Part shown: positions 1 to 64,000 of the stretch, piece by piece | Numbering within the stretch: the first letter of the stretch is position 1 | How the letters are laid out: each line of letters begins with the position of its first letter | Assembly: GCA_963737265.1 (NCBI GenBank) | Contig: CAVTRY010000011.1 | Location: forward strand, 64,001-128,000 | DNA: 64,000 nucleotides | From: an uncultured delta proteobacterium | Lineage (GTDB): Bacteria > Myxococcota_A > Polyangia > Fen-1088 | Reading direction: 5' to 3' | Made by a program: the position numbers and the translations under genes | Notes under the pieces: model-generated | What the model saw: only the letters and a program-made list of their open reading frames with translations | What the model was told of the DNA's origin: nothing | Databases searched by the model: none

Positions 1-825
1 CCTGGTGCGCTCGCCGCGCAAAACGCAGCGGAGGCGGCCGGAACAGACAACGACGAGCGAGCTGCCGGTAGCGGGCGGGCCAAAGACGATGCCGCCGGCA
101 ACCCGGCGGCGCCGTCCGCACAGGCCGGGAAGCCGCTGGCGGGAGGAGTTCCTGAAAGGGCGGCGAAGGTTGGCGTCGTTGCGGTGGTGGACGCGGTGGC
201 GGGCGGCAAGGATCCGGTCGCGACCACGGCGGTCGCGCAGCCGGACGCGCCCACCGTAGCTCTGGCCGGAACCAGCGACTCGGCGTCGGCGCCGTCCGGA
301 TCGGGATCGGGCAAGGACGCAAATTCCGGCTCGAGTGTCGTGTCCACGGTTTTCGCGGTGGCGTTGCTGGTTGGGCTGGGTGTGGCTGCCGCCGTGCTCG
401 CCCGTCGTCGCGTCAAGGGGAGCCGAATGATTCGCATCGTGGAGACGGCCTCGATTGGCCCCAAGCGCTCGCTGGTCGTGGCGTGCATTGGCGGACGGAC
501 CATGGTTCTCGGCGTGAGCGAGGCGGGCGTGTCGCTGCTCGATTCGCAAGACTCGTCGCCCGTGATTTCGGAGGCGCCCGCGCACCTGCCGGCTGTGAAC
601 GATGTGGATGCGGCGGCCGGACAGCGCGGCCAACCGTTTCGTGAAGTGGAGGGAAGCGAGCAGAAGAATGAGAGCTCGCTACTCAGTCGCCTGTTCCCGC
701 GGAGCAAAGCCACGGCTGGGGACGACCACCGTTCGCATGATTTCGAAAACCTCCTGTCCGAGAGTCTCGAAGACGAGGAGTTGCGCCGCAAGCTATCGCT
801 CGGCGAGGCCGGACGGGTGGCGTGA
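1..825 (+). CDS. fliO: Flagellar biosynthesis protein FliO/FliZ-like (5' truncated; frame open from base 1)
   Basis: TM helix followed by IRIVETASIGPKRSLVVACIGGRTMVLGVSE (FliO domain); directly upstream of fliP; no stop in this frame from base 1. Confidence 0.8.
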   Translation, partial: PGALAAQNAAEAAGTDNDERAAGSGRAKDDAAGNPAAPSAQAGKPLAGGVPERAAKVGVVAVVDAVAGGKDPVATTAVAQPDAPTVALAGTSDSASAPSGSGSGKDANSGSSVVSTVFAVALLVGLGVAAAVLARRRVKGSRMIRIVETASIGPKRSLVVACIGGRTMVLGVSEAGVSLLDSQDSSPVISEAPAHLPAVNDVDAAAGQRGQPFREVEGSEQKNESSLLSRLFPRSKATAGDDHRSHDFENLLSESLEDEELRRKLSLGEAGRVA

Positions 826-1517
826 ACGTGCCGACCGCCGCCGCGCCATCACTCGCCGATTTCGCCAGTGCGGGTTTGCAAACCGCCGCAGGCCAGGGGT
901 CGACCGCGGTCAAGCTGTTCTTGGTTCTGACTGCGTTGTCGTTCGGAACCGCGATCGTTCTCTCGGTCACGTCCTTCACTCGCATCATCATCGTCTTTTC
1001 CTTTTTGCGCCAGGCGATGGGCACGCCGCAATTGCCGCCCAATCAGGTGCTGGTTGGGCTTTCGCTCTTTCTGACCCTGTTCATCATGGCTCCCACGGTA
1101 CGCAAGATTCACGAACAGGCCTTGACGCCGCTGATGGATGACAAGATTTCCATCGGCGAGGCGCTTGGTCGCGCCCAGGCGCCGCTGTCCGAGTGGATGC
1201 TCAAGCAAACCCGCGACGATGACCTGCGCCTATTTTTCGAAGTGTCGGGCACGCCTCGCCCGGCGCGCGGGGACGTGGTGCCGTTCACCGTGCTCGTGCC
1301 GTCGTTCATGATCTCGGAGCTTGGCACCGCCTTTCGCATGGGACTTTTTCTCTTCATTCCCATGCTGCTTATCGATCTGCTGGTGTCCATCATCATGATG
1401 TCACTCGGCATGATGATGGTGCCGCCGACCCTGGTCGCCATGCCGCTCAAACTCGGCGTGTTCCTGCTGGCCGGCGGCTGGCACTTGGTCGTCTCCTCGA
1501 TTATTCGGAGCTTTTGA
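822..1517 (+). CDS. fliP: Flagellar export gate protein FliP
   Basis: TSFTRIIIVFSFLRQAMGTPQLPPNQVL, PSFMISEL and MMMVPP motifs. Confidence 0.96.
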   Translation: MNVPTAAAPSLADFASAGLQTAAGQGSTAVKLFLVLTALSFGTAIVLSVTSFTRIIIVFSFLRQAMGTPQLPPNQVLVGLSLFLTLFIMAPTVRKIHEQALTPLMDDKISIGEALGRAQAPLSEWMLKQTRDDDLRLFFEVSGTPRPARGDVVPFTVLVPSFMISELGTAFRMGLFLFIPMLLIDLLVSIIMMSLGMMMVPPTLVAMPLKLGVFLLAGGWHLVVSSIIRSF

Positions 1518-1783
1518 TGTCGACCGATCTGCCGTCCAGTCTGATGCGTGAAGGCTTCGCCGTGATCGCCACCGTGGGCGGGCCGTTTGTGATCGGGCTG
1601 CTGGTGATCGGTCTTCTCGTTGGCCTTCTGCAGGCCGCGACCCAAATCAACGATCCGGCGGTCGGGTTTCTTCCCCGGCTCGTGACCGGGCTGCTGGTCG
1701 CCTATTTCACCGGTCCGTGGGCGGTCGAGCGCCTGGCGCGCTACGTGGCCGCGGCGTTCCGGGGTATGTCCGGTCAGATGTGA
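1517..1783 (+). CDS. fliQ: Flagellar export protein FliQ
   Basis: About 88 aa, hydrophobic, GLLQAATQIND..FLPRL; between fliP and fliR. Confidence 0.93.
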   Translation: MSTDLPSSLMREGFAVIATVGGPFVIGLLVIGLLVGLLQAATQINDPAVGFLPRLVTGLLVAYFTGPWAVERLARYVAAAFRGMSGQM

Positions 1784-1787
1784 GACC

Positions 1788-2543
1788 ATGCTGGCGACGT
1801 CGTTCTTGCCATTGACGATCGGCTTCTTCCTCGTGTTGGTCCGCTGCACGAGCCTCTTCATGATGGCACCGATCTTCAGCGCCAAGACGATCCCAGCCCT
1901 GGTGCGCATGGGCTTCGCCGTACCGGTCGCGGCTGCGGTTTTCGTGGGGGCCGGGTCGCCGACCTTTGCCAGCTTCGATCGTCTGCCGCACCTGATCCCG
2001 GCGGTGGTCATGGAAGTCGTCATCGGGCTTGGCGCTGGGCTCTCCGCACGCTTCGCCATCGAGGCGGCCGCGGCAGCCGGCAGCGCCATGGCCGTGGGAA
2101 TGGGCATCAGCTTTGGTTCTGTCATCGATCCGCTGCACGGGGCGGAATCCACCGCCATCGGCGACCTGCTTTCGTTTCTGGCCATGGCCGTGGCGCTGGT
2201 CACCGGCCTTCATCGCGAGGCCGTGGTTTGGCTGTGCCGTTCGGTGCGAGAAAATCCGCCGGGCTCCGACTTCTCCGTCGCCACCATCGCCACGCGGGTA
2301 ATCTCCGACGGAACGGCGTCGTTCGCCCTGGCTGTCCGCCTGGCCTATCCGGTCTTGGCAGCGGTGACGCTCGGCCATCTCGGACTTGGGCTGCTCAATC
2401 GCGCCGCGCCCCAGATGAATTTGTCCAACATCGGCTTTACGGTCGCGCTCCTGGCCGGCGGTGGGGCGTTTTACCTGGTTGCCCCGGGCGCCGCAGTGCT
2501 GGCCGCGCAGGCCGCGCGCACGGCGTTTGCAGGTCATTACTGA
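1788..2543 (+). CDS. fliR: Flagellar export protein FliR
   Basis: Polytopic; MAPIFS, GISFGSVIDP, LLNRAAPQMN motifs. Confidence 0.94.
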   Translation: MLATSFLPLTIGFFLVLVRCTSLFMMAPIFSAKTIPALVRMGFAVPVAAAVFVGAGSPTFASFDRLPHLIPAVVMEVVIGLGAGLSARFAIEAAAAAGSAMAVGMGISFGSVIDPLHGAESTAIGDLLSFLAMAVALVTGLHREAVVWLCRSVRENPPGSDFSVATIATRVISDGTASFALAVRLAYPVLAAVTLGHLGLGLLNRAAPQMNLSNIGFTVALLAGGGAFYLVAPGAAVLAAQAARTAFAGHY

Positions 2544-2558
2544 GATGGTCCGAGCGCC

Positions 2559-3635
2559 ATGTCCGACGACGCACGCGATGACGAGAAGACAGAACAAGCG
2601 AGCCAGCGCCGAATGCAGTCGGCGCGGGAGAACGGTGACATTGCCGTCGCTCGTGACGTGGGGATGTTGGCGGCGCTCGCCGCGGGTGGAGGGGTACTCG
2701 CCGCGGTTGGGTCCAGCCTGCGCGACTCGCTGGTCAACATGGTCTTCGCCGCGGCGGATGGTTTGGGGAATCCATCTGCGGATCGCCTGGTTCCCTACCT
2801 GTCGCGGCCAGCCTTCGCCACGGTAATGGTTCCAGCCGCGGTGGCGCTGGCGGTCGCCATCGTCTACGCCATGCAGACCCGTCTTGGCCTGTGGCCGGAA
2901 TTGACCTTTCCCGATTTCACGCGTGTGTTTTCGGCCGGCCGAATCAAACGCCTGTTGCAGAAGGATACGTTCATCGATCTCGGGATGTCGGCGGTCAAGG
3001 TGCTGACGCTGGGATGGGCGCTGGTCAGCACCTTTCGCGCCACGTTTCTGTCGTTGCCGCGCATGCTTTCCATGTCCACCGCCGCGCAAGTGGAAGCGAC
3101 CTATCATCCGCTGGCGACCGGGCTGGCCAGGATTCTGTCAGTCGTCGCCTTGCTGGCGGGCGCGGACTTTGCACTGACGCGCTTCCGGTACAAGCGGCGC
3201 ATGAAGATGACCAAGGACGATGCCAAGCGCGACCGTCGGGAAGAAGAGGGCGATCCTCTGATTCGCTCCCGCCGCCGGCGCAGACACCGCGAGCTGGCCA
3301 AGGGCTTGGTGAAGGTCGAAGTTCCGCGCGCCGACGCATTGATTGTCAATCCAACCCACATCGCCATCGCCATCCGCTATCAGCCCGGCGAGGACTCGGC
3401 ACCGCGCGTGACCGCCAAGGGCAAGGGACAGCTTGCCGAAATCATGCGCGACCTTGCGCGCATGCACGGCATTCCCATCGTAGAGGACATCGCGTTGGCG
3501 CGCCTGCTTTACCGGCGCGTGAAGGTCGGGCGTTGCGTTCCCATGGAAACCTTCAAGGCCGTCGCCGCCATCCTGGCCTATGTCTACCGCGTGCTCGGGC
3601 GTGGTCCCGTGCGGGCCGCAGGAGGTTCGCGATGA
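2559..3635 (+). CDS. flhB: Export substrate-specificity switch FlhB
   Basis: EKTEQAS, KMTK..EGDP and NPTH autocleavage motif. Confidence 0.96.
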   Translation: MSDDARDDEKTEQASQRRMQSARENGDIAVARDVGMLAALAAGGGVLAAVGSSLRDSLVNMVFAAADGLGNPSADRLVPYLSRPAFATVMVPAAVALAVAIVYAMQTRLGLWPELTFPDFTRVFSAGRIKRLLQKDTFIDLGMSAVKVLTLGWALVSTFRATFLSLPRMLSMSTAAQVEATYHPLATGLARILSVVALLAGADFALTRFRYKRRMKMTKDDAKRDRREEEGDPLIRSRRRRRHRELAKGLVKVEVPRADALIVNPTHIAIAIRYQPGEDSAPRVTAKGKGQLAEIMRDLARMHGIPIVEDIALARLLYRRVKVGRCVPMETFKAVAAILAYVYRVLGRGPVRAAGGSR

Positions 3636-5737
3636 GCGAAGTCCCAGGCGCGGCGGCGAAAGAGACGCCAGCGTCCGCGCGCAGTGAAGCCGCGCTGGCG
3701 GGCGCGGTGTTGGGCGTGGTCGCCATCCTCGTCATGCCCTTGCCGGCGATGGCTCTCGATGCGCTGTTAGCGATCAGCATCGGAATCTCGCTGCTGGTTC
3801 TGCTGGTTTCGTTGGGCGTCGCGCGCGCTCTCGATTTCTCCGTTTTCCCCTCACTGCTGCTCATCGTCACCCTATTTCGGCTGGGGCTCAACGTCGCCAC
3901 CACCCGGCTCATCCTGCTCGAAGGCGCGGCTGGAACGGGCGCCGCCGGACACATCATTCAGGCCTTCGGTCAGTTCGCGGTCGGCGGGAGTTTGATCGTC
4001 GGCTCGGTGGTCTTCCTCATTCTCTTGGTGGTGAACTTCGCGGTCATCACGCGCGGGTCGGGCCGCGTGGCCGAGGTCGCGGCGCGCTTCACCTTGGACG
4101 CGTTGCCGGGCAAGCAGATGTCCATCGACGCCGACCTCGCCGCCGGCATCATCGACGATCGCGAGGCGCGACGTCGCCGCAAGGCCTTGGAACAGGAGAT
4201 TGAATTCTTCGGTGCCATGGACGGTGCCAGCAAGTTCGTGCGCGGCGACGCCGTCGCGGGCTTGGTCATCACCTGCATCAACATCGTGGGCGGCCTCATC
4301 GCAGGCATGGGCCGCGATCACATGTCGCTGTCGAGCGCGATCGAGACCTTCACCATTCTCACCATCGGCGATGGGTTGGTCAGCCAGATTCCCGCGCTGC
4401 TTGTCTCCACCGCTGCCGGTATCATCGTCACGCGCGCCAGCTCGGGTGCCCGTCTGGGCGCGGAAGTCGGTGCGCAGGTGTTCGGCCAGCGCCGCGTCCT
4501 CAAGCACGCGTCAGGGGTCATGCTGGCCATTGGACTTCTGCCTGGTATGCCGCTTCTCGTGTTTGCGGGGCTGGCGGGGCTGTCCTTCTGGTTGTCCCGC
4601 CGCAAGCCAAGCAAGGCAACGCCAACGCCCGCGGCACAGACCGCCGCGGCCGGGCCGCAGCAGGAAACCCTGGGATCCATGGTGGATCTGGATACGCTGG
4701 AATTGGAAGTGGGACACGGCCTGCTGTCGATCATCGACCTCGATCGTGGCGGCGAGTTGCCCGGGCGCGTGTCGGCCTTGCGCAAGCAGATCGCCAGCGA
4801 GCTTGGCATCGTGATTCCGGCGGTGCACCTGCGCGACAACCTACGCTTGGATGCCAACGAGTATCGCATCAGGTTGCGCGGCCTGGACGTCGCCACGGGA
4901 ATCGCCTATGTCGATCGCCTGATGGCGCTCGACCCCTCGGGCTCCACGCCGCGCCTCAATGGCGTCGACGGACTGCACGCCAAGGAGCCCGCGTTTGGCT
5001 TGCCCGCGATCTGGATCTTTCCCGGCGATCGATCGCGCGCCGAGAGCGCCGGCCTGACGGTTGTCGATCCCGCCTCGGTCATGACGACGCACCTGTGCGA
5101 GGTCCTGCGCCGAAACGCGCACGAGCTGGTCGGGCGCCAAGAGGTCCAGGAGTTGCTCGCTCACGCCGGCAAGGAAGCACCCAAGTTGGTCGAGGATGTG
5201 GTGCCAGGTACGATTTCTCTCGGCGAGGTCGTGCGCGTGGTGCGCGGCGTGCTCAGGGAAGGACTTTCCATCCGCGACTTCCGCAGCATCCTCGAAGCCG
5301 TGGGCGACGCCGCCCCACGCAGCAAGGACACGACCTTCCTGGTCGAGCAAGTTCGCCGCCGCTTGGCTCGCCAGATCACGTCGCGCGTGGCCGACGCCAA
5401 GGGCGTGGTCCATGCGCTGACGCTCGACCGCAACACCGAAGATCTTCTGCGCAAGTCGCTCGGGCAAAGCGAGGGCGAGGCAACCCTGGCGCCTGACGTG
5501 GCGACGGCCAAGCGTTTCATTTCGAACCTGGAAGCGCACGCGGCCAATTTCGCCGCCTCCGGCCGTCCGACCACGCTCGTCACGCCACCCGACCTGCGCC
5601 GTCCGATTTACGACTTCGCCTCGCGCTTCGTTCCCGATCTTTGGGTGGTGACCGCGCGCGAGCTGGTGTCCGGCACGCAAGTGGAACCTGCCGGAACAAT
5701 CGATTTGAATCCCGCGTCCTGGACCAAGGCTGCCTGA
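3632..5737 (+). CDS. flhA: Flagellar export protein FlhA
   Basis: RVAEVAARFTLDALPGKQMSIDADL, FFGAMDGASKFVRGDA; ATG 3632 after GGAGG, overlapping the flhB stop. Confidence 0.97.
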   Translation: MSEVPGAAAKETPASARSEAALAGAVLGVVAILVMPLPAMALDALLAISIGISLLVLLVSLGVARALDFSVFPSLLLIVTLFRLGLNVATTRLILLEGAAGTGAAGHIIQAFGQFAVGGSLIVGSVVFLILLVVNFAVITRGSGRVAEVAARFTLDALPGKQMSIDADLAAGIIDDREARRRRKALEQEIEFFGAMDGASKFVRGDAVAGLVITCINIVGGLIAGMGRDHMSLSSAIETFTILTIGDGLVSQIPALLVSTAAGIIVTRASSGARLGAEVGAQVFGQRRVLKHASGVMLAIGLLPGMPLLVFAGLAGLSFWLSRRKPSKATPTPAAQTAAAGPQQETLGSMVDLDTLELEVGHGLLSIIDLDRGGELPGRVSALRKQIASELGIVIPAVHLRDNLRLDANEYRIRLRGLDVATGIAYVDRLMALDPSGSTPRLNGVDGLHAKEPAFGLPAIWIFPGDRSRAESAGLTVVDPASVMTTHLCEVLRRNAHELVGRQEVQELLAHAGKEAPKLVEDVVPGTISLGEVVRVVRGVLREGLSIRDFRSILEAVGDAAPRSKDTTFLVEQVRRRLARQITSRVADAKGVVHALTLDRNTEDLLRKSLGQSEGEATLAPDVATAKRFISNLEAHAANFAASGRPTTLVTPPDLRRPIYDFASRFVPDLWVVTARELVSGTQVEPAGTIDLNPASWTKAA

Positions 5738-5768
5738 CGACGCTTCGACGTTTGGACTGGAGACAACC

Positions 5769-6869
5769 ATGAACGCAACGGTAAAGACATTTCGCGGACG
5801 AGATCCCAAGTCAGCCCTCGATGCCGTCAAGGCTTCGCTCGGCGACCAGGCGATCATTCTCAACACCCGCGAGGTCGGTGGGCTGTGGGGCAAACGCGAG
5901 ATCGAAATCACCGCCGTGCAATCGGGCGGCGAGGTTCCCACCAAGAGCAGCCGGCGACCGCACGACGTGGAATCCGAGGTCTCGGCGTTGCGCCGAATCG
6001 TGGAAGACCTGCGCGCCGAGGTGCGCGGCAACCGCGCCGAACCCAAGTCGATGTCAATGACGGCGCGTCCAGAAGCCGCTCGCCCAGAAAAGGAGGGGCC
6101 GACTCCCACGGGACGTCTGCAGCAACGCCTCATCGAACGCGGCGTCGAGGCGACCCTGGCGACTGAGATCGCCCGCGAGGCGTTGCGAACCGCGGAGGGA
6201 CCGAGCGAAAAGGACACCACCGCTGCGCTTCGCCAGACGCTGCGAACGCGGCTGGCCTCGGCTCGCCCGCCGTGGGAAGGCGAGGGGCGCCGACTGGTTG
6301 CGCTGGTCGGCCCCACCGGAGTGGGGAAGACCACCACCATCGCGAAGATCGCAGCGCACGCTCTGCTCGACTCGCGGCTCAAGGTATCGCTCGTGACCGT
6401 CGACACTTATCGCATAGGTGCCAGTGAGCACATTCAGCGCTACGGCGAAATTATGAACATACCCACCCATGTTGCGCGCGACGAGGCAGGCTTGCGTGAG
6501 GCTATTTTTCGCTCGGGCGACGCGCATTTGGTGCTCGTCGATACCGCCGGCCGTTCCGATCCAGCCGCGCTGGCGGCCCAGGCGCAGCTTCTGCGCAAGG
6601 TGGAAGGCATCGAGTGCCACCTGGTGGTTTCCGCGGCGACGGGCGCGCGCGAGATCCGTGCCGCAGCCAAGCGCTTTCACGGCTATCAGCCGCAGCGGCT
6701 TATTTTCTCCAAGCTCGACGAGTCCGACGGCCCGGGTTCGATTCTCTCCGCCGCGACGGAAACCCGGGTGGCGATTTCTTGTGTCACCGACGGGCAGCGC
6801 GTTCCGGAAGACATCCATCCCGCCAGCGGTCAGAGCTTGGTCGACAGGTTGCTAGGAATCGGAGGGTGA
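5769..6869 (+). CDS. flhF: SRP-family GTPase FlhF
   Basis: GPTGVGKTTTIAK, DTYRIGA, DTAGR, SKLDE, GQRVPEDI. Confidence 0.95.
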   Translation: MNATVKTFRGRDPKSALDAVKASLGDQAIILNTREVGGLWGKREIEITAVQSGGEVPTKSSRRPHDVESEVSALRRIVEDLRAEVRGNRAEPKSMSMTARPEAARPEKEGPTPTGRLQQRLIERGVEATLATEIAREALRTAEGPSEKDTTAALRQTLRTRLASARPPWEGEGRRLVALVGPTGVGKTTTIAKIAAHALLDSRLKVSLVTVDTYRIGASEHIQRYGEIMNIPTHVARDEAGLREAIFRSGDAHLVLVDTAGRSDPAALAAQAQLLRKVEGIECHLVVSAATGAREIRAAAKRFHGYQPQRLIFSKLDESDGPGSILSAATETRVAISCVTDGQRVPEDIHPASGQSLVDRLLGIGG

Positions 6870-7753
6870 GTTTGGACCAAGCGGAAAACCTCAGATTGCG
6901 CGTGGCAGGCGGCAAACCAGTCGGCGTCGCGGCGGTCGAGCCCCTGCGCGTGATGGCCGTGACCAGTGGCAAAGGCGGCGTGGGCAAGACCATGCTCACC
7001 GCCAACTTGGCCGTCCTCGCCGCCAAGCGCGGCAAGCGCGTGCTCATCATCGACGCCGACCTCGGGCTCGCCAACGTCGAGATCGTCTTCGGCGTGAAAC
7101 CCAAGCGCCACATGGGCGACCTCTTGCACCCCGAGGTTTCGGTCGATGACGTCTTGATTGAAGTGCGCCCCGGCATCCACATTCTTCCCGCAGCCTCGGG
7201 CATCCAGCATCTCACCCAGCTCGGCGAGGAAGACAAGCTTCACCTCATCGCCACGCTCGACGGACTCGCCGATCGATTCGATCTGGTGCTCATCGACTCG
7301 GGCGCTGGCATTGGCGACAACGTGCTCTTCTTCGTGGGGATCGCGCAGGAAATCGTTCTCGTGGTGACGCCGGAACCCACTTCTCTCGTGGACGCCTACG
7401 CCGCAGTGAAGGTGCTGTCGCAACAGATGGGTCTGAAGGATTTCGGCGTGGTCGTCAACGCCGTTGTCGACGAGATGGCCGCGCGCGACGTCTTCCAGAA
7501 ACTGGTCACCTTGGCCGATAGGTTTCTGAGCGTCCGCATTCGCCACCTGGGCTACATCACCCGCGACGAGAACGTGCACCGGGCCATCATGGCGCAGAAG
7601 CCAATCACGGATCTGTTTGCTCAGGCTCCGGCAAGTCGCGCGCTGAGCTTGGTCGCGGATCGCCTGTTCAACTCTGCACCGCCTCCGGCTGTGGACGGTG
7701 GCATGAAGCTGATGTGGCACCGCCTTTTCCGGGAGGCCGGCGTGCCGAGGTAA
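6866..7753 (+). CDS. flhG: MinD-like ATPase FlhG/FleN
   Basis: DQAENLR N-terminal motif, SGKGGVGKT, DADLGLAN, TPEPTS; GTG start overlaps the flhF stop. Confidence 0.94.
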   Translation: MSLDQAENLRLRVAGGKPVGVAAVEPLRVMAVTSGKGGVGKTMLTANLAVLAAKRGKRVLIIDADLGLANVEIVFGVKPKRHMGDLLHPEVSVDDVLIEVRPGIHILPAASGIQHLTQLGEEDKLHLIATLDGLADRFDLVLIDSGAGIGDNVLFFVGIAQEIVLVVTPEPTSLVDAYAAVKVLSQQMGLKDFGVVVNAVVDEMAARDVFQKLVTLADRFLSVRIRHLGYITRDENVHRAIMAQKPITDLFAQAPASRALSLVADRLFNSAPPPAVDGGMKLMWHRLFREAGVPR

Positions 7754-7764
7754 CCGGAGTGACG

Positions 7765-8469
7765 ATGCACAGGGCCATTGCGACCTACGCCACCAGCGCT
7801 CCGGTTCTGTCCGACGAAGCCGCGCTGCTCGAAAAGTACCAGAGCCTGATCGAACGAATCGCGCGGCGGCTGGTGTGGCGAACCGGCATGCACAGCGCCT
7901 ACGATGATCTTTGGTCGGCCGGCGGGTTGGCCCTCATCGAGGCCGGGCGGCGCTACGATCCAGCGAAAGGCGCGACCTTTGCGACCTTCGCCGAGCACCG
8001 GGTGCGCGGCGCCATGATCGATGAATTGCGCAGCATGGACCACCTTCCGCGGCGTTTGCGCAATCGCACCGACGACATGGCCAAGGCCAAGCGCAAGCTG
8101 GAAGAGGAATTGGGGCGGGAAGCGACGACGGACGAGATCGCCAAAGAATTGGATCTGGACATCGACGAGGTGGCGGGCATCGCTGCGCTGATGGAACCGC
8201 ACCTGCCGTTAGACTCGGTCCTTCATCGCGTCTCCAGCACGGATGATTCGGATGCGGCTCTGGAGCGGGCGGAGACCGTCCGACGGCTCAGCCGCGCGCT
8301 CGAAGCACTGCCCGAGCGCCTGCGCATGGTGCTCGGCTTGCACTACGACGAAGACCTTACCTATCGCGAGATCGCCAAGCTCATGCAGATCAGCGAGCCA
8401 CGCGTGTGCCAATTGCATGGCGATGCGCTGAAGAAGATGCGCGAGGCGATGAAGGACGAAGAAGAGTAG
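7765..8469 (+). CDS. fliA: Flagellar sigma factor sigma-28
   Basis: FATFAEHRVRGAMIDELRSMD, region 4 ISEPRVCQLH; follows flhFG. Confidence 0.95.
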   Translation: MHRAIATYATSAPVLSDEAALLEKYQSLIERIARRLVWRTGMHSAYDDLWSAGGLALIEAGRRYDPAKGATFATFAEHRVRGAMIDELRSMDHLPRRLRNRTDDMAKAKRKLEEELGREATTDEIAKELDLDIDEVAGIAALMEPHLPLDSVLHRVSSTDDSDAALERAETVRRLSRALEALPERLRMVLGLHYDEDLTYREIAKLMQISEPRVCQLHGDALKKMREAMKDEEE

Positions 8470-8494
8470 CGAGGCAGAGGGCCGCCTGGCGCGG

Positions 8495-9388
8495 CTACTT
8501 GAAGACCCTGACCGACGGTAGCAGCTTCTCGAACTGGGTCAGGGTGGACATGACTTGGTCACCTTTGAGCCCGAGATCCGTGAATACGGTCTCGGCCGGA
8601 TCGAGCAATCGTTTCGATGCTCGTCCGATTCCCATGGCGTCGGCGAAGGCGTCGGCGCCGGCGATGAGGTTGGCGGAGAAGTGGTGCCCGCCGAGCTTGT
8701 AGTTGTGGTGGTGGGCGGCGGCCTCGACGGTGCTGCTGGGAAGCTTCCACACCATGCACGCAGCGGCGCCGACCTTGCTGTGGTACGCCTGCAACGCATC
8801 CATGATGATGCCGAGAAACACCGGTTCCTTGGCCATTTCCCAGGTGACCTTGCCACTCTTCACGCAGCGATCGAGCAAGATGAGGTCGCCGATGTCGTGC
8901 AGCAGACCGGCGGTGAAGGCCGCCTCCATGGGCAGACGCAGTGTGGACGCGATCAGACGCGCGGCCAGCGCCGTTGCCGGAAAGCGCGAGGTGACTTGCT
9001 GAACGTGGTCGTCGAAGCCGCGAATGCGAAACATGGTGGAGCTGGTCACGACCATCATGACGATGTCGCTCACATTAGACAGGCCGATGCGCACGATGGC
9101 GTCGCGCACGCTGACGATCGGCATGCGCGGAGCGAACAGGGGCGAGTTGGCGACCGAGACCATTTGTGCGCTTATGAATGGATCGCGCGACACGGATTTT
9201 TCGATGCGGAGCGCGTCGCTAGAAGCGTGCTGGCACAGCTCCATCACCTCGGCCGCTACATCGGGCAGGCTGCGCTTAATGGCATGCGTGTCCTGGATGA
9301 CCTCGCGGGCGCAGTCGGCGATGATCTGTGTCAGCTCTGCGGGATCGGGTACAACCGTCGCGCGGTCCGCTTTGCGAAAGCCAAGCAT
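8495..9388 (-). CDS. HDOD domain protein
   Basis: SLPDVA..DPFISAQMVSVANSPLF..AIVRIG, AFTAGLLHDIG, WKLP. Confidence 0.88.
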   Translation of the reverse strand: MLGFRKADRATVVPDPAELTQIIADCAREVIQDTHAIKRSLPDVAAEVMELCQHASSDALRIEKSVSRDPFISAQMVSVANSPLFAPRMPIVSVRDAIVRIGLSNVSDIVMMVVTSSTMFRIRGFDDHVQQVTSRFPATALAARLIASTLRLPMEAAFTAGLLHDIGDLILLDRCVKSGKVTWEMAKEPVFLGIIMDALQAYHSKVGAAACMVWKLPSSTVEAAAHHHNYKLGGHHFSANLIAGADAFADAMGIGRASKRLLDPAETVFTDLGLKGDQVMSTLTQFEKLLPSVRVFK

Positions 9389-9400
9389 CGTGTGTTAGTC

Positions 9401-9428
9401 GGGTCGGCAGAATAGTCCGGCTGGTTGA
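9401..9428 (-). promoter_or_regulatory. Putative sigma-28 promoter of the leftward HDOD gene
   Basis: Minus strand TCAA-N16-GCCGACCC, 12 nt upstream of the ATG. Confidence 0.55.
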
Positions 9429-9495
9429 GGACAATTCTTAATGGCGCGCGTGTGTGCCGAAAGGCAGAGCAGAGGCATGATGGTTCGCGCAGGCA

Positions 9496-9523
9496 TCAAG
9501 CCGAATCGCCAACCAGTCGATGG
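9496..9523 (+). promoter_or_regulatory. Putative sigma-28 promoter of the rightward HDOD gene
   Basis: TCAA-N16-GTCGATGG, same spacing as the other sites. Confidence 0.5.
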
Positions 9524-9546
9524 GCCGGATATAGGTTTTGCGGACC

Positions 9547-10449
9547 ATGGTCGTAGCGCAGATCAAGACCAAACAAGTTAGCATCTCCTCGGATGAGCTG
9601 GCGGCGCTCATCGAGAAAGCGGTGCTCGAACAGGTGGCCGCGGACCGCATCGCTCTGCCAGCCATGCCAAGGGTCGCGACACGCGCGTTTACCCTGCTCC
9701 GCAAGCGCGATTTCAGTCTGGCCGAGGTGGCCGGGGTGATCGAAACCGATCCGGTCGTGGCGGCACGGCTGGTGCATTTGGCGAACAGCGTGGCCTTCGC
9801 CACGGCCACGAAACTGGAATCGGTGCTTGCTTGCGTGACCCGGCTGGGTGCCCGCGAGCTGTCGTTTTTTCTCATGGAGACCGCTGCGCGCCAGTTGGTC
9901 GAATGTCACGATCCGCGTATCGTCCAAATCTGCGATGGGTTGTGGGAGCATTCGCTTTCCGTCGCAATTCTGGCACATGGTTTGGGTGCGGCCCTGCCGG
10001 GGCTTGACGTGGAGGCCGCGTATCTGGCGGGGCTCCTGCATGATATCGGTCGGCCGGTCGTGGCCGAGATGCTGCTGGACGCGGAACGCAGGTTGCTTGG
10101 CAAGCGCGTGGATCACTGGATCATGCCTTCGAAATGGTTGGGCGTCATCGTCCGATGCGAACGCACGGTCGGGCTGGCCGTGACACGCGCGTGGACATTG
10201 CCGGACACCGTGGTCGACGCGGTTGGGCTGTGCGAGCAATTCGACACCGACCGGCCCTTCCGTTTGGCCAATGTTGTTCGCTTGGCCAATGCGCTGTCCG
10301 CCACAAGCGGTCACGATCTCACTGCCAGGCCGAATGAGGAGGTCGCCGCGATCGTGAAGGAGGGAACGACCTTGCTTGGCCTCGACACGGACACGGTTTC
10401 AGGCGTTCTTACCGCGTTGCCTGCGCGCCTGGCGGGTCGGATGGCGTAA
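9547..10449 (+). CDS. HDOD domain protein
   Basis: LPAMPRVA..DPVVAARLVHLANS, AYLAGLLHDIG, WTLP; start 9547 (ATG) or 9538. Confidence 0.88.
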   Translation: MVVAQIKTKQVSISSDELAALIEKAVLEQVAADRIALPAMPRVATRAFTLLRKRDFSLAEVAGVIETDPVVAARLVHLANSVAFATATKLESVLACVTRLGARELSFFLMETAARQLVECHDPRIVQICDGLWEHSLSVAILAHGLGAALPGLDVEAAYLAGLLHDIGRPVVAEMLLDAERRLLGKRVDHWIMPSKWLGVIVRCERTVGLAVTRAWTLPDTVVDAVGLCEQFDTDRPFRLANVVRLANALSATSGHDLTARPNEEVAAIVKEGTTLLGLDTDTVSGVLTALPARLAGRMA

Positions 10450-10479
10450 CGGGTAGTCGACCCTTCGGGGAACACTCTA

Positions 10480-10899
10480 CTAGGCGCTGGCACGGAAGAG
10501 AATCGTTGCGACATCGTCCATGGTCTTGCGCTCGGCCTGCGCTTCTTCTCGCGCCACTACCGCCCGACGCGATTCGATCACTCGGCGCAGGGCCTCGGTC
10601 TTGGTGCGCGCGCCCAGGTAGCGCGTGCGCGTTTGCGACAGCCCATCCGACGCTGCTTGCACCGCGTGTTCGGCTTGCCGGGCTTCCTGCAGGGCGCGGG
10701 TGTGTGCGGATTCGATGAGCGTCCAATGTGCGGCACTGGCGCCGCGACGGTCATCGACCGATGCTCGCGCCTTCGCCGCCGACAACGCGCTGGTGGCAGC
10801 CGCGACATGGCGTTGGGCATCGGCCAATTCGAGGCGAACCCGATCCTCTTCCGTCTCGCGAAGTCGAAAGACCGTCTCAAGTCGAGTTGTCTTAGCCAC
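10480..10899 (-). CDS. fliJ: Flagellar export protein FliJ (orphan position)
   Basis: 139 aa coiled coil, RLETVFRLRETEED N-terminus and EEAQAERKTMDD C-terminus typical of FliJ; GTG after AGGAG. Confidence 0.75.
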   Translation of the reverse strand: MAKTTRLETVFRLRETEEDRVRLELADAQRHVAAATSALSAAKARASVDDRRGASAAHWTLIESAHTRALQEARQAEHAVQAASDGLSQTRTRYLGARTKTEALRRVIESRRAVVAREEAQAERKTMDDVATILFRASA

Positions 10900-10951
10900 G
10901 ATCTTCTCCTCGGTACGAACGAAAAAGATCTGAAGATCAATTCGCGAGGGC

Positions 10952-10967
10952 AGCAGGAACCATGCCG
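10952..10967 (-). promoter_or_regulatory. Putative sigma-54 promoter of fliJ
   Basis: Minus strand CGGCATGGTTCCTGCT (GG-N10-GC). Confidence 0.6.
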
Positions 10968-11129
10968 TCGCTTTTCTCTCACACCGCGGAACGTTCACGG
11001 TCATGTCCGGCAAGTTCTGCCGGGCAACGACGACCGAGCAGGGATGACTAGACGGCATGGTGCGGGTTGCTACCGAGGTTTCCTCGACGGGCCGCCCCTC
11101 TGCCGCGCCATAGATCTGACTTTCGTTGG

Positions 11130-11145
11130 TGGCACTCGGCTTGCT
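11130..11145 (+). promoter_or_regulatory. Sigma-54 promoter of the flgF operon
   Basis: TGGCAC-TCGGC-TTGCT, a consensus -24/-12 element. Confidence 0.8.
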
Positions 11146-11171
11146 TCGGACAGGCTTTGAGGTGAACCAAC

Positions 11172-11882
11172 GTGGCTGACGGAATCTATGTAGGCATGTC
11201 GGCGGCGATTGCGCGCTCGGCCCAGCTCGATGCGATCGCGGACAATCTAGCCAACATCGACTCGCCCGGTTTCAAGGGCGAGCGGCCCGCATTTAGCTCG
11301 TTCCTTCCCCCTGGCGGTCCCACCGACAAGGTTCTGGCGGGCGCGGTCGCGACCACCCTCGACATGCGACCAGGCGCGACGCAGACAACGGATGCTCCCA
11401 CCGATGTGATTCCCGACGGCGGCTTGTTTCTCGGGGTGCAGATGCCGGGTGGGAAAGTCGGTTATACGCGCAACGGGCACATCGAGATCACAGCCGACGG
11501 TGCCTTACAGATTGCCGGATTGCCCGTGCTCGGAACCGATGGCGAACCGATTGTCGTTCCGCCCGACACCGAGGTGTCGATCGAGAAGACCGGGGAAGTC
11601 TCGGCGGGAAAGCAGGTGGTGGGCAACCTATCGCTGTGGAGCAGCCAAGGTCCGATGGATCGCGTGGCCACCGCCCTGATGATGCCATCGGCGGGCACCC
11701 AAATGACCGCAGCGCCCGATGGCGGCGTGCGCGTGGGCGAGCTGGAGCTCGGCAACGTCAGCGCGCTTGAATCCACGGTGCAGATGATTGGTGCCCAACG
11801 CAACTACGAGCAAGCCATGCAAGCCATTCAGGCCTATCGCCAACTCGACCAAAAAGTGGTCCAGGTCGGCCTCGTTCGCTGA
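11172..11882 (+). CDS. flgF: Basal-body rod protein FlgF
   Basis: IADNLANIDSPGFK, YTRNG, LELGNV; upstream of flgG. Confidence 0.9.
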   Translation: MADGIYVGMSAAIARSAQLDAIADNLANIDSPGFKGERPAFSSFLPPGGPTDKVLAGAVATTLDMRPGATQTTDAPTDVIPDGGLFLGVQMPGGKVGYTRNGHIEITADGALQIAGLPVLGTDGEPIVVPPDTEVSIEKTGEVSAGKQVVGNLSLWSSQGPMDRVATALMMPSAGTQMTAAPDGGVRVGELELGNVSALESTVQMIGAQRNYEQAMQAIQAYRQLDQKVVQVGLVR

Positions 11883-11894
11883 CGGAGAGAAATC

Positions 11895-12680
11895 ATGCTT
11901 CGATCTCTTTACACCGCCGCAACCGGAATGGATGCCCAGCAAACCAGGCTGGACGTCATCGCCAACAACCTTGCCAACGCCAGCACTACTGGGTTCAAGA
12001 GCTCACGGGCGGATTTCGAGGACTTGCTGTCGGAAACCATTCGCTCGTCCACTGCCCCGACCGCGCAAGGCGGTGGTCGGCCCGAGGCATTACAGGTCGG
12101 CCTCGGCGTGCAAACCGCGACCACCACGCGCTCGTTTGCCCAGGGCGACTTGACCCAGACGCAGAATCCTCTGGATCTGGCAATCCAGGGCACCGGCTTT
12201 TTTCGCATCCAGCGCAGCAACGGCGACTTCGCCTACACGCGCGCGGGAAATTTTCGCACCGACGCCACCGGGCGCATCGTAACCCAGACCGGCGAGATCG
12301 TGGAGCCGGGCCTAACCATTCCACCTGATGCCACCAGTGTTACGGTACGCGCCGACGGCACGGTCCTGGTGTCCGAACCCAGTCGCACCACCCCGACGGA
12401 GCTCGGCAACCTTCAGCTTGCGCTTTTCACCAATCCAGGCGGACTCGACGCTTTGGGAAACAATCTCTTCGGTGCGTCGGCGGCCTCGGGTGAACCTGTG
12501 CTGGTCAAGCCGGGCGACCAGGGCTCGGGCTCGATAAGCCAAGGCTACCTTGAGAACGCCAACGTGCAGGCTGTGCAGGAGATGGTCAACATGATCACCA
12601 CCCAGCGCGCGTACGAAATGAACTCCAAGGTCATCGAGGCTGCCGATCAGATGCTTCAAAAACTGAGCCAGCTTCGCTAG
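11895..12680 (+). CDS. flgG: Distal rod protein FlgG
   Basis: MLRSLYTAATGM, ANNLAN, GYLENANV..MITTQRAYEMNSK. Confidence 0.96.
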   Translation: MLRSLYTAATGMDAQQTRLDVIANNLANASTTGFKSSRADFEDLLSETIRSSTAPTAQGGGRPEALQVGLGVQTATTTRSFAQGDLTQTQNPLDLAIQGTGFFRIQRSNGDFAYTRAGNFRTDATGRIVTQTGEIVEPGLTIPPDATSVTVRADGTVLVSEPSRTTPTELGNLQLALFTNPGGLDALGNNLFGASAASGEPVLVKPGDQGSGSISQGYLENANVQAVQEMVNMITTQRAYEMNSKVIEAADQMLQKLSQLR

Positions 12681-12690
12681 GCAGGAATCG

Positions 12691-13323
12691 ATGCCGACCA
12701 TTGCTCTTCTATTTGCGCTCTTCGCCGCTCCCGAGCTGGCGCCGGCCTTGCGGGATGTTCTGCCCAGCGAGGTGAGCACAGCCCTTACGGGCGCGCTCGC
12801 CATTCCTGGAGCCCGCATCGTGCCGCTTGCCTGGTCGGCGCCGCGGCACTGCCGCATTCGCAGCGCCAGTGTGCCTCATCCTATCGACGGTTCGGGCCGC
12901 GTGGCGGTGAGACTAGTTGGTGAGGGCTGTTCGGGATGGGGATGGGTGCATCTCGAAGTTCGGGCCGAGACCGCGGTCACCACCCGCGCAGTTCGCGCCG
13001 GAGAGATCCTGGCACCTGCCTTGGCAGTCGGCGAGAAGGAGATCAAACCCGGCCGGGCGCCGTTTGTCCCGGCACGTGGCGCAGTAGCGGTTCACGCCAT
13101 GTCCGCCGGAACCATAGTGGAACCAAGCGATGTCAGCGGCAGCACCGTAGTCGCTGGCGATCCGGTCAAGATCGTCGTCGTCGCTGGCGCACTGGCGGTC
13201 GAAACCCAGGGACGTCGAATCACCTGTGGCCGCGGGCGCGCCTGCGCGGTTCTGCCCTCGGGGAAGCATGTGGAAGGCGAGATGGATGAGAGTGGTCACC
13301 TGATCGTGGAGGTTCCCCGGTGA
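12691..13323 (+). CDS. flgA: P-ring formation chaperone FlgA-like
   Basis: Signal peptide, SAF-like TTRAVRAGEIL and VVAGDPVKIV..SGK; between flgG and flgH. Confidence 0.7.
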   Translation: MPTIALLFALFAAPELAPALRDVLPSEVSTALTGALAIPGARIVPLAWSAPRHCRIRSASVPHPIDGSGRVAVRLVGEGCSGWGWVHLEVRAETAVTTRAVRAGEILAPALAVGEKEIKPGRAPFVPARGAVAVHAMSAGTIVEPSDVSGSTVVAGDPVKIVVVAGALAVETQGRRITCGRGRACAVLPSGKHVEGEMDESGHLIVEVPR

Positions 13324-14027
13324 GTGCCTGGCGCATCCGTCTCGCGACGGTGGCGGGCATTGCGCTCGCGGCGGCCTGCGGCCCGGCCCACCTTGGCGAG
13401 TACACGCCCAAGCATCGCGAGTACAAGCTCCCGTCCGAAAACAAGGGAGACGACGAACCGTCGTCGCCAGGCAGTCTGTGGCGCGATGGACGTCCGGCCT
13501 CGATGCTGTTCACCGATGCGCGCGCCTTGCACGCCAACGATCTGGTCGTCATCAACATCGAAGAAGTCGCCAATGCCAGCCGCTCCGCCGACACCAATTT
13601 GGCCCGCACGTCGTCGAGCTCGGCCCAGATCAGCGCTTTCCTGGGCCTGCTCAAGAAACTGAAACTGGGTTCGACCGACGGGCAGTCTGGCGTCAACATC
13701 GGCGGCAGCTCAACCGGGAGTTTCACGGGCCAAGGTTCCTCGGATCGCAGTGAGTCCTTTACCGCAACCGTGCCCGCGGTCGTCATCAAGGTGCTACCTA
13801 ACGGAAACCTCTTCGTGGAAGGGCACCGAGCCATCCTGGTGAATTCTGAAGAGCACCATTTCTACATCTCCGGCGTCGTGCGTCCCATCGACATCGATCA
13901 GCAAAACAGCATCAAGAGCTCGGTGGTCGCCGATGCCCAGATCGAGTTCGTCGGGCGCGGAGATCTGACCGACAACCAAAAGCAGGGATGGCTTTCGCGC
14001 TATCTCGGCTGGATTTGGCCTTTCTAA
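13320..14027 (+). CDS. flgH: L-ring lipoprotein FlgH
   Basis: Lipobox LAAAC, GSLW, LFTDARA, VLPNGNL, GVVRPIDI, C-terminal WPF. Confidence 0.95.
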   Translation: MSAWRIRLATVAGIALAAACGPAHLGEYTPKHREYKLPSENKGDDEPSSPGSLWRDGRPASMLFTDARALHANDLVVINIEEVANASRSADTNLARTSSSSAQISAFLGLLKKLKLGSTDGQSGVNIGGSSTGSFTGQGSSDRSESFTATVPAVVIKVLPNGNLFVEGHRAILVNSEEHHFYISGVVRPIDIDQQNSIKSSVVADAQIEFVGRGDLTDNQKQGWLSRYLGWIWPF

Positions 14028-14030
14028 TCC

Positions 14031-15134
14031 ATGCGCAAGGTAAACCTCACCATGCTGGCGCTGCTGGGTGGCCTCGGCCTCGCGGCACCAGCCTCAGCCG
14101 CGCCGGTTCGCGTGAAAGAGTTGGTGGATGTCCAAGGCGTGCGCGACAACTCGATCTTTGGCTACGGATTGGTCGTCGGGCTCGCCGGCACGGGCGATAC
14201 GCAGATGGTGCTTTTCACTTCGCAGTCCATCTCGGGCATGCTGGGCCGGCTCGGTATTCGCATCGATCCCAAAGACGTCATCGTGCGAAACGTGGCCGCG
14301 GTGATGGTGACGGCGCGTCTGCCTTCCTACGCGCGCCCGGGCACCCATCTCGATGTGAACGTCGGGTCGATGGGGGACGCGCGCTCGCTGGCTGGCGGCG
14401 TGCTGCTGGTGACGCCGCTGACAGGGCCCGACGGGCAGGTCTACGCCATCGCCCAGGGACCCGTGCAAGCGGGTGGATTCGACATGAGCTCGACCGGGTC
14501 GCGCATGCAGAAGAACCAACCAACGTCCGGCACCGTGCCAAACGGCGCGTCCATCGAACGCGCCGTGGTCGCCAACCTGTCCAAGGGTTCGGTGGTGCTG
14601 GGCTTGCGTCGTCCCGACTTCACCACGGCGTTGCGCATAGCCGATGCCATCAACAAGTCCCTCGGCGGCGACACGGCTCACGCGACGGATCCTGCGTCCA
14701 TCGAGGTGAAGCCCTCCGCCGAGTGGCAAGACAAGGTCGTGGGGCTGTTGGCGAGGATTGAAGGGCTAGAAGTCGATCCCGATCAGCGTGCCCGCATCGT
14801 GGTCAGCGAGCGCACCGGTACGATTGTTGCGGGCGAAGGCGTGCGCATCCGTCCCGTTGCCGTCGCCCATGGTGGGCTTTCCATTTCAGTCACCCAGACG
14901 CCGTTCGCGTCCCAGCCCAATCCAGCATCACGTGGCCAGACGGTGACGGGCCGGACGGCGAACATCGAGGCACGGGAAGCCCCTGGACGGGCCGTGGCGT
15001 TGCCGGCGACCACTTCGGTGGAGGACTTGGTCAAGGCGCTCAACATGATAGGCGTGGGTCCCCGCGATCTCGTGGCCGTCCTGCAGGCGATGAAAGCGGC
15101 CGGCGCCATCGACGCCGACCTGGAGGTGATGTGA
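14031..15134 (+). CDS. flgI: P-ring protein FlgI
   Basis: GVRDNSIFGYGLVVGLAGTGD, GDARSLAGG, ERTGTIV, LQAMKAAGA. Confidence 0.96.
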   Translation: MRKVNLTMLALLGGLGLAAPASAAPVRVKELVDVQGVRDNSIFGYGLVVGLAGTGDTQMVLFTSQSISGMLGRLGIRIDPKDVIVRNVAAVMVTARLPSYARPGTHLDVNVGSMGDARSLAGGVLLVTPLTGPDGQVYAIAQGPVQAGGFDMSSTGSRMQKNQPTSGTVPNGASIERAVVANLSKGSVVLGLRRPDFTTALRIADAINKSLGGDTAHATDPASIEVKPSAEWQDKVVGLLARIEGLEVDPDQRARIVVSERTGTIVAGEGVRIRPVAVAHGGLSISVTQTPFASQPNPASRGQTVTGRTANIEAREAPGRAVALPATTSVEDLVKALNMIGVGPRDLVAVLQAMKAAGAIDADLEVM

Positions 15135-15857
15135 TGCAGCCGATTCGCACCGCCGCCGACGGGGCTCGCACGCTTGAATCCATTCTGGTCAAGCAGCTCA
15201 TTCAGGATAGCGGCGCCTTTCGCGGCATGAGCCAGGCAGGCGGAAAGATCTACGGCGAAATGTTTTGTGAAGCGCTGGCGAATGCTGTCTCGCAAAGCGG
15301 CGGGGTTGGCATCGCCAAGCTGGTCGAGGGCTCGTTCGAAAAGGGCGCGACAGCGGCGCAAAGTGGGCCTAGCGAGGCCAGCGTCACGGGTGACTTTCTC
15401 TTCCATCCTGCGACCCAACCGGCGGCCAGCGCCGCCAACGCCACGGACGTGACGCCAGAGGTGTTCGAGCGGTTTCGGCGCACGAAAGGACCCCATCGAC
15501 GGTTCCCATCGTTTTCATACTGGCATCGACGTCGCCGCGCAGGAAGGAAGTCCGATTCTGGCCGCTGCGCCCGGCGTCGTGCTCCGAGCTGGGCGGCGCG
15601 GTGGGTACGGTAACGCGGTCGAAATCGACAATGGCAACGGAATTTCGACCCTTTATGGGCACGCATCGGCGCTTTCGGTGAAAGAGGGCGACCGCGTCAA
15701 GGCGGGCCAGCCCATTGCCGCGGTCGGACATAGCGGGCGCGCCACAGGACCGCACTTGCACTTTGAAGTTCGAAAAGACGGAAATCCGACAGATCCGCAA
15801 TCGACCCTTAATAGGTGGGAAGAACGTGCCGACGTACTGATTGGTAGGAAACCCTAA
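15134..15857 (+). CDS. flgJ: FlgJ rod-binding domain fused to an M23 peptidase; +1 frameshift near 15464 in this sequence
   Basis: N-terminal LESILVKQL..IYGEMF..GGVGIAK (rod-binding); the +1 frame gives SSGFGARKDPIDGSHRFHTGIDV..GGYGN..YGH..TGPHLHFEV (M23 HxxxD and HxH). Confidence 0.8.
15808..15835 (+). promoter_or_regulatory. Putative sigma-28 promoter of flgM-flgN-flgK-flgL
   Basis: TTAA-N16-GCCGACGT inside the 3' end of the M23 gene. Confidence 0.6.
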
Positions 15858-15878
15858 CGAAGGCATTGGAGACAAGCC

Positions 15879-16178
15879 ATGAGGGTCGACAACAAACAAT
15901 CAGTAACGAGTACGGATACGGGGCAGGCTAGGTCAACCACCGGGCGGACGCCGATTCGACCGCAGACCGACACGGTCAGTGTCGACGGGGCCAAACAGGT
16001 TGCAGCTGTGGTGCAAGCCGTGCAGGCCAACGCCGGGGTTGACCGCAACAGTCGCCTGGAGGAATTGGAAACCGCGATCCGCCAAGGTGGATACCAGCCT
16101 GACGCGGGGCAGTTGGCGGACAAGATCATGCAAGCCGCGGAGCTGGACGCGCACCTGCGTGCCATTTTTGGAGGATAG
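15879..16178 (+). CDS. flgM: Anti-sigma-28 factor FlgM
   Basis: DTVSV..RNSRLEELETAIRQGGYQPDAGQLADKI. Confidence 0.88.
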   Translation: MRVDNKQSVTSTDTGQARSTTGRTPIRPQTDTVSVDGAKQVAAVVQAVQANAGVDRNSRLEELETAIRQGGYQPDAGQLADKIMQAAELDAHLRAIFGG

Positions 16179-16181
16179 TCG

Positions 16182-16658
16182 ATGGACCCACTCGAACAGA
16201 CCCTGGACGTTGCTACCTGGATGCGCGATGCGATCCAGGCCGAGCTGGAGGCGGCGCGCGAGCAGCGCGTGCTGGTTCGCAAGCTCGACGTGCAGGGGTT
16301 GTTCGAGCGCGCCCGTCGGCGAGGCGAATTCAATGTGAAACTGGCCGAATTGCAAGACGCATTGGGGGCGGCATTGTCCGCGGTGGCCGCAGATCTTGGC
16401 GTGGCCAAAGTGTCGATGGATATTCTGCATGAGTCGGACACCAAGCTGGCCGGACGAGTCGCGCAGGCGTTGTCCGAATTGCGCGCGTCGGCTCAGGCGC
16501 TGCAAGAGATCGATTCGCTCAACCAAGTTCTGTCCCGGCGGGCGCTGGCATGCGTGCGTGGCTACCTGGCTGCCCTATCGCCACGGGCGGATGTCTACGA
16601 CCGGTACGGGGTCATCCACAGTGGCGGCGCGGCGTCGCTTGCTCGTCGGGTGGCCTGA
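16182..16658 (+). CDS. flgN: Export chaperone FlgN
   Basis: Helical, LQEIDSLNQVL..YDRYG; between flgM and flgK. Confidence 0.8.
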   Translation: MDPLEQTLDVATWMRDAIQAELEAAREQRVLVRKLDVQGLFERARRRGEFNVKLAELQDALGAALSAVAADLGVAKVSMDILHESDTKLAGRVAQALSELRASAQALQEIDSLNQVLSRRALACVRGYLAALSPRADVYDRYGVIHSGGAASLARRVA

Positions 16659-16661
16659 GCC

Positions 16662-18068
16662 ATGGATCTCATCAATATCATCATGAACGCGGGCGCCGGC
16701 CTGGGAGTTTATCGAGCCCAGGTCGCGACGGTGAGTAACAACATCGCGAATGCAAACACGCCAGGCTACTCACTCGAGGAAGCCGTGCCCACCGAAACCA
16801 ACCCGGCCGAGGAAGTTGGCACCAATGGCTACCTTGGGCGCGGCGTTTCTCTGCAAGGGGTTGTCCAGTTTCGCGACCAATTTGTCGAGTCTCAGCTCGG
16901 TACGGCCTTCTCGAACAGTTCCAGTACGTCGGCCCAGGCCAATGCCCTGTCCACGGTGACGGCGCTCAACCCTCAAGGGCAGGGCAACGTCACGGATGCG
17001 CTCGGGCAGTTCTATTCGGCTCTGCGCGATCTCAATCAGAACGCCGGCGACCAGGGGCTGCGGAGCGCGCTCGTCAATGCCGCGCAGGGCGTCTGCACCG
17101 CATTTCACACCGCAGCAAGCGCGCTGACAACTGCGCGGAATGGAATCGACCAGAGTGTCAGCGCACTTACGGTCCAGGTCAACGGTTTGCTATCCGGCGT
17201 GGCGACGCTGAACAGCCAAATCGCCTTGTCGGTCAACTCGGGACGAACGCCAAACGACCTGCTCGACGCCCGTCAAAACGATCTGGACCAGCTGGCGCAA
17301 TTGGTTGGGGCGACCGCGGTGCCGGACAATCATTCCGGCGTCAACGTGGTTCTTCCAGGAGGCACCTGCCTCGTCAGCGGAACCATCGCTTCGAGTGTGA
17401 GCGTCCAAAGCGACACAACCAACGGCGGCCACTACGACATCGTCCTGTCTCCGGCGGACGGCAGTGCTTCGACGGCACTACCGTCCGGCCAAATCGGAGG
17501 ACAGATTGGCGGACTGCTCAGCGCTCGCGATACTACCTTGGGCAACGCGCAATCCGGCCTGGATACCCTGGCCTATGATTTTTCGTCCGCAGTCAACCAA
17601 CAGAGCGAGCTTGGCTATGCCCTCGACGGCACGACCGGACACGACCTATTTACCGCGCTGCCCAATTCCACCGGGGCTGCTGCAAATCTAACCGTGGATG
17701 CGAGCGCCAGCGCCAATCCTTCTCTCGTTGCCGCGGCTGGCAGCGCGGCAGCGGGACCCGGCGATGCAACCAATCTGCAGGCCATGATCGCCACCGAGAC
17801 AACGCCCCTCTCCACAGGGCTCAACGTGCAGGACGGCATGGCCAAGCTGACATCGGATTTCGGCAATGCTGTCTCGACCGCCCAGGATTCCTCCACCTTC
17901 GACCAAAATATTCTAACGTCGCTCACCAACGCTCGCGCCTCTGCTTCTGGCGTGTCGGTCGACGACGAATTGACGAAACTCATTCAAGCTCAGAATGCCT
18001 ACAATGCGCTCACGAAGGTAGTGACCACCGGCGACTCGATGCTGACCACGTTGATGAATATGTTCTAG
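16662..18068 (+). CDS. flgK: Hook-associated protein 1
   Basis: SNNIANANTPGYS, GRGV, NDLLDAR, SGVSVDDEL. Confidence 0.95.
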   Translation: MDLINIIMNAGAGLGVYRAQVATVSNNIANANTPGYSLEEAVPTETNPAEEVGTNGYLGRGVSLQGVVQFRDQFVESQLGTAFSNSSSTSAQANALSTVTALNPQGQGNVTDALGQFYSALRDLNQNAGDQGLRSALVNAAQGVCTAFHTAASALTTARNGIDQSVSALTVQVNGLLSGVATLNSQIALSVNSGRTPNDLLDARQNDLDQLAQLVGATAVPDNHSGVNVVLPGGTCLVSGTIASSVSVQSDTTNGGHYDIVLSPADGSASTALPSGQIGGQIGGLLSARDTTLGNAQSGLDTLAYDFSSAVNQQSELGYALDGTTGHDLFTALPNSTGAAANLTVDASASANPSLVAAAGSAAAGPGDATNLQAMIATETTPLSTGLNVQDGMAKLTSDFGNAVSTAQDSSTFDQNILTSLTNARASASGVSVDDELTKLIQAQNAYNALTKVVTTGDSMLTTLMNMF

Positions 18069-18078
18069 AGGCATTTCC

Positions 18079-18963
18079 ATGCGTGTTACTGAAAGCATGA
18101 TCTTCGCAACCGCGATCGCGCAAACCGAGACCTCGCGCGAAAACCTGCAGCAGGCGCAAAACCAAGTGTCGAGCGGCTTGCGAGTTGTGCAGCCAGGCGA
18201 CGACCCCGCCGCGGCTAGCATCGCCGTCACCGACGATATCGATCAAGCGCGTTTCACGTCCATTGGAAAGAATGCCCAGTTGGCCGCGAGTGAGCTGGAC
18301 GCCGCCGACACCGCCCTGGACGGAATTACCACGAACACCAATCGGGCTCTGCAACTCGCGACCCAGTTCGGCAACGATACGTACAATGCCTCGGACCGCG
18401 CGACGGCCGCCGTCGAAGTCCAGGGCCTGTCCCAGACCATCATCGGTCTTCTGAACACGACGTTCAGTGAGCGGTATGTCTTTGGCGGCGACAAAGACAA
18501 TGCGCCGCCATTTGATAGCAATGGTAATTATGTGGGGGATCCTGGGGTGCGAACCGTCGAGGTAGCGCCAGGGCAGTTCCAAGCGGCGTCCCTTAATGCC
18601 AATGCCATCGTAAAGGGTGGCAGCAACGGCGTCGACCTGCTCCAGTCTCTTTCCGATCTGCAGACCGCTCTGCAGAACAATGACGGCGCGGGCATTCGCG
18701 CCGAAGTTGGCAACCTTACCACCGGCATCAAGCAGCTCGCCGCTGGCCGCGCCCAAGCCGGAATAGAGCAGGACGCGTTTCAGAACGCGGTGTCGACGGC
18801 GCAAGCGGCGGCGTCGGGAGAAACCGTTCAAGTTGGCAAGTTGTTGGATGCCGATATCATTGGCGCCTCAACGCAATTGGCTTCGGCTCAATACGCGCTC
18901 AATGCCACGCTGACCGCTGCCGCCAAGACATTCAGTATGTCATTGGCCGATAAGCTGCCGTAG
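18079..18963 (+). CDS. flgL: Hook-associated protein 3
   Basis: MRVT, SSGLRV..DDPAAA, YVFGG. Confidence 0.93.
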   Translation: MRVTESMIFATAIAQTETSRENLQQAQNQVSSGLRVVQPGDDPAAASIAVTDDIDQARFTSIGKNAQLAASELDAADTALDGITTNTNRALQLATQFGNDTYNASDRATAAVEVQGLSQTIIGLLNTTFSERYVFGGDKDNAPPFDSNGNYVGDPGVRTVEVAPGQFQAASLNANAIVKGGSNGVDLLQSLSDLQTALQNNDGAGIRAEVGNLTTGIKQLAAGRAQAGIEQDAFQNAVSTAQAAASGETVQVGKLLDADIIGASTQLASAQYALNATLTAAAKTFSMSLADKLP

Positions 18964-19163
18964 CTTGAGTGCATCGCGGCCCCTCCGGCGGCAAGCTCGC
19001 CGTCGGTCGGGACGGCCGCGCCACGCCTTGGCGGTGCAACTGGAAGGGCGTCCAGGGGCAAATGAAGATACTTCAAAGGCTTATCGAAAAGCAGGCCCCG
19101 TGCCGTAGCTGTATTTGAAGCCGGGCTAGGCGCCCACAGACGAAAGAAAAAAGGAGTTGGGTC

Positions 19164-20405
19164 ATGCTTTCATTGCAAACAAACGTAAGTGCGATTATTT
19201 CTCAGAACAACCTGAACACCACCAGCAATTCCCTCGGCACGGCCATGGAAAGGCTGTCGTCCGGTTACCGCATCAACCGTGCGGCCGACGATGCCGCGGG
19301 CCTCGCCGAAAGTGAACAGATGCAAGCCCAGATCGGCGGTCTGACGCAGGCGGCGCAGAACTCGCAGGACGGCATCTCTATGATTCAGACGGGTGAAGGC
19401 GCGCTGGACCAGATCCAGACCATGATGCAACGCATGCGTTCGCTGGCCGTGCAAGCGGCCTCGGACACCAACGGGCAAGCCGATCGCGATAACATCAATT
19501 TGGAGCTTCAACAGCTGGGCACGGAAATCGATAGCATCTCCCAGCTGAGCCAGTTCAACGGGCAGTCGCTGCTCAATGGTTCGTTGGTTACGTCGCAAAT
19601 TGCTGGAACCCAGGGCTGGGATGGTGCCTCGACCGAGCTGGCGGCTTCCACCACGGCACTAGGCGGCGGCGAAACGATCAACAGCGTCGACGTTGGCGGC
19701 TCGCAGCAGAATATGGGTTACAAGGTTAGTACCCAGAGCACTGCGGGAAACACCATTACTTTGACACAGGTGAATTCGAGCGGCGTGACCACCGGTCTAT
19801 CGCAGACGCTCAATCTGACGGATATCGCGGCTGGCCAGGCCGAGGCGCTAAATTTCTCGGATTTTGGCGTGAAGTTCACCGTGGGCAACGCTGCCAACGC
19901 CGCCGCGCCTGTGGCGGCCTCGACCTTGGTGACCGACCTCGGAGCCACGCTTTCGATTGACGCCGGCACTGGCGCTTCATTTGCGACTCTGCAAACTGGC
20001 TCAAATCAGGGCGATGTAACGACGGTTCAGTTCATGAGCACACGCTTGACTGGTGCGACCGGAAATGCGCCGATGGATGGCTTGGCGCAGGCGTTGAATG
20101 CCTTCAACACGACGGCTTCGGCCGACAATGCGTCGAGTCTCATCACAGCTGTCGACAACGCGCTTGGCTCCATCTCGAGCAACCGAGCCACCCTCGGCGC
20201 CGCCCAGAACCGCCTCAACTATACCATCTCCAACCTGGGGACGGCATCGGAGAACCTTCAGCAAGCCAACAGCCGCATCATGGATGTCGATGTGGCGACG
20301 GAATCGTCGGACATGGCCAAAGAACAGGTCCTGGAACAAGCCGGTGTCTCGGTCTTGGCGCAGGCGAACCAACTGCCGCAGTTGGCGCTCAAGCTCTTGG
20401 CGTAA
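19164..20405 (+). CDS. fliC: Flagellin
   Basis: MERLSSGYRINRAADDAAGLA, RATLGAAQNRL, SRIMDVDVA, LAQANQLPQ. Confidence 0.97.
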   Translation: MLSLQTNVSAIISQNNLNTTSNSLGTAMERLSSGYRINRAADDAAGLAESEQMQAQIGGLTQAAQNSQDGISMIQTGEGALDQIQTMMQRMRSLAVQAASDTNGQADRDNINLELQQLGTEIDSISQLSQFNGQSLLNGSLVTSQIAGTQGWDGASTELAASTTALGGGETINSVDVGGSQQNMGYKVSTQSTAGNTITLTQVNSSGVTTGLSQTLNLTDIAAGQAEALNFSDFGVKFTVGNAANAAAPVAASTLVTDLGATLSIDAGTGASFATLQTGSNQGDVTTVQFMSTRLTGATGNAPMDGLAQALNAFNTTASADNASSLITAVDNALGSISSNRATLGAAQNRLNYTISNLGTASENLQQANSRIMDVDVATESSDMAKEQVLEQAGVSVLAQANQLPQLALKLLA

Positions 20406-20453
20406 TAGTCGGATGTAGTAGTCAGGCGGCCCTTCAACCCAACTCAAGAGAAA

Positions 20454-20484
20454 GCCGCTCCGGGGAGAAAATCCTCGGAGCGGC
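20454..20484 (+). terminator. Strong hairpin 3' of fliC (terminator or mRNA stabiliser)
   Basis: GCCGCTCCGGGGA-gaaaa-TCCTCGGAGCGGC, 13-bp stem with one G-U pair; no U-tract on the + strand. Confidence 0.55.
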
Positions 20485-20535
20485 CGAGCCCGAAGAGAAT
20501 TGACAGCAATCTCGGTGAGAAGTGAGGACGTTACC

Positions 20536-20922
20536 ATGAGCGCATTTTCCCGATACACGAAGGTGAACGTGGAGACATCGTCGGCGCCACAGATCATGAT
20601 CTCACTTTTCCAGGCCGCGTTGCGCAATATGCGAGCATCCGCTGGTGCCTTCGAGCGGGGAGACAAGCGCACGGGCAGTATGTTGGCCGAAAAGGCCGCA
20701 AATATCGTTCTAGGCCTGCGGGGCACTTTGAAACCGGAAGTCGCGCCTGAGCTGTGCGGGCGGTTGACGGAGCTTTACACATTCGTTGCCTGCCATTTGG
20801 GTATAGCTGGAACGAAGTTCTCCATCAAGGATGTGCGTGACGCGGAGCGGGTCTTTACCCCAATCGCGGAGGCGTTTATAGAGGCCGTGGCAAAGTCGTC
20901 AGGCCGCGCGGTGGCCGCTTAA
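20536..20922 (+). CDS. fliS: Flagellin chaperone FliS
   Basis: Y..VNVETSSAPQIMISLF..KAANIVLGL..L..LY. Confidence 0.9.
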   Translation: MSAFSRYTKVNVETSSAPQIMISLFQAALRNMRASAGAFERGDKRTGSMLAEKAANIVLGLRGTLKPEVAPELCGRLTELYTFVACHLGIAGTKFSIKDVRDAERVFTPIAEAFIEAVAKSSGRAVAA

Positions 20923-20931
20923 GGGCTAACC

Positions 20932-21219
20932 ATGGCTGCATCGCCCACCGAGCAGTTTCGTGAGCGTCTGCAGAGGGCCGCGGGTTTACTCGAAGTTGGC
21001 GACGTGGCGGGTGCCGCCCGCGTGGCTGCCGAACTGGATGATCTCCAAGGAAGTCTGCCACCCGCGTTGGCGCCGCGCGACCTCGCGGAGGCGCGAAGCC
21101 TTCTAGACCGGTGCGCGGAGCTTGAAAGGGAGCTACGCCAACGTGTGCTAGCGGCAATGAGGCGCCTGGGTGCGGCGCGACGGTCGACAGTCTATTGGAA
21201 CCACGGACGTAGACCTTAA
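20932..21219 (+). CDS. Small helical protein, probable FliT-like chaperone
   Basis: 95 aa amphipathic helices ending ..STVY; between fliS and fliD (positional inference). Confidence 0.55.
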   Translation: MAASPTEQFRERLQRAAGLLEVGDVAGAARVAAELDDLQGSLPPALAPRDLAEARSLLDRCAELERELRQRVLAAMRRLGAARRSTVYWNHGRRP

Positions 21220-21243
21220 CGTTGTCGCGAGATATACCGATAA
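21216..21243 (+). promoter_or_regulatory. Sigma-28 promoter of fliD
   Basis: TTAA-N16-ACCGATAA, near the canonical TAAA-N15-GCCGATAA. Confidence 0.75.
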
Positions 21244-21261
21244 CCCATTCGGAGGGCAGCC

Positions 21262-22659
21262 ATGACCAGCATTCTATCGACGACTCCATCGACGGCGGCG
21301 CAACTGGCGTCGCTGACGAGCTCGCTTCTGCAGAGCAGTGGCGGCGTCACGTCCAGCATGAATACGACCGAGATTGTTGCGGCGTTGGTGCAGGCGGATT
21401 CGGTGCCCCTACAAAATCTTCAGCAGAAGCAGAGCGACTACCAGGTGCAGATATCGACGTTGGGGAGCTTGGTTTCGCAGTTGCAGGCGTTAGGCACGGC
21501 CGCCTCCGCATTGTCCACTGGCGGCGTGGTGCCCATGCAGGCAAGCTCGACCTACAGTGATTTCAACGTAACCGGTTCCGCACAGGCCGCGGGCAGCTAC
21601 GATATCAGTGTGACCATGCTAGCCCAAGAGGCGAAGATGCGGTCAACGAGCTATACTTCGGCGCAAGACGCATCACTGGTCCCGTCTGGGAACCTGCAAT
21701 TCAACATCGATGGCACGAATACCGCGGTCATCGACACGACAGGGAAGTCGCTGGCAGATGTCGCAGACGCAATCAACCAGGACGTACCACAGCTAACAGC
21801 GTCTGTTGTCGCTGACGGAGCGGGCAATTACTACTTGAACGTTGCCAGAAACACCACGGGCTACGCCACGACATCAAATGCGGCGCTGACCGTCGTCAGC
21901 GATCCGGGGCTGGGACTGACGGTTACGCAGAATGCTCAGAATGCGCAACTCACTGTGGATAAGCTGCCGATTCAGCGAACCACCAACACCATATCCGACA
22001 TCATACCAGGCGTTACTCTAAATCTAACCGGGCAGTCTGGGGCGGATAACAACGTGGTATTTGCCGCGAACAGCAGCGGGTCGACGGCAGCGCTTAGCAA
22101 CTTCGTCAGTGCCTACAATACCCTGGCAACGACTCTGTCCAGTCAGCTCGACGCCGACCCAACGCAGGCGTATGGAAATACCCTCATTGACTACTCGGCT
22201 GCAGCAAGTATCGAAAACTCCATGCAGCAGCTCCTTTCGCAAGTGGTCGTGCCAAGCGGAGCGGTGTGTTCGTTGGCCGACTTGGGGTTGGAATTGCAAC
22301 AGAACGGAACCCTCAATCTAAATACGACGACTCTGAACAATGCAATCGCAACGAACCCGGGTGCGGTCAATGCAATATTTTCGACCGCGACAACCGGGAT
22401 AGCCGCGTCGGTTCAGGCGCTCGTCGACAGCCAGACTAACCCAACGACGGGAGCATTGGTGAATGAGGAGAGCTCATTAAACTCGAGCATTTCCGACATG
22501 AGCACTGAAGAGACGGACATGCAAAACAACCTCAATCTGGAGCAGGCGACGCTGACCGCGCAGTTCACGGCCATGCAGCAGCTCGTGAGCAGCTTTACCC
22601 GGGCGAATAGCTACCTTACGGCGGTCCAGAGTCTCCAGAATAGCAACGCGTCGGGATAG
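21262..22659 (+). CDS. fliD: Filament cap protein FliD
   Basis: IVAALVQAD..P, GSYDISVTMLAQ, TNTISDIIPGVTLNL, FVSAYN, LTAQFTAMQ. Confidence 0.93.
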   Translation: MTSILSTTPSTAAQLASLTSSLLQSSGGVTSSMNTTEIVAALVQADSVPLQNLQQKQSDYQVQISTLGSLVSQLQALGTAASALSTGGVVPMQASSTYSDFNVTGSAQAAGSYDISVTMLAQEAKMRSTSYTSAQDASLVPSGNLQFNIDGTNTAVIDTTGKSLADVADAINQDVPQLTASVVADGAGNYYLNVARNTTGYATTSNAALTVVSDPGLGLTVTQNAQNAQLTVDKLPIQRTTNTISDIIPGVTLNLTGQSGADNNVVFAANSSGSTAALSNFVSAYNTLATTLSSQLDADPTQAYGNTLIDYSAAASIENSMQQLLSQVVVPSGAVCSLADLGLELQQNGTLNLNTTTLNNAIATNPGAVNAIFSTATTGIAASVQALVDSQTNPTTGALVNEESSLNSSISDMSTEETDMQNNLNLEQATLTAQFTAMQQLVSSFTRANSYLTAVQSLQNSNASG

Positions 22660-22728
22660 TCAGACGGTCCCGAAGACGCCCGAACGGCGACGCGGAGAAT
22701 TTCGCCACGGGCTACCGGTGCTCTCGAC

Positions 22729-22756
22729 TCAAGAAAGGCGTGCGAGCCGCCGACGG
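22729..22756 (+). promoter_or_regulatory. Putative sigma-28 promoter of the GT41 gene
   Basis: TCAA-N16-GCCGACGG, 15 nt before ATG 22772. Confidence 0.5.
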
Positions 22757-22771
22757 TAGTCCCTAATCGCG

Positions 22772-24907
22772 ATGAGTACAAATGCCAAGCTGCGTGGCCG
22801 TCAGGCCGAGGTGAAGGGGCATGCCGAAAGAAGGGCGGCAAAATTCTGCGCTCAAGCCAAGGTCGCGTTGGCTCGAGGAGACTTGAACGCGGCAGAGAAA
22901 GCGTATGTCGCGGCGATAGGGCTCGGGTCTCAGGACCTTGACGCGCACAACAATCTCGCGGCGATCTATGACAAGAAGGGATCGAAGGCAGAGGAGGAGC
23001 TGGCCTTGCTGGGCAAGGCGGCTTCTCTGGCCCCTCAAAACGCACTCGTTCGGCAAAATCTTGTGAAGGTCCTGCGGAGAGAGGCGTGCTCGCTCGATCA
23101 AGCTGGTCGATTGCAGGAGGCGCTAGGGCTGTTCTTGCGTTGGGCGGAGGTCGACCCCGATTCGGCGGCAGCGCAGCGCGCGGTTGGTTACTGCTATAGC
23201 AAGCTGAGACAGTGGAGGACTGCCATCCAATACTTTACGGTTGCGATCAATCGCGAGCCAGAAAATGCGACCTACTACTGCGATCTTGGCCTGGCGTGCT
23301 TCGAGCTGGGGCTACTGGCCGAGGCGAAGGGAGCGTTTCAGCGAGTCCTAGAACTGGATCCGAAGTCGGTCTATGCGTTTACGCATTTGGGTCTTATTGC
23401 GAATCTCACGGGTATGATGTGGGTCGCCGTCAATATGACGAGGCGGGCGTTGGAAATCGATCCGAATTGCGGCCAGGCGCACAACAATTTAGCGCTATTC
23501 ATGCGGGACCAGGGCGCACTTGCCGAGTGCCGGCGCCACTACCAGGAGGCCGTTCGGCTAAGGCCCGACGACGCGAAGATATATTCCGGGTACCTCTTGT
23601 CTCTCAATGACGATCCGGACGCCGATCAGAACTGGGTAGCAGCAGAACACCGGCGATTTGAGCGAATTGTCAAGCGGAGCGGCCGTATGTTGGGCGCCCG
23701 GTCGCTGGACCCAGAAAGACGTCTGCGGATAGCGTATTTGTCTCCGGATTTTCGGACGCATTCGGTAGCCTTCTTTATCGCGGCCGTTCTTGAAGAGCAC
23801 GACCGAAGTGCCGTTGAAATTACGTGCTATGCGACTGGCAACAAGGACGACGAGATGACCGCGCGGATACGCGCCGCGGCTGAGCGTTGGCGCGAGGCGT
23901 ACAGGATGAGTGATAGCGAGCTTGCCGCTCTGATCCAAGAGGATGCTATCGATGTCATCGTCGAGCTGTCGGGTCATACGGGGAATAGCCGACTGGCAAT
24001 GCTCTCGGAACGGACCGCTCCGGTCCAGATTACCTATCTCGGGTATCCGAATACGACGGGACTGGAGAGCATGGACTACCGCATCACAGACGCCGTTGCA
24101 GACCCTGAGGGCGATGGCGACGTCTGGTGTACAGAGAAATTGGTGAGACTGGAAGGGGGATTTCTCGCGTATTCACCGCCCTCCTACGCCAGAGACCTTG
24201 AAGTCGGCGAATTGCCCTTCCGAAAAACGGGCCGAATAACTTTCGGCAGCTTCAACAATCTTGCCAAGATCAACGACAAGGTGCTTGAATGTTGGGCGGC
24301 GATTCTTGCCCGGGTGCAAGGCAGCAGAATTCTCCTTAAGGCACGCGGTTTGCGCGACGAGAGAATCAAGGAGCGGATGTTGACGGCGCTCGCCAACGGC
24401 GGCGCGATTGTGGGTGAACGAGTGTGCCTGATGGGACACGAACGGTCGATTGAGAAGCATTTGCGAATGTATAACGAGGTGGATTTGGCGCTAGACACGT
24501 TCCCATACAACGGCACAACCACGACTTGCGAAGCGATGTGGATGGGCGTACCTGTCGTGACCTTGGCGGGCCGTTGTCACGCTGGAAGGGTGGGGGCGAG
24601 CCTGCTAACAAGAGTAGGGTTGGAGGGATGGGTAGCCAGTGACCGAGCGGACTATATAGAGAAGGCTGCGTCTTGGGCAGGGAACCCCGCCGGCCTGGCC
24701 GAATTGCGCATGGGATTGCGTGAGAGACTTCGAGCCTCGCCATTGATGGATGCCAAGCGTGTTGCGCGGAGGTTGGAGGCAGTTTACCGCGAGGCCTGGC
24801 GGACCTACTGTGGAAAACCCCAAAGTGGAGGCATCCGAGCGGGGGCAAGAGGCCGCAGTGGGAACGCCGCACGTGCGGGAAATTGGGACCTTCCGGACAT
24901 CGATTAG
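22772..24907 (+). CDS. TPR-containing O-GlcNAc transferase/SPINDLY-like glycosyltransferase (GT41)
   Basis: N-terminal TPRs; LRIAYLSPDFRTHSV, ELSGHT, APVQITYLGYPNTTG, FGSFNNLAKI, LDTFPYNGTTTTCEAMWMGVPV. Confidence 0.92.
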   Translation: MSTNAKLRGRQAEVKGHAERRAAKFCAQAKVALARGDLNAAEKAYVAAIGLGSQDLDAHNNLAAIYDKKGSKAEEELALLGKAASLAPQNALVRQNLVKVLRREACSLDQAGRLQEALGLFLRWAEVDPDSAAAQRAVGYCYSKLRQWRTAIQYFTVAINREPENATYYCDLGLACFELGLLAEAKGAFQRVLELDPKSVYAFTHLGLIANLTGMMWVAVNMTRRALEIDPNCGQAHNNLALFMRDQGALAECRRHYQEAVRLRPDDAKIYSGYLLSLNDDPDADQNWVAAEHRRFERIVKRSGRMLGARSLDPERRLRIAYLSPDFRTHSVAFFIAAVLEEHDRSAVEITCYATGNKDDEMTARIRAAAERWREAYRMSDSELAALIQEDAIDVIVELSGHTGNSRLAMLSERTAPVQITYLGYPNTTGLESMDYRITDAVADPEGDGDVWCTEKLVRLEGGFLAYSPPSYARDLEVGELPFRKTGRITFGSFNNLAKINDKVLECWAAILARVQGSRILLKARGLRDERIKERMLTALANGGAIVGERVCLMGHERSIEKHLRMYNEVDLALDTFPYNGTTTTCEAMWMGVPVVTLAGRCHAGRVGASLLTRVGLEGWVASDRADYIEKAASWAGNPAGLAELRMGLRERLRASPLMDAKRVARRLEAVYREAWRTYCGKPQSGGIRAGARGRSGNAARAGNWDLPDID

Positions 24908-26871
24908 GAAGCAGCTCGCAGCGCCTCTGGGTGGTGCTGTGGAAGAAATGAGGCGATCGGCAGCGAGCGATTAAGGAATCCAATCTGGCGGGCGAGAATT
25001 CCCTTGCGCTCGTCCGAAGACACCACGACATCCAGATAGGTGGTGGCTGTAACACCGATCGAGCGCAAATGTCGGGATTTGCCGAGATACTTCTCGCGTG
25101 GGCCGTCGGCGCCTAGGAGGGTGAGTCGCGCGGCCATCTGTTCGAATAGAGTCGGGTTGTAGGGATCCGCCACGATTAGGTGTTCGAGCAGACGGGCGGC
25201 GGCCACGGGATTGCTGCAGAAATCTGCGAGGCGAATGAGCAGATTCCAGGCGTAGGTGTTGGTTGGGTCTAGCAACAGGATCTTTTGGCTGGCGGCCTCA
25301 AGCTCCCGCACCAAAACACCGGATGCTTCCAGACGCCCCGCTGAAGCTACGGCGACCAGTGCCTCAGGTGGGGGACATAGCCGTACAACAAGGGGTACTC
25401 GGTATGCGCGGTTGCAGTCCGGACAGCTGATGCTTGCTAGCATTCCAGGCGTACCCGTGAGGGTATAATTGCGACCTTGCGCTCCGCAATAGGGACAAGC
25501 GCAGGTCGCCGTTACGACTTTGGGGTCGGAGGAATTGAGGTCAAGAAGCTTTCCGGCGAAGCCGAATGAAACGATTGCACGGCTCGTGAGCAACCGGGAG
25601 GCAAGGAAAGCCTCGTCGGACATGGAGGTCGCATTGATTTCTGAATTTCCGGAGAGAAGGTAGGCGACGGGGTCGGCGATGAGGCCGCGGGCGAGTGCGT
25701 CGTCATAGATGCGCGAACCCGGGTGATAGCCGATATTCGCGAAGCGAAAATTGTATTGCGGATGGTTGCTGAACCATTCGAGCGACTCGGTCACGGTCTC
25801 GAGCGTTTCGGCCGGATCGCCAAAGATAAGGTTAGACCAAATGCCAATCTTGGCGTCGTAGATTTGCGGCAGCAGCAGCTCCAGTTGCTGCTTCGTCGTT
25901 CGCTTCTGCATGCTCTTCAAGACCGTAGGGCTCATGCTTTCAACGCCCACGCTAATGCAGCAGCAGCCGCTATCCTTCATCAGCTTCAGAACGTCAGGAT
26001 TGAGTTGTCCAGCGGTCATCGAGCATTCCCAGCGCAGTCCGAGTTTGGCGATTCGCCGACAAAAGTCCTCCAGGCGAGAACGCTGCAAACAGAACAGGTC
26101 GTCGTAGACGAAGACAGCGTTAATCCCGTAGCGGACTACTGCCGCCTGAACTTCTGCAAACACGTCGTCAAGGGACCGCAGGCGATAGCGCCGTCCAGCT
26201 GCCTCGTGACAACAAAAGGTGCAGGAGTACGGGCATCCTCTGCTGGTCAGGATCGGCATGACCCGCGTGTTCTTGTCGACGACCAGACCTGGGGCGCATT
26301 CACCCGGACGATGCAGTCCAGCGTAGACGTCGAGGCCCAGTCCCTCGTAGTCGACCCACGGCAGCGTGTCAAGATTCTCTTCGATGAGGCGCGGCTCGGT
26401 GAGCTTGAGGACGTCGGGATTTCCGGGCTCGCGATAGATCAGGCCGTTGACGTTGAACGGTTCTTGTCCGATGGCGAGAGCGGCTGCCAGTTCCACGCTG
26501 GTATGCTCGCCTTCTCCGATGACGCCATAGTCGGCTTCGGGAACGGCATTCATGACGACCTGGGGCTGGTTGGAAACGAGTGGACCGCCGACGACGATCT
26601 TGGCGGCGGGAAGCTTCTGACGCGCTAGCGCAGCCGCGTGCTTGATTTCAGCCAGGTGGAAGGCCATACCTCCCAGCGCGACGATGTTGGGTTGGCGGCG
26701 ATCGAGCTCCTCCGACACCAAATCATCCAATGACTCGCGGGAGTGGTTGGGATTCAGGAGGACGACATCGTGGCCGGCGTGCTTGAGGCTGGCCGAAACG
26801 TAGCCAATCCCGAGGGGAAGATGGTAGGTGCCCAAATGCGTCTGTCGGCAAACGATGATTAGAATTCTCAT
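24904..26871 (-). CDS. Cobalamin-dependent radical SAM protein with C-terminal Zn-ribbon and TPR-like tail
   Basis: PLGIGYVSASLK..GG.. B12-binding domain; TSRGCPYSCTFC; GVES; CPYC..CPDC. Confidence 0.92.
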   Translation of the reverse strand: MRILIIVCRQTHLGTYHLPLGIGYVSASLKHAGHDVVLLNPNHSRESLDDLVSEELDRRQPNIVALGGMAFHLAEIKHAAALARQKLPAAKIVVGGPLVSNQPQVVMNAVPEADYGVIGEGEHTSVELAAALAIGQEPFNVNGLIYREPGNPDVLKLTEPRLIEENLDTLPWVDYEGLGLDVYAGLHRPGECAPGLVVDKNTRVMPILTSRGCPYSCTFCCHEAAGRRYRLRSLDDVFAEVQAAVVRYGINAVFVYDDLFCLQRSRLEDFCRRIAKLGLRWECSMTAGQLNPDVLKLMKDSGCCCISVGVESMSPTVLKSMQKRTTKQQLELLLPQIYDAKIGIWSNLIFGDPAETLETVTESLEWFSNHPQYNFRFANIGYHPGSRIYDDALARGLIADPVAYLLSGNSEINATSMSDEAFLASRLLTSRAIVSFGFAGKLLDLNSSDPKVVTATCACPYCGAQGRNYTLTGTPGMLASISCPDCNRAYRVPLVVRLCPPPEALVAVASAGRLEASGVLVRELEAASQKILLLDPTNTYAWNLLIRLADFCSNPVAAARLLEHLIVADPYNPTLFEQMAARLTLLGADGPREKYLGKSRHLRSIGVTATTYLDVVVSSDERKGILARQIGFLNRSLPIASFLPQHHPEALRAAS

Positions 26872-26884
26872 TGAGGGTCACTCG

Positions 26885-27424
26885 TCAGGTCGATTGTTTG
26901 CCGGGCTTGGTTGCGATGACATTCAAACTGATGGGAATCCCTTTGAATCGCATCGCGCTCGTATCGTTGAATAGGTCGAAGCCAGAAACCCTGCGCGGAT
27001 GGGCGAATCCTGCGCGGGATAGAAAACAGGCAAGAAACTCCTCGTTGAAACCCACCAAATGGTAGTCGTGTTGGTCGATGTGGCCGCCGAACAGCATACG
27101 CATGACAAAGAACCGCTCTTCCAGCGTCAGGTCCTCCTTGACCAGAAGCAACTTGGCCAGAACTTCGAGATCGGGAACGCTGACGTAGAGGGTTCCGCGC
27201 GGCGCCAGTACGCGCGCCCACTCCTTGAGCGCGTGGTCAAGCTCGCCAGCGTAGTCAAAATGCTCAAGGGTGTGCGAGGCGTAGATCTCGGCAAAAGCGT
27301 CATCCGCAAATCTGGAGAGGTCGTTCGCATTGCCGACATGGTCTACGTGGGGGCCGGCAGTGATATTGAAGATTTCCCAGCCTGTGGCGGGAGCCGTGCC
27401 GCCGATATGAAGCTTCTTCAGCAT
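26885..27424 (-). CDS. SAM-dependent methyltransferase (type 11-like)
   Basis: KLHIGG, IYASHTLEHF, EWARVLAPRGTLYVSVPD. Confidence 0.85.
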   Translation of the reverse strand: MLKKLHIGGTAPATGWEIFNITAGPHVDHVGNANDLSRFADDAFAEIYASHTLEHFDYAGELDHALKEWARVLAPRGTLYVSVPDLEVLAKLLLVKEDLTLEERFFVMRMLFGGHIDQHDYHLVGFNEEFLACFLSRAGFAHPRRVSGFDLFNDTSAMRFKGIPISLNVIATKPGKQST

Positions 27425-27493
27425 TGTGAGACTACCTTTCGGGTATTTGCCGCACTCCTGGTCCAATCGTGAAAATATTTGAGAGGCTAGCCG

Positions 27494-28270
27494 TCACTTC
27501 GCAATCGCATCCAAATTGTCCGTTGCGCGAACCTCGACCACGAGATCGATGCGGCGGTTGAGCTCGCGCCCGCCCGGTGTGTCGTTGGTGGCTATGGGGC
27601 GACTGTCGGCGTATCCGGCGGCGCTTAGAAGGTTGCTTGGGATGCGGTGAGCACGTTCGAGGTAGCTGGTTACCGACGCCGCGCGCGAGGACGAAAGGTC
27701 CCAATTGTCGCGAAAACGCGCGCCGATTACCAGTGTGTCGTCGGTGTGACCCTCGATGCGGATGGGGCGGCGCAGCCGCGCGAGCTCGTCGGCAACGACA
27801 TCGAGCACTGGGATGACCTCCGGTCGAAGAGCGGCTTGCATGGGATCGAAAAAGTGAGCCACGGACAACCGCACCATCAGCTTGCGTCCGTCAATGTGCA
27901 GGGTGACCGCCGTGGTCATGCCCGGCTTCTCCACCAGGAAGCCTTTGAACTTCTTTTCCATCCGGCGACGCATGGCCTCGATGGCCTCCACTTGCTTTTG
28001 CGAGGGCTTCTCGGAGTCGGAGAGATTGGCCATGCAGCCACCTTCACTGGCTGGGCCATCGAAGATGGGCATGGTGTCCACGCCGCCCTCGCCCTTGAAG
28101 TGCATAGCGAACTTGATCGACTTCATAACGTCGATCATGCGCTTGTTGTCAATTCTGCTGGTCGAATAGAGAACGACAAAAAAGGCGAAAAGAAGGGTGA
28201 TGAAGTCGGCATAGGAAACCAGCCAGCGTTCGTGATTTTCATGGTCTTCGTGTGTTTCGCGCTTGGCCAA
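27494..28270 (-). CDS. motB: Stator protein MotB
   Basis: ERWLVSYADFITLLFAFFVVLY; OmpA-like EGHTD, NWDLS, NRRID. Confidence 0.96.
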   Translation of the reverse strand: MAKRETHEDHENHERWLVSYADFITLLFAFFVVLYSTSRIDNKRMIDVMKSIKFAMHFKGEGGVDTMPIFDGPASEGGCMANLSDSEKPSQKQVEAIEAMRRRMEKKFKGFLVEKPGMTTAVTLHIDGRKLMVRLSVAHFFDPMQAALRPEVIPVLDVVADELARLRRPIRIEGHTDDTLVIGARFRDNWDLSSSRAASVTSYLERAHRIPSNLLSAAGYADSRPIATNDTPGGRELNRRIDLVVEVRATDNLDAIAK

Positions 28271-28273
28271 GGG

Positions 28274-29044
28274 TTACTCTTTCGCGGGTTGAGGGGCGCC
28301 GTGAAGACCCGCGTAAGCAAGAAGCTTTTCGCGAAGCACGCGTGGGTTTAGGCCGGCCTGGATCGACAGCGCGCCCTCGGCGATGAGCACGCGGCGCTCC
28401 TTTTCGATCGCTAGCTTGCGCTTGATCTTGTTGGCAAGCGGCAGGAAGAGGAGGTTGGCACTGCCGACGCCATAGACGGTGGCAACGAATGCGGTTGCGA
28501 TGCCACTGCCGAGCTTCGACGGGTCGTTGAGGTTCTCCATGACGTGAATGAGGCCGAGCACGGCGCCCAGAATGCCCACGGTGGGGGCATAGCCGCCCAT
28601 CGCCTCGAATACCTTGGCGCCGACGGTTCCTTCCTCGAATTCGCGCACGATCTCGGTTTCCAAGGAATCGCGGGCCACTGTCGCGTCGACACCGTCGACG
28701 ATGAAGCCGACAGCTCGTTTCAGAAACGGATCTTTCAATTCAGGCAAGCGCTGCTCGAGAGCGAGCACGCCATCGCGGCGAGCCACGCCCGCCAAGTCGA
28801 CGATTTGGTCGAGTATTTGTTGCAGGTCGCTCTTCCGTTGCGTAAGAGTCCCGGCGCCCATCTTGATACCTCGGATGAATTCCTTGATGGGGAAGGACAC
28901 CATGACCGCGCCGATGGTGCCGCCAAATACAATCATGGCGGCGGTCAGTTGCAGGATCGAGCTGACGTGGCCGCCCTCGATTGCCTGGCCGACCAGGATC
29001 ATTCCTATGGCAAAGACAAGCCCGCCGATGGTACCGAAATCCAT
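28274..29044 (-). CDS. motA: Stator protein MotA
   Basis: IVFGGTIGA, RRDGVLALE, GGYAPTVGILGAVLGLI, AFVATVYG. Confidence 0.96.
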   Translation of the reverse strand: MDFGTIGGLVFAIGMILVGQAIEGGHVSSILQLTAAMIVFGGTIGAVMVSFPIKEFIRGIKMGAGTLTQRKSDLQQILDQIVDLAGVARRDGVLALEQRLPELKDPFLKRAVGFIVDGVDATVARDSLETEIVREFEEGTVGAKVFEAMGGYAPTVGILGAVLGLIHVMENLNDPSKLGSGIATAFVATVYGVGSANLLFLPLANKIKRKLAIEKERRVLIAEGALSIQAGLNPRVLREKLLAYAGLHGAPQPAKE

Positions 29045-29047
29045 CAG

Positions 29048-29257
29048 CTATTCCTTTCCTGGAACGACCACGGGCCCTTGGCAGATCTTGCGGCGGTATT
29101 CGACCACGTGGGCGACGACGTCCTCGACGCTGTCCTTGACCAAAATATGGTGTCCTGTCGTGAGAGTCAGCATTGTGTCGGGCGTCTTCTCCACCGTCGC
29201 AATCAACTCGGCGTTGACGACAACCTCGCTTCCGTCCAGGCGAATCAGTGGAATCAT
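29048..29257 (-). CDS. flbD: FlbD/SwrD family flagellar protein
   Basis: MIPLIRLDGSEVVVNAELIATVEKTPDT; between flgE and motA. Confidence 0.9.
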   Translation of the reverse strand: MIPLIRLDGSEVVVNAELIATVEKTPDTMLTLTTGHHILVKDSVEDVVAHVVEYRRKICQGPVVVPGKE

Positions 29258-29274
29258 TCGGAATCTCCTCATCA

Positions 29275-29302
29275 GTCTCGGCGTACCGCGGTTTCCCCTT
29301 GA
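29275..29302 (-). promoter_or_regulatory. Putative sigma-28 promoter of flbD-motAB
   Basis: Minus strand TCAA-N16-GCCGAGAC followed by GAGGAG. Confidence 0.6.
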
Positions 29303-29366
29303 GGCCCGGTCTGTGCTCTTTGGCGAGTGAACTCAATCCAGGAAGACCGCGGGGCTTAGCGATGGA

Positions 29367-30701
29367 CTAGCGCTTGAGTTGCATGAGCTCGGAGAGAAGC
29401 GTATCCGCGGTTTGAAGCGTCTTTGCATTCGCCTCAAAGTTGCGTTGCGCGGCAATCATGTTGACGAATTCGTTGGCAATGTCGACGTTCGACTGCTCGA
29501 GGGTGCCGGCAGAAATACTACCCCGGTCCGCGGTGGCAGGGGCGCCCAACGTGGGGGCACCGGACGCAGGCTGCTCCGAATAGAGGGTAGAGCCGTCTCG
29601 CTTGAGCTGATCGGGAGCCTGGAAGTTGGCAAGGATAACTTGTCCAAGGGTCCTGGTTTGTCCGTTGGTGAAACTGCCGGTGATAGTGCCATCTTGTCCA
29701 ACCGAGATCCCGCTTAAGCTGCCCGAGCTAGATCCCTCCTGGGTTACGAAGCTGACTGCGGAGTTCGCCGCATATTGGGTCAACCCGTCGAGTCCGCTTC
29801 CCCCGGCAAGGGTCCCTGTGCCAAAATCGAATGTGAGAGGTTGTGGGTCTGTCGCACCGAGCGGGTTGAATCCGTTCACGGTCGTCGTGTTCGAGATAAG
29901 TTTGCCTGCGGCGTCGAACTGAAGGGTGCCTGTGGCGACCTCGGTTGCTTTGCCGGGTGTGGCAACAGTGGCGCCATCGGATTCGGTAGCCAGATTGGCG
30001 CCGTCGGTGACCACGTGATACGTCCAATCGCCCGAATCGCCCGCTTGGGTGTCGGCGGCGTCGTTTTTCGAAAAGAAGATGTTTAGTTGGATGGCCTTGC
30101 CCAAAGAGTCGTAAACCGTCATGCTGGTATTGAAGTTCGATGTTGTCTCCGGATTGGCCGGGTCAAACGCTGGTGGAGCCGCGGCGGTCTGGTCGAGATT
30201 GCCGCGAATCGTGATGCTGCTGGTTGCAGCGGCTGGGGCGGAGGCGTTGCCGATTTCCAGGCCACCCAGAAGCCCGGATGTCACGGTTCCGGTGGCGTCG
30301 GCTTGGAGACCTTGAACCTGCAAACCGTCAAGGGTCGTCAAGTAACCATTCTTGTCGATAGTGAACTGACCATTGCGCGTGTAGTACGTGCCATCTTCGC
30401 CAGCGTAGTTGCCTTTGACGACAAATAGGCCATTGCCCTGAATCGCCAGGTTGGTCGAAACTCCCGTCGTCGTAAAACCGCCCTGAGAGAAGTTCTTTTG
30501 GATCGCTTGGACCGAGACGCCTAGGCCTTCTTGTCCATTCTCGCCGACCAGTTGTTGGGCCATCGCGTCGGCGAAGACGGTGCTGGCGGATTTGAAGCCG
30601 ACAGTGCTGCTATTCGCGATATTGTCGCCGACGACGCCGAGCTCGGTCGTCGTTGCATCGAGACCGCTTGCTCCCACGTACAGTGATGAAAATAGACTCA
30701 T
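29367..30701 (-). CDS. flgE: Hook protein FlgE
   Basis: GDNIANSSTVGFK, YTRNGQF, VYDSLG, LEQSNVD..MIAAQRNFEANAK. Confidence 0.96.
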   Translation of the reverse strand: MSLFSSLYVGASGLDATTTELGVVGDNIANSSTVGFKSASTVFADAMAQQLVGENGQEGLGVSVQAIQKNFSQGGFTTTGVSTNLAIQGNGLFVVKGNYAGEDGTYYTRNGQFTIDKNGYLTTLDGLQVQGLQADATGTVTSGLLGGLEIGNASAPAAATSSITIRGNLDQTAAAPPAFDPANPETTSNFNTSMTVYDSLGKAIQLNIFFSKNDAADTQAGDSGDWTYHVVTDGANLATESDGATVATPGKATEVATGTLQFDAAGKLISNTTTVNGFNPLGATDPQPLTFDFGTGTLAGGSGLDGLTQYAANSAVSFVTQEGSSSGSLSGISVGQDGTITGSFTNGQTRTLGQVILANFQAPDQLKRDGSTLYSEQPASGAPTLGAPATADRGSISAGTLEQSNVDIANEFVNMIAAQRNFEANAKTLQTADTLLSELMQLKR

Positions 30702-30722
30702 GTTCGCATCCTTTCCTTTTTG

Positions 30723-31397
30723 TTACTGATCCACTTCTGAAATGTCTGAAAGCTGGAGGGTAGAACCGCCTGCGATGAACTGGGGCGTTCCGTTGTTGGT
30801 CGTGAATCCGGTAATGACAGCGGATTGAATGAACGGAACAGTCTGACCCGTCGAATTCGTTGCGGTAAGCTGAGCCGCGTAGGTTCCGGTCGCGACGGGC
30901 GAGCCGTTGTCATCAAGGCCGTCCCACTGGAACGAATTGGCCCCAGACAGTCCACTGCCCAGGGCGGCTGTGCGAACGGTCGCACCGCTGCTATCTTCAA
31001 CGACCATGGTGACGTTGGCGGCGGCCGCCGTGAGACTGGCCGAAATGGTAACGGGGGTTCCTTGGGTTACGGCGATCTGACCGGTCGCTTGGTTCGCACT
31101 GAATTGAGCGGTCTTGCCGACCAAACTTGCCGCGTTTGAAGTGCTTTGCGCGGTCAGCATCTGGGTTAAGGTGTCGTTGACATTGGTCATCTGCTCAAGT
31201 GACGAGAACTGGGCCAGCTGGGCCACGAACGCAGAGCTGTCCATGGGTTGCGTCGGATCCTGATATTGAAGTTGCGTAGTGAGGAGCGTTAGGAATTGTT
31301 GTTTTCCAAGGGCCGTAGGATCGTTTTGCTGCGCAGTCTGCTGCGCGGCTGCCGTTGCTGCACCCTGGATTTGCGAAACAGTGGATTGTATTGCCAT
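30723..31397 (-). CDS. flgD: Hook capping protein FlgD
   Basis: FLTLLTTQLQYQDPTQPMD..QLAQFSSLEQ, WDG. Confidence 0.95.
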   Translation of the reverse strand: MAIQSTVSQIQGAATAAAQQTAQQNDPTALGKQQFLTLLTTQLQYQDPTQPMDSSAFVAQLAQFSSLEQMTNVNDTLTQMLTAQSTSNAASLVGKTAQFSANQATGQIAVTQGTPVTISASLTAAAANVTMVVEDSSGATVRTAALGSGLSGANSFQWDGLDDNGSPVATGTYAAQLTATNSTGQTVPFIQSAVITGFTTNNGTPQFIAGGSTLQLSDISEVDQ

Positions 31398-31407
31398 GGT
31401 TAACTCC

Positions 31408-34400
31408 TCATGCGGTGACGTGAATGTGTCGGTCGGCCGCGGCGTGATTCTTGGGCGAGGAAGCTGCGGAACGAAGGGTGGCGACGGGCGAATGCGTGTC
31501 CCGCTCCGTGATGCTGGGGTTGCTCTGGCCCTGCTGGCTTTGTTGCCCGGGCTGGCCGTTGTGTTGGTCCGTGGCGAAACTGCCCAGGGTTAGTCCCTCG
31601 CCGGCCAACACGGTGCGGACCTCGGGCGCCTTTGCCTCGAAAAGGGGTGACATCGTTCCGGTTACGTTGACGTCGGTGTTTCCGTCGCGCACGCGAACGT
31701 GGAGCGCGAGATCGCCGCTATTTGAGGCGATGGCAAGGTGGGCGGCATGCGGTAACACGGTGACGGAGAGACCTGGATCGTTGGCCACCCTGTCGACTAA
31801 TCCGGCTGCGTCTGGGGTAAGGACAGGCGGTGTCCAGGCGTCAGTCGAGGGCCTGGCGCTTGCAGGTATTGCCAGCGCCGGTTGTGTCGGGAAGAGCGCG
31901 GGGCGGTCTGCAGGGTTGGGCAGAGAGGGCGGCGTGTTGGTCGCCTGGGTGGTAGATGCTGGCTGGGTTTCGTGTCTCGCCGGAGAATCCTCTTCGCTGG
32001 GGTTCAGGCGGTCGGGCGGCTGCAATGAATCGACTTTCGGGGGCGGAAGGCGGTCGGGAATCTCGGGCGGGGCTGGCGTCGCAGGGTGTACCGTGGGACT
32101 TGCCGCCGCTTGCCCGGCAGAGGAGTTCGCGACTTTCGCCGTGGCGGCCCCCTCATCCTTCCGCTTGCTGCCGCGCGGGGCTGGTGTGGCTGCGCCTGCG
32201 CTTTGGGCGTGCGAGTGGTTCGGGGCGGGCTCTGGTGGGGGCGCCGGCGCCGTGGAAGCGGCTTTTCCGGCTGGGTCTGCGGTCCTTGTGGCGCTGGTCC
32301 CTTCCGCCTCAAGATCGTCGGTCGCCTCGCGGCGGCGGGCGGGCAGGCCCGGCTCGTCCACCGTCGTTGTGGTCGTACGCGTAGGTGCAGGCGCGCTCCT
32401 TGGCCGGACTACGGTGGTGGAAGGAGGCGCGGTTTTGCGCGGGGAGGCCGTGTCCTTTGTGGTTGAAGGAGAGCTAGCGATCGGCTCGGGAGAGAGTACT
32501 GGCGGCTCGAACGGGCGAGGCGCCCTCTGCTGAACCCGTTATCGTCGAGGAGGGCCGTTGGTGTTGCCGAGGCTGGCGACGAGCAGGCGCCGGGGCTGCG
32601 GCTGAGGCGGTTTCGGGCGCGGGCGCCGGGACTGAAGCTGTTCCGTGCGCGGGTGTTGGAACGGAAGCGGTTTCGTGTGCGGGCGCTGGGACTGAAGCTG
32701 TTCCGTGCTCAGGCGCCTTGACGGGAGTTGTGCCGTGGGCGGGCGCCGGGGCTGCGGCTGTTCCCTGCGCGGGTGCTGGAACGGATGCGGTTTCGTGCGC
32801 GGGCGCGGGGCCTGGAGCTGTGTCGTGCGCGGGCGCCGGGCCTGAAGCTGTGTGGAGCGCGGGTGTTGGGACGGAAGCGGAGCTGGGTGCGGGCGCTTGG
32901 CGGGTGTCGCTAGCGCGTGGTGTTACGTTCATCGGGCTCTGTGTCGCCGCGCTTCGGGGCGGCGTCGACATCGGGATGACAATTGGGTTCGACTTGGCCC
33001 CGGTAGCGGGTGTTGGCCGTGCGACGTTTTGAGGCTGCTTTTCGCCAATCGGAGCGGGATGGTCCTTTTGCGAAGAGGGGTCGGCGTGGTGAGACTCGGG
33101 TGACGCCTCCGTGCGCGGAAGGGGCTTTGCCGAGCCTGGCTGTCTCATTCCCGGCGACGCGCCTGGAATGAAGAGCTCGGTCTCGTGCGCTTTCACCACA
33201 GGAGCGGATGTCGCCATCGGACGCTTACTCTGTGGCTGCTGAGTCCTCTGCGCGTCTCCGAGTGGGCCGCTCTGTTCTCGCAGCGTGGACGCCGATTGTG
33301 GCGGGCCCTCCGGCTCGGGAGATTTCGCTGTCGGCATCTCAGGGCTGGCAGCCCGTGGTGAAAGTCTCCGCGTCGCCGCTCGGGTGGATTCTGGGCCGTC
33401 TGCTGCGTCTCCGCTCGCTTGAATACCTCTAGTATTCGGCGCTTCGCTGCTCCTTGCATCCGGCCCGAATCCACTCCGGGCGGCTCGGTCCGAGTTCCAC
33501 CACGGGCTGCCAGCCGAGGCCGCCTTCGCAGGATGAAAATTATCGCGCGATGTATGCGCCAACTGCGCACCGGGGCGAGTCTCGTGAGTAGCCGCCGCGG
33601 CCGGGTCGTAAGCGGCCGTCTCGAGCGACGGTCGGGTCGTCCCATGCGGGTTCGGTGTGTCCCCGGGCGTTTGGGGAAGGTTGTCGTCGTTGTGGAGTGG
33701 ACGTGCGGACGATCGAGCTGATTGTGGCGCTTGTGGTTCTTGGCGTGGCGGAAGGTAAGTCGGTCGTGGCGCTGCCACAGTGACTTTGGACCTCGCATCC
33801 TGGGTGTCGTGGGTCCTACTGTCAGTCGCGATGTGGGGTACCGTGGTGGTGCGAGTGTGTTCCGGAAGCTGCGGGGCGGTTGCCGGGGTGACCGGGAGGG
33901 CGTTGCCCACCGGCGAAGACGGCGCATGGTCGCCTTCCACGCGCGCTGGCGCTTCGTGGCTTTGCGCACGGGATTCCAGCTCAGGACGTGCATGAGCGCT
34001 CTCGGGGGTCTCGGCGCGGCTATGGGCGGTTTCATTGGGCGCGGGACTCGCGCCAGGTCGAGATACTGGAGCGTCGGCCCGTGACGTCGGACCGAGATGA
34101 TTGTCCGGGCCGTTCTTCTGATCTGCGGCGGTGTCGCGTGCCTCGGCGCCCGCAGTGGGCGGGTTCTTGGCCGGCGGCGCGTCGTGGCTGGTCGCACTCG
34201 ACAGCGCAGTCAAGTCAGCCTTGTTTTCAAGGACCGGCGCGGAAGGAATTGACCGTGCATCAGCCGAAACAGTCGCCCGGATCGTGTCGCGCGCGCTCGC
34301 ACCCGCGGTGGCAACAGGTGCCTCGTGGCTCGGCGGTTCCGCCGAGACGCGGACGGGATCTGGCTCGTTCTTGGTGTCGCCGTGGATCCGTGGCGTGTCC

Positions 34401-34846
34401 CCGTCGGCTCGCTCTTCGCGCGCCTCGTGTGCGGCCGCCAATCGCTGGGTGGGCGGCGGTTGAATTTCGGCTTGTTTGGCCGGTTCCAGCATCCGTGACA
34501 CCGCGGCCGCTTGCTTGCCATCGCGGTCCGGGTCGTTGTGTGTGGGGGCATTTTTCGCGACCGGATGGTCCGGTGCCGCCCTTTCTTCGGCGTGGGAATC
34601 TTCTTGGGAGAGCAGGTGGGACGCCACCGGTTTCTGTTCCGTGCCGGTGGACGTGGTCAGGTGGTCGTTCGTCGTCAGCGTGTGCTGCTCGTTGGTGATC
34701 TCACCCAGGACTTGGGCAAATCTTGCCGACCGGGTGTCAATATTGCCGTGTTCCGCACGCGAACCTGCGCGGGCGCGAGCGTTGGCCAGTGCCGCGGCGC
34801 CGTGGTCGCCCACGTGAAAGTTCGTCGTCGCACGCTGCGTGCTCAC
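31408..34846 (-). CDS. fliK: Very long hook-length control protein FliK (about 1145 aa); +1 frameshift near 32510 in this sequence
   Basis: P/A/T-rich low-complexity region, C-terminal GDLALHVRVRDG..PEVRTVLAGEGLTL then Q-rich tail; directly upstream of flgD; GTG overlaps the upstream stop. Confidence 0.7.
32585..32885 (-). repeat. About 10 imperfect 30-bp tandem repeats encoding PAPAH(E/G)TASV in fliK
   Basis: TASGPAPAHDTAPGPAPAHETASVPAPAQGTAAAPAPAHG.. in the translation. Confidence 0.85.
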
Positions 34847-35803
34847 TTCGGCGGTCCCTTCTTGTCCTTGGCGTAGATTGGTTTCCGGATCGCGATTTCG
34901 GTGGCCAGATCGGCCGCCAACTCCGGCTTGATAAGGCCGAGCACTGCGCCAGCGTCGACGGCCTTCATCCTGCGCAGGATCTCCGCCGCCAAAGCACGAT
35001 CGAGTCGCGTGATGACCGCCGCGGCTTGCTCGGGCTTCATCCCTTTCATCGCCTTGGATACGGAATCGATCTGCTCGTTGGTGGCTTCGCGCAGCGCCGA
35101 CGCCGGGAGCGACGTCGACGGAAGCAGCGGCTCGCCGATGGGCATGTTGCCGCCGCCGATATTGCAATTTCCGGCCGCCCTCAGCAGGGCTTCCAATCGC
35201 GCGGTTTCCTGGCGCAAGGCCTCGCGGGCTTTGTCGATATCCGCGATCTGGTCGGTGTGACCGTGCTCGAACGGACGGGCTCGCGTTGTCGCTGGGAAGC
35301 TGCGGTCCCTTCGCGAGTTGATTGCGAAGAGCGGCCAAGGTCAGTCCGGGCGGAACCACCGCGGCGTAGCGGTCGGCCGACCACGCGTTCTTGCGGTCGG
35401 CCGGATCGTCTCGGTCATAGTGATCGACACGATCGGTTCGATCAGGAATCGCGACCCTGCGTGCTCCGCGTTTGCGGGCACGAATCTTGGCAGGAGACTC
35501 GGCAATAACTTCCTCCTCGGGCGGGATCGCGGTGGCCCGCGTTTCTTCAATTTTGGGCGGACTCTTGGTGCTCTTTTCCGCCGGGACGGGCGTGGCCGTC
35601 TTGGTGGCGCTGGGTGAGGCGGCGAGCTTGGGCGACTTGGGCTCGCTGGGCTTTCCCACCGTCGGTGAGGTTGGTGCCTTGGGGCCGGCGACGATGGGTG
35701 ATGCCGGTGTGTCGGCATCGCGTCCGTGGGGCGGCGGAGACAGCGGATCCGTCTGCGTTGCCGCAGCCAGAACTAGCCAAAGCGTGATGGCGAGACTAGG
35801 CAC
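34843..35803 (-). CDS. MotE/YlxF-like flagellar protein with signal peptide; +1 frameshift near 35270 in this sequence
   Basis: C-terminal KAMKGMKPEQAAAVI..AEILRRMK..AGAVLGLIKPELAA (MotE/MgtE-N like); N-terminal signal PSLAITLWLVLAAA; between fliI and fliK. Confidence 0.7.
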
Positions 35804-37151
35804 GTCGTTCCTCCTGTTTGGGAACAGCTGCAAGGGGCTTGCCATCGAGTGCCTTGTGGAGGCGTGTCAGCGTTTCGGCGAGTGTGAATCGTTCGTTCGG
35901 CTCCTGGCACAGGAAGGCGTTGAGCTCGTTGATGCAGCGAAGAGCGGCGTCCACGCGCGGATTGGTACCGCTGACATACGCGCCGACCTCGACCAAATCG
36001 GCGGCGTCTTTGTAGGCCGAAAGCACATCGCGCACCCGGCGCGCGAGCGCGCGGTGATCGGGTGTCACCACGTCGTTCATCACGCGGCTGACGCTGCCGA
36101 GGATGTCGACGGCGGGGAAGTGGCCCGCCATGGCCAGGTTGCGGCTGAGCACGATGTGGCCGTCGAGACAGGCGCGCGAGGCATCGACCACGGGATCGGT
36201 TAGATCGTCGCCCTCGGCGAGCACGGTGTACATGGCGGTGATGCTGCCTTTTCCCTCGCTGTTGCCGGCCCGCTCAACGAGGCGGGGCAACATGGCGAAC
36301 ACCGACGGGGGATAGCCGCGCGAGGTGGGCGGCTCGCCCGCGGCCAGACCGATTTCACGTTGGGCCATGGCCACGCGGGAGAGAGAATCGATGAGCAAGA
36401 GCACGCGCTTACCCTGATCGCGAAAGAATTCCGCCACCGCCGTGGCGGCCATACCGGCGCGCACGCGCACGAGCGGCGATTCGTCGCCAGTTGCCACGAC
36501 AACCACCGAACGCGCGAGACCGTTGCCGAGATCGCGCTCGACGAATTCGCGCACTTCGCGGCCGCGCTCGCCCACTAGCCCGACCACGATCACGTCGGCG
36601 TCCGCGCTGCGCGCGAGCATGCCGAGAAGGACGCTCTTGCCGATGCCGGGACCGGCCATGATGCCAAGGCGCTGGCCCTCGCCGCAGGTCAAACAGGAAT
36701 CGATGGAACGTATGCCGAGCACCAGCGGGCGAGTGATGCGTCGACGGGTCATGGCCCGCGGCGCCGCGGCGTGAATCGGCACGCGCGCGTCGAGAATAAG
36801 GCCGCCGCGGTCGTCGAGCGGCTCCATGGCGGCGTTCACCACGCGCCCAAGCAGCCGCGTGCCCACCGTGATTTCACCGGCGCTGGCGCGCGGAATGACG
36901 GGACAACCTTCGCCGATTCCCTTCACATCGCCAAAGGGCATGAGAATGGCATTCGAGCCCGAAAAGCCGACGACCTCGGCGGCGATGGTCTGTCCGCCGG
37001 CGATGCGTATCTCGCACGAGCTTCCCACCGCCACTTGCGGCAGCACGGCTTCGACCACGATGCCGGACGCGCGCGTGACCTTTCCGGCCAAGACACACGA
37101 CTGGGCTTCGGCAAGCGAGCGTTTGAAGGCGGCGAGATTGACCAGGCTCAT
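35796..37151 (-). CDS. fliI: Flagellar export ATPase FliI
   Basis: GPGIGKS, GERGREVREF, DSLSR..AQREIGLAAGEPP..GYPPSVF. Confidence 0.96.
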   Translation of the reverse strand: MSLVNLAAFKRSLAEAQSCVLAGKVTRASGIVVEAVLPQVAVGSSCEIRIAGGQTIAAEVVGFSGSNAILMPFGDVKGIGEGCPVIPRASAGEITVGTRLLGRVVNAAMEPLDDRGGLILDARVPIHAAAPRAMTRRRITRPLVLGIRSIDSCLTCGEGQRLGIMAGPGIGKSVLLGMLARSADADVIVVGLVGERGREVREFVERDLGNGLARSVVVVATGDESPLVRVRAGMAATAVAEFFRDQGKRVLLLIDSLSRVAMAQREIGLAAGEPPTSRGYPPSVFAMLPRLVERAGNSEGKGSITAMYTVLAEGDDLTDPVVDASRACLDGHIVLSRNLAMAGHFPAVDILGSVSRVMNDVVTPDHRALARRVRDVLSAYKDAADLVEVGAYVSGTNPRVDAALRCINELNAFLCQEPNERFTLAETLTRLHKALDGKPLAAVPKQEERRA

Positions 37152-37795
37152 TGTGCGTCCTCCCAGGCGCCGGTTTCGAGTACCCGGCGCAGCTCTTCGA
37201 TGCGCGCGTTGATGCGGCCATCGACCGTGACGAGATCTCCCTCGACCAGGCAGTCGCCGCGACTCAAGGAAGCGTCGGGAACGATCTCGACGCGCGAAAT
37301 GGCGGCGGCGACGACGGCCTGAGGGCCGCGACTTTCGATGACGGAGTTCATGCTGCGCGCGTCGTCGGGAGAGAGGTGAATCGCGATCCGGCGCGATTCG
37401 CCCAGGCGCTTCACAGCCGAGCGCACCAGGTTGACCAGAGGCTCGGCGCTCGCGGAAAGCTCCATCTCGAGAATGCGCCGAGCGACCAGGAAGCCAATCT
37501 CGAGGGCGTCGGTGCGTGCTTCTGCGGCCAGTTTTTCCGCGGTGGCGCGCAGGACCTCGACCGCCGCGGCGGTGCGTTCGCTGAACTGGGCCGCCAACTT
37601 TTGCGCTTCGGCGATGGCGGCCGTCGCGGACTTGCTGTCGCTATCGTCCGCGTCGGCGAGCGCGCTCGCCATGATGGGCGGTCGGAAGCGTCCGTCGCCG
37701 CTGGGCTTGAAGGCAGCGCTCTCGACCCGTGCGCCGGCGCTCAGTTTGCCAAGGAAACTAGGGCGGCGAAGCGCCTGATTTTGCGTGGTCGCCAT
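37148..37795 (-). CDS. fliH: Flagellar assembly protein FliH
   Basis: IHLSPDD, DASLSRGDCLVE..VDGRI; between fliG and fliI. Confidence 0.88.
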   Translation of the reverse strand: MATTQNQALRRPSFLGKLSAGARVESAAFKPSGDGRFRPPIMASALADADDSDSKSATAAIAEAQKLAAQFSERTAAAVEVLRATAEKLAAEARTDALEIGFLVARRILEMELSASAEPLVNLVRSAVKRLGESRRIAIHLSPDDARSMNSVIESRGPQAVVAAAISRVEIVPDASLSRGDCLVEGDLVTVDGRINARIEELRRVLETGAWEDAQ

Positions 37796-37798
37796 GGG

Positions 37799-38821
37799 TT
37801 ACACCATCTTGTCCGTGGGGTTGACGATGGTGATGCGACCTTGTTCGGCGAGACCGAAGGCCACCTTCACCAACTCGGCCTGCGCGCCTTCGACGGCGGC
37901 CAGCTTGACCGGGCCCATGGCCTCGATTTCGTCTTCCAGCATCTGGCCCGCGCGTGACGACATGTTCTTGGTGAAGCGCAGTTTGATGGGGTCGGGCGCA
38001 CCCTTGAGCGCCGTGGATAGCTGGCTCATGTCGATTTCGCGAATGAGCGTCTGCATGTCGCGGTCGGTGAGGTTGATGAGGTCGCCGAAGGTGAAGAGCT
38101 TGCCCCGTAGCGAGGCGGCCAGCTCGGGGTCGTCCTTCTCGATTTCGCCGACGACCTCGGACTGTTGGGCCGCGGGAACCGCGCGCAGCAGCTCGACGGC
38201 AACGCCGCGACCGTCGACACGCCGGGTGTTGGCCGGCACCGACGCGGTCAGCTCGTCGCTGAGTCCTTGCCCAACCTGGCGTAGCACATCCGGCGCAACC
38301 GATTCGAGCATGGCCAAGCGGCGCACGATTTGGGGGCGCTGGTCGACGGGGATGTGTTTCAAGATCGACAGGGCACGCGCGCGGTCGAGAATGCCGAGCA
38401 CGACCGCCGCGGTCTGCGGCAGCTCCCGCGTGAGCAACATGGCCAAGGATTCGGGATCGGCCTCGGAGAGGGCGGCGAAGGTTTCAGTCACGGGCACCTC
38501 GGATTCAGCAGGCGTGTCGAATATGCGCTTGGCTACATCGAGACCCATGGCGCGCGCGGTGGCCTCGCGCAAAAGTCCATCGGCGCCGTAGGCGTCGGCG
38601 GAGACTCCTGACATGGCATTGACGAAGGCGTCCAAGGCGGCCGGGACGATCGAGGGATCGCGACGGAGGTCGCGGGCGCCGGCGGCGATGCGCTCGACGA
38701 TGTTCTCGTCGAGCGTCTTGAAGATTTGCGCCGCGACCTCTTGCCCGAGTCCAAGCAGGACCGCGGCTGCGCGCTGCGCTCCCGCGCCAGCAGAGAGCTC
38801 GACGAGAGCGCTATCGGCCAT
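37799..38821 (-). CDS. fliG: Motor switch protein FliG
   Basis: RAAAVLLGLG, ELPQTAAVVL, LFTFGDL, NMSSRA, MGPVK. Confidence 0.95.
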   Translation of the reverse strand: MADSALVELSAGAGAQRAAAVLLGLGQEVAAQIFKTLDENIVERIAAGARDLRRDPSIVPAALDAFVNAMSGVSADAYGADGLLREATARAMGLDVAKRIFDTPAESEVPVTETFAALSEADPESLAMLLTRELPQTAAVVLGILDRARALSILKHIPVDQRPQIVRRLAMLESVAPDVLRQVGQGLSDELTASVPANTRRVDGRGVAVELLRAVPAAQQSEVVGEIEKDDPELAASLRGKLFTFGDLINLTDRDMQTLIREIDMSQLSTALKGAPDPIKLRFTKNMSSRAGQMLEDEIEAMGPVKLAAVEGAQAELVKVAFGLAEQGRITIVNPTDKMV

Positions 38822-40391
38822 GACTCATCTCCTTGGTGCTGCCTCGTTGATTGGAGTCGGACTCGACCCAGGCGCGAAGCAATCCGGCGGCTTTGGCGGG
38901 ATCGGTCTTGCTCAATTCGCGCGCTTGCTCGCGCAACACGAGAGCGTCCGCGCGGCCCGCCACGGACGTCATGCCGCCCTCGGCGCGGTTGAGCAGCATC
39001 TGCACGTCACCCACCCGCGACCCAGGCTTGATCATGCTCAGCATGGACGTCATTCGGCGGTAGACCCGGAACACCAGCAGGATGCCGAAGAAGGCGAGAA
39101 CCCCCCATACGATCATGCGTCCCAGGCGCCAGAGATCCGCTCTGTCCCAGATGGGCATGGTGACCGTGCTCTCGTCGATCTTGGTGAAGGGGGCGCTGGA
39201 AATTTCGAACACGTCGCCGCGCTGGGCGTCGAAGCCAATGGCGTGCTTGGCGAGGTCTGAAAAGCGGCGGACGTCGGCCTCGCCGCGCGGTTTGCCCCCT
39301 ATGCCGTCGATCAGGACCGCCGCGGAAAGACGCAGAATCCGCGGCGTGCGGGTAATCGTGTGCGTGACCTTCTTGGTGATTTCGTAGTTGCGGACCTCGT
39401 CGTCGCGCGCGGTTTGCGACCGCGAGGAGCCGGAGCCGCCGCCCGGCACCGCCGCGATGGGTTGATTGGCCGCTGCGCCCGCAACACCCGCGCCAGTGGT
39501 GCCGTCGCTGTTGACGGTCTCGGTGGTCTTGTGCTCGCTGCGCACCGTGGCCGAGTCGGGATCGTAGTTGTCTTGGGTTGTTTCCACCTCGGTCGTATCC
39601 ACGGTGGCGGTGATCTTTGCGACGATCGACCCTCGGCCGAGCGCGGGTTCAAGCAGATCGGTGATGCGTTGTTCGAGCCCGGCCTCGATGTCCCGCTGTT
39701 CCTTGGCGATCTTGCCCGAACTCGACAAATCGCCCGACAGCACGGTTCCGCGCTGATCGACAACCGTTACGCTATCGGGATTGAGCCCGGCGACGGCGGA
39801 TGCGACCAGGTGGCGCACGCCCGCGAGCTCTCGATCCTGCATGGTCCTTCCCGGCTGCAGGTTGAGCACGACGGCCGCCGTGGCGTGGCGGTCATCGTCG
39901 CGGTAGAGCCCCTTTTCCGGCAGGGTCACGTGCACGCGCGCCGAACGCACCGCTTGCAATCGCGAAATCGTTCGAGCCAACTCGCCCTCGGTGGCTCGGC
40001 GCAGATTCACTCGCTGCGTGAACTCGGAAGCACCGAAATCGCCGCGGTCGAACAGCTCGAAACCAACGCCGCCTCCGCGCGGCAAGCCCTGCGCCGCGAG
40101 CATGAGGCGCGCTTCGTGGACTTGCGACGCTGGCACGGAGAGCGCACTGCCGCCGGCCTCGGCGCGGAACGAGATCCCGGCAGCCTTGAGCGCCGCCGCA
40201 GCGTCCGTGCTGTCCTCGGGCCCGAGGTTGGTGAAAGCGTATTGATAGGTCGAGCCGCTGCCAAACACCACGGCCACCACGGCAACGACGGTGGCCAGCG
40301 AGAGAACACCGGCCAGCAGCATTCGCGTTGCCGCGCTCAGTTCGGCGTAGCGTTTGCCGGCATCACGCATCGATTTGAGGATCGGTTCCAT
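38811..40391 (-). CDS. fliF: MS-ring protein FliF
   Basis: GFELFD, RATEGELARTI, ARVH, LVASAVAGL, NYEI, RLSAAVL. Confidence 0.96.
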   Translation of the reverse strand: MEPILKSMRDAGKRYAELSAATRMLLAGVLSLATVVAVVAVVFGSGSTYQYAFTNLGPEDSTDAAAALKAAGISFRAEAGGSALSVPASQVHEARLMLAAQGLPRGGGVGFELFDRGDFGASEFTQRVNLRRATEGELARTISRLQAVRSARVHVTLPEKGLYRDDDRHATAAVVLNLQPGRTMQDRELAGVRHLVASAVAGLNPDSVTVVDQRGTVLSGDLSSSGKIAKEQRDIEAGLEQRITDLLEPALGRGSIVAKITATVDTTEVETTQDNYDPDSATVRSEHKTTETVNSDGTTGAGVAGAAANQPIAAVPGGGSGSSRSQTARDDEVRNYEITKKVTHTITRTPRILRLSAAVLIDGIGGKPRGEADVRRFSDLAKHAIGFDAQRGDVFEISSAPFTKIDESTVTMPIWDRADLWRLGRMIVWGVLAFFGILLVFRVYRRMTSMLSMIKPGSRVGDVQMLLNRAEGGMTSVAGRADALVLREQARELSKTDPAKAAGLLRAWVESDSNQRGSTKEMSHGR

Positions 40392-40394
40392 GGT

Positions 40395-40730
40395 CTAGAT
40401 CCCCATCCGCATGATTTCGTTGTAGGTGTCGACGAGCTTGTTGCGCACGCGCATGGCCAGGCGCATGGCTACGTCGGCCTTTTCCAGCGCGAGAGCCATT
40501 TCGTGGATGTTGCCGGCGCCGTGGGCGACGGCGGTGGCCTGCGTGTCGGCAGCGACTTGCAGCTTGTCGATCTCACCAATCGCCTTGCCGAGCTCGCCGC
40601 TGAACTGTCCGGCGGTCGCGGCGTCGGGGTTGGCGATGCTTCGTTCGCTCCGGTCGGCTCGGTCGAGCTGGCCGATGCGGGACGAGCTGGTGTCGATACT
40701 GGCTTGGCCGCTGTCGATGCGCAGGTTCAT
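40395..40730 (-). CDS. fliE: Hook-basal body protein FliE
   Basis: IHEMALALEKA..VRNKLVDTYNEIMRM. Confidence 0.94.
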   Translation of the reverse strand: MNLRIDSGQASIDTSSSRIGQLDRADRSERSIANPDAATAGQFSGELGKAIGEIDKLQVAADTQATAVAHGAGNIHEMALALEKADVAMRLAMRVRNKLVDTYNEIMRMGI

Positions 40731-40733
40731 GGG

Positions 40734-41162
40734 CTACTTCGTGATGTCGAGGCCACGCGAGGCCATTTGCTTGAGGGTTTCCACCGCGGTGGCGTTGGCT
40801 TCGAAGGCGCGTGAGGCCGACAGCAGATTGACGATTTCGCTGATCGGGTTGACGTTGGGGAACGTTACGAACCCGTCGGCGTCGGCGTCAGGGTGGCTCG
40901 GGCTGTAGACCTTCTTGCCCTGGGATGGATCGGAAACGATTTGCGACACACGCACGCCGAGCGGCGATTGCCCGACGGTGGGCGCTTCGTCCTGGGCGCC
41001 GATGCGCATCGATTCGAAGACCGGATCGAGGCGCTGATAGGCCTTGCCGTTCGGGCCGCGCGTCGTCTCGGCGTTGGCCAGGTTGGAGGACGCTAGGTTG
41101 ACACGCGTTCGCTCCGCCGAAAGGGCCGAACCACTTACATGCAACGCTGTCAGAAAGTCCAT
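40734..41162 (-). CDS. flgC: Rod protein FlgC
   Basis: SSNLANAETTR, HPDADADGFV..PNVN, ASRAFEAN. Confidence 0.95.
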   Translation of the reverse strand: MDFLTALHVSGSALSAERTRVNLASSNLANAETTRGPNGKAYQRLDPVFESMRIGAQDEAPTVGQSPLGVRVSQIVSDPSQGKKVYSPSHPDADADGFVTFPNVNPISEIVNLLSASRAFEANATAVETLKQMASRGLDITK

Positions 41163-41203
41163 GGCTACCTACTTCCCGTCATAAGGTTCGTCATTTGCTC
41201 GCA

Positions 41204-41632
41204 TCATCCGTTTCCGTCCGAGGCCACGTATTTCAAGATCGCCAGCTTCTTCCCGGCGGCACGTGCGCTGGCGCCGTATTGCAAGGCGTTTTCGGCCATC
41301 GACACCATGGTTCGATCGAGGTCCACGGTGTTGCCGTCGAATGAGGCTCCGCCCGCGGGCACGTCCACGATGGGCAGGTCTCGGGCAGCGATGCCGCCGT
41401 TCGTGCCGTTCGATCCCGCCGTGCCTAGCGTGGGCTCGGTGGGAAGCGACACGCCGCCGCTCGACTGGGCGGTTCCTTCGATGGCGGCCATGGTCGCGGC
41501 GAAATCGACGTCCTTGGGTTTGAAGTTCGGCGTGTCGACGTTGGCCACGTCGGCTGCCAGCACGTTTTCGCGCACCAGACGAACGTCGAGGGAGCGTTCG
41601 AGTTGCGCCAAGGTGGAGTCGAAGATCTTCAT
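41204..41632 (-). CDS. flgB: Rod protein FlgB
   Basis: [31 protein letters not shown]. Confidence 0.94.
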
Positions 41633-42810
41633 GCTGCCGACTCCTCTTGCGATTCGCGTGCCACCTGCGTGGCACCCGTCATCGCGTCACGCCCGTGTCG
41701 CGGCAGAAGCTGCCCATCCGGTGCCAGAATTCCGGTTAGGCGCAGGGTCCGCACTTTGTTGCGCAAGGTGCGCAGGCTGATGCCGAGCAGTCGGGCCGCA
41801 TGGGTGCGATTTCCGCGCACGCGGCGAAGCGCCTCCAAGATTGCCATCTGCTCCAGCTCCGCCAATGCCAGTGGCAGCCCGGCCGGCATGGCGACCAGGA
41901 GACTTTCGTGGTCTTCGTTTGCCCTCGACGCGTCGTCATGCGCCAGCACATCCGCGCGCAGCGGGCGTTTGCAGGCCACGTCGCTTGCCGTTCCGCGAAT
42001 GGAGGCGATGCCCACGGCGGCCAGGGCAGCGGCGATGTGCCCGGCGGGCACCACCGTGCCATGGCAGCGAACCAGGGCGCGTTCGAGTACATTCGCCAGC
42101 TCGCGCACGTTGCCCGGAAAATCGTAAGCGAGGAGATTGGCGAGCGCCTCCGGGGCCAGGGTGGGCGCAGGCCGGCCGAGGCGCAGCGCGATTTCATCCG
42201 AAAGATAAGCGGCCAGCGCCGGGATGTCGGCGCGGTGCTGGCGCAAGGGTGGAAGAAAAATTGGGAAGACCGAGAGTCGGTAGTAAAGGTCGGCACGAAA
42301 TTGACCGCGCGCCACCATGGCGGCCAGGTCACGGTTCGACGTTGCGATGATGCGCACGTCGACCGGGATTGGCCGCGCGCCGCCTACGCGGTCGAGCTCG
42401 CGCTCCTGCAGCACGCGCAGAAGCTTGGCCTGCAGGGCAAGTGGCATCTCCGAAATCTCGTCGAGCAGAAGCGTGCCGCGGTCGGCTTGTTCGATACGGC
42501 CGAGGCGGCGGTCGGAGGCCCCGGTGAAGGAGCCCTTCTCGTGGCCAAAGAGCTCGCTTTCCAGCAACTCGCCGGGCAGGGCGGCGCAGTTGACGGCGAT
42601 CCACGGACCGGCGCTGCGCGGAGAGAGTCCGTGAATGTAGCGCGCGAAGACCTCTTTCCCGGTTCCGCTTTCGCCGAGCAGAAGCACGGTGGTGTTGGCG
42701 CGCGCGACGTCTTCGGCAGCGGCCAGCACGTCTTGCATGATCTGGGTTCCGCCGATGGGCGGCTCTGCGTCTGGCCGACGAGGGATCGGGAATGAAACGG
42801 CGTGGTTCAT
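41629..42810 (-). CDS. Sigma-54 enhancer-binding protein without an N-terminal regulatory domain (flagellar regulator)
   Basis: [34 protein letters not shown], Fis HTH; ATG overlaps the upstream stop (ATGA). Confidence 0.9.
41648..41663 (-). promoter_or_regulatory. Putative sigma-54 promoter of flgB
   Basis: Minus strand TGGCAC-GCGAA-TCGCA. Confidence 0.65.
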
Positions 42811-44180
42811 GGCGACTCCGAAGCATTGTTCTGGGACTGGCGGGCACGTAGGGATCGCGACATTGCGGTGTAGGCCGCGGCCAAGTCGCGTGCCGCCTGG
42901 GCGGCCTCGGCCTCGTCGGCTTGGATGCCGCCATGTCCGTCGACGCCCAAGGTGGCGGCGGCTACCGCGGCCCAGCGTGGTCCCGTCAGGCGCTTGCGAC
43001 CGATGCGGCCGTCGGCATATTCGTAAAGCGTGCGCGCGCGGGCTGAATCCTGGGCGACCAGATACATTTCCGCCGAGCGCAGCAGGTGGTCGCCGATGGC
43101 ATCGACATCCGTGCCCTCGACCCACGGCACGCTGGCAGCGAGCAGATTGCCCGCGAAGAGTGGCGCGCCGATGGCCAGACATTTTTCGGCGGCGGCGCGC
43201 ACCATCTCGATGGCGAGGAAGCCTTCGGTGCGACCGGGCAGCGCCATGTAGGCCTCAACGGTCTCGACCGCGCCGTCGAGGTCGGGGAACTTCAGCGCGA
43301 AGAGCACGAGGCGGCGACAGAGCACGCGGGTATCGTCGTCGCACACGCGGGGGTTGGCGCGCATGGCTTCGATGAGAGCCGACATGGAATCCTTGACTGC
43401 GCCGATGTAGGCGTGGGCGCGTGCTCCACGCAGCAGCATTTCGCTGTGGAGCGGCTCGGGCAGCAGAGTGGCGTCGAACACCCGCTTGCGCATCTCGCCG
43501 AGGCAACCGCCGCCCATTTCGCACAGGCGCGCGGTCGCCAAGCGGCCGTAGCTGCCGAAGCGACCCGCCATGCGGTACCAGCCCGCCGCCGTTGTCGCAT
43601 CTCCGGTGCGCAGCGAGATGTCGCCCAAGCGCAGGGAGGCCAAACGCCGGTATTCACCGGTCAGCGCCTTGCGGAATTCCAGCGCTGCTTCGGTGAAGCG
43701 TCCGGCCTTGAAATGGCACTCACCGCGCGCAGGCGTGGTATCGCCGGGGCAGGCGCTGCCGAAGTGAAGCGCGATGGGATGATAGAAGAACCAGATCTGG
43801 TCGCCGTCCTCGTGCAAGGGCAGCCCGCGGACCTCGTGAATTTCGAGCACCGGTTTGCCACCCGTCTGATCGAGCCTGGCTTCGATGCGCGGCGTCCGGC
43901 ACTGAAGGACGACGGTGTTTGGCTCGCGGTGGATGTACGGGCAAAGCTGCGGGTCGCTGGCGAGGAAGCGCTGTTGGATAGCGCGCGTGTCGGACGTCGT
44001 CGTCAAGTCGATGCGCATGGCCAACGAGTCCACCGACAGAACCACGCGGCTGATCGGAACCGCCAGGGGAAGCCGCTCAATGGCCGCCACCGTCGACACC
44101 CGCTCGCTCTCCGGACTGTCCGGCGAATCGCCAGAAGGAAAACCGCCAAGCGCGACGAGAAGGGTGACGAGCTGGAACAT
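42807..44180 (-). CDS. Exported TPR-like hypothetical protein
   Basis: Hydrophobic N-terminus, TPR-like helices ([23 protein letters not shown]), Cys-rich. Confidence 0.65.
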
Positions 44181-44195
44181 GCTGGTGTCGCCTTA

Positions 44196-44211
44196 TGCAG
44201 CCATCGTGCCG
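44196..44211 (-). promoter_or_regulatory. Putative sigma-54 promoter of the TPR-activator operon
   Basis: Minus strand CGGCAC-GATGG-CTGCA. Confidence 0.6.
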
Positions 44212-44446
44212 GTCGGCATTTCGAGGGACTGTCGGATCTTGCCCAGGCAGAAAAGGCCCAGTGTTCGCGCCGGTTCAGCTCCAGCATGGGCAGCCATTCG
44301 TTGCCTGCTTGATCCGTGCTGGCCAGGTTGGGTGTCAGGCCCGTGTCGCGCCGGAGCCGTCGCGCTGCTGGCGCGTCACCCCCCTGTCGCGGTGACGGCC
44401 TGCCCCAACACTGGTAGTCTTGCCGCCGAAAATGACAGGAGGACCC

Positions 44447-45235
44447 ATGGGCAAGTCAGGACAAACCGCTCTCATTACTGGCGCCTCGGCGGGACTCGGC
44501 CGCGAATTCGCCCGACTCGCCGCACGCGACGGACACGATTTGGTGCTAGTCGCCCGGCGGCTCTACCGCCTCGACGAGCTGGCCGGCGAGCTGACCGCTG
44601 CTCATGGTGTCGCGGTGCTCAGCGTGGCGGTTGACTTGGAAGACAAGACGGCGGCGCGGCAGATCGCAGAGCAAGTGCAGTCCGCCGGAATGACGATCGA
44701 TCTTCTGATCAACAACGCCGGCTTTGGCTCGCATGGAACCTTTGCGCGCTCGGAGCTCGGCCGCGAGCTTGGGATCATCGATGTGAACGTGCGGGTTTTG
44801 GTTGAGCTGACGCATCTCTTTTTGCCGGGAATGCTCGATCGCCGGCGCGGGCGCGTCTTGAACGTTGCCTCGGTGGCCGGGTTCGTGCCCGGCCCGTTCA
44901 TGGCCACCTACTACGCCAGCAAGGCGTTCGTTCTCAGCTTCACCGAAGCGCTGACCTACGAGTTACGCGGCACCGGCGTTACCGCGACGGCTGCCTGTCC
45001 CGGCCCTACCGCCACCGAATTTGGGACTGTAGCAAAAAGCGAGCGAACGAATCTCTTCCGCGGCGTTCCGGCCGATGCCGCCGCCGTTGCTCGCCACGGC
45101 TATCGGGCGATGCTGGCGGGCAAGGTTGTGGCCGTTCCGGGGATTAAGAACAAGCTCACCGCGCAATCGATCCGGGTTGGCCCGCGCGCGGTCGTGCGCA
45201 GGATCTCCGCCCACCTGAACCGGGTACCAAGCTAG
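44447..45235 (+). CDS. Short-chain dehydrogenase/reductase
   Basis: TGASAGLG, NNAG, YYASK; AGGAGG RBS. Confidence 0.92.
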   Translation: MGKSGQTALITGASAGLGREFARLAARDGHDLVLVARRLYRLDELAGELTAAHGVAVLSVAVDLEDKTAARQIAEQVQSAGMTIDLLINNAGFGSHGTFARSELGRELGIIDVNVRVLVELTHLFLPGMLDRRRGRVLNVASVAGFVPGPFMATYYASKAFVLSFTEALTYELRGTGVTATAACPGPTATEFGTVAKSERTNLFRGVPADAAAVARHGYRAMLAGKVVAVPGIKNKLTAQSIRVGPRAVVRRISAHLNRVPS

Positions 45236-45250
45236 CGGGCAGGGGATCCG

Positions 45251-46145
45251 CTACGGCTTCAACTTTGGCAGGGACGGAAACGACGTCGCCGGCAAGAGCA
45301 CGCGGACCGGCGGAATCTCGCCGCGCTTGCGTGCGCGGGCGATCCATTCGATGGCCACGCCCGAGGCAGGGGGATTGATCACGGTCGCCTTCAGTCGCCC
45401 CTCGCGAACCAGGCGCTGGCCGAAGGTTTGCGATCCGTCGCACCCCGTGATGGGGGCGCCGCCAACCGGCAGGTCGCTTCGGCTGTCAAAGTCGCGCAGT
45501 GCCTGTCGCACGCCCAAGGCCATTTCGTCGTTGTGGGCCACGACCATGACGGGCAAATCTTCCTGCGCCGTGATGCCGCTAACCCAGCGTTCGACCGCCA
45601 TGCGTGCGCCTTCCGCGGTCCAGTCGGCATTCAATTCGATGAGATCGAACTTGCTGCCGAGCGTCTGCTTCAAACCGTCCAGGCGCTTCAGCGCGGACAG
45701 ATTACGAAGGTTGCCCGTGACACACAAGACCCGACCGGCGGTGGCGATGAGAGTTGTAACCTGCTCGGCCTGGATTCGGCCAATTTCGATCTGGTCGCAG
45801 GTGACCGCGAAAACTGCCCGGTTGGGATGCCGGGCGCGTACCTCGTCGATAAAGCCTCCCTCGTTGAGCAGTGCCCACTCCAAGCCGGCCTCGGCGGCTT
45901 CGTGGGCGACAGGAGCCAGCTCCTCGTCGTGTACGCCACTGGCCAGAATCGCGACAAGGTTGGTGGCGGCGGCTGTCTTGATGGCCTCGCGAATCTGGGC
46001 GACCTGTTCGAGCGGCATCGAATTGTGCCGACTCCACCAGGATGTCGAATCCGTGTTTCTTCGCCTCGCGCAGACCGACTTCCTTCAGCCGCCGCTGATA
46101 GTCGTTGTCGATGCTGCGGAGAAACAACCCAATGGTACCCAACAT
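45251..46145 (-). CDS. RbsB/LacI-type sugar-binding-fold protein, no signal peptide; +1 frameshift near 46010
   Basis: IGLFLRSIDNDYQ.., DQIEIGRIQA, ADWT, AHNDEMALG, ITGCDG, LKATV. Confidence 0.75.
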
Positions 46146-46190
46146 CCGATCATTTTCGCACGAAAGCGGGCTCGTCGCCGATACAGTTCT

Positions 46191-47247
46191 TCAGCAGATC
46201 CTCGGCAATTGCTCGCCGCTGTGCATGTCGAGGATGCGCTTGGTGCCGATGCGGCTTTGCAGGGTGACCAAGGCGGCGGGCGATTCGGACACGGTGCCGA
46301 TGCGGACTGCGGTCGAGGAGACCGGGTGCTGTCGCAGGATTTGTAACGCGTGCTCGGCTTGCGCCGCCGGCACGAATGCCACGAAGCGACCTTCGTTGGC
46401 AAGGTAAAGCGGGTCGAGTCCGAGAATTTCGCACGCGCCGCAAACGTTCTCCTCGACGGCGATGTGGCGTTCCACGATGTCGATGTGAAGCCGGCTGGAC
46501 TCGGCGATTTCAATCAGGCTGGTGGCGAGGCCGCCGCGGGTTAGATCGCGCAGACAGTGGACTGGGATACGCGCGGCGAGCAGGTCAAGCACGGGATCGA
46601 CCAGCGGCGCGCAGTCGGTCTCGATGGTGGTTTCGAAACTGCAGGCCTTCACGCACGGCCATAATGGCCACGCCGTGGCGGCCGACGTCGCCGCTGAGCA
46701 GAATGGCGTCTCCCGGGCGCACGCTGGTGGGGGCAACGACAAGGTCGTGTTCGATGACTCCGATGCCGGCGGTGTTGACGAACAGCCCATCGCCCTTGCC
46801 CTTGTCCACGACCTTGGTGTCGCCGGTGACGATATTCACGCGCGCAGCCTGGGCGGTTCGGGCCATGGACGCCACGACCCGTTCAAGGGTTGCGATGGGC
46901 AGCCCTTCTTCCAAGATGAAACCGGCGCTAAGACACAGCGGCCGGGCACCACACATGGCCAGATCGTTGACCGTGCCTGTGACGGCCAGGGTGCCGATAT
47001 CGCCGCCCGGAAAAAACAGCGGGTGCACGACATAGGAATCGGTGGTGAAGGCCAGCCTGCCTTTGCCGGCGTCCATCACCGCACCGTCGTGACGCGATTC
47101 TAGGGGCTGGTTGCCCAAGGCGGGCAGAATGGTGCGTTCGAGCAGAGCGTGCATCATGCGCCCGCCGCCGCCATGGGCGAGAGTCACGAAGTCGCGCTGG
47201 GCGATGGGAACCGGGCAGCTTGCGGTGAAGGAAACTGGGTCGGCCAT
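46191..47247 (-). CDS. hypE: Hydrogenase maturation protein HypE; +1 frameshift near 46636 in this sequence
   Basis: [29 protein letters not shown]; second frame [17 protein letters not shown]-terminal PRIC. Confidence 0.92.
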
Positions 47248-47249
47248 CC

Positions 47250-48376
<1,127 letters not shown>

Positions 48377-48380
<4 letters not shown>

Positions 48381-48625
48381 GGTTGTTTGTCGAGCTCGCC
48401 GAGCTCGCCGATTTGGCGGAAGTACTCGAGGGTCAATGCGGCCTCGTGCTCGTCGACGACGCTGATGGCGAAGCCCGCGTGGACGAGGACGTAGTCGCCG
48501 ACCTTGGCATCGGGAACGAAGGCCAAACACGCCTCTTTGGTCACGCCACCAAAGCTGACCCTGCCCGTGCGCGCGGTGTCTTCGCCGACGATGCTGAGGA
48601 TTTTCCCGGGAACCGCCAGACACAT
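48377..48625 (-). CDS. hypC: Hydrogenase chaperone HypC
   Basis: [17 protein letters not shown]. Confidence 0.96.
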
Positions 48626-48628
48626 GGT

Positions 48629-50920
48629 CTAGTCCTTCCTGTGTGCCGCCATGACCTGCCCCAGGGCGATGCCGCCATCGTTGGGCGGAACGCGCTGGTG
48701 CCAGTACGGACGATAACCCGTGTCGAGCAAACGCGAAACCATGCGTTCGGTCAGAAAGCGGTTTTGAAAGCAGCCGCCGCTGAGCACGACGTTCTTCTCG
48801 CCGAGTCGCGTCGCGACGTCCACTGCCATCTCGACCAGGGTGTTGTGGAAGCGTGCGGACGCAAGCGCAGCAGGAACTGCGGGCTCGGCCAGGAGTGCTC
48901 GGATGGCCGGCGCCCAATCGACGATAAGTGTGTCCTTTTCGGGTCGCACGACAAAGGGATAGCAGGCATCCTCTTTTGTGTCGGCCAAGGCAAACTCCAG
49001 CTCCATGGCGGCCTGTCCTTCGAAGCTGGCCACCTGGCGCAGATTGAGCAGCGATGCGATGCCGTCGAACAGGCGTCCCGCGCTGGTCGTGATGGGGGCG
49101 TTGAGCCGCCTTTGCAGCATGGTTTGCAGCGCTGCAAGCTCTGTCGGTGAAAACGATCGCAGCGCCGGTACATCGAAGGCGAAGGCGTCGTCAGCGAAAA
49201 TTTCGTAAAGTAGGGCCATCGCCACGCGCCTCGGCTCACGCACGGCCTTGGCGTTACCGGGTAGCCGAAATGGGCGCAGGTGTGCGACCCGGCGAAAACC
49301 CGTGCGGGTGACGTGCAGAAATTCGCCGCCCCACACCGTGCCGTCGGAGCCCATGCCGCTGCCGTCCCACGCAATCCCAAGCACGGGCGGTCGCAAGTGG
49401 TTTTCGGCCATGCATGCCAGGATATGAGCGTGGTGATGTTGGACCGCCACAACCCGCAGCCCCGACTGGCGAGCGTGTTGGCTAGACAGGTAGTCGGGGT
49501 GCAGGTCGCAGGCGATGGTGTCGGGCGTGAATTCGTACAGGCTTTGGAAGGCGCCGATCACTGCGCGAAATGCGGCATAGGCTCCCTCGGTCGCGAGGTC
49601 GCCGATGTGTTGGCTGATGAAAACCTGCGAGCCGACCGCTGCCGCAATGGTGCTTTTTTGATGTCCGCCAACCGCCAGAATCGGTGGCAGATCGCCGTCC
49701 GCTTGGATGGGCAGCGGGGCGAAGCCACGCGCGCGGCGGAGCACCAACTCGCGCCCGCACACCTCGCGCACCACCGAGTCGTCCACGTGTCGCAAGATCG
49801 GACGGTCGTGGACGAGAAAGAAATCGGCGATGCCGCGCAGGCGCGCGGCGGCGTCATGCTCGTCGGTGCAGATCGGTTCTTCGGCAAGGTTGCCGCTGGT
49901 TGCGACGACCAGGAAGCCGAGATCGCGCATCAGCAGATGGTGCAGCGGCGAGCTCGGCAACATCACACCCAGGGTGGGGTTGCCCGGTGCGATGGACGGC
50001 GCGAGATCAGTCGCGCCAGGCAAGCGCCGCAGCAGAACGATGGGACACTCGGGCGATCGCAGCAGACGGCGTTCGACGTCCGAAGCCGAACAATGTTGCA
50101 ACGCCTGTGTGATTGACGGCGCCAGCAGCGCGAATGGCTTTTCCTCGCGTCGCTTGCGCAGGCGAAGTTGCCGTACGGTGTCTTCCTTGCGCGCATCCAC
50201 CATGAGGTGAAAACCGCCGATCCCTTTCACCGCCACGATTTTGCCCGCGCGAATCGCATCCGCGGTTGCCATGAGCGCCGAGTCGGCTTTGCAAATTTCA
50301 ACGCCGTCGTGATTCCACAAGGCAAGCTGCGGGCCGCAGGCCGCGCAAGCGTTTGGCTGGGCGTGAAAGCGCCGATCCGTGGGATCGTGATATTCGCGCG
50401 AGCACTCGCCGCACATCGCGAAGCGATTCATGGTGGTGGCCGCGCGGTCGTAGGGCAGGGCGGCGATGATGCTGAAGCGCGGGCCGCAATGGGTGCAGTT
50501 GGTGAAGGGATAGCGATAGCGACGGTTCGCCGGATCGAACACCTCGGCCAGGCAAGCCGGGCAGGTCGCTAAATCGGGAAGAACCAGGACTCGTTTTTCG
50601 CCCCCCGTGCTGGCACGAATTGCGAAATCGGCGTACCCCACCGGATCGAGATAGGTGGCCTCCAGACTCTGGATGAGCGCGATGTCCGGTTTGTCGCTCT
50701 CCAGCCGCCGCACGAACTCCCACACGACGGACTGTGGACCTTCGGCCTCGATGAAGACTCCCGCCGCCGAGTTGTTCACCCAACCGCCAAGCCCCAGATC
50801 GCGCGCGAGCCTGAACACGAACGGTCGAAATCCCACGCCTTGAACCGCGCCACGAATGGCGACATGCGCGCGGATGGCACCGGAGTCTGGCTGATGGTCA
50901 GGCACCGCCACAATGTACAA
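48629..50920 (-). CDS. hypF: Carbamoyltransferase HypF
   Basis: [12 protein letters not shown], CxxC zinc fingers, [16 protein letters not shown]; exact start uncertain. Confidence 0.96.
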
Positions 50921-50950
50921 GACTATTCGAATAAAAGATCGCCGGGGGGC

Positions 50951-50979
50951 TTGCCAACTCGCTCGGGATTCGCTATTTT
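50951..50979 (+). promoter_or_regulatory. Putative sigma-70 promoter of the hox operon
   Basis: TTGCCA-N17-TATTTT in the hypF/hoxF divergent region. Confidence 0.4.
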
Positions 50980-51153
50980 TTCACGTGCGCAGTGCTTGCG
51001 CCATGGATAGCTGGCTCGTGTTGTAGGGCAGCGGCAGCAGTATGGTTGTTTGAGAAGTCAGTCCGGGTCGCGCAGCCGAAGGGCGTGGACATGTGTCCCG
51101 ACGCGGTCTGGGCGTGTCGTCCGACTCGACGAGAGTCAGAAGCGGAAAAAGCC

Positions 51154-52989
51154 ATGGCAGACAACTCCAGCGTCAGTAGGCAGATTTGCGGGAAGCTCGG
51201 CAACGACAAGAACCGGTTGATGGACATTCTGCTAGGCGTCCAGGCGCAGGCAGGTTGCATCGCCGGCGAAGCTCTCGACGAAATCGCTCAATCCCTGTCG
51301 ATGAGCAGGGTCGAGGTCGAAAGCGCGGCGACGTTCTACGCCTTCTTCTCCGAGGAGCGGCGCGGGCGATTCGTCATTCGGCTGTGCAACGACGTCATTG
51401 ATCAGATCCATGGCATGGACCGCATCGCCGCGGCTTTCCGCGCCGAGCTCGGCATCGAGTTCGGACAGACCACGGCGGATGGACTGTTTTCGCTCGAATA
51501 CACACCGTGCATCGGGATGTCGGATCAGGCGCCGGCCTTGCTGATCAATCACAAGGTCGTGACTCGAGTCTCGACGGACATGGTGTACGAGATCGTACAA
51601 ACCTTGCGGGCGACCAATGATTTGGGCCAGATCAAGTTTCCCCTCGGAGATGGCAACAACAGCCATCCCCTCGTGCGCGCCATGGTACTTAACAATCTGC
51701 GCGAGCGGGGCGCGGTCGTGTTCGCGCCATCCACACCGGCTGTTGCTCTGCAACGAGCACTTTCGGAACAGCCGGTCGAGATCATCAAGATTGTAAAGGC
51801 GTCGCGCCTGCGCGGGCGCGGCGGGGCTGGTTTCCCGACCGGCATGAAGTGGGAGTTCACCCGTGCGGCCGAGGGTGCACGCAAGTTCATCGTGTGCAAC
51901 GCCGACGAGGGCGAACCCGGGACGTTCAAGGATCGGGTGATCCTCACCGAGGCTGCGGATCTGATGTTCGAGGGCATGACCATCGCTGGCTACGCCATCG
52001 GAGCGGGCGAAGGCATCGTCTACTTGCGCGGTGAATATGCGTACCTGCTGCCATTCCTCGACGACGTGCTCGCCAGGCGGCGCGCGGCAGGTCTGCTTGG
52101 GCGCGACATTTTGGGCAAAACCGGGTTCCGTTTCGATATTCGCATCCAGCTTGGCGCCGGTGCCTACGTGTGCGGCGAGGAAACGGCGCTGCTGAGCTCG
52201 TGTGAAGGCAAGGCCGGGGATCCCAAGACGCGACCTCCATTTCCGGCGCAAAAGGGCTACCTCGGCATGCCCACCGTCATCAACAACGTAGAAACGTATT
52301 GCGCCGCCGCTCGAATCATCGAAAACGGTCCGGGGTGGTTCACGTCCATGGGCACGCCGGGCAGCGCCGGAACCAAGGTGTTCAGCGTGTCCGGCGACTG
52401 TGGCCAGCCGGGCGTCTACGAGCTGCCCTTCGGTATCACCCTCGGCGAGCTCTTGGCTCGCGTGGGCGCAAGCGATACTGTTGCCGTGCAGGTGGGCGGC
52501 GCGGCCGGCCGAATGATTGGGCCGGCGGAATTTGGCCGCAGATTCTGTTACGACGATCTCGCCACCGGCGGCTCGGTCATGGTGTTCGGTCCACAAAGGG
52601 ACGTGCTGGGTGTTGCTCACGCCTTCATGGAATTCTTCGTCGACGAAAGTTGTGGCTACTGCACCCCTTGCCGGGTCGGCACCCGCTTGCTGCTTGAACG
52701 CCTGCGGAGATTCCTGGCCGGCACAGCCGATGGCGCGGATATCGACTATCTGGAAAAGGTCGGGAAAACCATGAAGACGGCAAGCCGATGCGGCCTTGGG
52801 CAGACGGCGGCGAATCCAGTGCTCTCAACCATTCAGAGCTTTCGTCAGAATTATGAGCGCCGGCTCAAGCCGAACGGAGCCGTTTTCCTGTCGTCGTTCG
52901 ATCCGCGCAAAGCCGTTGTCACGGCCGAGGGTATCGCCGGGCGCGCTTCGATGCATTTCGGGACCCAGAAAGGCGAGGTGCAATCGTGA
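51154..52989 (+). CDS. hoxF: NAD-reducing hydrogenase diaphorase subunit HoxF (NuoE-like plus NuoF fusion)
   Basis: LRGRGGAGFPTG, NADEGEPGTFKDR, GAYVCGEET, ESCGYCTPCR; the N-terminal NuoE-like domain keeps only two of four Cys. Confidence 0.9.
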   Translation: MADNSSVSRQICGKLGNDKNRLMDILLGVQAQAGCIAGEALDEIAQSLSMSRVEVESAATFYAFFSEERRGRFVIRLCNDVIDQIHGMDRIAAAFRAELGIEFGQTTADGLFSLEYTPCIGMSDQAPALLINHKVVTRVSTDMVYEIVQTLRATNDLGQIKFPLGDGNNSHPLVRAMVLNNLRERGAVVFAPSTPAVALQRALSEQPVEIIKIVKASRLRGRGGAGFPTGMKWEFTRAAEGARKFIVCNADEGEPGTFKDRVILTEAADLMFEGMTIAGYAIGAGEGIVYLRGEYAYLLPFLDDVLARRRAAGLLGRDILGKTGFRFDIRIQLGAGAYVCGEETALLSSCEGKAGDPKTRPPFPAQKGYLGMPTVINNVETYCAAARIIENGPGWFTSMGTPGSAGTKVFSVSGDCGQPGVYELPFGITLGELLARVGASDTVAVQVGGAAGRMIGPAEFGRRFCYDDLATGGSVMVFGPQRDVLGVAHAFMEFFVDESCGYCTPCRVGTRLLLERLRRFLAGTADGADIDYLEKVGKTMKTASRCGLGQTAANPVLSTIQSFRQNYERRLKPNGAVFLSSFDPRKAVVTAEGIAGRASMHFGTQKGEVQS

Positions 52990-53732
52990 GCACGCAGGGA
53001 AGCAAGCAACAAAGCAAGAATGTCGGCTTCACTATCGACGGCAAGGAAGTGCAGGGTGAGCAGGGGCAGACCATCCTGCAAGCCGCAGCACTAGCCAACA
53101 TCTACATTCCTCACCTGTGCGCGATGCGTGGACTCTCGCCCTGGGGAAGCTGCCGCGTGTGCACAGTGCTGGTGAATGGCCGGCCGCAGGCTGCCTGCAC
53201 CATGCCCATCAGCGAGGGCATGGTGGTGGAGAATGACACCCCGGATCTCAAAGACCTGCGCAGCAGCTTGGTCGAAATGCTTTTCGTCGAGGGCAACCAC
53301 TATTGCATGTTCTGCGAGAAGAGCGGCAATTGTGAATTGCAAGCCGTGGCCTACCGGTTGGGCATTCTTTCGCCACGGCATCCGTACATGTTCCCGGCGC
53401 GCGAAGTGGACGCAAGTCATCCCGATGTGATGTTGGATTACAACCGCTGCATTTTGTGCGCTCGCTGCATACGGGCATCCCGAGAATTGGATGACAAGCA
53501 CGTGTTCCAGTTCATCAAACGGGGGGCCCACAAGCGCGTCGGTGTCAATAGCGCCAATGGCGCTGTTGCAACCAACCTTGTCGTGGACGACAAGGCTGCG
53601 GAAGCATGTCCGGTTGGTTGCATCATCAAGAAGCGCGTGGGCTTTGCCGTGCCGATTGGCCAACGCCTCTACGACAAGAAACCCATTGGCAGCGAAATCG
53701 AAAGCGGACGCGCGGCCACCAGTTCGCGGTAG
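52986..53732 (+). CDS. hoxU: Diaphorase Fe-S subunit HoxU
   Basis: IPHLC..GSCRVC..C, HYCMFCEKSGNCELQ, CILCARC. Confidence 0.9.
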   Translation: MSTQGSKQQSKNVGFTIDGKEVQGEQGQTILQAAALANIYIPHLCAMRGLSPWGSCRVCTVLVNGRPQAACTMPISEGMVVENDTPDLKDLRSSLVEMLFVEGNHYCMFCEKSGNCELQAVAYRLGILSPRHPYMFPAREVDASHPDVMLDYNRCILCARCIRASRELDDKHVFQFIKRGAHKRVGVNSANGAVATNLVVDDKAAEACPVGCIIKKRVGFAVPIGQRLYDKKPIGSEIESGRAATSSR

Positions 53733-53740
53733 GCGGGATC

Positions 53741-54289
53741 ATGGCAAACAAACCCAAGCTGGCGACAGTATCCTTGGCCGGGTGTTTCGGCTGTCACATG
53801 TCGATTCTCGACATTGACGAGCGGATTTTGAAGCTCATTGAATTGGTCGATTTCGATCGGTCGCCGATCGACGATATCAAGAAGATCGAAGGTCGCTGCA
53901 CGGTGGGAATCGTCGAGGGCGGCTGCTGCAACGAAGAGAACGTGCATGTCTTGCAACACTTTCGCGAGCATTGCGACGTGCTGATTTCAACCGGCGACTG
54001 CGCCATCATGGGTGGCATTCCGGCGCTGCGTAACACCATCCCGCTCAAGGAATGTCTGGACGAGGCCTACTTAAAGGGACCGACGGTTTACAATCCACGC
54101 GCGCGCCTGCCGAGCGATCCGGAAATTCCACTCTTGCTCGACCGGGTCTATCCGTGCCACGAAGTGGTCAAAATGGACTACCATTTGCCTGGTTGTCCGC
54201 CCTCGGCCGAGACCATCTGGCAGGCGCTGGTGGCGCTCCTTGGCGGAAAGCCGCTGGAGCTGTCCTACGAGCTTATCAAGTACGACTGA
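53741..54289 (+). CDS. hoxY: Hydrogenase small subunit HoxY
   Basis: GCFGCHMS, GDCA, PGCPP. Confidence 0.92.
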   Translation: MANKPKLATVSLAGCFGCHMSILDIDERILKLIELVDFDRSPIDDIKKIEGRCTVGIVEGGCCNEENVHVLQHFREHCDVLISTGDCAIMGGIPALRNTIPLKECLDEAYLKGPTVYNPRARLPSDPEIPLLLDRVYPCHEVVKMDYHLPGCPPSAETIWQALVALLGGKPLELSYELIKYD

Positions 54290-54307
54290 GAGCGGAGAGG
54301 AGATCCG

Positions 54308-55741
54308 ATGAGCGTTGCCAAGCGAATCGTCATCGAACCCGTGACCCGCGTGGAAGGCCACGGAAAAGTCACCATATTGCTCGACGAGAATCAAAAGGTC
54401 GTGCAGGCCCGCCTGCATGTCGTGGAATTTCGCGGCTTCGAGCGTTTCATCCAGGGGCGTCCCTTCTGGGAAGTTCCGGTGCTGGTACAGCGTCTGTGCG
54501 GTATTTGTCCGGTCAGCCACCATTTGGCCGCCGCCAAGGCCATGGACCGCATCGTGGGCGGCGAGAACCTGACGCCGACGGCGGAGAAAATTCGCCGCCT
54601 CATGCACTACGGGCAAACCTACCAATCGCACGCGCTGCATTTCTTCCATCTGGCTTCGCCCGACCTGCTGTTTGGTTTTGGCTCGGACGTCGCCACCCGC
54701 AATGTTATCGGTGTGGCGGGCAAGCATCCGGAGCTGGCGCTGCAGGCCGTGATGATGCGCAAGTACGGCCAGGAGATCATCAAGGCCACGGCAGGCAAGA
54801 AGATCCACGGCACCGGCGCCATTCCCGGCGGGGTCAACAAGAACCTGTCCATTCCCGAGCGCGACGGGTTCCTCAAGGACGTCGAGCAGCAGCTGGCGTG
54901 GGCGAAGGCGGCGGTCAAGATCGCCAAGGACTACACGGTGCAAAACCTGGCCAGTCTGGCGCCCTTCGGATCCTTTGAATCCAACCATCTGTCGCTGGTG
55001 CGCGCCGACGGTGCGATGGATCTGTACCACGGCAACCTGCGCGCCATCGACGGGCAAGGGAATATCATTTTCGAACAGGTCGACTACCAAAAGTACGTCG
55101 AACTCATCGCGGAAGAAGTCCGCGATTGGTCGTACATGAAATTTCCATTCATTCGATCGGTCGGGCCGGAAAAGGGATGGTACCGGGTGGGACCGCTGGC
55201 ACGACTCAACACCGCCGGTTTCATCGATACGCCGCTGGCCGAGGCGGAACGTAAGGAGTTTCGCGCCGTCACCGCCAACAAGCCGAACAACATCACCATG
55301 GCCTATCACTGGGCGCGCATGGTCGAATTGCTGCACGCGATGGAGAAAATCCAGGCGCTCCTCGATGACAAGGATCTGCAAGGCACGAATCTGGTGGTCA
55401 AGGGCCAGCGGCGCGAGGTCGGCATCGGTCTTATCGAAGCGCCGCGCGGAACCTTGTTCCATCACTACAAGGTGGACAAGAACGACCAGGTCGTGTCAGC
55501 CAATCTTATCGTGTCGACCACTAACAACAATGAGCCCATGAACCGGGCGGTGGCCAAGGTGGCGCAGGACCATTTACAGGGCGTGGAGATCACCGAGGGC
55601 TTGCTCAATCACGTCGAGGTCGCCATTCGCGCCTACGATCCGTGCCTTTCGTGCGCGACGCACGCGCTCGGGCAAATGCCGTTGGAAGTGACCGTGGTCG
55701 ATCTCCAAGGCGAGATCCTTTCGCAGAAGAGCAGGGGATGA
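54308..55741 (+). CDS. hoxH: [NiFe] hydrogenase large subunit HoxH (group 3d)
   Basis: TRVEGH, L1 RLCGICPVSH, L2 YDPCLSCATH plus a cleavable extension. Confidence 0.95.
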   Translation: MSVAKRIVIEPVTRVEGHGKVTILLDENQKVVQARLHVVEFRGFERFIQGRPFWEVPVLVQRLCGICPVSHHLAAAKAMDRIVGGENLTPTAEKIRRLMHYGQTYQSHALHFFHLASPDLLFGFGSDVATRNVIGVAGKHPELALQAVMMRKYGQEIIKATAGKKIHGTGAIPGGVNKNLSIPERDGFLKDVEQQLAWAKAAVKIAKDYTVQNLASLAPFGSFESNHLSLVRADGAMDLYHGNLRAIDGQGNIIFEQVDYQKYVELIAEEVRDWSYMKFPFIRSVGPEKGWYRVGPLARLNTAGFIDTPLAEAERKEFRAVTANKPNNITMAYHWARMVELLHAMEKIQALLDDKDLQGTNLVVKGQRREVGIGLIEAPRGTLFHHYKVDKNDQVVSANLIVSTTNNNEPMNRAVAKVAQDHLQGVEITEGLLNHVEVAIRAYDPCLSCATHALGQMPLEVTVVDLQGEILSQKSRG

Positions 55742-56271
55742 GTCGCGCGACCGACAGGGTGCTGGTTTATGGCTACGGCAATCCTGGCCGCCGTGACGAC
55801 GGCCTCGGACCAGCGTTCGCGTCCGCGGTGGAAGCCCTCGATTTGCCCGGGGTCGCGGTGGACGCCAACTATCAGCTCACTGTGGAGGACGCGGCTGACC
55901 TCGGTGGCTGTGCAGCGGTGGTGTTTGTCGACGCGGCCAAGCAAGGGCCAGAGCCATTCTGGTTTTCAGGTGTCGTCGATTCGGCCGTGACGAGCATCGG
56001 CTGGACCAGCCACAGCGTCACGGCGACCCAGGTCGTGGCGTTGGCGCGCGAGCTGTTTGCCAGCAAGGCCGCTGCCTATACGCTTGGCATCCGCGGATAT
56101 GAATTTGCCGATCTTGGCGAAGGGCTGTCGGCGCGAGCAAAAGACAACTTGGACAAGGCCGTGGAATTCGCCAAGACGGCGCTCGTCGATCGTCACTTCG
56201 ACCATTATGTGCGAGAATTTGCGTACCCGGCCGCGGGTTTCGTCGCCGGCGGCTCAACCTGGAAGGCGTAA
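55738..56271 (+). CDS. hoxW: Hydrogenase maturation endopeptidase
   Basis: GYGNPGRRDDGLG, VFVDA, TSH. Confidence 0.9.
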   Translation: MSRATDRVLVYGYGNPGRRDDGLGPAFASAVEALDLPGVAVDANYQLTVEDAADLGGCAAVVFVDAAKQGPEPFWFSGVVDSAVTSIGWTSHSVTATQVVALARELFASKAAAYTLGIRGYEFADLGEGLSARAKDNLDKAVEFAKTALVDRHFDHYVREFAYPAAGFVAGGSTWKA

Positions 56272-56273
56272 CC

Positions 56274-56651
56274 ATGAGCGATGGAAAACACCTCATCCTT
56301 TGCGTCGATGACGACGCCGACCTTCTCGACCTTCTGCGCATGCAGCTTGAAAAGGGCGGCTATCGCGTGGAGTCGGCATTCTCGGCCGAAGAGGGCTTGG
56401 TCAAGTTCAAACAACTCCAGCCCGATCTCGTCATCCTCGATTTGATGATGGAAGAGATCGACGCCGGAACCAACCTGGTCAAGGAGCTCAAGCTGGCTGG
56501 CAATCGCGCGCCTGTGCTGCTGCTCAGCTCCATGGGCGATCAACTGAGCTTATCGACCGGCTATCGCGAGCTGGGTTTGGATGCCGTGTTTCAGAAGCCG
56601 GTGAACGCCGAGGCGCTGTTGCGTACGATCAAAGCCAAGCTCGCGCCTTAG
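56274..56651 (+). CDS. Single-domain response regulator
   Basis: VDDD, PDLVILDLMM, QKP. Confidence 0.92.
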   Translation: MSDGKHLILCVDDDADLLDLLRMQLEKGGYRVESAFSAEEGLVKFKQLQPDLVILDLMMEEIDAGTNLVKELKLAGNRAPVLLLSSMGDQLSLSTGYRELGLDAVFQKPVNAEALLRTIKAKLAP

Positions 56652-56679
56652 CGGACTGGGGTTCCACCTGCCAACCACG

Positions 56680-58062
56680 ATGGAAGCAGTGGAAGGCCAT
56701 CCGTTGATTCTTTCGCACAGTCTGCTGCTGGGCGAGCGTCTGTACTTTTTCACGCGCCTGCGCTTTCTGGCCGCGCTCGGCATTCTGGTGGGAGCACCGT
56801 TTGCTACCTTCGTCGTCGGCATTCGGGGACTTGACCTCGCGGCGTTGACGGCTGCAGCGATTTTCCTGGCAACGTACAACGTCGCTATTTTCTTCGCTGT
56901 CCGACCTTTCCGCCGCCCCCAGGACGAGCCACGGATTTACCGCCGCTTGGTTGGAATTGCTCACCTCTCGATTCTCTTCGACTATTGGGTCCTGACGTAC
57001 GCCACCTGGTTGGTGGGCGGCTCGCAGTCGCCTTTCCTGGCCTTCTACCTTCTGCACGCAATTCTCGCCTGCGTGCTGCTATCGCGCCAAGCGGCCTATG
57101 TCCACGCGACCCTCGGGTACCTCCTGCTCGCCGGCCTGGTGCTTGGGGAATGGTTCGGCGTCCTCGCCAAGCACCGTCCCATCGGGGCGGTGCCCGGTGG
57201 CCCCGGGGCTGAGGTGCGCGTGGTCATGACCGTACTCTTTGTCTACGGTTTGTTGATGGCGGTAACCACCGTCCTGACGAGCGGAATCGTCCGTCTGCTG
57301 CGCGAAAGCGATCGCCGGCTGCGCGAGGCCGGCGATCGATTGGAACGCCTGGCGGACATGCGCCGCTCGTTTCTTCACGTCGTCTTGCACGATTTACGCA
57401 GCCCTGTCGGAACCGTGGTTGCCATGCTCGAAGGTTTGCACAGCGGCATCGATGGCCCTCTTGGCGAAGCACAGAAACATCGCGTGGGCAGGGCCGGCGA
57501 GCGATTGCGAGGCGTTCTTGATCTTCTGCGCGGGCTGCGCATTCTGGCCGATTTGGAGACGGAACGTCTGGACAGCATGATGGCTCCGGTGGATATGCTG
57601 GATCTGATTCGGGCCTTGGTGGAAGACCACCTTGATGCGGCCGAGCAGCGCGGGCACAGCTTGCGAACGGTTTTGCCGGCATCGCTGCCTCAGGTCCGCG
57701 GCGTCGATCGATTGATTCGCGAAGCCCTGGCCAACTACGTGTCCAACGCCATCAAATACACCGATCGGGGCGGTGCCATCACCGTTCGCGCGGAACAGGC
57801 AGGGCAGGGTGTGCGGGTTGAGGTAGCCGATAACGGGCCTGGTATCGCCGGCGAAGCGCAGAATCGCCTGTTCCAGGAATTCAATAAGGTGGGCAAGCCC
57901 GGATCGAGTTCCGGCGAAGCCGCTGGGATCGGGTTGGGTCTGTCCATCGTCCGACGCATCGCCGAGGCGCACGGCGGCAGCTTCGGCGTGGTCAGCCAGG
58001 CCGGCGAGGGCAGCATCTTCTTCTTCGAGCTGCCCGCCGTTGCCCCCGTGACGACCCGGTAG
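56680..58062 (+). CDS. Membrane sensor histidine kinase
   Basis: About 6 TM helices; HDLRSP, SNAIKY, DNGPGI, GIGLGL. Confidence 0.92.
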   Translation: MEAVEGHPLILSHSLLLGERLYFFTRLRFLAALGILVGAPFATFVVGIRGLDLAALTAAAIFLATYNVAIFFAVRPFRRPQDEPRIYRRLVGIAHLSILFDYWVLTYATWLVGGSQSPFLAFYLLHAILACVLLSRQAAYVHATLGYLLLAGLVLGEWFGVLAKHRPIGAVPGGPGAEVRVVMTVLFVYGLLMAVTTVLTSGIVRLLRESDRRLREAGDRLERLADMRRSFLHVVLHDLRSPVGTVVAMLEGLHSGIDGPLGEAQKHRVGRAGERLRGVLDLLRGLRILADLETERLDSMMAPVDMLDLIRALVEDHLDAAEQRGHSLRTVLPASLPQVRGVDRLIREALANYVSNAIKYTDRGGAITVRAEQAGQGVRVEVADNGPGIAGEAQNRLFQEFNKVGKPGSSSGEAAGIGLGLSIVRRIAEAHGGSFGVVSQAGEGSIFFFELPAVAPVTTR

Positions 58063-58294
58063 CGCTGCGGTCTGCCCATTTTTTGTTGTGACAAAAAAGA
58101 CGATGAAGTTTGCGTCGGCGAGATTCCGAGTTTCGAAGAAAGTACAAGAATGCCGTCCACGCGCAGCGGTATTGCTTGATATCTCCGCATAAGCACGGCG
58201 GTTTGTCCTGGCTAGCAGGTATTCCGACCGCCAAATGATTGATTAACCCGGCATGTTCGGTGCTTGACTTGCCTTCGATGCACCGGTAAATAGA

Positions 58295-58329
58295 TCGTTA
58301 CAGAATTCACAGCGTGACTTCATGCACGG
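58295..58329 (+). promoter_or_regulatory. Tandem Rex-like operators upstream of rex
   Basis: TCGTTACAGAATTCACAG and GCGTGACTTCATGCACGG vs TTGTGAA-N4-TTCACAA, just downstream of TTGACT-N17-TAAATA. Confidence 0.55.
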
Positions 58330-58347
58330 TGGTACCGGGGTAGGCCC

Positions 58348-59037
58348 ATGAACAAGCAAAAAATCCCAAGCCGATGTGTAGAGCGCCTCAGTATCTACAG
58401 GCGTGCCTTGCTTCAGGATCGCTGTGCTTCTGGCCCAAGCATTTTTTCGCACCAGCTGGCGTTTGCCTGCCGGCTGACTGCGGCCCAGGTGCGGCGAGAC
58501 TTGATGCTTATCGGGTACAGCGGGAGTCCGACCACCGGTTACGAGGTCAAGCGCCTGCTTTCGTCCATCGGCACCTTGATCGATCCGCCCGAGATACGCG
58601 AGGTGGCCATTGTTGGCATGGGACACCTCGGGCGCGCCATCGCGGCCTACTTGGCCAATCGTCTGCCGAAGATTCGCCTTGCCGCGGGCTTCGATGTCAA
58701 CCCAGACAAGATCGGCGCCACGTTCAGTGGCGTGCGCTGCCATTCGGTTCAGAAACTGGCCGAGGTAGTGGCCGAAAGGAAGATCGGCCTCGGTATCCTG
58801 ACCGTACCCGCCGAGCACGCGCAGGCCGCGGCCGAGCAGTTGGTCCACGCTGGCGTCACCGGCATTCTCAACTTCGCCCCGGTGTGCCTGCACATTCCAA
58901 GTCGCGTCTCCGTCGAGAGCATCGACATGACGGTGGCTTTGGAAAAGGTGGCCTTTTTCGCCTGCGGCAGTTCTAGAAGAAAAGGAACAATCGATGACCA
59001 CAGCAGCACGAGCAACATCGACCAAACCGCTCCTTAA
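58348..59037 (+). CDS. rex: Redox-sensing repressor Rex
   Basis: IP..RLSIYRR, QVRRDL, GY.V, VGMGHLGRA, ILNFAP. Confidence 0.94.
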   Translation: MNKQKIPSRCVERLSIYRRALLQDRCASGPSIFSHQLAFACRLTAAQVRRDLMLIGYSGSPTTGYEVKRLLSSIGTLIDPPEIREVAIVGMGHLGRAIAAYLANRLPKIRLAAGFDVNPDKIGATFSGVRCHSVQKLAEVVAERKIGLGILTVPAEHAQAAAEQLVHAGVTGILNFAPVCLHIPSRVSVESIDMTVALEKVAFFACGSSRRKGTIDDHSSTSNIDQTAP

Positions 59038-59488
59038 GGAGTTTGGCGAGGCCAAGCGAGACAGTCTGATCCCGATCCTTCAGAAAGCCCAAGAGGTTCA
59101 TGGCTACCTATCGGAAGAGGCCATCGCCGAGATAGGGCGCCACCTCAAGCTTCCCGCGAGCAAGGTCTACGGCGTCGCGACCTTCTACAATCAGTTTCGC
59201 TTCACGCCCAAGGGCAAGTACCACATCATGTTGTGCCGCGGGACCGCCTGCCACGTGAAGGGCTCGCTCAAGCTGCTCGACGCGGTCACGCGTACGCTGA
59301 AATTGCAAGCCGGCCAGACCACCCGCGACGGGCTGTTCAGCCTGGAGGTCGTGGCGTGCATGGGTGCCTGCGGTTTGGCGCCGGCCATGAGCATCAACGG
59401 CGAGATGCACGCCAAGGTCACCCCCAAGAAGGTCGCTAAGCTTCTCGAAGAGTGCCGCGCCAAGGAGCAGGTCCATGCCCACGCCTGA
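58994..59488 (+). CDS. [FeFe] hydrogenase [2Fe-2S] subunit (HydC/HndA, NuoE-like)
   Basis: LIPILQ..GVATFY, CRGTAC..CMGAC. Confidence 0.9.
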   Translation: MTTAARATSTKPLLKEFGEAKRDSLIPILQKAQEVHGYLSEEAIAEIGRHLKLPASKVYGVATFYNQFRFTPKGKYHIMLCRGTACHVKGSLKLLDAVTRTLKLQAGQTTRDGLFSLEVVACMGACGLAPAMSINGEMHAKVTPKKVAKLLEECRAKEQVHAHA

Positions 59489-62400
59489 GACATCTACCAA
59501 GACAACCTGTTGGACCGCGCCCTCGCAGCCAACCGCCGAGCTTTTGGCTAAGTTGCCGGTCGGTCCGCTTTCCGCGAACGCCGGCCCCAATATCGGCGAG
59601 CGCATCACCCTGCTTCGTCGCGACGAGGTGCGCAAGCCGACCATTTTGATTGGCACGGGCACCTGCGGTCTCGGCGCTGGCGCGGCCAAGACCATGGAAG
59701 CGGCGAAAGCCTACGTCGCCAAACGCATGATCGATGCGGAGGTCGTCGAGGTTGGCTGCCTCGGCATGTGCTCGGAAGAACCTATGCTCGATGTGCAGCT
59801 GCCGGGCAAGGCGCGCATCAGCTTCTGCCGAGTTACCGCCGACAAAGTTGGCGGGGTGCTCGACGCCGCCTTGGCTGGCAAGTTGCCCCAAGACGGAGTG
59901 CTCGGCCAATTCCGCGGCGCTGCCGGCGAGCCCTGGGCCAAGGTGCCCTTCCTCGACCAACACCCATTTTTCGCCCCGCAGCTGCGCTGGGTGCTTGCCA
60001 ACTCGGGCATCATCGATCCCGGCAGCATCGACGAATACATCGCGCGCGGCGGCTACAGCTCGCTGGAAAATACCCTGCGCACGAAAAAGCCCGACGAGGT
60101 TTGCGACATCGTGGCCAAGGGCGGCCTGCGCGGCCGTGGCGGCGGCGGGTTCCCCACCGGGATGAAGTGGAAGTTCGCGCGCGAGGCTCCCGGCGACCAC
60201 AAATACCTCATTTGCAACGCGGACGAGGGCGATCCCGGAGCCTTCATGGATCGCGCGGTGGCGGAAAGTGATCCCTATCGTTTGCTCGAAGGCATGGTGA
60301 TCGCGGCCTATGCCATCGGCGCCAGCAAGGCGTACATCTACATTCGCGCCGAGTACCCGCTCGCCATCGAGCGTCTGCGCGTGGCCATTCCCAAGGCCAC
60401 GGAATACGGACTACTCGGCAAGAACATCCTGGGCAGCGGTTTCGACTTGGAAATCGTGCTCAAACTTGGCGCCGGTGCCTTCGTGTGCGGTGAAGAAACC
60501 GCGCTTATGCAAAGCATCGAGGGCAAGCGCGGAATGCCACGGCCGCGACCGCCTTTCCCGGCCGTCAAGGGCCTGTTCGGCATGCCTACGGTCATCAACA
60601 ACGTCGAGACGCTGGCCTGCGTGTCCACGCTGATGGAGATGGGCGGCGATGCATTCGCCGCGGTTGGCACAGCTAAGAGCAAGGGCACCAAGGTGTTCGC
60701 GCTTTCGGGCATGGTCAGCCGCACCGGCCTCGTCGAAGTGCCCATGGGCACCACCATCCGCAAGATCGTGTTCGACGTAGGCGGTGGCAATCCCTCGGGC
60801 AAGAAATGCAAGGCGGTTCAGATCGGCGGTCCATCGGGCGGCTGCATCCCTGAACCGAAGATGGACATCATCGTCGACTACGATGCCATCAAGGAACTGG
60901 GCGCCATCATGGGCTCGGGCGGCTTGGTCGTGCTCGACGAAACCACCTGCATGGTCGACTTGGCCAAGTTCTTCATGGAGTTCATCCAGAACGAGAGCTG
61001 CGGCAAGTGCATCCCGTGCCGCGAAGGCACCAAGCGCATGCTGGAGATCTTGCAAGCCATCACCCGGCCGCGCCGGCGTGAAAACGGCAACGATGCTCTG
61101 CTGCGTTTTCAGGGCGTCATGCAGCTCAAGCAACTGGCCGAAACCATCCGCATCAGCTCGCTGTGTGGCCTCGGCCAGACCGCGCCCAATCCGGTGCTCA
61201 GCACCATGCGCTGGTTCCGCGACGAGTACGAAGCGCACATCTTCGATCGCGCTTGTCCGGCGGGCACCTGCAAGGATCTCGTCGGGGCGCCTTGTCAGAC
61301 TGGCTGTCCGGTGGGCACCGAAGTGTGGCGCTACGTCGCGCACCTTGGACGCGGCGAAACCGAGCTGGCCTATCAAGCCATCCGCGAGGCCAACCCGTTT
61401 CCGTCGGTATGCGCCCGCGTGTGCAGCCATCCCTGCGAGGATGTCTGCCGCTGCGGCGCCACGGGCGGCGAACCCATCGCGGTGCGCGCGCTCAAGCGCT
61501 ACGTGGTGGATCACGTCGATCCGTCCGCGTACCGGGTGACTCTCAAGGGCGCCACCCCCAAGTCGAAGAAGGTGGCGGTCATTGGCGCCGGACCCTCGGG
61601 CCTTACGGCGGCACACTACCTGTCGCTCAAGGGACACAAGGTCACGGTGTTCGAGAAGGAGAACGAGCCGGGCGGCATGCTTTTCAACGGCATTCCGGCC
61701 TATCGGCTGCCGCGCGACGTGGTTCGCAAGGAGATCGCGTCGCTGCTCAACGACAACATCGAGCTCAAGTGCAATATCGCCTTGGGCAAGGACGTCACGG
61801 TCGACGGTCTCTTGGCGAGCGGGTTCGACGCGGTCTACGTCTCGATCGGCGCGTACAAGAGTCAGCGTCTCGGCATCGACGGCGAGCATGTGGCCGGCGT
61901 GATTCCTGGCATGGCCTTCCTCAAGGCCAACAACTTGCGCGGCGAAACCTTGGCGCAAGGCAAGGTGGGCATCATTGGCGGTGGTAACACCGCCATGGAT
62001 GCCGCCCGCGTGGCGCTGCGCCAACCCGGGGTCGACAAGGTCACCATCCTCTACCGGCGGACGCGCGACGAAATGCCCGCCTTCGAGGAGGAGGTCCACG
62101 CCGCCCTCGAGGAGGGCATCGAGATCAAGGAGTTGGCAACTCCTGTCGCGGTGCTGTCGGAGAATGGCAAGCTCACCGGCGTGCGCCTGCTCCGCAACGA
62201 GCTCGGCGACCAGGATTCGAGCGGCCGGCGCAAACCGGTGCCGGTCAAGGGCAGCGAATTCGACGTCGCGCTCGATACGTTGATCGTGGCCATCAGCGAA
62301 CAGCCAGAGGCCGAGTCCTTCCAAGGTCTGCGCACCACCAAGTGGGGCACCATCGAGACCAACTCCGAGTCGACCGCGGCCGGCCGGCCCGGTGTATTCA

Positions 62401-62729
62401 GTGGCGGCGATGTGGCACGCGGCCCGTCGGGAGTCATCGAGGCTATCGCCGACGGCAAACGGGCCGCGCTGATGGTGGATCGCTATCTCACCGGGCGGCA
62501 GATGAAGATGATCAAGAAGGTGAAGCTACCTTCGATCTACATCGAGCCTGTGGAGGTTGACGACGACGAGGGCGAGACCATCGTGGAACGGGCCGTCGAG
62601 GACAAGGTATCGCCAGCGAAGCGGCGCAAGAGCTTCGTCGAGGTGGAAACGGGTCTGTCGCTGCAGGCGGCGACGGATGAAGCAAAAAGGTGCCTGCGCT
62701 GTGACCTGGATTTTACCCGACCCCTTTGA
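59475..62729 (+). CDS. [FeFe] hydrogenase flavin subunit: HndB-like ferredoxin + NuoF/HydB + GltD-like FAD/NADPH domain fusion
   Basis: GTCG..GCLGMC; NADEGDPGAFMDR, GGPSGG, ESCGKCIPCR; PCQTGCP, CARVCSHPCEDVC, GAGPSG, GGGNTAMD, YRR, C-terminal RCLRC. Confidence 0.9.
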   Translation: MPTPETSTKTTCWTAPSQPTAELLAKLPVGPLSANAGPNIGERITLLRRDEVRKPTILIGTGTCGLGAGAAKTMEAAKAYVAKRMIDAEVVEVGCLGMCSEEPMLDVQLPGKARISFCRVTADKVGGVLDAALAGKLPQDGVLGQFRGAAGEPWAKVPFLDQHPFFAPQLRWVLANSGIIDPGSIDEYIARGGYSSLENTLRTKKPDEVCDIVAKGGLRGRGGGGFPTGMKWKFAREAPGDHKYLICNADEGDPGAFMDRAVAESDPYRLLEGMVIAAYAIGASKAYIYIRAEYPLAIERLRVAIPKATEYGLLGKNILGSGFDLEIVLKLGAGAFVCGEETALMQSIEGKRGMPRPRPPFPAVKGLFGMPTVINNVETLACVSTLMEMGGDAFAAVGTAKSKGTKVFALSGMVSRTGLVEVPMGTTIRKIVFDVGGGNPSGKKCKAVQIGGPSGGCIPEPKMDIIVDYDAIKELGAIMGSGGLVVLDETTCMVDLAKFFMEFIQNESCGKCIPCREGTKRMLEILQAITRPRRRENGNDALLRFQGVMQLKQLAETIRISSLCGLGQTAPNPVLSTMRWFRDEYEAHIFDRACPAGTCKDLVGAPCQTGCPVGTEVWRYVAHLGRGETELAYQAIREANPFPSVCARVCSHPCEDVCRCGATGGEPIAVRALKRYVVDHVDPSAYRVTLKGATPKSKKVAVIGAGPSGLTAAHYLSLKGHKVTVFEKENEPGGMLFNGIPAYRLPRDVVRKEIASLLNDNIELKCNIALGKDVTVDGLLASGFDAVYVSIGAYKSQRLGIDGEHVAGVIPGMAFLKANNLRGETLAQGKVGIIGGGNTAMDAARVALRQPGVDKVTILYRRTRDEMPAFEEEVHAALEEGIEIKELATPVAVLSENGKLTGVRLLRNELGDQDSSGRRKPVPVKGSEFDVALDTLIVAISEQPEAESFQGLRTTKWGTIETNSESTAAGRPGVFSGGDVARGPSGVIEAIADGKRAALMVDRYLTGRQMKMIKKVKLPSIYIEPVEVDDDEGETIVERAVEDKVSPAKRRKSFVEVETGLSLQAATDEAKRCLRCDLDFTRPL

Positions 62730-62757
62730 TGGCGGCGGCAAGCAGGAAGAAAACAAC

Positions 62758-64000
62758 ATGCTGACCATCGAGATCAACGGAAAGAAGCTGGAAGCCGCCA
62801 AGGGCGAGACCATCCTCACGGTCGCGCGCCGCAACGGCATTGAAGTGCCGACCCTGTGCCACATGGAAGGGCTCATGCCGAGCGGCGCCTGCCGCATGTG
62901 CGTAGTCGACGTGGAGGGCTCTGCCAATCTCCTCACGGCGTGCTCGTACCCCGTCGTAGAGGGAATGAAGGTGCGCACGCATTCGCCGCGCGCGCTTGAA
63001 ACCCGCCGCACCATCGTGCAACTACTGCTCGCCAATCACCCGGACGACTGCCTCTACTGCTCGCGCAGCTCGAACTGCGACCTGCAGGCGCTGGCGCGCG
63101 ATCTTGGCATCAGCCGGCGCGAGTACCACGGCTTCAAGAGCAAGCAAATCCTGGACGTCTCGGGACCGTCGCTGGTGCGCGATCCCGAAAAGTGCATCCT
63201 GTGCGGCAAGTGCGTGCGGGTGTGTGAAGATATCCAAGGCGTGTCGGCCATCGACTTCGTCGGCCGCGGCAGCAAGACCGTTATTGGGACCGCGTTCTCG
63301 CGCGGGCTCGCCACCTCAAGCTGCATCAACTGCGGCCAGTGCGTGGTGGTTTGCCCGACTGGCGCGCTCGTCGAACGCTCCTACGTGCCCGAGGTGCTGT
63401 CCGCCCTGCGCGACCCGGACAAGTACCTGGTGGTGCAGCACGCGCCGGCGGTTTCGGTCACGCTGGCCGAGGAATTCGGCGTCGGGCCGGGCAGCGACTG
63501 CGACGGCCAAATGGTGGCCGCGCTTCGCCGCGCCGGCTTCAAGCGCGTGTTCGACACCAGCTTCAGCGCCGACCTCACCATCATGGAAGAGGCGTCCGAG
63601 CTGGTGCAGCGGATTCAGACGGGTGGCAAACTGCCGATGTTCACCAGCTGCTCGCCCGGCTGGATCAAATTCATCGAGGAGTTCTACCCGGACATGCTCG
63701 GACACGTCTCGACGTGCAAGAGCCCGCAGCAGATGTTGGGCGCGGTCATCAAGAGCTACTTCGCCGAACGCGAAGGAATCGACCCGGCCAAGATAGTCAG
63801 CGTGTCCATCATGCCGTGCACGGCCAAGAAGTACGAAGCTGGCCGACCCGAGATGGCGCAAAACTACGTTCCCGACGTGGACTACGTACTTACCACGCGC
63901 GAGGCTGCCCAGCTTTTGCGCATGAGCGGTGTGGGCATGCTTGGCATCGAGCCGGAAATGGCGGACACACCCTTCGGCGAGCGGTCTACGGCAGGCAAAA
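62758..64000 (+). CDS. hydA: [FeFe] hydrogenase catalytic subunit (group A, HndD/HydA-like), 3' truncated
   Basis: Not in the ORF track; manual translation gives VPTLC..GACRMC, HPDDCLYC, 2x[4Fe-4S], ADLTIMEE, P1 FTSCSPGW and P2 MPCTAKKYE. Confidence 0.93.
   Translation, partial: MLTIEINGKKLEAAKGETILTVARRNGIEVPTLCHMEGLMPSGACRMCVVDVEGSANLLTACSYPVVEGMKVRTHSPRALETRRTIVQLLLANHPDDCLYCSRSSNCDLQALARDLGISRREYHGFKSKQILDVSGPSLVRDPEKCILCGKCVRVCEDIQGVSAIDFVGRGSKTVIGTAFSRGLATSSCINCGQCVVVCPTGALVERSYVPEVLSALRDPDKYLVVQHAPAVSVTLAEEFGVGPGSDCDGQMVAALRRAGFKRVFDTSFSADLTIMEEASELVQRIQTGGKLPMFTSCSPGWIKFIEEFYPDMLGHVSTCKSPQQMLGAVIKSYFAEREGIDPAKIVSVSIMPCTAKKYEAGRPEMAQNYVPDVDYVLTTREAAQLLRMSGVGMLGIEPEMADTPFGERSTAGK

Follow-up and report, generated by a model that had tools for sequence, protein, structure and literature searches.

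Frame breaks at one short motif in the genome of an uncultured soil bacterium are very probably assembly errors and may mark a strain-specific methylation site

Introduction

Five genes within a 64,000-nucleotide stretch of the genome of an uncultured soil bacterium (the window) read as sensible proteins only if one base is removed from each. Are these genes expressed by ribosomes that slip, have they been damaged by mutation, or is the extra base a product of sequencing? The original prediction linked all five breaks to a shared (G)TTCGA sequence and offered two readings, a long-read miscall at modified TCGA sites in intact genes, which it favored, and programmed +1 slippage. Here we weigh these readings against orthologues, independent contigs and motif counts across the genome.

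Results

Frame breaks in the window

All five one-base breaks exist at the predicted coordinates, and the open frame upstream of each is continued in the +1 frame (Table 1). Domain searches placed Rod-binding and Peptidase_M23 of the flgJ-M23 gene in two different frames, as they did AIRS and AIRS_C of hypE; in the sugar-binding protein gene one frame only carried a domain match. A Pfam search with the fliK-like gene returned no match, and its name is that given in the original prediction. Coding-model scores at the flgJ and fliK sites (+4.9 and -6.8, respectively) were both under the threshold. The motif GTTCGAGC occurs 11 times in the window (7 copies on the forward strand, 4 on the reverse); four copies are breaks, one (9624) is uninformative and six are clearly intact, with a one-base deletion costing 23-37 units of coding score. 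This bears out the earlier remark that other copies, such as the one at 16301, lie in intact genes. As for the reading frame, an xxT-CGA zero frame is present at four of the five sites; in flgJ-M23 the motif is read GTG TTC GAG. The TTT-CGG proposed as the shift site of that gene was rejected, as it lies three codons downstream of the motif and two congeners put the extra base inside GTTCGAGC.

Table 1. Broken genes and intact motif copies in the window
Feature	Position of gene (strand)	Sequence at site and position (strand)	Remarks
flgJ (rod-binding)-M23 peptidase gene	15131-15857 (+)	GTTCGAGC, 15463..15470 (+)	one T too many
fliK-like gene, long, low-complexity	about 34830-31408 (-)	GTTCGAGC, 32505..32512 (-)	
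motE-like gene	35845-34843 (-)	GTTCGAGC, 35265..35272 (-)	FliG_M and MgtE_N matches in C part
sugar-binding protein gene	about 46145-45251 (-)	GTTCGAGC, 46006..46013 (+); coding strand GCTCGAAC	Peripla_BP_4
hypE	about 47250-46191 (-)	10-bp palindrome GTTTCGAAAC, 46630..46639 (-)	extra T/A in short run
intact copies		GTTCGAGC, 16301 (16301..16308 +), 25182, 39671, 39970, 47136, 63068	internal negative controls

The extra base in independent contigs and orthologues

Contigs were available from a near-identical organism (X1; depth 3-5, possibly from the same sample as the assembly) and from relatives present at small shares of 0.07-0.08 (X2-X4), the latter used for length across the sites only. 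The single X1 contig that spans base 46007 lacks it (depth 4.8 of 4.8; 328 nt with 0 other letters differing), and so does an X3 contig. At the fliK site a 450-nt X1 contig covers 451 places (32163-32613) with 0 other differing letters and 1 gap within the span, and at the motE-like site contigs of relatives in X2 and X4 both fall one base short. Independent contigs of low depth thus lack the extra base at three sites, with base-level pinning by the near-identical contig at 46007 only, one site judged by X1 length and one by the length of the relatives' contigs. Because the X1 contigs without the base show no other change, we take the true sequence to be GTCGAGC with no substitution. A true CTCGAG miscalled as GTTCGAG would fit the proteins on paper, but was rejected because the X1 contig shows one deletion and no substitution.

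Orthologues from the same genus read through the shift site of flgJ-M23, motE-like and hypE in a single frame, i.e. the site is unconserved. In 4 of 4 flgJ-M23 orthologues the M23 part shares one open frame with the stretch that precedes this site, and two congeners (G010 and G008) have GAGGTGT-CGAGCGG at this place, which is GTCGAGC without the extra base. All 5 hypE alignments are one base shorter in the congener, with the upstream and C parts in one frame. The motE-like orthologues are single frames of 315-348 codons in 7 of the 7 congener genomes with the locus, and the C-terminal match of the fliK-like gene falls inside one frame of 1033 codons in another congener (G006); at these last two sites the congener DNA is too divergent for placing the base.

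Motif counts across the genome

Genome counts refer to informative sites only (418 of the 927 GTTCGAGC copies) because the coding model misses low-complexity genes. A one-base deletion restored the coding frame at 63 of the 418 sites, compared with a background of 0.6% and with 0-1% for near-identical motifs in the same test (GTTCGAGG 0/275, GTTCGAGA 2/172, GTTCGAGT 0/75, GTTCGACC 1/179, GTTCGACG 1/238 and GTTCGAA 1/316). The genome-wide enrichment at frameshifts that the original prediction called for is therefore present, but the motif is the 8-mer GTTCGAGC rather than (G)TTCGA: of the 64 N-TTCGA-NN contexts it alone showed a large excess (57/414), followed by TTTCGAAG (6/112) and CTTCGAGC (9/424). 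When every 7-mer was ranked, without bias, by +1 breaks, the first four places went to GTTCGAG, TTCGAGC, GCTCGAA and CTCGAAC. A TCGA-wide (TaqI-like) footprint was rejected, since TCGA overall had +1 breaks at 156 of 16,324 sites against a background of 0.66%, with one of 64 contexts strongly raised. Nor does hypE share the motif, as had been supposed; it lacks GTTCGAGC and has the weak context TTTCGAA, which was broken at 7 of 282 sites genome-wide after masking.

The errors cluster on this one short motif in both orientations: 35 of the 63 events are sense and 28 antisense, the sense events are spread over the three phases as 21/1/13, and GTT-CGA is in frame in only 21 of the 63. When the 63 broken copies were compared by eye with the 355 intact copies, no position within 14 bases of flank differed, and a bipartite Type I motif was rejected on this ground. 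A search for a counterpart motif with a missing base (-1) gave as its top signal one repeat in 21 copies, which is not an error motif.

Specificity for this genome

The doubling was found at 61 of 418 GTTCGAGC sites in this genome, compared with 1 of 117 in four long-contig congeners (2.4 Mb) and 0 of 20 in many-contig congeners (347 kb); the Fisher p of 2e-6 is to be read with the caution that kin and assemblies are not independent, that parts of the congeners were sampled and that pipelines may differ. Expressed per true site the figures are 61/2,225 and 1/794, and the sole congener event is 7 bases away from one at CTCGAAG. The congeners are not simply cleaner assemblies because their overall +1 backgrounds resemble that of this genome.

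Weak excesses of A-doubling at CTCGAAG were seen in two congeners (5/171 in G008 and 4/181 in G002). GATC served as a control for doubling at m6A, the genome having a Dam-family gene that passes the TIGR00571 cut-off; AGAATC was affected at 17 of 912 sites, which is not significant after correction for 2,188 contexts, while other flanks were at background (21/3,901), and scattered AGAATC events occurred in three congeners. At the XhoI site CTCGAG, the error reached about 1% in GCTCGAG and was absent from other flanks.

Discussion

The breaks are very likely consensus errors of the assembly, and the genes affected are of an ordinary kind and most likely intact. A true GCTCGAC (GTCGAGC on the other strand) would be written as GCTCGAAC through doubling of the adenine after TCG; this would affect about 2.7% of GCTCGAC sites, or some 135 genomic positions, four of them in the window, with a similar doubling in TTCGAA accounting for hypE and no ribosome event involved. 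The assembly, with 25 contigs of up to 1.4 Mb, was presumably built from nanopore long reads. That part of the favored reading in the original prediction which called the breaks miscalls in intact genes is upheld by the independent contigs, the single-frame orthologues and the independence of strand and phase; the part that saw in them a methylated TCGA is upheld only partly, as TCGA at large is near background and the affected motif is GCTCGAC/GTCGAGC.

As to what triggers the error, we favor as the probable cause a base modification particular to this strain, in the simplest case m6A. Our reasoning is that the doubling is nearly absent from the four long-contig congeners and that several adenine methyltransferases of this genome were not found there. 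We give about even odds to the doubled A being a trace of methylation at a strain-specific motif, GCTCG(m6A)C. The putative mark would be laid on the doubled A by one of several adenine methyltransferases encoded in the genome, the candidates being two fused restriction-modification-type proteins (994 and 911 aa), a BREX-2 PglX and, through off-target activity, a 563-aa Eco57I/TaqI_C methyltransferase adjoining an XhoI-family endonuclease (E 7e-75). None of these had a full-length match in five congeners, except for a 37%-identical PglX in G008, and the XhoI-linked enzyme had no match in G008 or G002. The m6A motifs of Type IIG/MmeI-like enzymes and BREX PglX have the A in the next-to-last place, a pattern that the error motif fits when read on either strand (GCTCG-A-C or GTCG-A-G). 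The error motif resembles the sites of such enzymes in being non-palindromic and 6-7 bp long, and enzymes of these kinds are encoded here; any pairing of enzyme and motif is a candidate one. BREX is described as methylating 6-bp non-palindromic motifs (PMC11341690). An MmeI-family enzyme with readable recognition residues was also sought, and only weak partial matches to the MmeI methyltransferase domain were found. In the full-text literature searched, no paper named GCTCG(m6A)C as a methylation motif, except that GTCGAG/CTCGAC is given as a site of off-target m5C.

There is precedent for strain-specific methylation motifs causing nanopore consensus errors (PMC11610573, PMC10687267, PMC11610603). 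Such errors resemble ours in affecting a short, strain-specific motif whichever way it runs, persisting in the consensus and vanishing in independent sequence (PMC11610573, PMC10687267, PMC11610603, PMC12506013). In Neisseria, 74.76% of erroneous indels were at or beside methylated bases, while indels in Salmonella were reportedly not linked to methylation (PMC12506013). The published errors differ in that they are mostly substitutions (PMC11610573, PMC10687267, PMC11610603, PMC12506013), whereas ours duplicates a single base, does so at about 2.7% of sites and is known from the assembly alone.

It is possible, although we think it the lesser prospect, that a base-caller or polisher doubles the A in CTCGA without any methylation and did so more often here through depth or software version. 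A weakness of the base-caller for sequence context may explain part of the effect because low-level A-doubling is also seen in G008 and G002 at CTCGAAG and, as scattered events, in three congeners at AGAATC; just 2.7% of sites are affected, and beyond the 8-mer no flanking base stands out. Against this, 793 informative GCTCGAC sites are intact in the congeners and the one event there is the one beside CTCGAAG, even though congener +1 backgrounds are similar.

A sub-case of the modification that we favor, but an unlikely one, is off-target (star) methylation by the XhoI/PaeR7I-type system, whose specificity we take from the family name to be CTCGAG. This system is present and CTCGAG is the most avoided 6-mer of the genome (O/E 0.467); GTCGAG/CTCGAC is one mismatch away. 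A Halorubrum CTCGAG m5C enzyme is reported to act off-target on GTCGAG/CTCGAC, modifying 15.3% of these sites (PMC8112702). That precedent is a cytosine enzyme, however, and the error peaks at GCTCGAC while the canonical CTCGAG, the likeliest methylated site, has less error; moreover, a consensus should outvote partial methylation.

That the insertions are real mutations of the strain, through motif-directed mutagenesis or recent pseudogenisation, is very improbable. They are confined to this assembly, and near-identical contigs were seen over two of the five window sites, but the X1 contigs are otherwise identical to the window and lack the base, and the idea would require about 135 one-base insertions, all alike, with no other sign of decay.

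Programmed +1 frameshifting at GUU-CGA/UUU-CGA-like sites to yield full-length proteins has a negligible chance of being correct: although four window sites have an xxT-CGA zero frame, and PA-X-like sites (UCC_UUU_CGU) favor A-site CGN codons and work at about 1% (PMC3498833), this likeness is superficial, as the window sites are unconserved and untied to strand or phase (the motif is on the template strand in 28 of 63 events and in another phase in 14 more), the base is missing from independent contigs, and such efficiency would probably not suffice for genes of flagellar structure or hydrogenase maturation. Slippage can be dismissed at 46007 and, with high probability, at 32505, independent sequence without the extra base being the very finding that the original prediction had named as decisive against it.

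The five genes of the window are thus biologically ordinary, and about 135 sites in this public genome are falsely frameshifted (extrapolated from 14.6% of the 927 motif copies), so that no weight should be given to pseudogenes, split genes or recoding signals that this assembly seems to show at GTTCGAGC/GCTCGAAC. A by-product is a candidate methylation motif with a short list of enzymes. If the methylation reading is true, ranking k-mers at false frameshifts could recover methylation motifs from long-read assemblies already deposited, with no need of raw data, and the motifs could be paired with candidate enzymes.

Results

All five frame breaks lie at the motif positions originally predicted, and at each of them an open frame upstream is replaced by the +1 frame (see table). 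The proposed zero-frame codons were also correct in four of the genes, the exception being flgJ-M23, for which TTT CGG had been given; the zero frame at that site reads GTG TTC GAG and TTT CGG sits three codons further on. The window contains flagellar and hydrogenase-maturation genes. The assembly to which it belongs (G000, GCA_963737265.1; 6.55 Mb, 25 contigs, 63% G+C, listed completeness 99.5% and contamination 7.6%) has contigs of up to 1.4 Mb, which suggests that it was made from long reads.

Features discussed in the text (G000, assembly under study; G010, a congener; C, contigs; L, sequence stretches)
Feature	Location	Observation
flgJ-M23 break	window 15463 (+)	Pfam Rod-binding and Peptidase_M23 in different frames
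fliK-like break	window 32505-32512 (-)	GTT CGA; no Pfam match for either part
motE-like break	window 35265-35272 (-)	GTT CGA; C part matches FliG_M and MgtE_N
Sugar-binding gene break	window 46006 (+; gene -)	GCT CGA; C part is Peripla_BP_4
hypE break	window 46630-46639	TTT CGA; AIRS and AIRS_C in different frames
False 1123-aa ORF	window 32474-35845 (-)	motE N part joined to fliK N part by the two errors
flgJ-M23 orthologue	L181, G010:C23 ~171900	own break near codon 45-60
174-bp palindromic repeat	window 33342-33515	folds at ~-110 kcal/mol
Near-full palindrome copies	C13:365398; C15:45260; C21:89060	90-93%
Second copies, hypE region and neighbouring sequence	C20:26060-26489; 37840-38587	82% and 70% identity
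Dam-family gene	G000	
BREX type 2 PglX	L117, G000:C11 ~354000-357000	925 bits (curated cut-off 400)
C5 cytosine methyltransferase, then 350-aa protein	L011:1441-3740, G000:C17	weak ApaLI-like endonuclease match, below cut-off
XhoI-family endonuclease adjoining 563-aa Eco57I/TaqI_C methyltransferase	L027:508-3006, G000:C11 ~499154-501652	

With a dicodon model trained on approximately 1,800 long G000 ORFs, the top 7-mers at +1 breaks, among all 7-mers, were GTTCGAG, TTCGAGC, GCTCGAA and CTCGAAC. Such breaks accompanied GTTCGAGC in 24/108 cases on the coding strand and 17/175 on the opposite strand, against a background of 0.66%. In a direct test, where one base was deleted and all six frames were rescored, 63 of the 418 informative motif copies (those where the model can judge the deletion; 927 copies in total in G000) scored as events, and sibling motifs gave 0/275, 2/172, 0/75, 1/179, 1/238 and 1/316. 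Across the 64 N-TTCGA-NN contexts, a faster version of the test found GTTCGAGC alone strongly raised (57/414), with TTTCGAAG (6/112) and CTTCGAGC (9/424) weakly so. The predicted link between motif and breaks thus holds genome-wide for a motif narrower than (G)TTCGA, and hypE, which had been grouped with the other four genes, belongs to a different, weaker context.

Contigs from four sequencing runs (X1, near-identical to the window, and X2-X4, from relatives) were aligned to window 28001-47900, a range outside which flgJ falls. X1 contains a fraction of 0.44 of the words sampled from window 30501-40400 and may be the same as the source sample, its library type not being on record. We found that: (i) in the sugar-binding gene the sole X1 contig among the alignments listed (328 nt at a depth of 4.8, otherwise identical in sequence) omits base 46007, as does an X3 contig, while an X2 contig has only a compensated gap pair at 46011-46013; (ii) at the fliK site a 450-nt X1 contig covers 451 places with one gap, its exact place not listed, and no other letters; (iii) at the motE site the X2 and X4 contigs are each one base shorter, and in seven genomes the motE orthologue is one uninterrupted frame, 315-348 codons long; (iv) the flgJ site reads GAGGTGT-CGAGCGG in congeners G010 and G008, and 4/4 orthologues keep a single frame across it; and (v) congener alignments of hypE are one base shorter in 5/5. 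The G010 flgJ-M23 orthologue has a break of its own, upstream of and distinct from the window site. Taken together, the independent contigs and congener sequence indicate that the true word is GTCGAGC/GCTCGAC, in which one T (A) was doubled. The miscall that the original prediction favored is therefore borne out by the missing base in X1 and X3 and the single-frame orthologues, and the frameshifts are almost certainly not a feature of the organism.

Per true site, the error affected 61/2,225 copies of GCTCGAC, approximately 1% of GCTCGAG and 0.1% of GCTCGAT; other 5' bases showed no error above background. Informative GCTCGAAC copies carried an event in 1/117 cases in a 2.4-Mb sample of long-contig congeners (800 kb each of G008 and G002, 400 kb each of G001 and G010, from genomes of 6.4-7.3 Mb) and in 0/20 in 347 kb from five many-contig congeners. 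Set against 61/418 in G000 (p 2e-6, which is overstated since kin and pipelines are not independent), these counts show that the error is particular to the G000 assembly. The single congener event lies 7 bases away from a CTCGAAG event. By extrapolation some 135 G000 sites are falsely broken, a warning for users of the assembly; annotation tools would, for example, report a spurious motE-like/fliK-like fusion.

Discussion

We lean towards methylation as the trigger of the error. The doubled A, next-to-last in an asymmetric 7-mer, would fit m6A placed by an enzyme of the Type IIG or BREX kind. An asymmetric site with the modified A next-to-last is the pattern of such enzymes. BREX motifs are given as 6-bp and non-palindromic in one report (PMC11341690), and another describes a CTCGAG enzyme with off-target m5C methylation of GTCGAG/CTCGAC (PMC8112702). 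There is also precedent for errors of this kind: methylation-induced nanopore consensus errors are characterized, in passages of several papers, as strain-specific and motif-bound (PMC11610573, PMC10687267, PMC11610603), and sections of a further study place 74.76% of erroneous indels in Neisseria, and none in Salmonella, at or adjoining methylated bases (PMC12506013). The window breaks, known here from assembled sequence alone, behave like the errors in those accounts. We found no paper linking GCTCGAC or GTCGAGC to methylation, a motif that supplementary motif tables or REBASE could list; a search on CTCGAC/GTCGAG with REBASE found one paper. If methylation is responsible, a by-product is a testable methylation motif.

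G000 encodes many methyltransferases, including those in the table and fused restriction-modification-type proteins of 994 aa and 911 aa. Its most avoided 6-mer is CTCGAG (O/E 0.467), and GTGCAC has an O/E of 0.80. In five congeners (84-94% complete), four candidate methyltransferases had short domain matches only, barring a 37%-identical PglX in G008. A plain sequence-context error, with no methylation, is possible but in our view doubtful. Against methylation, weak A-doubling at CTCGAAG occurs in G008 (5/171) and G002 (4/181), both without a match to the XhoI-linked enzyme, and CTCGAG shows less error than its near-site. With GATC taken as a positive control for A-doubling at m6A in G000, AGAATC gave 17/912, which does not reach significance once 2,188 contexts are corrected for, and the remaining flanks gave 21/3,901, equal to background. 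Programmed +1 slippage, also put forward originally, is excluded because a ribosomal signal cannot ignore strand and phase: the motif was on the template strand in 28 of 63 events, the 35 sense events fell in all phases (GTT CGA 21, TTC GAG 13, third phase 1), and the sites are not conserved, in contrast to the PA-X frameshift site, described in part of one report as highly conserved with an efficiency of about 1% (PMC3498833).

Several repeats came to light. The 174-bp palindrome, with long terminal inverted repeats, is in frame within the low-complexity stretch of the fliK-like gene and resembles a small mobile palindrome that has entered a coding region; the copies on C13 and C15 are not crossed by an open frame, and copies at 87-94% occur in many congeners. 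The second copies on C20 come either from an additional hydrogenase cluster or from the contaminating fraction of the assembly. The top '-1' signal came from a repeat that recurs almost unchanged at 21 places on 12 G000 contigs (e.g. C11, C12, C14) and contains two genes overlapping by ATGA; it is probably a multicopy insertion sequence, and the overlap may be an IS21-type istA/istB junction.

Follow-up and report, generated by a model that had tools for sequence, protein, structure and literature searches.

The closest described relatives of the system reported here are the 'sub-type I' BfuABC hydrogenases (group A3) of Hydrogenedentota. According to an in silico study (PMC11406978, mSystems 2024), a DPD_II domain and an FAD/NAD(P) domain stand where B3/B4 would be in their BfuB, and the available part of that study names homologues in six other phyla and in two cultured strains. 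The non-bifurcating, NADH-dependent HydAB(C) enzymes of Syntrophus aciditrophicus and Syntrophomonas wolfei also have a beta subunit without B3/B4; as described in PMC7311640, they are ferredoxin-independent, carry a Tyr near FMN, have no GGPSG and show no NADP+ reduction (<0.01 U/mg). The same study (Losey et al., 2020) characterizes bifurcating-type HydB by a Phe at the position of Tm-HydB 367 and by GGPSG in the SLBB domain.

In the Bfu transhydrogenases NfnABC/StnABC (9bov, 9n5u, 8oh5), the NuoG-like BfuA has no H-cluster and contains an inserted NADPH module, which supplies the mid-potential path, while B3/B4 are still present on BfuB. NfnSL/NfnAB (4ylf, 5jca) contain a homologous flavoprotein with FAD, NADPH and two [4Fe-4S] sites. 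In these enzymes NfnB is unpermuted, with RCLxC at the N-terminus and Glu as cluster ligand, and the partner NfnS/NfnA is needed. An HdrA of ANME-1 with an NfnB-like insertion in its ferredoxin domain (PMC9012536) is a parallel case by analogy only; the host protein is unrelated and no hydrogenase is involved. For the fused family treated below, no biochemistry on any member was found in the literature.

Gene organization of the hydrogenase locus

The window, a stretch of 64,000 nucleotides from contig CAVTRY010000011.1, contains at 58994-64000 hydC, a gene for a 1084-aa HydB and hydA, which is clipped at the window edge. Together with an upstream regulator the genes are arranged as follows.

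58348..59037, + strand: rex, redox-sensing repressor, first gene of the cluster, its 3' end overlapping the start of hydC
58994..59488, + strand: hydC (BfuC/NuoE-like), thioredoxin-like [2Fe-2S] subunit, 164 aa
59475..62729, + strand: fused flavoprotein subunit, BfuB/HydB core plus GltD-type module, 1084 aa
62758..64000, + strand: hydA, catalytic [FeFe] hydrogenase subunit of M3 type, truncated at the window edge (573 aa in full)

HydC matched Pfam 2Fe-2S_thioredx (173.6 bits) and NuoE/HoxE-like NCBIfam models, and the cysteines C-x4-C...C-x3-C are readable in its translation. The complete HydA of 573 aa was read at L003:4758-6479. At full length it matched NF040763, 'NADH-dependent [FeFe] hydrogenase, group A6', with 817.3 bits (cut-off 765), and its Pfam domains are Fe_hyd_lg_C, Fe_hyd_SSU, Fer2_4, NADH-G_4Fe-4S_3 and 2x[4Fe-4S]. 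As in group A3 HydABC, complete H-cluster motifs (P1 TSCSPGW, MPCTAKKYE, EVMTCPGGCINGGGQP; P2 and P3 both present) are combined with an N-terminal 2Fe-2S/4Fe-4S chain; P1 is identical to that of HydA1 of Acetobacterium woodii (7q4v_A), a proven bifurcating enzyme.

The first gene encodes a Rex protein (Pfam Put_DNA-bind_N and CoA_binding; NCBIfam Rex subfamily NF003995 at 201.7 bits, cut-off 126). Four of five same-genus loci have a Rex-like gene upstream, and one was flagged in 11 of the 20 metagenome loci of the family that have hydA downstream. On scanning the window for the Rex operator, which we take to be TTGTGAA-N4-TTCACAA, and allowing three mismatches at most, we found no match where 1.08 were expected by chance, so that Rex control is deduced from gene linkage. 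Such control suggests that accumulating NADH switches the enzyme on, pointing to a role in evolving H2.

Downstream of hydA follow a response regulator, a HydS-like H2 sensor fused to a histidine kinase, and a hybrid kinase. That the operon carries both Rex and an H2-sensor kinase is a new observation for this architecture: the available text of PMC11406978 mentions the sensory hydrogenase gene bfuT for sub-types IV and V only and holds no mention of Rex. The original prediction had named a separate ferredoxin-like subunit downstream as a finding that would restore normal bifurcation; none was found in the operon or in 12 kb downstream, and the intergenic gaps are too small to hold a small ORF. 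The operon likewise holds no NfnS/PyrK-like partner ([2Fe-2S] plus a second FAD), and no glutamate-synthase large subunit or sulfur-metabolism gene was found in the 19 kb around it. Elsewhere, the genome encodes a PFOR-type gene, a PntAB-type transhydrogenase and a canonical HydABC cluster.

Contigs from RNA libraries of three studies, mostly 88-95% alike and derived from relatives, lie on hydC, on hydA and on each half of the fused gene, and two of these contigs span gene borders. As none of the pieces listed bridges the domain junction and DNA carry-over is possible, we did not count them as expression.

Architecture of the fused subunit

The 1084-aa protein was examined in an alignment of 26 family sequences (mean column identity 73%), in which all cofactor-ligand residues named below are invariant. 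Its features are the following.

59475..59639, + strand: conserved N-terminal extension of 55 residues; M1 and W13 invariant, C12 nearly so
59640..59924, + strand: thioredoxin-like N-terminal domain ('B5' site), residues 56-150, with C64, C95 and C99
60024..61241, + strand: NuoF core with NADH/FMN site, SLBB domain and [4Fe-4S] cluster 'B1' (C509, C512, C515, C564)
61236..61283, + strand: hinge H588-x5-C594-P-A-G-x-C599-K-x-L, the last stretch homologous to HydB/NfnB/StnB
61287..62726, + strand: GltD-type module in place of the B3/B4 domain (phmmer; NCBIfam PRK12771 and PRK12814)
61290..61517, + strand: Fe-S part of the module; C611/C650/C654/K674 as Lys-ligated 'A7', C607/C658 with C1073/C1076 as putative 'A6'
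61569..61682, + strand: FAD dinucleotide-binding fold, VAVIGAGPSGL... (Pfam NAD_binding_8 and Pyr_redox, residues 699-736)
61959..62081, + strand: second Rossmann fold, predicted NADP(H) site, GIIGGGNTAMDAAR...LYRRTRDEMPA
62604..62705, + strand: permuted C-terminal segment ending in RCLRC (C1073, C1076), aligning to the N-terminus of NfnB/NfnL

Pfam found Complex1_51K (213-384), SLBB (407-455), NADH_4Fe-4S (495-588), Fer4_20 (598-681, from profile position 23 only) and Pyr_redox_2 (698-994), the domain scan that had been proposed as a check on the architecture. The protein had been described as an HndB-like thioredoxin-ferredoxin domain, a NuoF core and a complete GltD-type domain. Pfam and phmmer bear out the core and the module; the N-terminal domain turned out to follow the single-Cys pattern of NfnB/StnB. 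At the C-x4-C position of HydB it has a lone C64; C95 and C99 come next, so that it does not have the four-Cys [2Fe-2S] motif. The G-x-x-S/T-C-G pattern at C64 is shared with 9n5u_B, 9bov_B and 8oh5_B, whereas the NiFe-HydB 7t2r_B keeps C-x4-C at this position. In two solved Nfn-Bfu structures, including Csac NfnB, the B5 site is described as occupied by a zinc ion (PMC11829005 and PMC12018979). Matches of tblastn to the nearest unfused HydB genes begin at query residues 8-14; the N-terminal extension is therefore common to these unfused genes.

The core matched TIGR01959 nuoF_fam (residues 184-589, 465.9 bits), and its best solved relatives are 9n5u_B (666 bits), 7t2r_B, 7q4v_B and 8oh5_B. 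GDPGAFMD, RPRPPF and GGPSG are all readable in the sequence, as the original prediction stated for GAFM, GGPSG and the RPPF Phe, and the protein carries both bifurcating-type residue features of HydB, the Phe in RPRPPF and GGPSG. With the adjacent NuoE-like [2Fe-2S] HydC, this NuoF-like subunit with FMN/NADH site and B1 corresponds to group A3. The enzyme resembles HydABC of T. maritima (7p5h), A. woodii (7q4v) and T. kivui (8a6t) in the HydA H-cluster, in HydC and in the FMN/B1/hinge part of HydB, where structural alignments gave 44-52% core identity to bifurcating HydABC. Unlike these enzymes it has no B3/B4 arm, misses one of the four N-terminal [2Fe-2S] cysteines and carries an additional FAD/NADP(H) module. 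Similarity to HydB/NfnB/StnB ends at the hinge, with invariant H588, C594 and C599, which by analogy with the structure described in PMC11829005 may be the B2 zinc site. Alignments to nine solved BfuB-type chains stop at query residues 600-614; homology is lost at about residue 603, where the 2x[4Fe-4S] (B3/B4) domain of these chains starts, and the chains continue for some 55-60 residues more. In agreement with the earlier reading, and in difference from group A3, Pfam found no Fer4 domain after residue 603. The ferredoxin-reducing B3/B4 arm has been swapped for the GltD-type module at a precise junction after the H-x5-CPAGxC hinge.

The module is a complete GltD-type unit that combines sites for FAD and NADPH with two [4Fe-4S] sites. 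In phmmer it matched 9bov_A (residues 102-567, 349.7 bits), 9n5u_A and 8oh5_C, then 4ylf_B and 5jca_L; the scores are 350, 342 and 321 bits for the NfnA/StnC inserts, 293.8 for 4ylf_B and 269.6 for 5jca_L. Partial NCBIfam matches to YgfK, AegA and SfrB-like models were also obtained. The ligands of A7, which in Csac NfnA are C108, C147, C151 and K170 as given in PMC11829005, were mapped onto the window protein through the phmmer alignment; C607/C658 with C1073/C1076 probably form the second cluster, A6. The ligand Lys occurs as LKR in the query, Csac and Tsi and as LKS in Sov, in contrast to Glu (LER) in 4ylf_B and 5jca_L.

The FAD fold with its GAGPSG motif is conserved across all solved relatives of the module. 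The GGGNTAMD...LYRRTRDEMPA stretch, earlier read as typical of NADPH binding, aligns with Csac NfnA, Tsi NfnA, Sov StnC, Tm NfnB and Pf NfnL; G835-N838, D842, Y860, R861 and R862 are invariant in the family, and YRR(T/S)xxEMPA is common to four solved NADPH-binding modules (Csac NfnA, Tsi NfnA, Sov StnC and Tm NfnB). This homology makes a good case for NADP(H) binding, and the two flavin sites envisaged in the original prediction, FMN and FAD, are both present. RCLxC was correctly placed at the extreme C-terminus: residues 1044-1077 align to T. maritima NfnB 4ylf_B 10-43, and residues 606-1008 to 4ylf_B 46-462. The C-terminal segment also aligns to 5jca_L residues 10-49 and, in StnC/NfnA, to the segment 3' of the module. 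By these alignments the module is circularly permuted relative to NfnB, and its nearest relatives are the NADPH modules inserted in StnC/NfnA of the Bfu-type transhydrogenases.

Both halves of the fused subunit have their best solved matches in NfnABC/StnABC, with which it has in common the permuted order, Lys as cluster ligand and an N-terminal domain of single-Cys pattern. In contrast to them, its module is carried by BfuB where B3/B4 would be, and the BfuA of the complex is itself a hydrogenase. From NfnSL/NfnAB it differs in the permuted order, with RCLRC at the C-terminus, in having Lys at the position of the Glu ligand, and in that no NfnS/NfnA-like partner gene is found next to it. Each solved chain matches, by sequence, either the core or the module. 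In Foldseek, each solved chain listed covers about half of the AlphaFold2 model (610 aligned columns or fewer, TMq no higher than 0.45); mean pLDDT was 76.3 and pTM 0.55, with pLDDT below 50 for junction residues 589-610 and the cluster loops. We regard the predicted architecture and the binding of FAD and NADP(H) as nearly certain.

Distribution and phylogeny of the fusion

Although put forward as a candidate undescribed system, the replacement has been published in silico as 'sub-type I BfuB' (PMC11406978), and the fusion is abundant in databases. Like sub-type I as described there, the window protein has Fer4_20 (DPD_II) and an FAD/NAD(P) domain in the place of B3/B4, and its gene adjoins hydA (bfuA) and bfuC. 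The window protein shares the sub-type I architecture as described there; the trees given below cover sequences other than the reference set of that study.

Among the non-self relatives listed, 118 of 119 cover at least 96% of the query, with 63-96% identity and lengths of 1043-1126 aa. An origin of the fusion by artefact or frameshift is ruled out by these full-length relatives, by conservation in the genus and by the metagenome loci. The order hydC-fused gene-hydA is kept in all five same-genus loci examined. A survey of such fusions next to hydA, as earlier proposed, found a complete hydA 3' of the fused gene in 20 of the 22 metagenome family loci that extend past it; in a 21st, the contig end leaves only the N-terminal part of hydA, and four further loci end too early to show the next gene. 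Two family members (L099 and L107) have a formate-dehydrogenase catalytic subunit instead of HydA, and the module is therefore general purpose rather than hydrogenase-specific.

The nearest unfused HydB genes (core 57-68% identical) sit in the same rex-hydCBA-hydS(HK) operon type, which the locus thus shares with its closest HydABC relatives. When genome contigs were scanned with the full-length alignment, from which generic NuoF motifs were drawn as patterns, 69 of the 80 loci listed were unfused HydB-like and none of the 80 belonged to the window's own family. In the LG+G4 tree, with which a quick PMSF tree agrees, the window core nests inside canonical B3/B4-bearing HydB. The trees contain at least two separate fused lineages adjoining hydA, the window family and L096/L097. 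In a GltD tree composed of stand-alone and fused forms, with no NfnSL-type sequence included, the module falls among other modules fused to BfuB and apart from stand-alone GltD. Judged by these trees, the fusion is polyphyletic and arose by domain shuffling, which is new here.

Proposed function and alternative explanations

The locus is predicted to encode a cytoplasmic heterotrimeric Bfu-type (HydDB group A3-like) [FeFe] hydrogenase, HydA-HydB*-HydC. Our leading, still tentative reading, in keeping with the hydrogenase-transhydrogenase hybrid of the original prediction, is that it couples NAD(H) and NADP(H), with NADP(H) in the place of ferredoxin as third substrate. HydB* retains the complete NADH/FMN 'flavobicluster' core of bifurcating enzymes. 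The clusters of HydA would carry electrons between the H-cluster and the FMN/B1/C1 site, with FMN as the reaction site for NAD(H), and the branch that usually ends at ferredoxin would lead via both clusters of the module to FAD and NADP(H). The module FAD would act as a plain hydride/one-electron converter and not as a second bifurcation site. The net reaction would be NADH + NADPH + 2 H+ <-> 2 H2 + NAD+ + NADP+.

Using potentials from Table 1 of PMC9304861 and Nernst arithmetic, we estimate that NADH alone would support H2 to a few Pa only, in agreement with the 2.2-40 Pa reported as measured for HydAB (PMC7311640), and that NADH and NADPH together, with a mean near -330 mV, would allow some 100-150 Pa. 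Against this reading, energy is lost when an electron at -500 mV is delivered to NADP+, which makes the thermodynamic argument less strong than it is with ferredoxin as acceptor. By analogy with NfnSL, ferredoxin may also still dock at the distal cluster of the module, and the pairing of two family members with formate dehydrogenase speaks for a more general role. Given the PntAB-type transhydrogenase and the canonical HydABC of the genome, there is no obvious metabolic gap to fill. The broader claim that this is the first ferredoxin-free Bfu member, performing H2 <-> NAD(H) + NADP(H) bifurcation/confurcation at the FMN-FeS flavobicluster, and that its NADP(H) module is a portable cassette, joined by recombination at a single conserved junction to unrelated BfuB cores that serve hydrogenases, formate dehydrogenases and a minimal complex with no catalytic subunit, is doubtful.

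Somewhat less probable still is an uncoupled dual-cofactor hydrogenase, in which the module is an extra NADPH entry or exit on the same Fe-S wire and bifurcation or confurcation does not occur. H2 would then exchange with NAD(H) or NADP(H) independently, possibly with an NADH:NADP+ transhydrogenase side reaction. Loss of B3/B4 accompanies non-bifurcating HydAB(C), as far as described in PMC7311640 and PMC11406978, the FAD module is an ordinary mid-potential entry in the Stn/Nfn-Bfu structures of PMC11829005, and formate dehydrogenase, too, is found as a partner of this flavoprotein family. However, the NuoF core keeps bifurcating-type residues (Phe rather than Tyr, and GGPSG), nests within canonical HydB and retains the hinge, and HydC retains its C1 cluster. 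The combination of Phe, GGPSG and an NADP(H) module also sets the protein apart from the Syntrophus and Syntrophomonas enzymes.

That two bifurcating flavins give a four-substrate enzyme (H2, NAD, NADP and ferredoxin), a possibility raised by the authors of PMC11406978 and hinted at in the original prediction, is improbable. The module is homologous to NfnB/NfnL, whose FAD bifurcates, and with a PFOR-type gene in the genome reduced ferredoxin is available. Yet the proximal cluster has the Bfu-type Lys and not the Glu of NfnSL, and the order is the permuted one of StnC; both tie the module to the non-bifurcating NADPH entry of Stn/Nfn-Bfu and weaken this explanation, as do the lack of an NfnS/PyrK-like partner in the operon and the grouping of the module with BfuB-fused ones. 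That the module is StnC-like rather than NfnSL-like is new here and argues against a second bifurcating flavin. Transfer to another acceptor of GltD relatives, such as polysulfide/sulfur (SudA/Nso), Fe(III) (SfrB) or a glutamate-synthase large subunit, is very improbable: GltD-like proteins do catalyze all these reactions (PMC7483475) and the partial NCBIfam matches fit them, but the neighborhood holds no glutamate-synthase or sulfur gene, the NADPH-site residues are invariant, and NADPH is the module's substrate in the GltD relatives too.

Biological significance

If NADP(H) indeed replaces ferredoxin in the proposed coupled mechanism, Bfu-type bifurcation would not be tied to ferredoxin. Soil and peat anaerobes could then dispose of NADH and NADPH together as H2, at H2 pressures some ten to fifty times those that NADH alone allows, and in reverse NADPH could be made from H2. 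Metagenome calls of 'group A3 = ferredoxin/NAD bifurcating' that are based on HydA would mislabel a considerable number of genes. Being precise and reusable, the junction may also serve as a natural guide to engineer hydrogenases with a chosen nucleotide partner.

Operon Organization of the Fused Hydrogenase

The genes hydC, hydA and the fused gene, which encodes a HydB-type flavoprotein with a GltD-type NADP(H)/FAD module, form a co-directional trio with overlapping or nearly touching ends (window 58994-64000). The window corresponds to G000:C11:64001-128000, and the 19 kb fetched around its end (L003) complete hydA and show its downstream neighbors. The features, in window numbering unless stated otherwise, are:

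50992-55741, Hox-type bidirectional [NiFe] hydrogenase cluster, just upstream of the fused-hydrogenase operon
immediately 5' of hydC, with overlapping ends, rex (NCBIfam Rex, 201.7 bits)
58994-59488, hydC, same direction as the fused gene and hydA, 164 aa
59475-62729, fused gene, same direction as hydC and hydA, 1084 aa
from 62758, hydA, cut by the window end, same direction as hydC, 573 aa when completed in L003
L003 6482-10174 (window end +482 to +4174), response regulator, 689-aa sensor and receiver-kinase hybrid, downstream of hydA

In the 689-aa protein, HisKA/HATPase is combined with an [FeFe]-hydrogenase-like domain and a putative Fe-S domain, which makes it a HydS-type sensor with a fused histidine kinase. 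Beyond the receiver-kinase hybrid, L003 carries unrelated genes on the opposite strand. The operon contains no ferredoxin-like gene, and the close spacing of its genes makes an overlooked one implausible; the separate downstream ferredoxin-like subunit that would have spoken against the original prediction was not found.

The surroundings hold further genes. The stretch that separates the NiFe cluster from rex (56274-58062) encodes a response regulator of 125 aa and a histidine-kinase-like protein of 460 aa, and some 8 kb beyond the hydrogenase operon a complex-I-like operon begins (nuoA, nuoB, nuoD-like, nuoG-like; L003 12817-17131). The 285-nt gap 5' of rex contains an A/T-rich inverted repeat, TTTTTGTTGTGACAAAAAA (58083-58099). 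The Rex-box consensus had no match in the whole window.

Domain Architecture and Cofactor Sites

The fused architecture was confirmed as an observation: among the matches listed, 118 of 119 non-self relatives align over 96% or more of the query length, with lengths of 1043-1126 aa and identities of 63-96%. Pfam placed Complex1_51K, SLBB and NADH_4Fe-4S over residues 213-588, followed by Fer4_20 (598-681) and Pyr_redox_2 (698-994), while NCBIfam assigned nuoF_fam to residues 184-589 and the GltD-like models PRK12771 and PRK12814 to about 561-1078. In a search of all PDB sequences, residues 56-606 matched BfuB-type chains, the best being T. sibiricus NfnB (9n5u_B, 666 bits), with further matches to NiFe-HydB (7t2r_B), A. 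woodii HydB (7q4v_B) and S. ovata StnB (8oh5_B). All these alignments stop at the conserved stretch RDEYEAHIxD(K/R)xCPAGxCKxL (residues 582-603); there the solved chains continue into a 2x[4Fe-4S] domain, whereas the fused subunit carries the GltD-type module instead. From residue 605 onward the best match is the GltD-like insert of C. saccharolyticus (Csac) NfnA (9bov_A residues 102-567, 349.7 bits), followed by the inserts of T. sibiricus NfnA and S. ovata StnC and then by NfnB/NfnL of NfnSL enzymes. The displacement of the RCLxC element to the C-terminus, as originally noted, was borne out, as residues 1044-1077 align with T. maritima NfnB residues 10-43 and residues 606-1008 with its residues 46-462; StnC and NfnA share this permuted segment order.

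In Csac NfnA, the first cluster after the FAD is held by C108, C147, C151 and K170, according to PMC11829005, and these map by alignment to C611, C650, C654 and K674 of the fused subunit. The position of K674 is Lys in three Bfu-type modules but Glu in two NfnSL proteins. From their positions in the sequence, C607, C658, C1073 and C1076 would hold the second cluster of the module. In an alignment of 26 family members (identity span 63-96%), the ligand positions of both clusters are invariant, as are the FAD motif, the NADPH motif (GGGN-A-D, YRR), the B1 cysteines C509, C512, C515 and C564, the hinge residues H588, C594 and C599, and W13 within an N-terminal extension of 55 residues, whose conservation indicates that the annotated start of the fused gene is right. 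The N-terminal thioredoxin-like domain has a single Cys in place of the C-x4-C of HydB and here resembles NfnB/StnB; for that site, two solved structures show zinc, not [2Fe-2S] (PMC11829005, PMC12018979). For the complex of the window, an FMN:FAD ratio of 1:1 would be expected, with Zn at the hinge and perhaps also in the N-terminal domain.

The core carries both Phe (RPPF) and GGPSG, which, in Losey et al. (PMC7311640), separate bifurcating from non-bifurcating beta subunits. HydA is of the catalytic type: it scored 817.3 bits in its NCBIfam model (cut-off 765), and the P1 motif TSCSPGW recurs unchanged in A. woodii HydA1, a proven bifurcating enzyme.

Distribution and Gene Context

Relatives of the fused protein occur in several phyla under generic names ("FAD-dependent oxidoreductase", "HndC"). 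The ESM Atlas holds many clusters of 55-209 members each with the NuoF + Pyr_redox_2 architecture, and an exhaustive HMMER search returned at least 12 full-length fused representatives among the best 150. In the comparison set of 40 related genomes, 7 of the genus's 12 other genomes carried a full-length orthologue (84-89% identity) and 3 more had contig-cut fragments (88-90%); the 12 other genera of the family gave no match at that identity level among the matches listed. The order hydC-fused gene-hydA was kept in all five fetched same-genus loci, with rex in four.

Soil, peat, bog and wetland metagenome contigs cover parts of window 58994-64000, and one soil run contained 46% of its sampled words, exact pieces included. 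RNA libraries of three studies gave contigs, most of them 88-95% alike, that lie on hydC, the fused gene and hydA and may stem from DNA carry-over.

When metagenome contigs were scanned specifically for the junction, 80 loci were obtained, and all 80 contain the fusion. The window family, defined by a core at least 56% identical, accounts for 26 loci: a complete hydA directly follows the fused gene in 20, is cut by the contig end in one, and four contigs end too early. Among the 20 loci with complete hydA, the sensor gene, and with it the response regulator/sensor/hybrid-kinase trio 3' of hydA, is found in 10 and rex in 11. The last of the 26 (L107, 2001-8530) lacks hydA; upstream of its fused gene lies one of molybdopterin formate-dehydrogenase type. 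Similarly, the 66% orthologue found in one genome from another family of the class (G025; L099, 2798-9235) lies behind fdhD and fdhA. This fdhA is broken by one in-frame TGA, located at what we take to be the selenocysteine position and probably a selenocysteine codon. In these two loci the window's own flavoprotein family is thus paired with a formate-dehydrogenase catalytic subunit, not with HydA.

The remaining 54 of the 80 loci form a second fused family (L090-L095; L126, L129-L181), which occurs in the genus of the window too. It consists of three genes, encoding a long NuoE-like protein, the NuoF::GltD fusion (~1060-1130 aa) and a ~230-aa NuoG-N-terminal-like Fe-S protein, often with a histidine-kinase gene upstream. 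It has no catalytic domain and resembles a minimal NAD(H)/NADP(H) complex; we found no description of it in the literature searched. A further fused lineage (L096, L097; core 52% and module 40-42% identical) adjoins hydA and a sensor kinase. Other NuoF::GltD fusions (L014, L064, L067, L070, L071, L079, L020) come from Desulfobacteraceae, Smithella, Anaerolineae and other MAGs; where the neighbor is visible (L014, L064, L070, L071), the adjoining gene is NuoG-like without H-domain and not hydA, that of L014 being a 1026-aa molybdopterin FdhA-like protein.

Origin of the Fusion

A scan of genome contigs showed that the nearest relatives of the core, among the matches listed, are ordinary HydB proteins of ~650 aa (57-68% identity) that end in the C-terminal ferredoxin-like domain. 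The same operon, rex-hydC-hydB-hydA-hydS(HK)-RR-HK, surrounds these unfused relatives in many phyla, with the response regulator/sensor/hybrid-kinase trio again 3' of hydA in the nearest ones. In a quick tree of 69 NuoF cores (LG+G4), the window family (12 rows, SH-aLRT 99) fell inside the canonical HydB clade (21 rows, 99; 26 rows, 100), other fused proteins appeared in at least five other places, and the fused/unfused state required at least eight changes. A 37-row tree with a site-mixture model agreed. The second fused family lies far from the window family in the core tree, and uniting both cost 92 log-likelihood units (AU p = 0.016, for a group chosen after the tree was seen). In the module tree (48 rows), the window-family module (9 rows, 99) is nested within those of the second family (16 rows, 100). 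The simplest reading of these trees is domain shuffling, in which a paralogue that was fused already would have donated its module, at the conserved junction, to a canonical sensor-linked HydB.

Relation to Published Architectures

The original prediction of an undescribed system did not hold, as the architecture, though uncharacterized, is already in print as sub-type I: PMC11406978, in its available text, gives an account without biochemistry and lists homologues from Spirochaetota, Pseudomonadota, Planctomycetota, Verrucomicrobiota, Kiritimatiellota and two Thermodesulfobacteriota strains. Syntrophus gentianae DSM 8423 and Desulfotignum balticum DSM 7044 are named there as carriers of homologues. 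That text ties the sensor gene bfuT to sub-types IV and V only, whereas the window operon has a sensor-kinase gene after hydA. In the portions available, the papers on the Bfu family (PMC9304861) and on Stn (PMC7483475) place the GltD module in BfuA only. Full-text searches of papers available without subscription found no characterized enzyme with this architecture. What is added here to the published architecture is detail on module type, origin and regulation.

Proposed Function

The sequence shows which cofactor sites are present and in what order, that the ferredoxin arm has been lost and that the module is related to NADPH entry modules; the fused gene is linked to those of HydA, HydC, Rex and an H2 sensor. 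From these features we infer that NADP(H) would replace ferredoxin as the terminus of the branch leaving the FMN/B1/C1 site, with the FAD of the module acting as a simple converter. A possible second bifurcating center has been suggested for sub-type I in PMC11406978, and two flavin sites were also named as a possibility in the original interpretation. The lost ferredoxin arm and the FAD/NADP(H) module of that interpretation stand, but the Lys ligand, the permutation and the lack of an NfnS partner favor the simple converter over an Nfn-like bifurcating FAD.

The enzyme is one among several H2 routes in the genome, not the sole one. The Hox-type cluster encodes a 665-aa NuoE+NuoF fusion, a 248-aa HoxU-like protein and the small (227 aa) and NiFe large (477 aa) subunits, so that two different pyridine-nucleotide-linked hydrogenases stand side by side in the window. 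Elsewhere the genome carries a canonical hydC-hydB-hydA-hydS(HK)-RR-HK cluster (L100, G000:C22:330000-346000; core 54% identical to the fused one) and a third [FeFe] cluster in which separate genes apparently encode the N-terminal Fe-S part and the H-domain of HydA (L101, G000:C23:159000-175000). PntAB-type and PFOR-type genes are present as well; Rnf had no match in this genome (99.5% complete).

We estimated H2 pressures by our own Nernst arithmetic on working potentials from Table 1 of PMC9304861. With NADH alone, H2 would be balanced at a few Pa, in agreement with the 2.2-40 Pa measured for HydAB (PMC7311640). With NADH and NADPH together, the calculated balance, if the two are coupled, lies at about 100-150 Pa. 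In the reverse direction, coupling would allow NADPH to be formed from H2 at pressures below the ~0.07 bar that the direct H2:NADP+ reaction requires.
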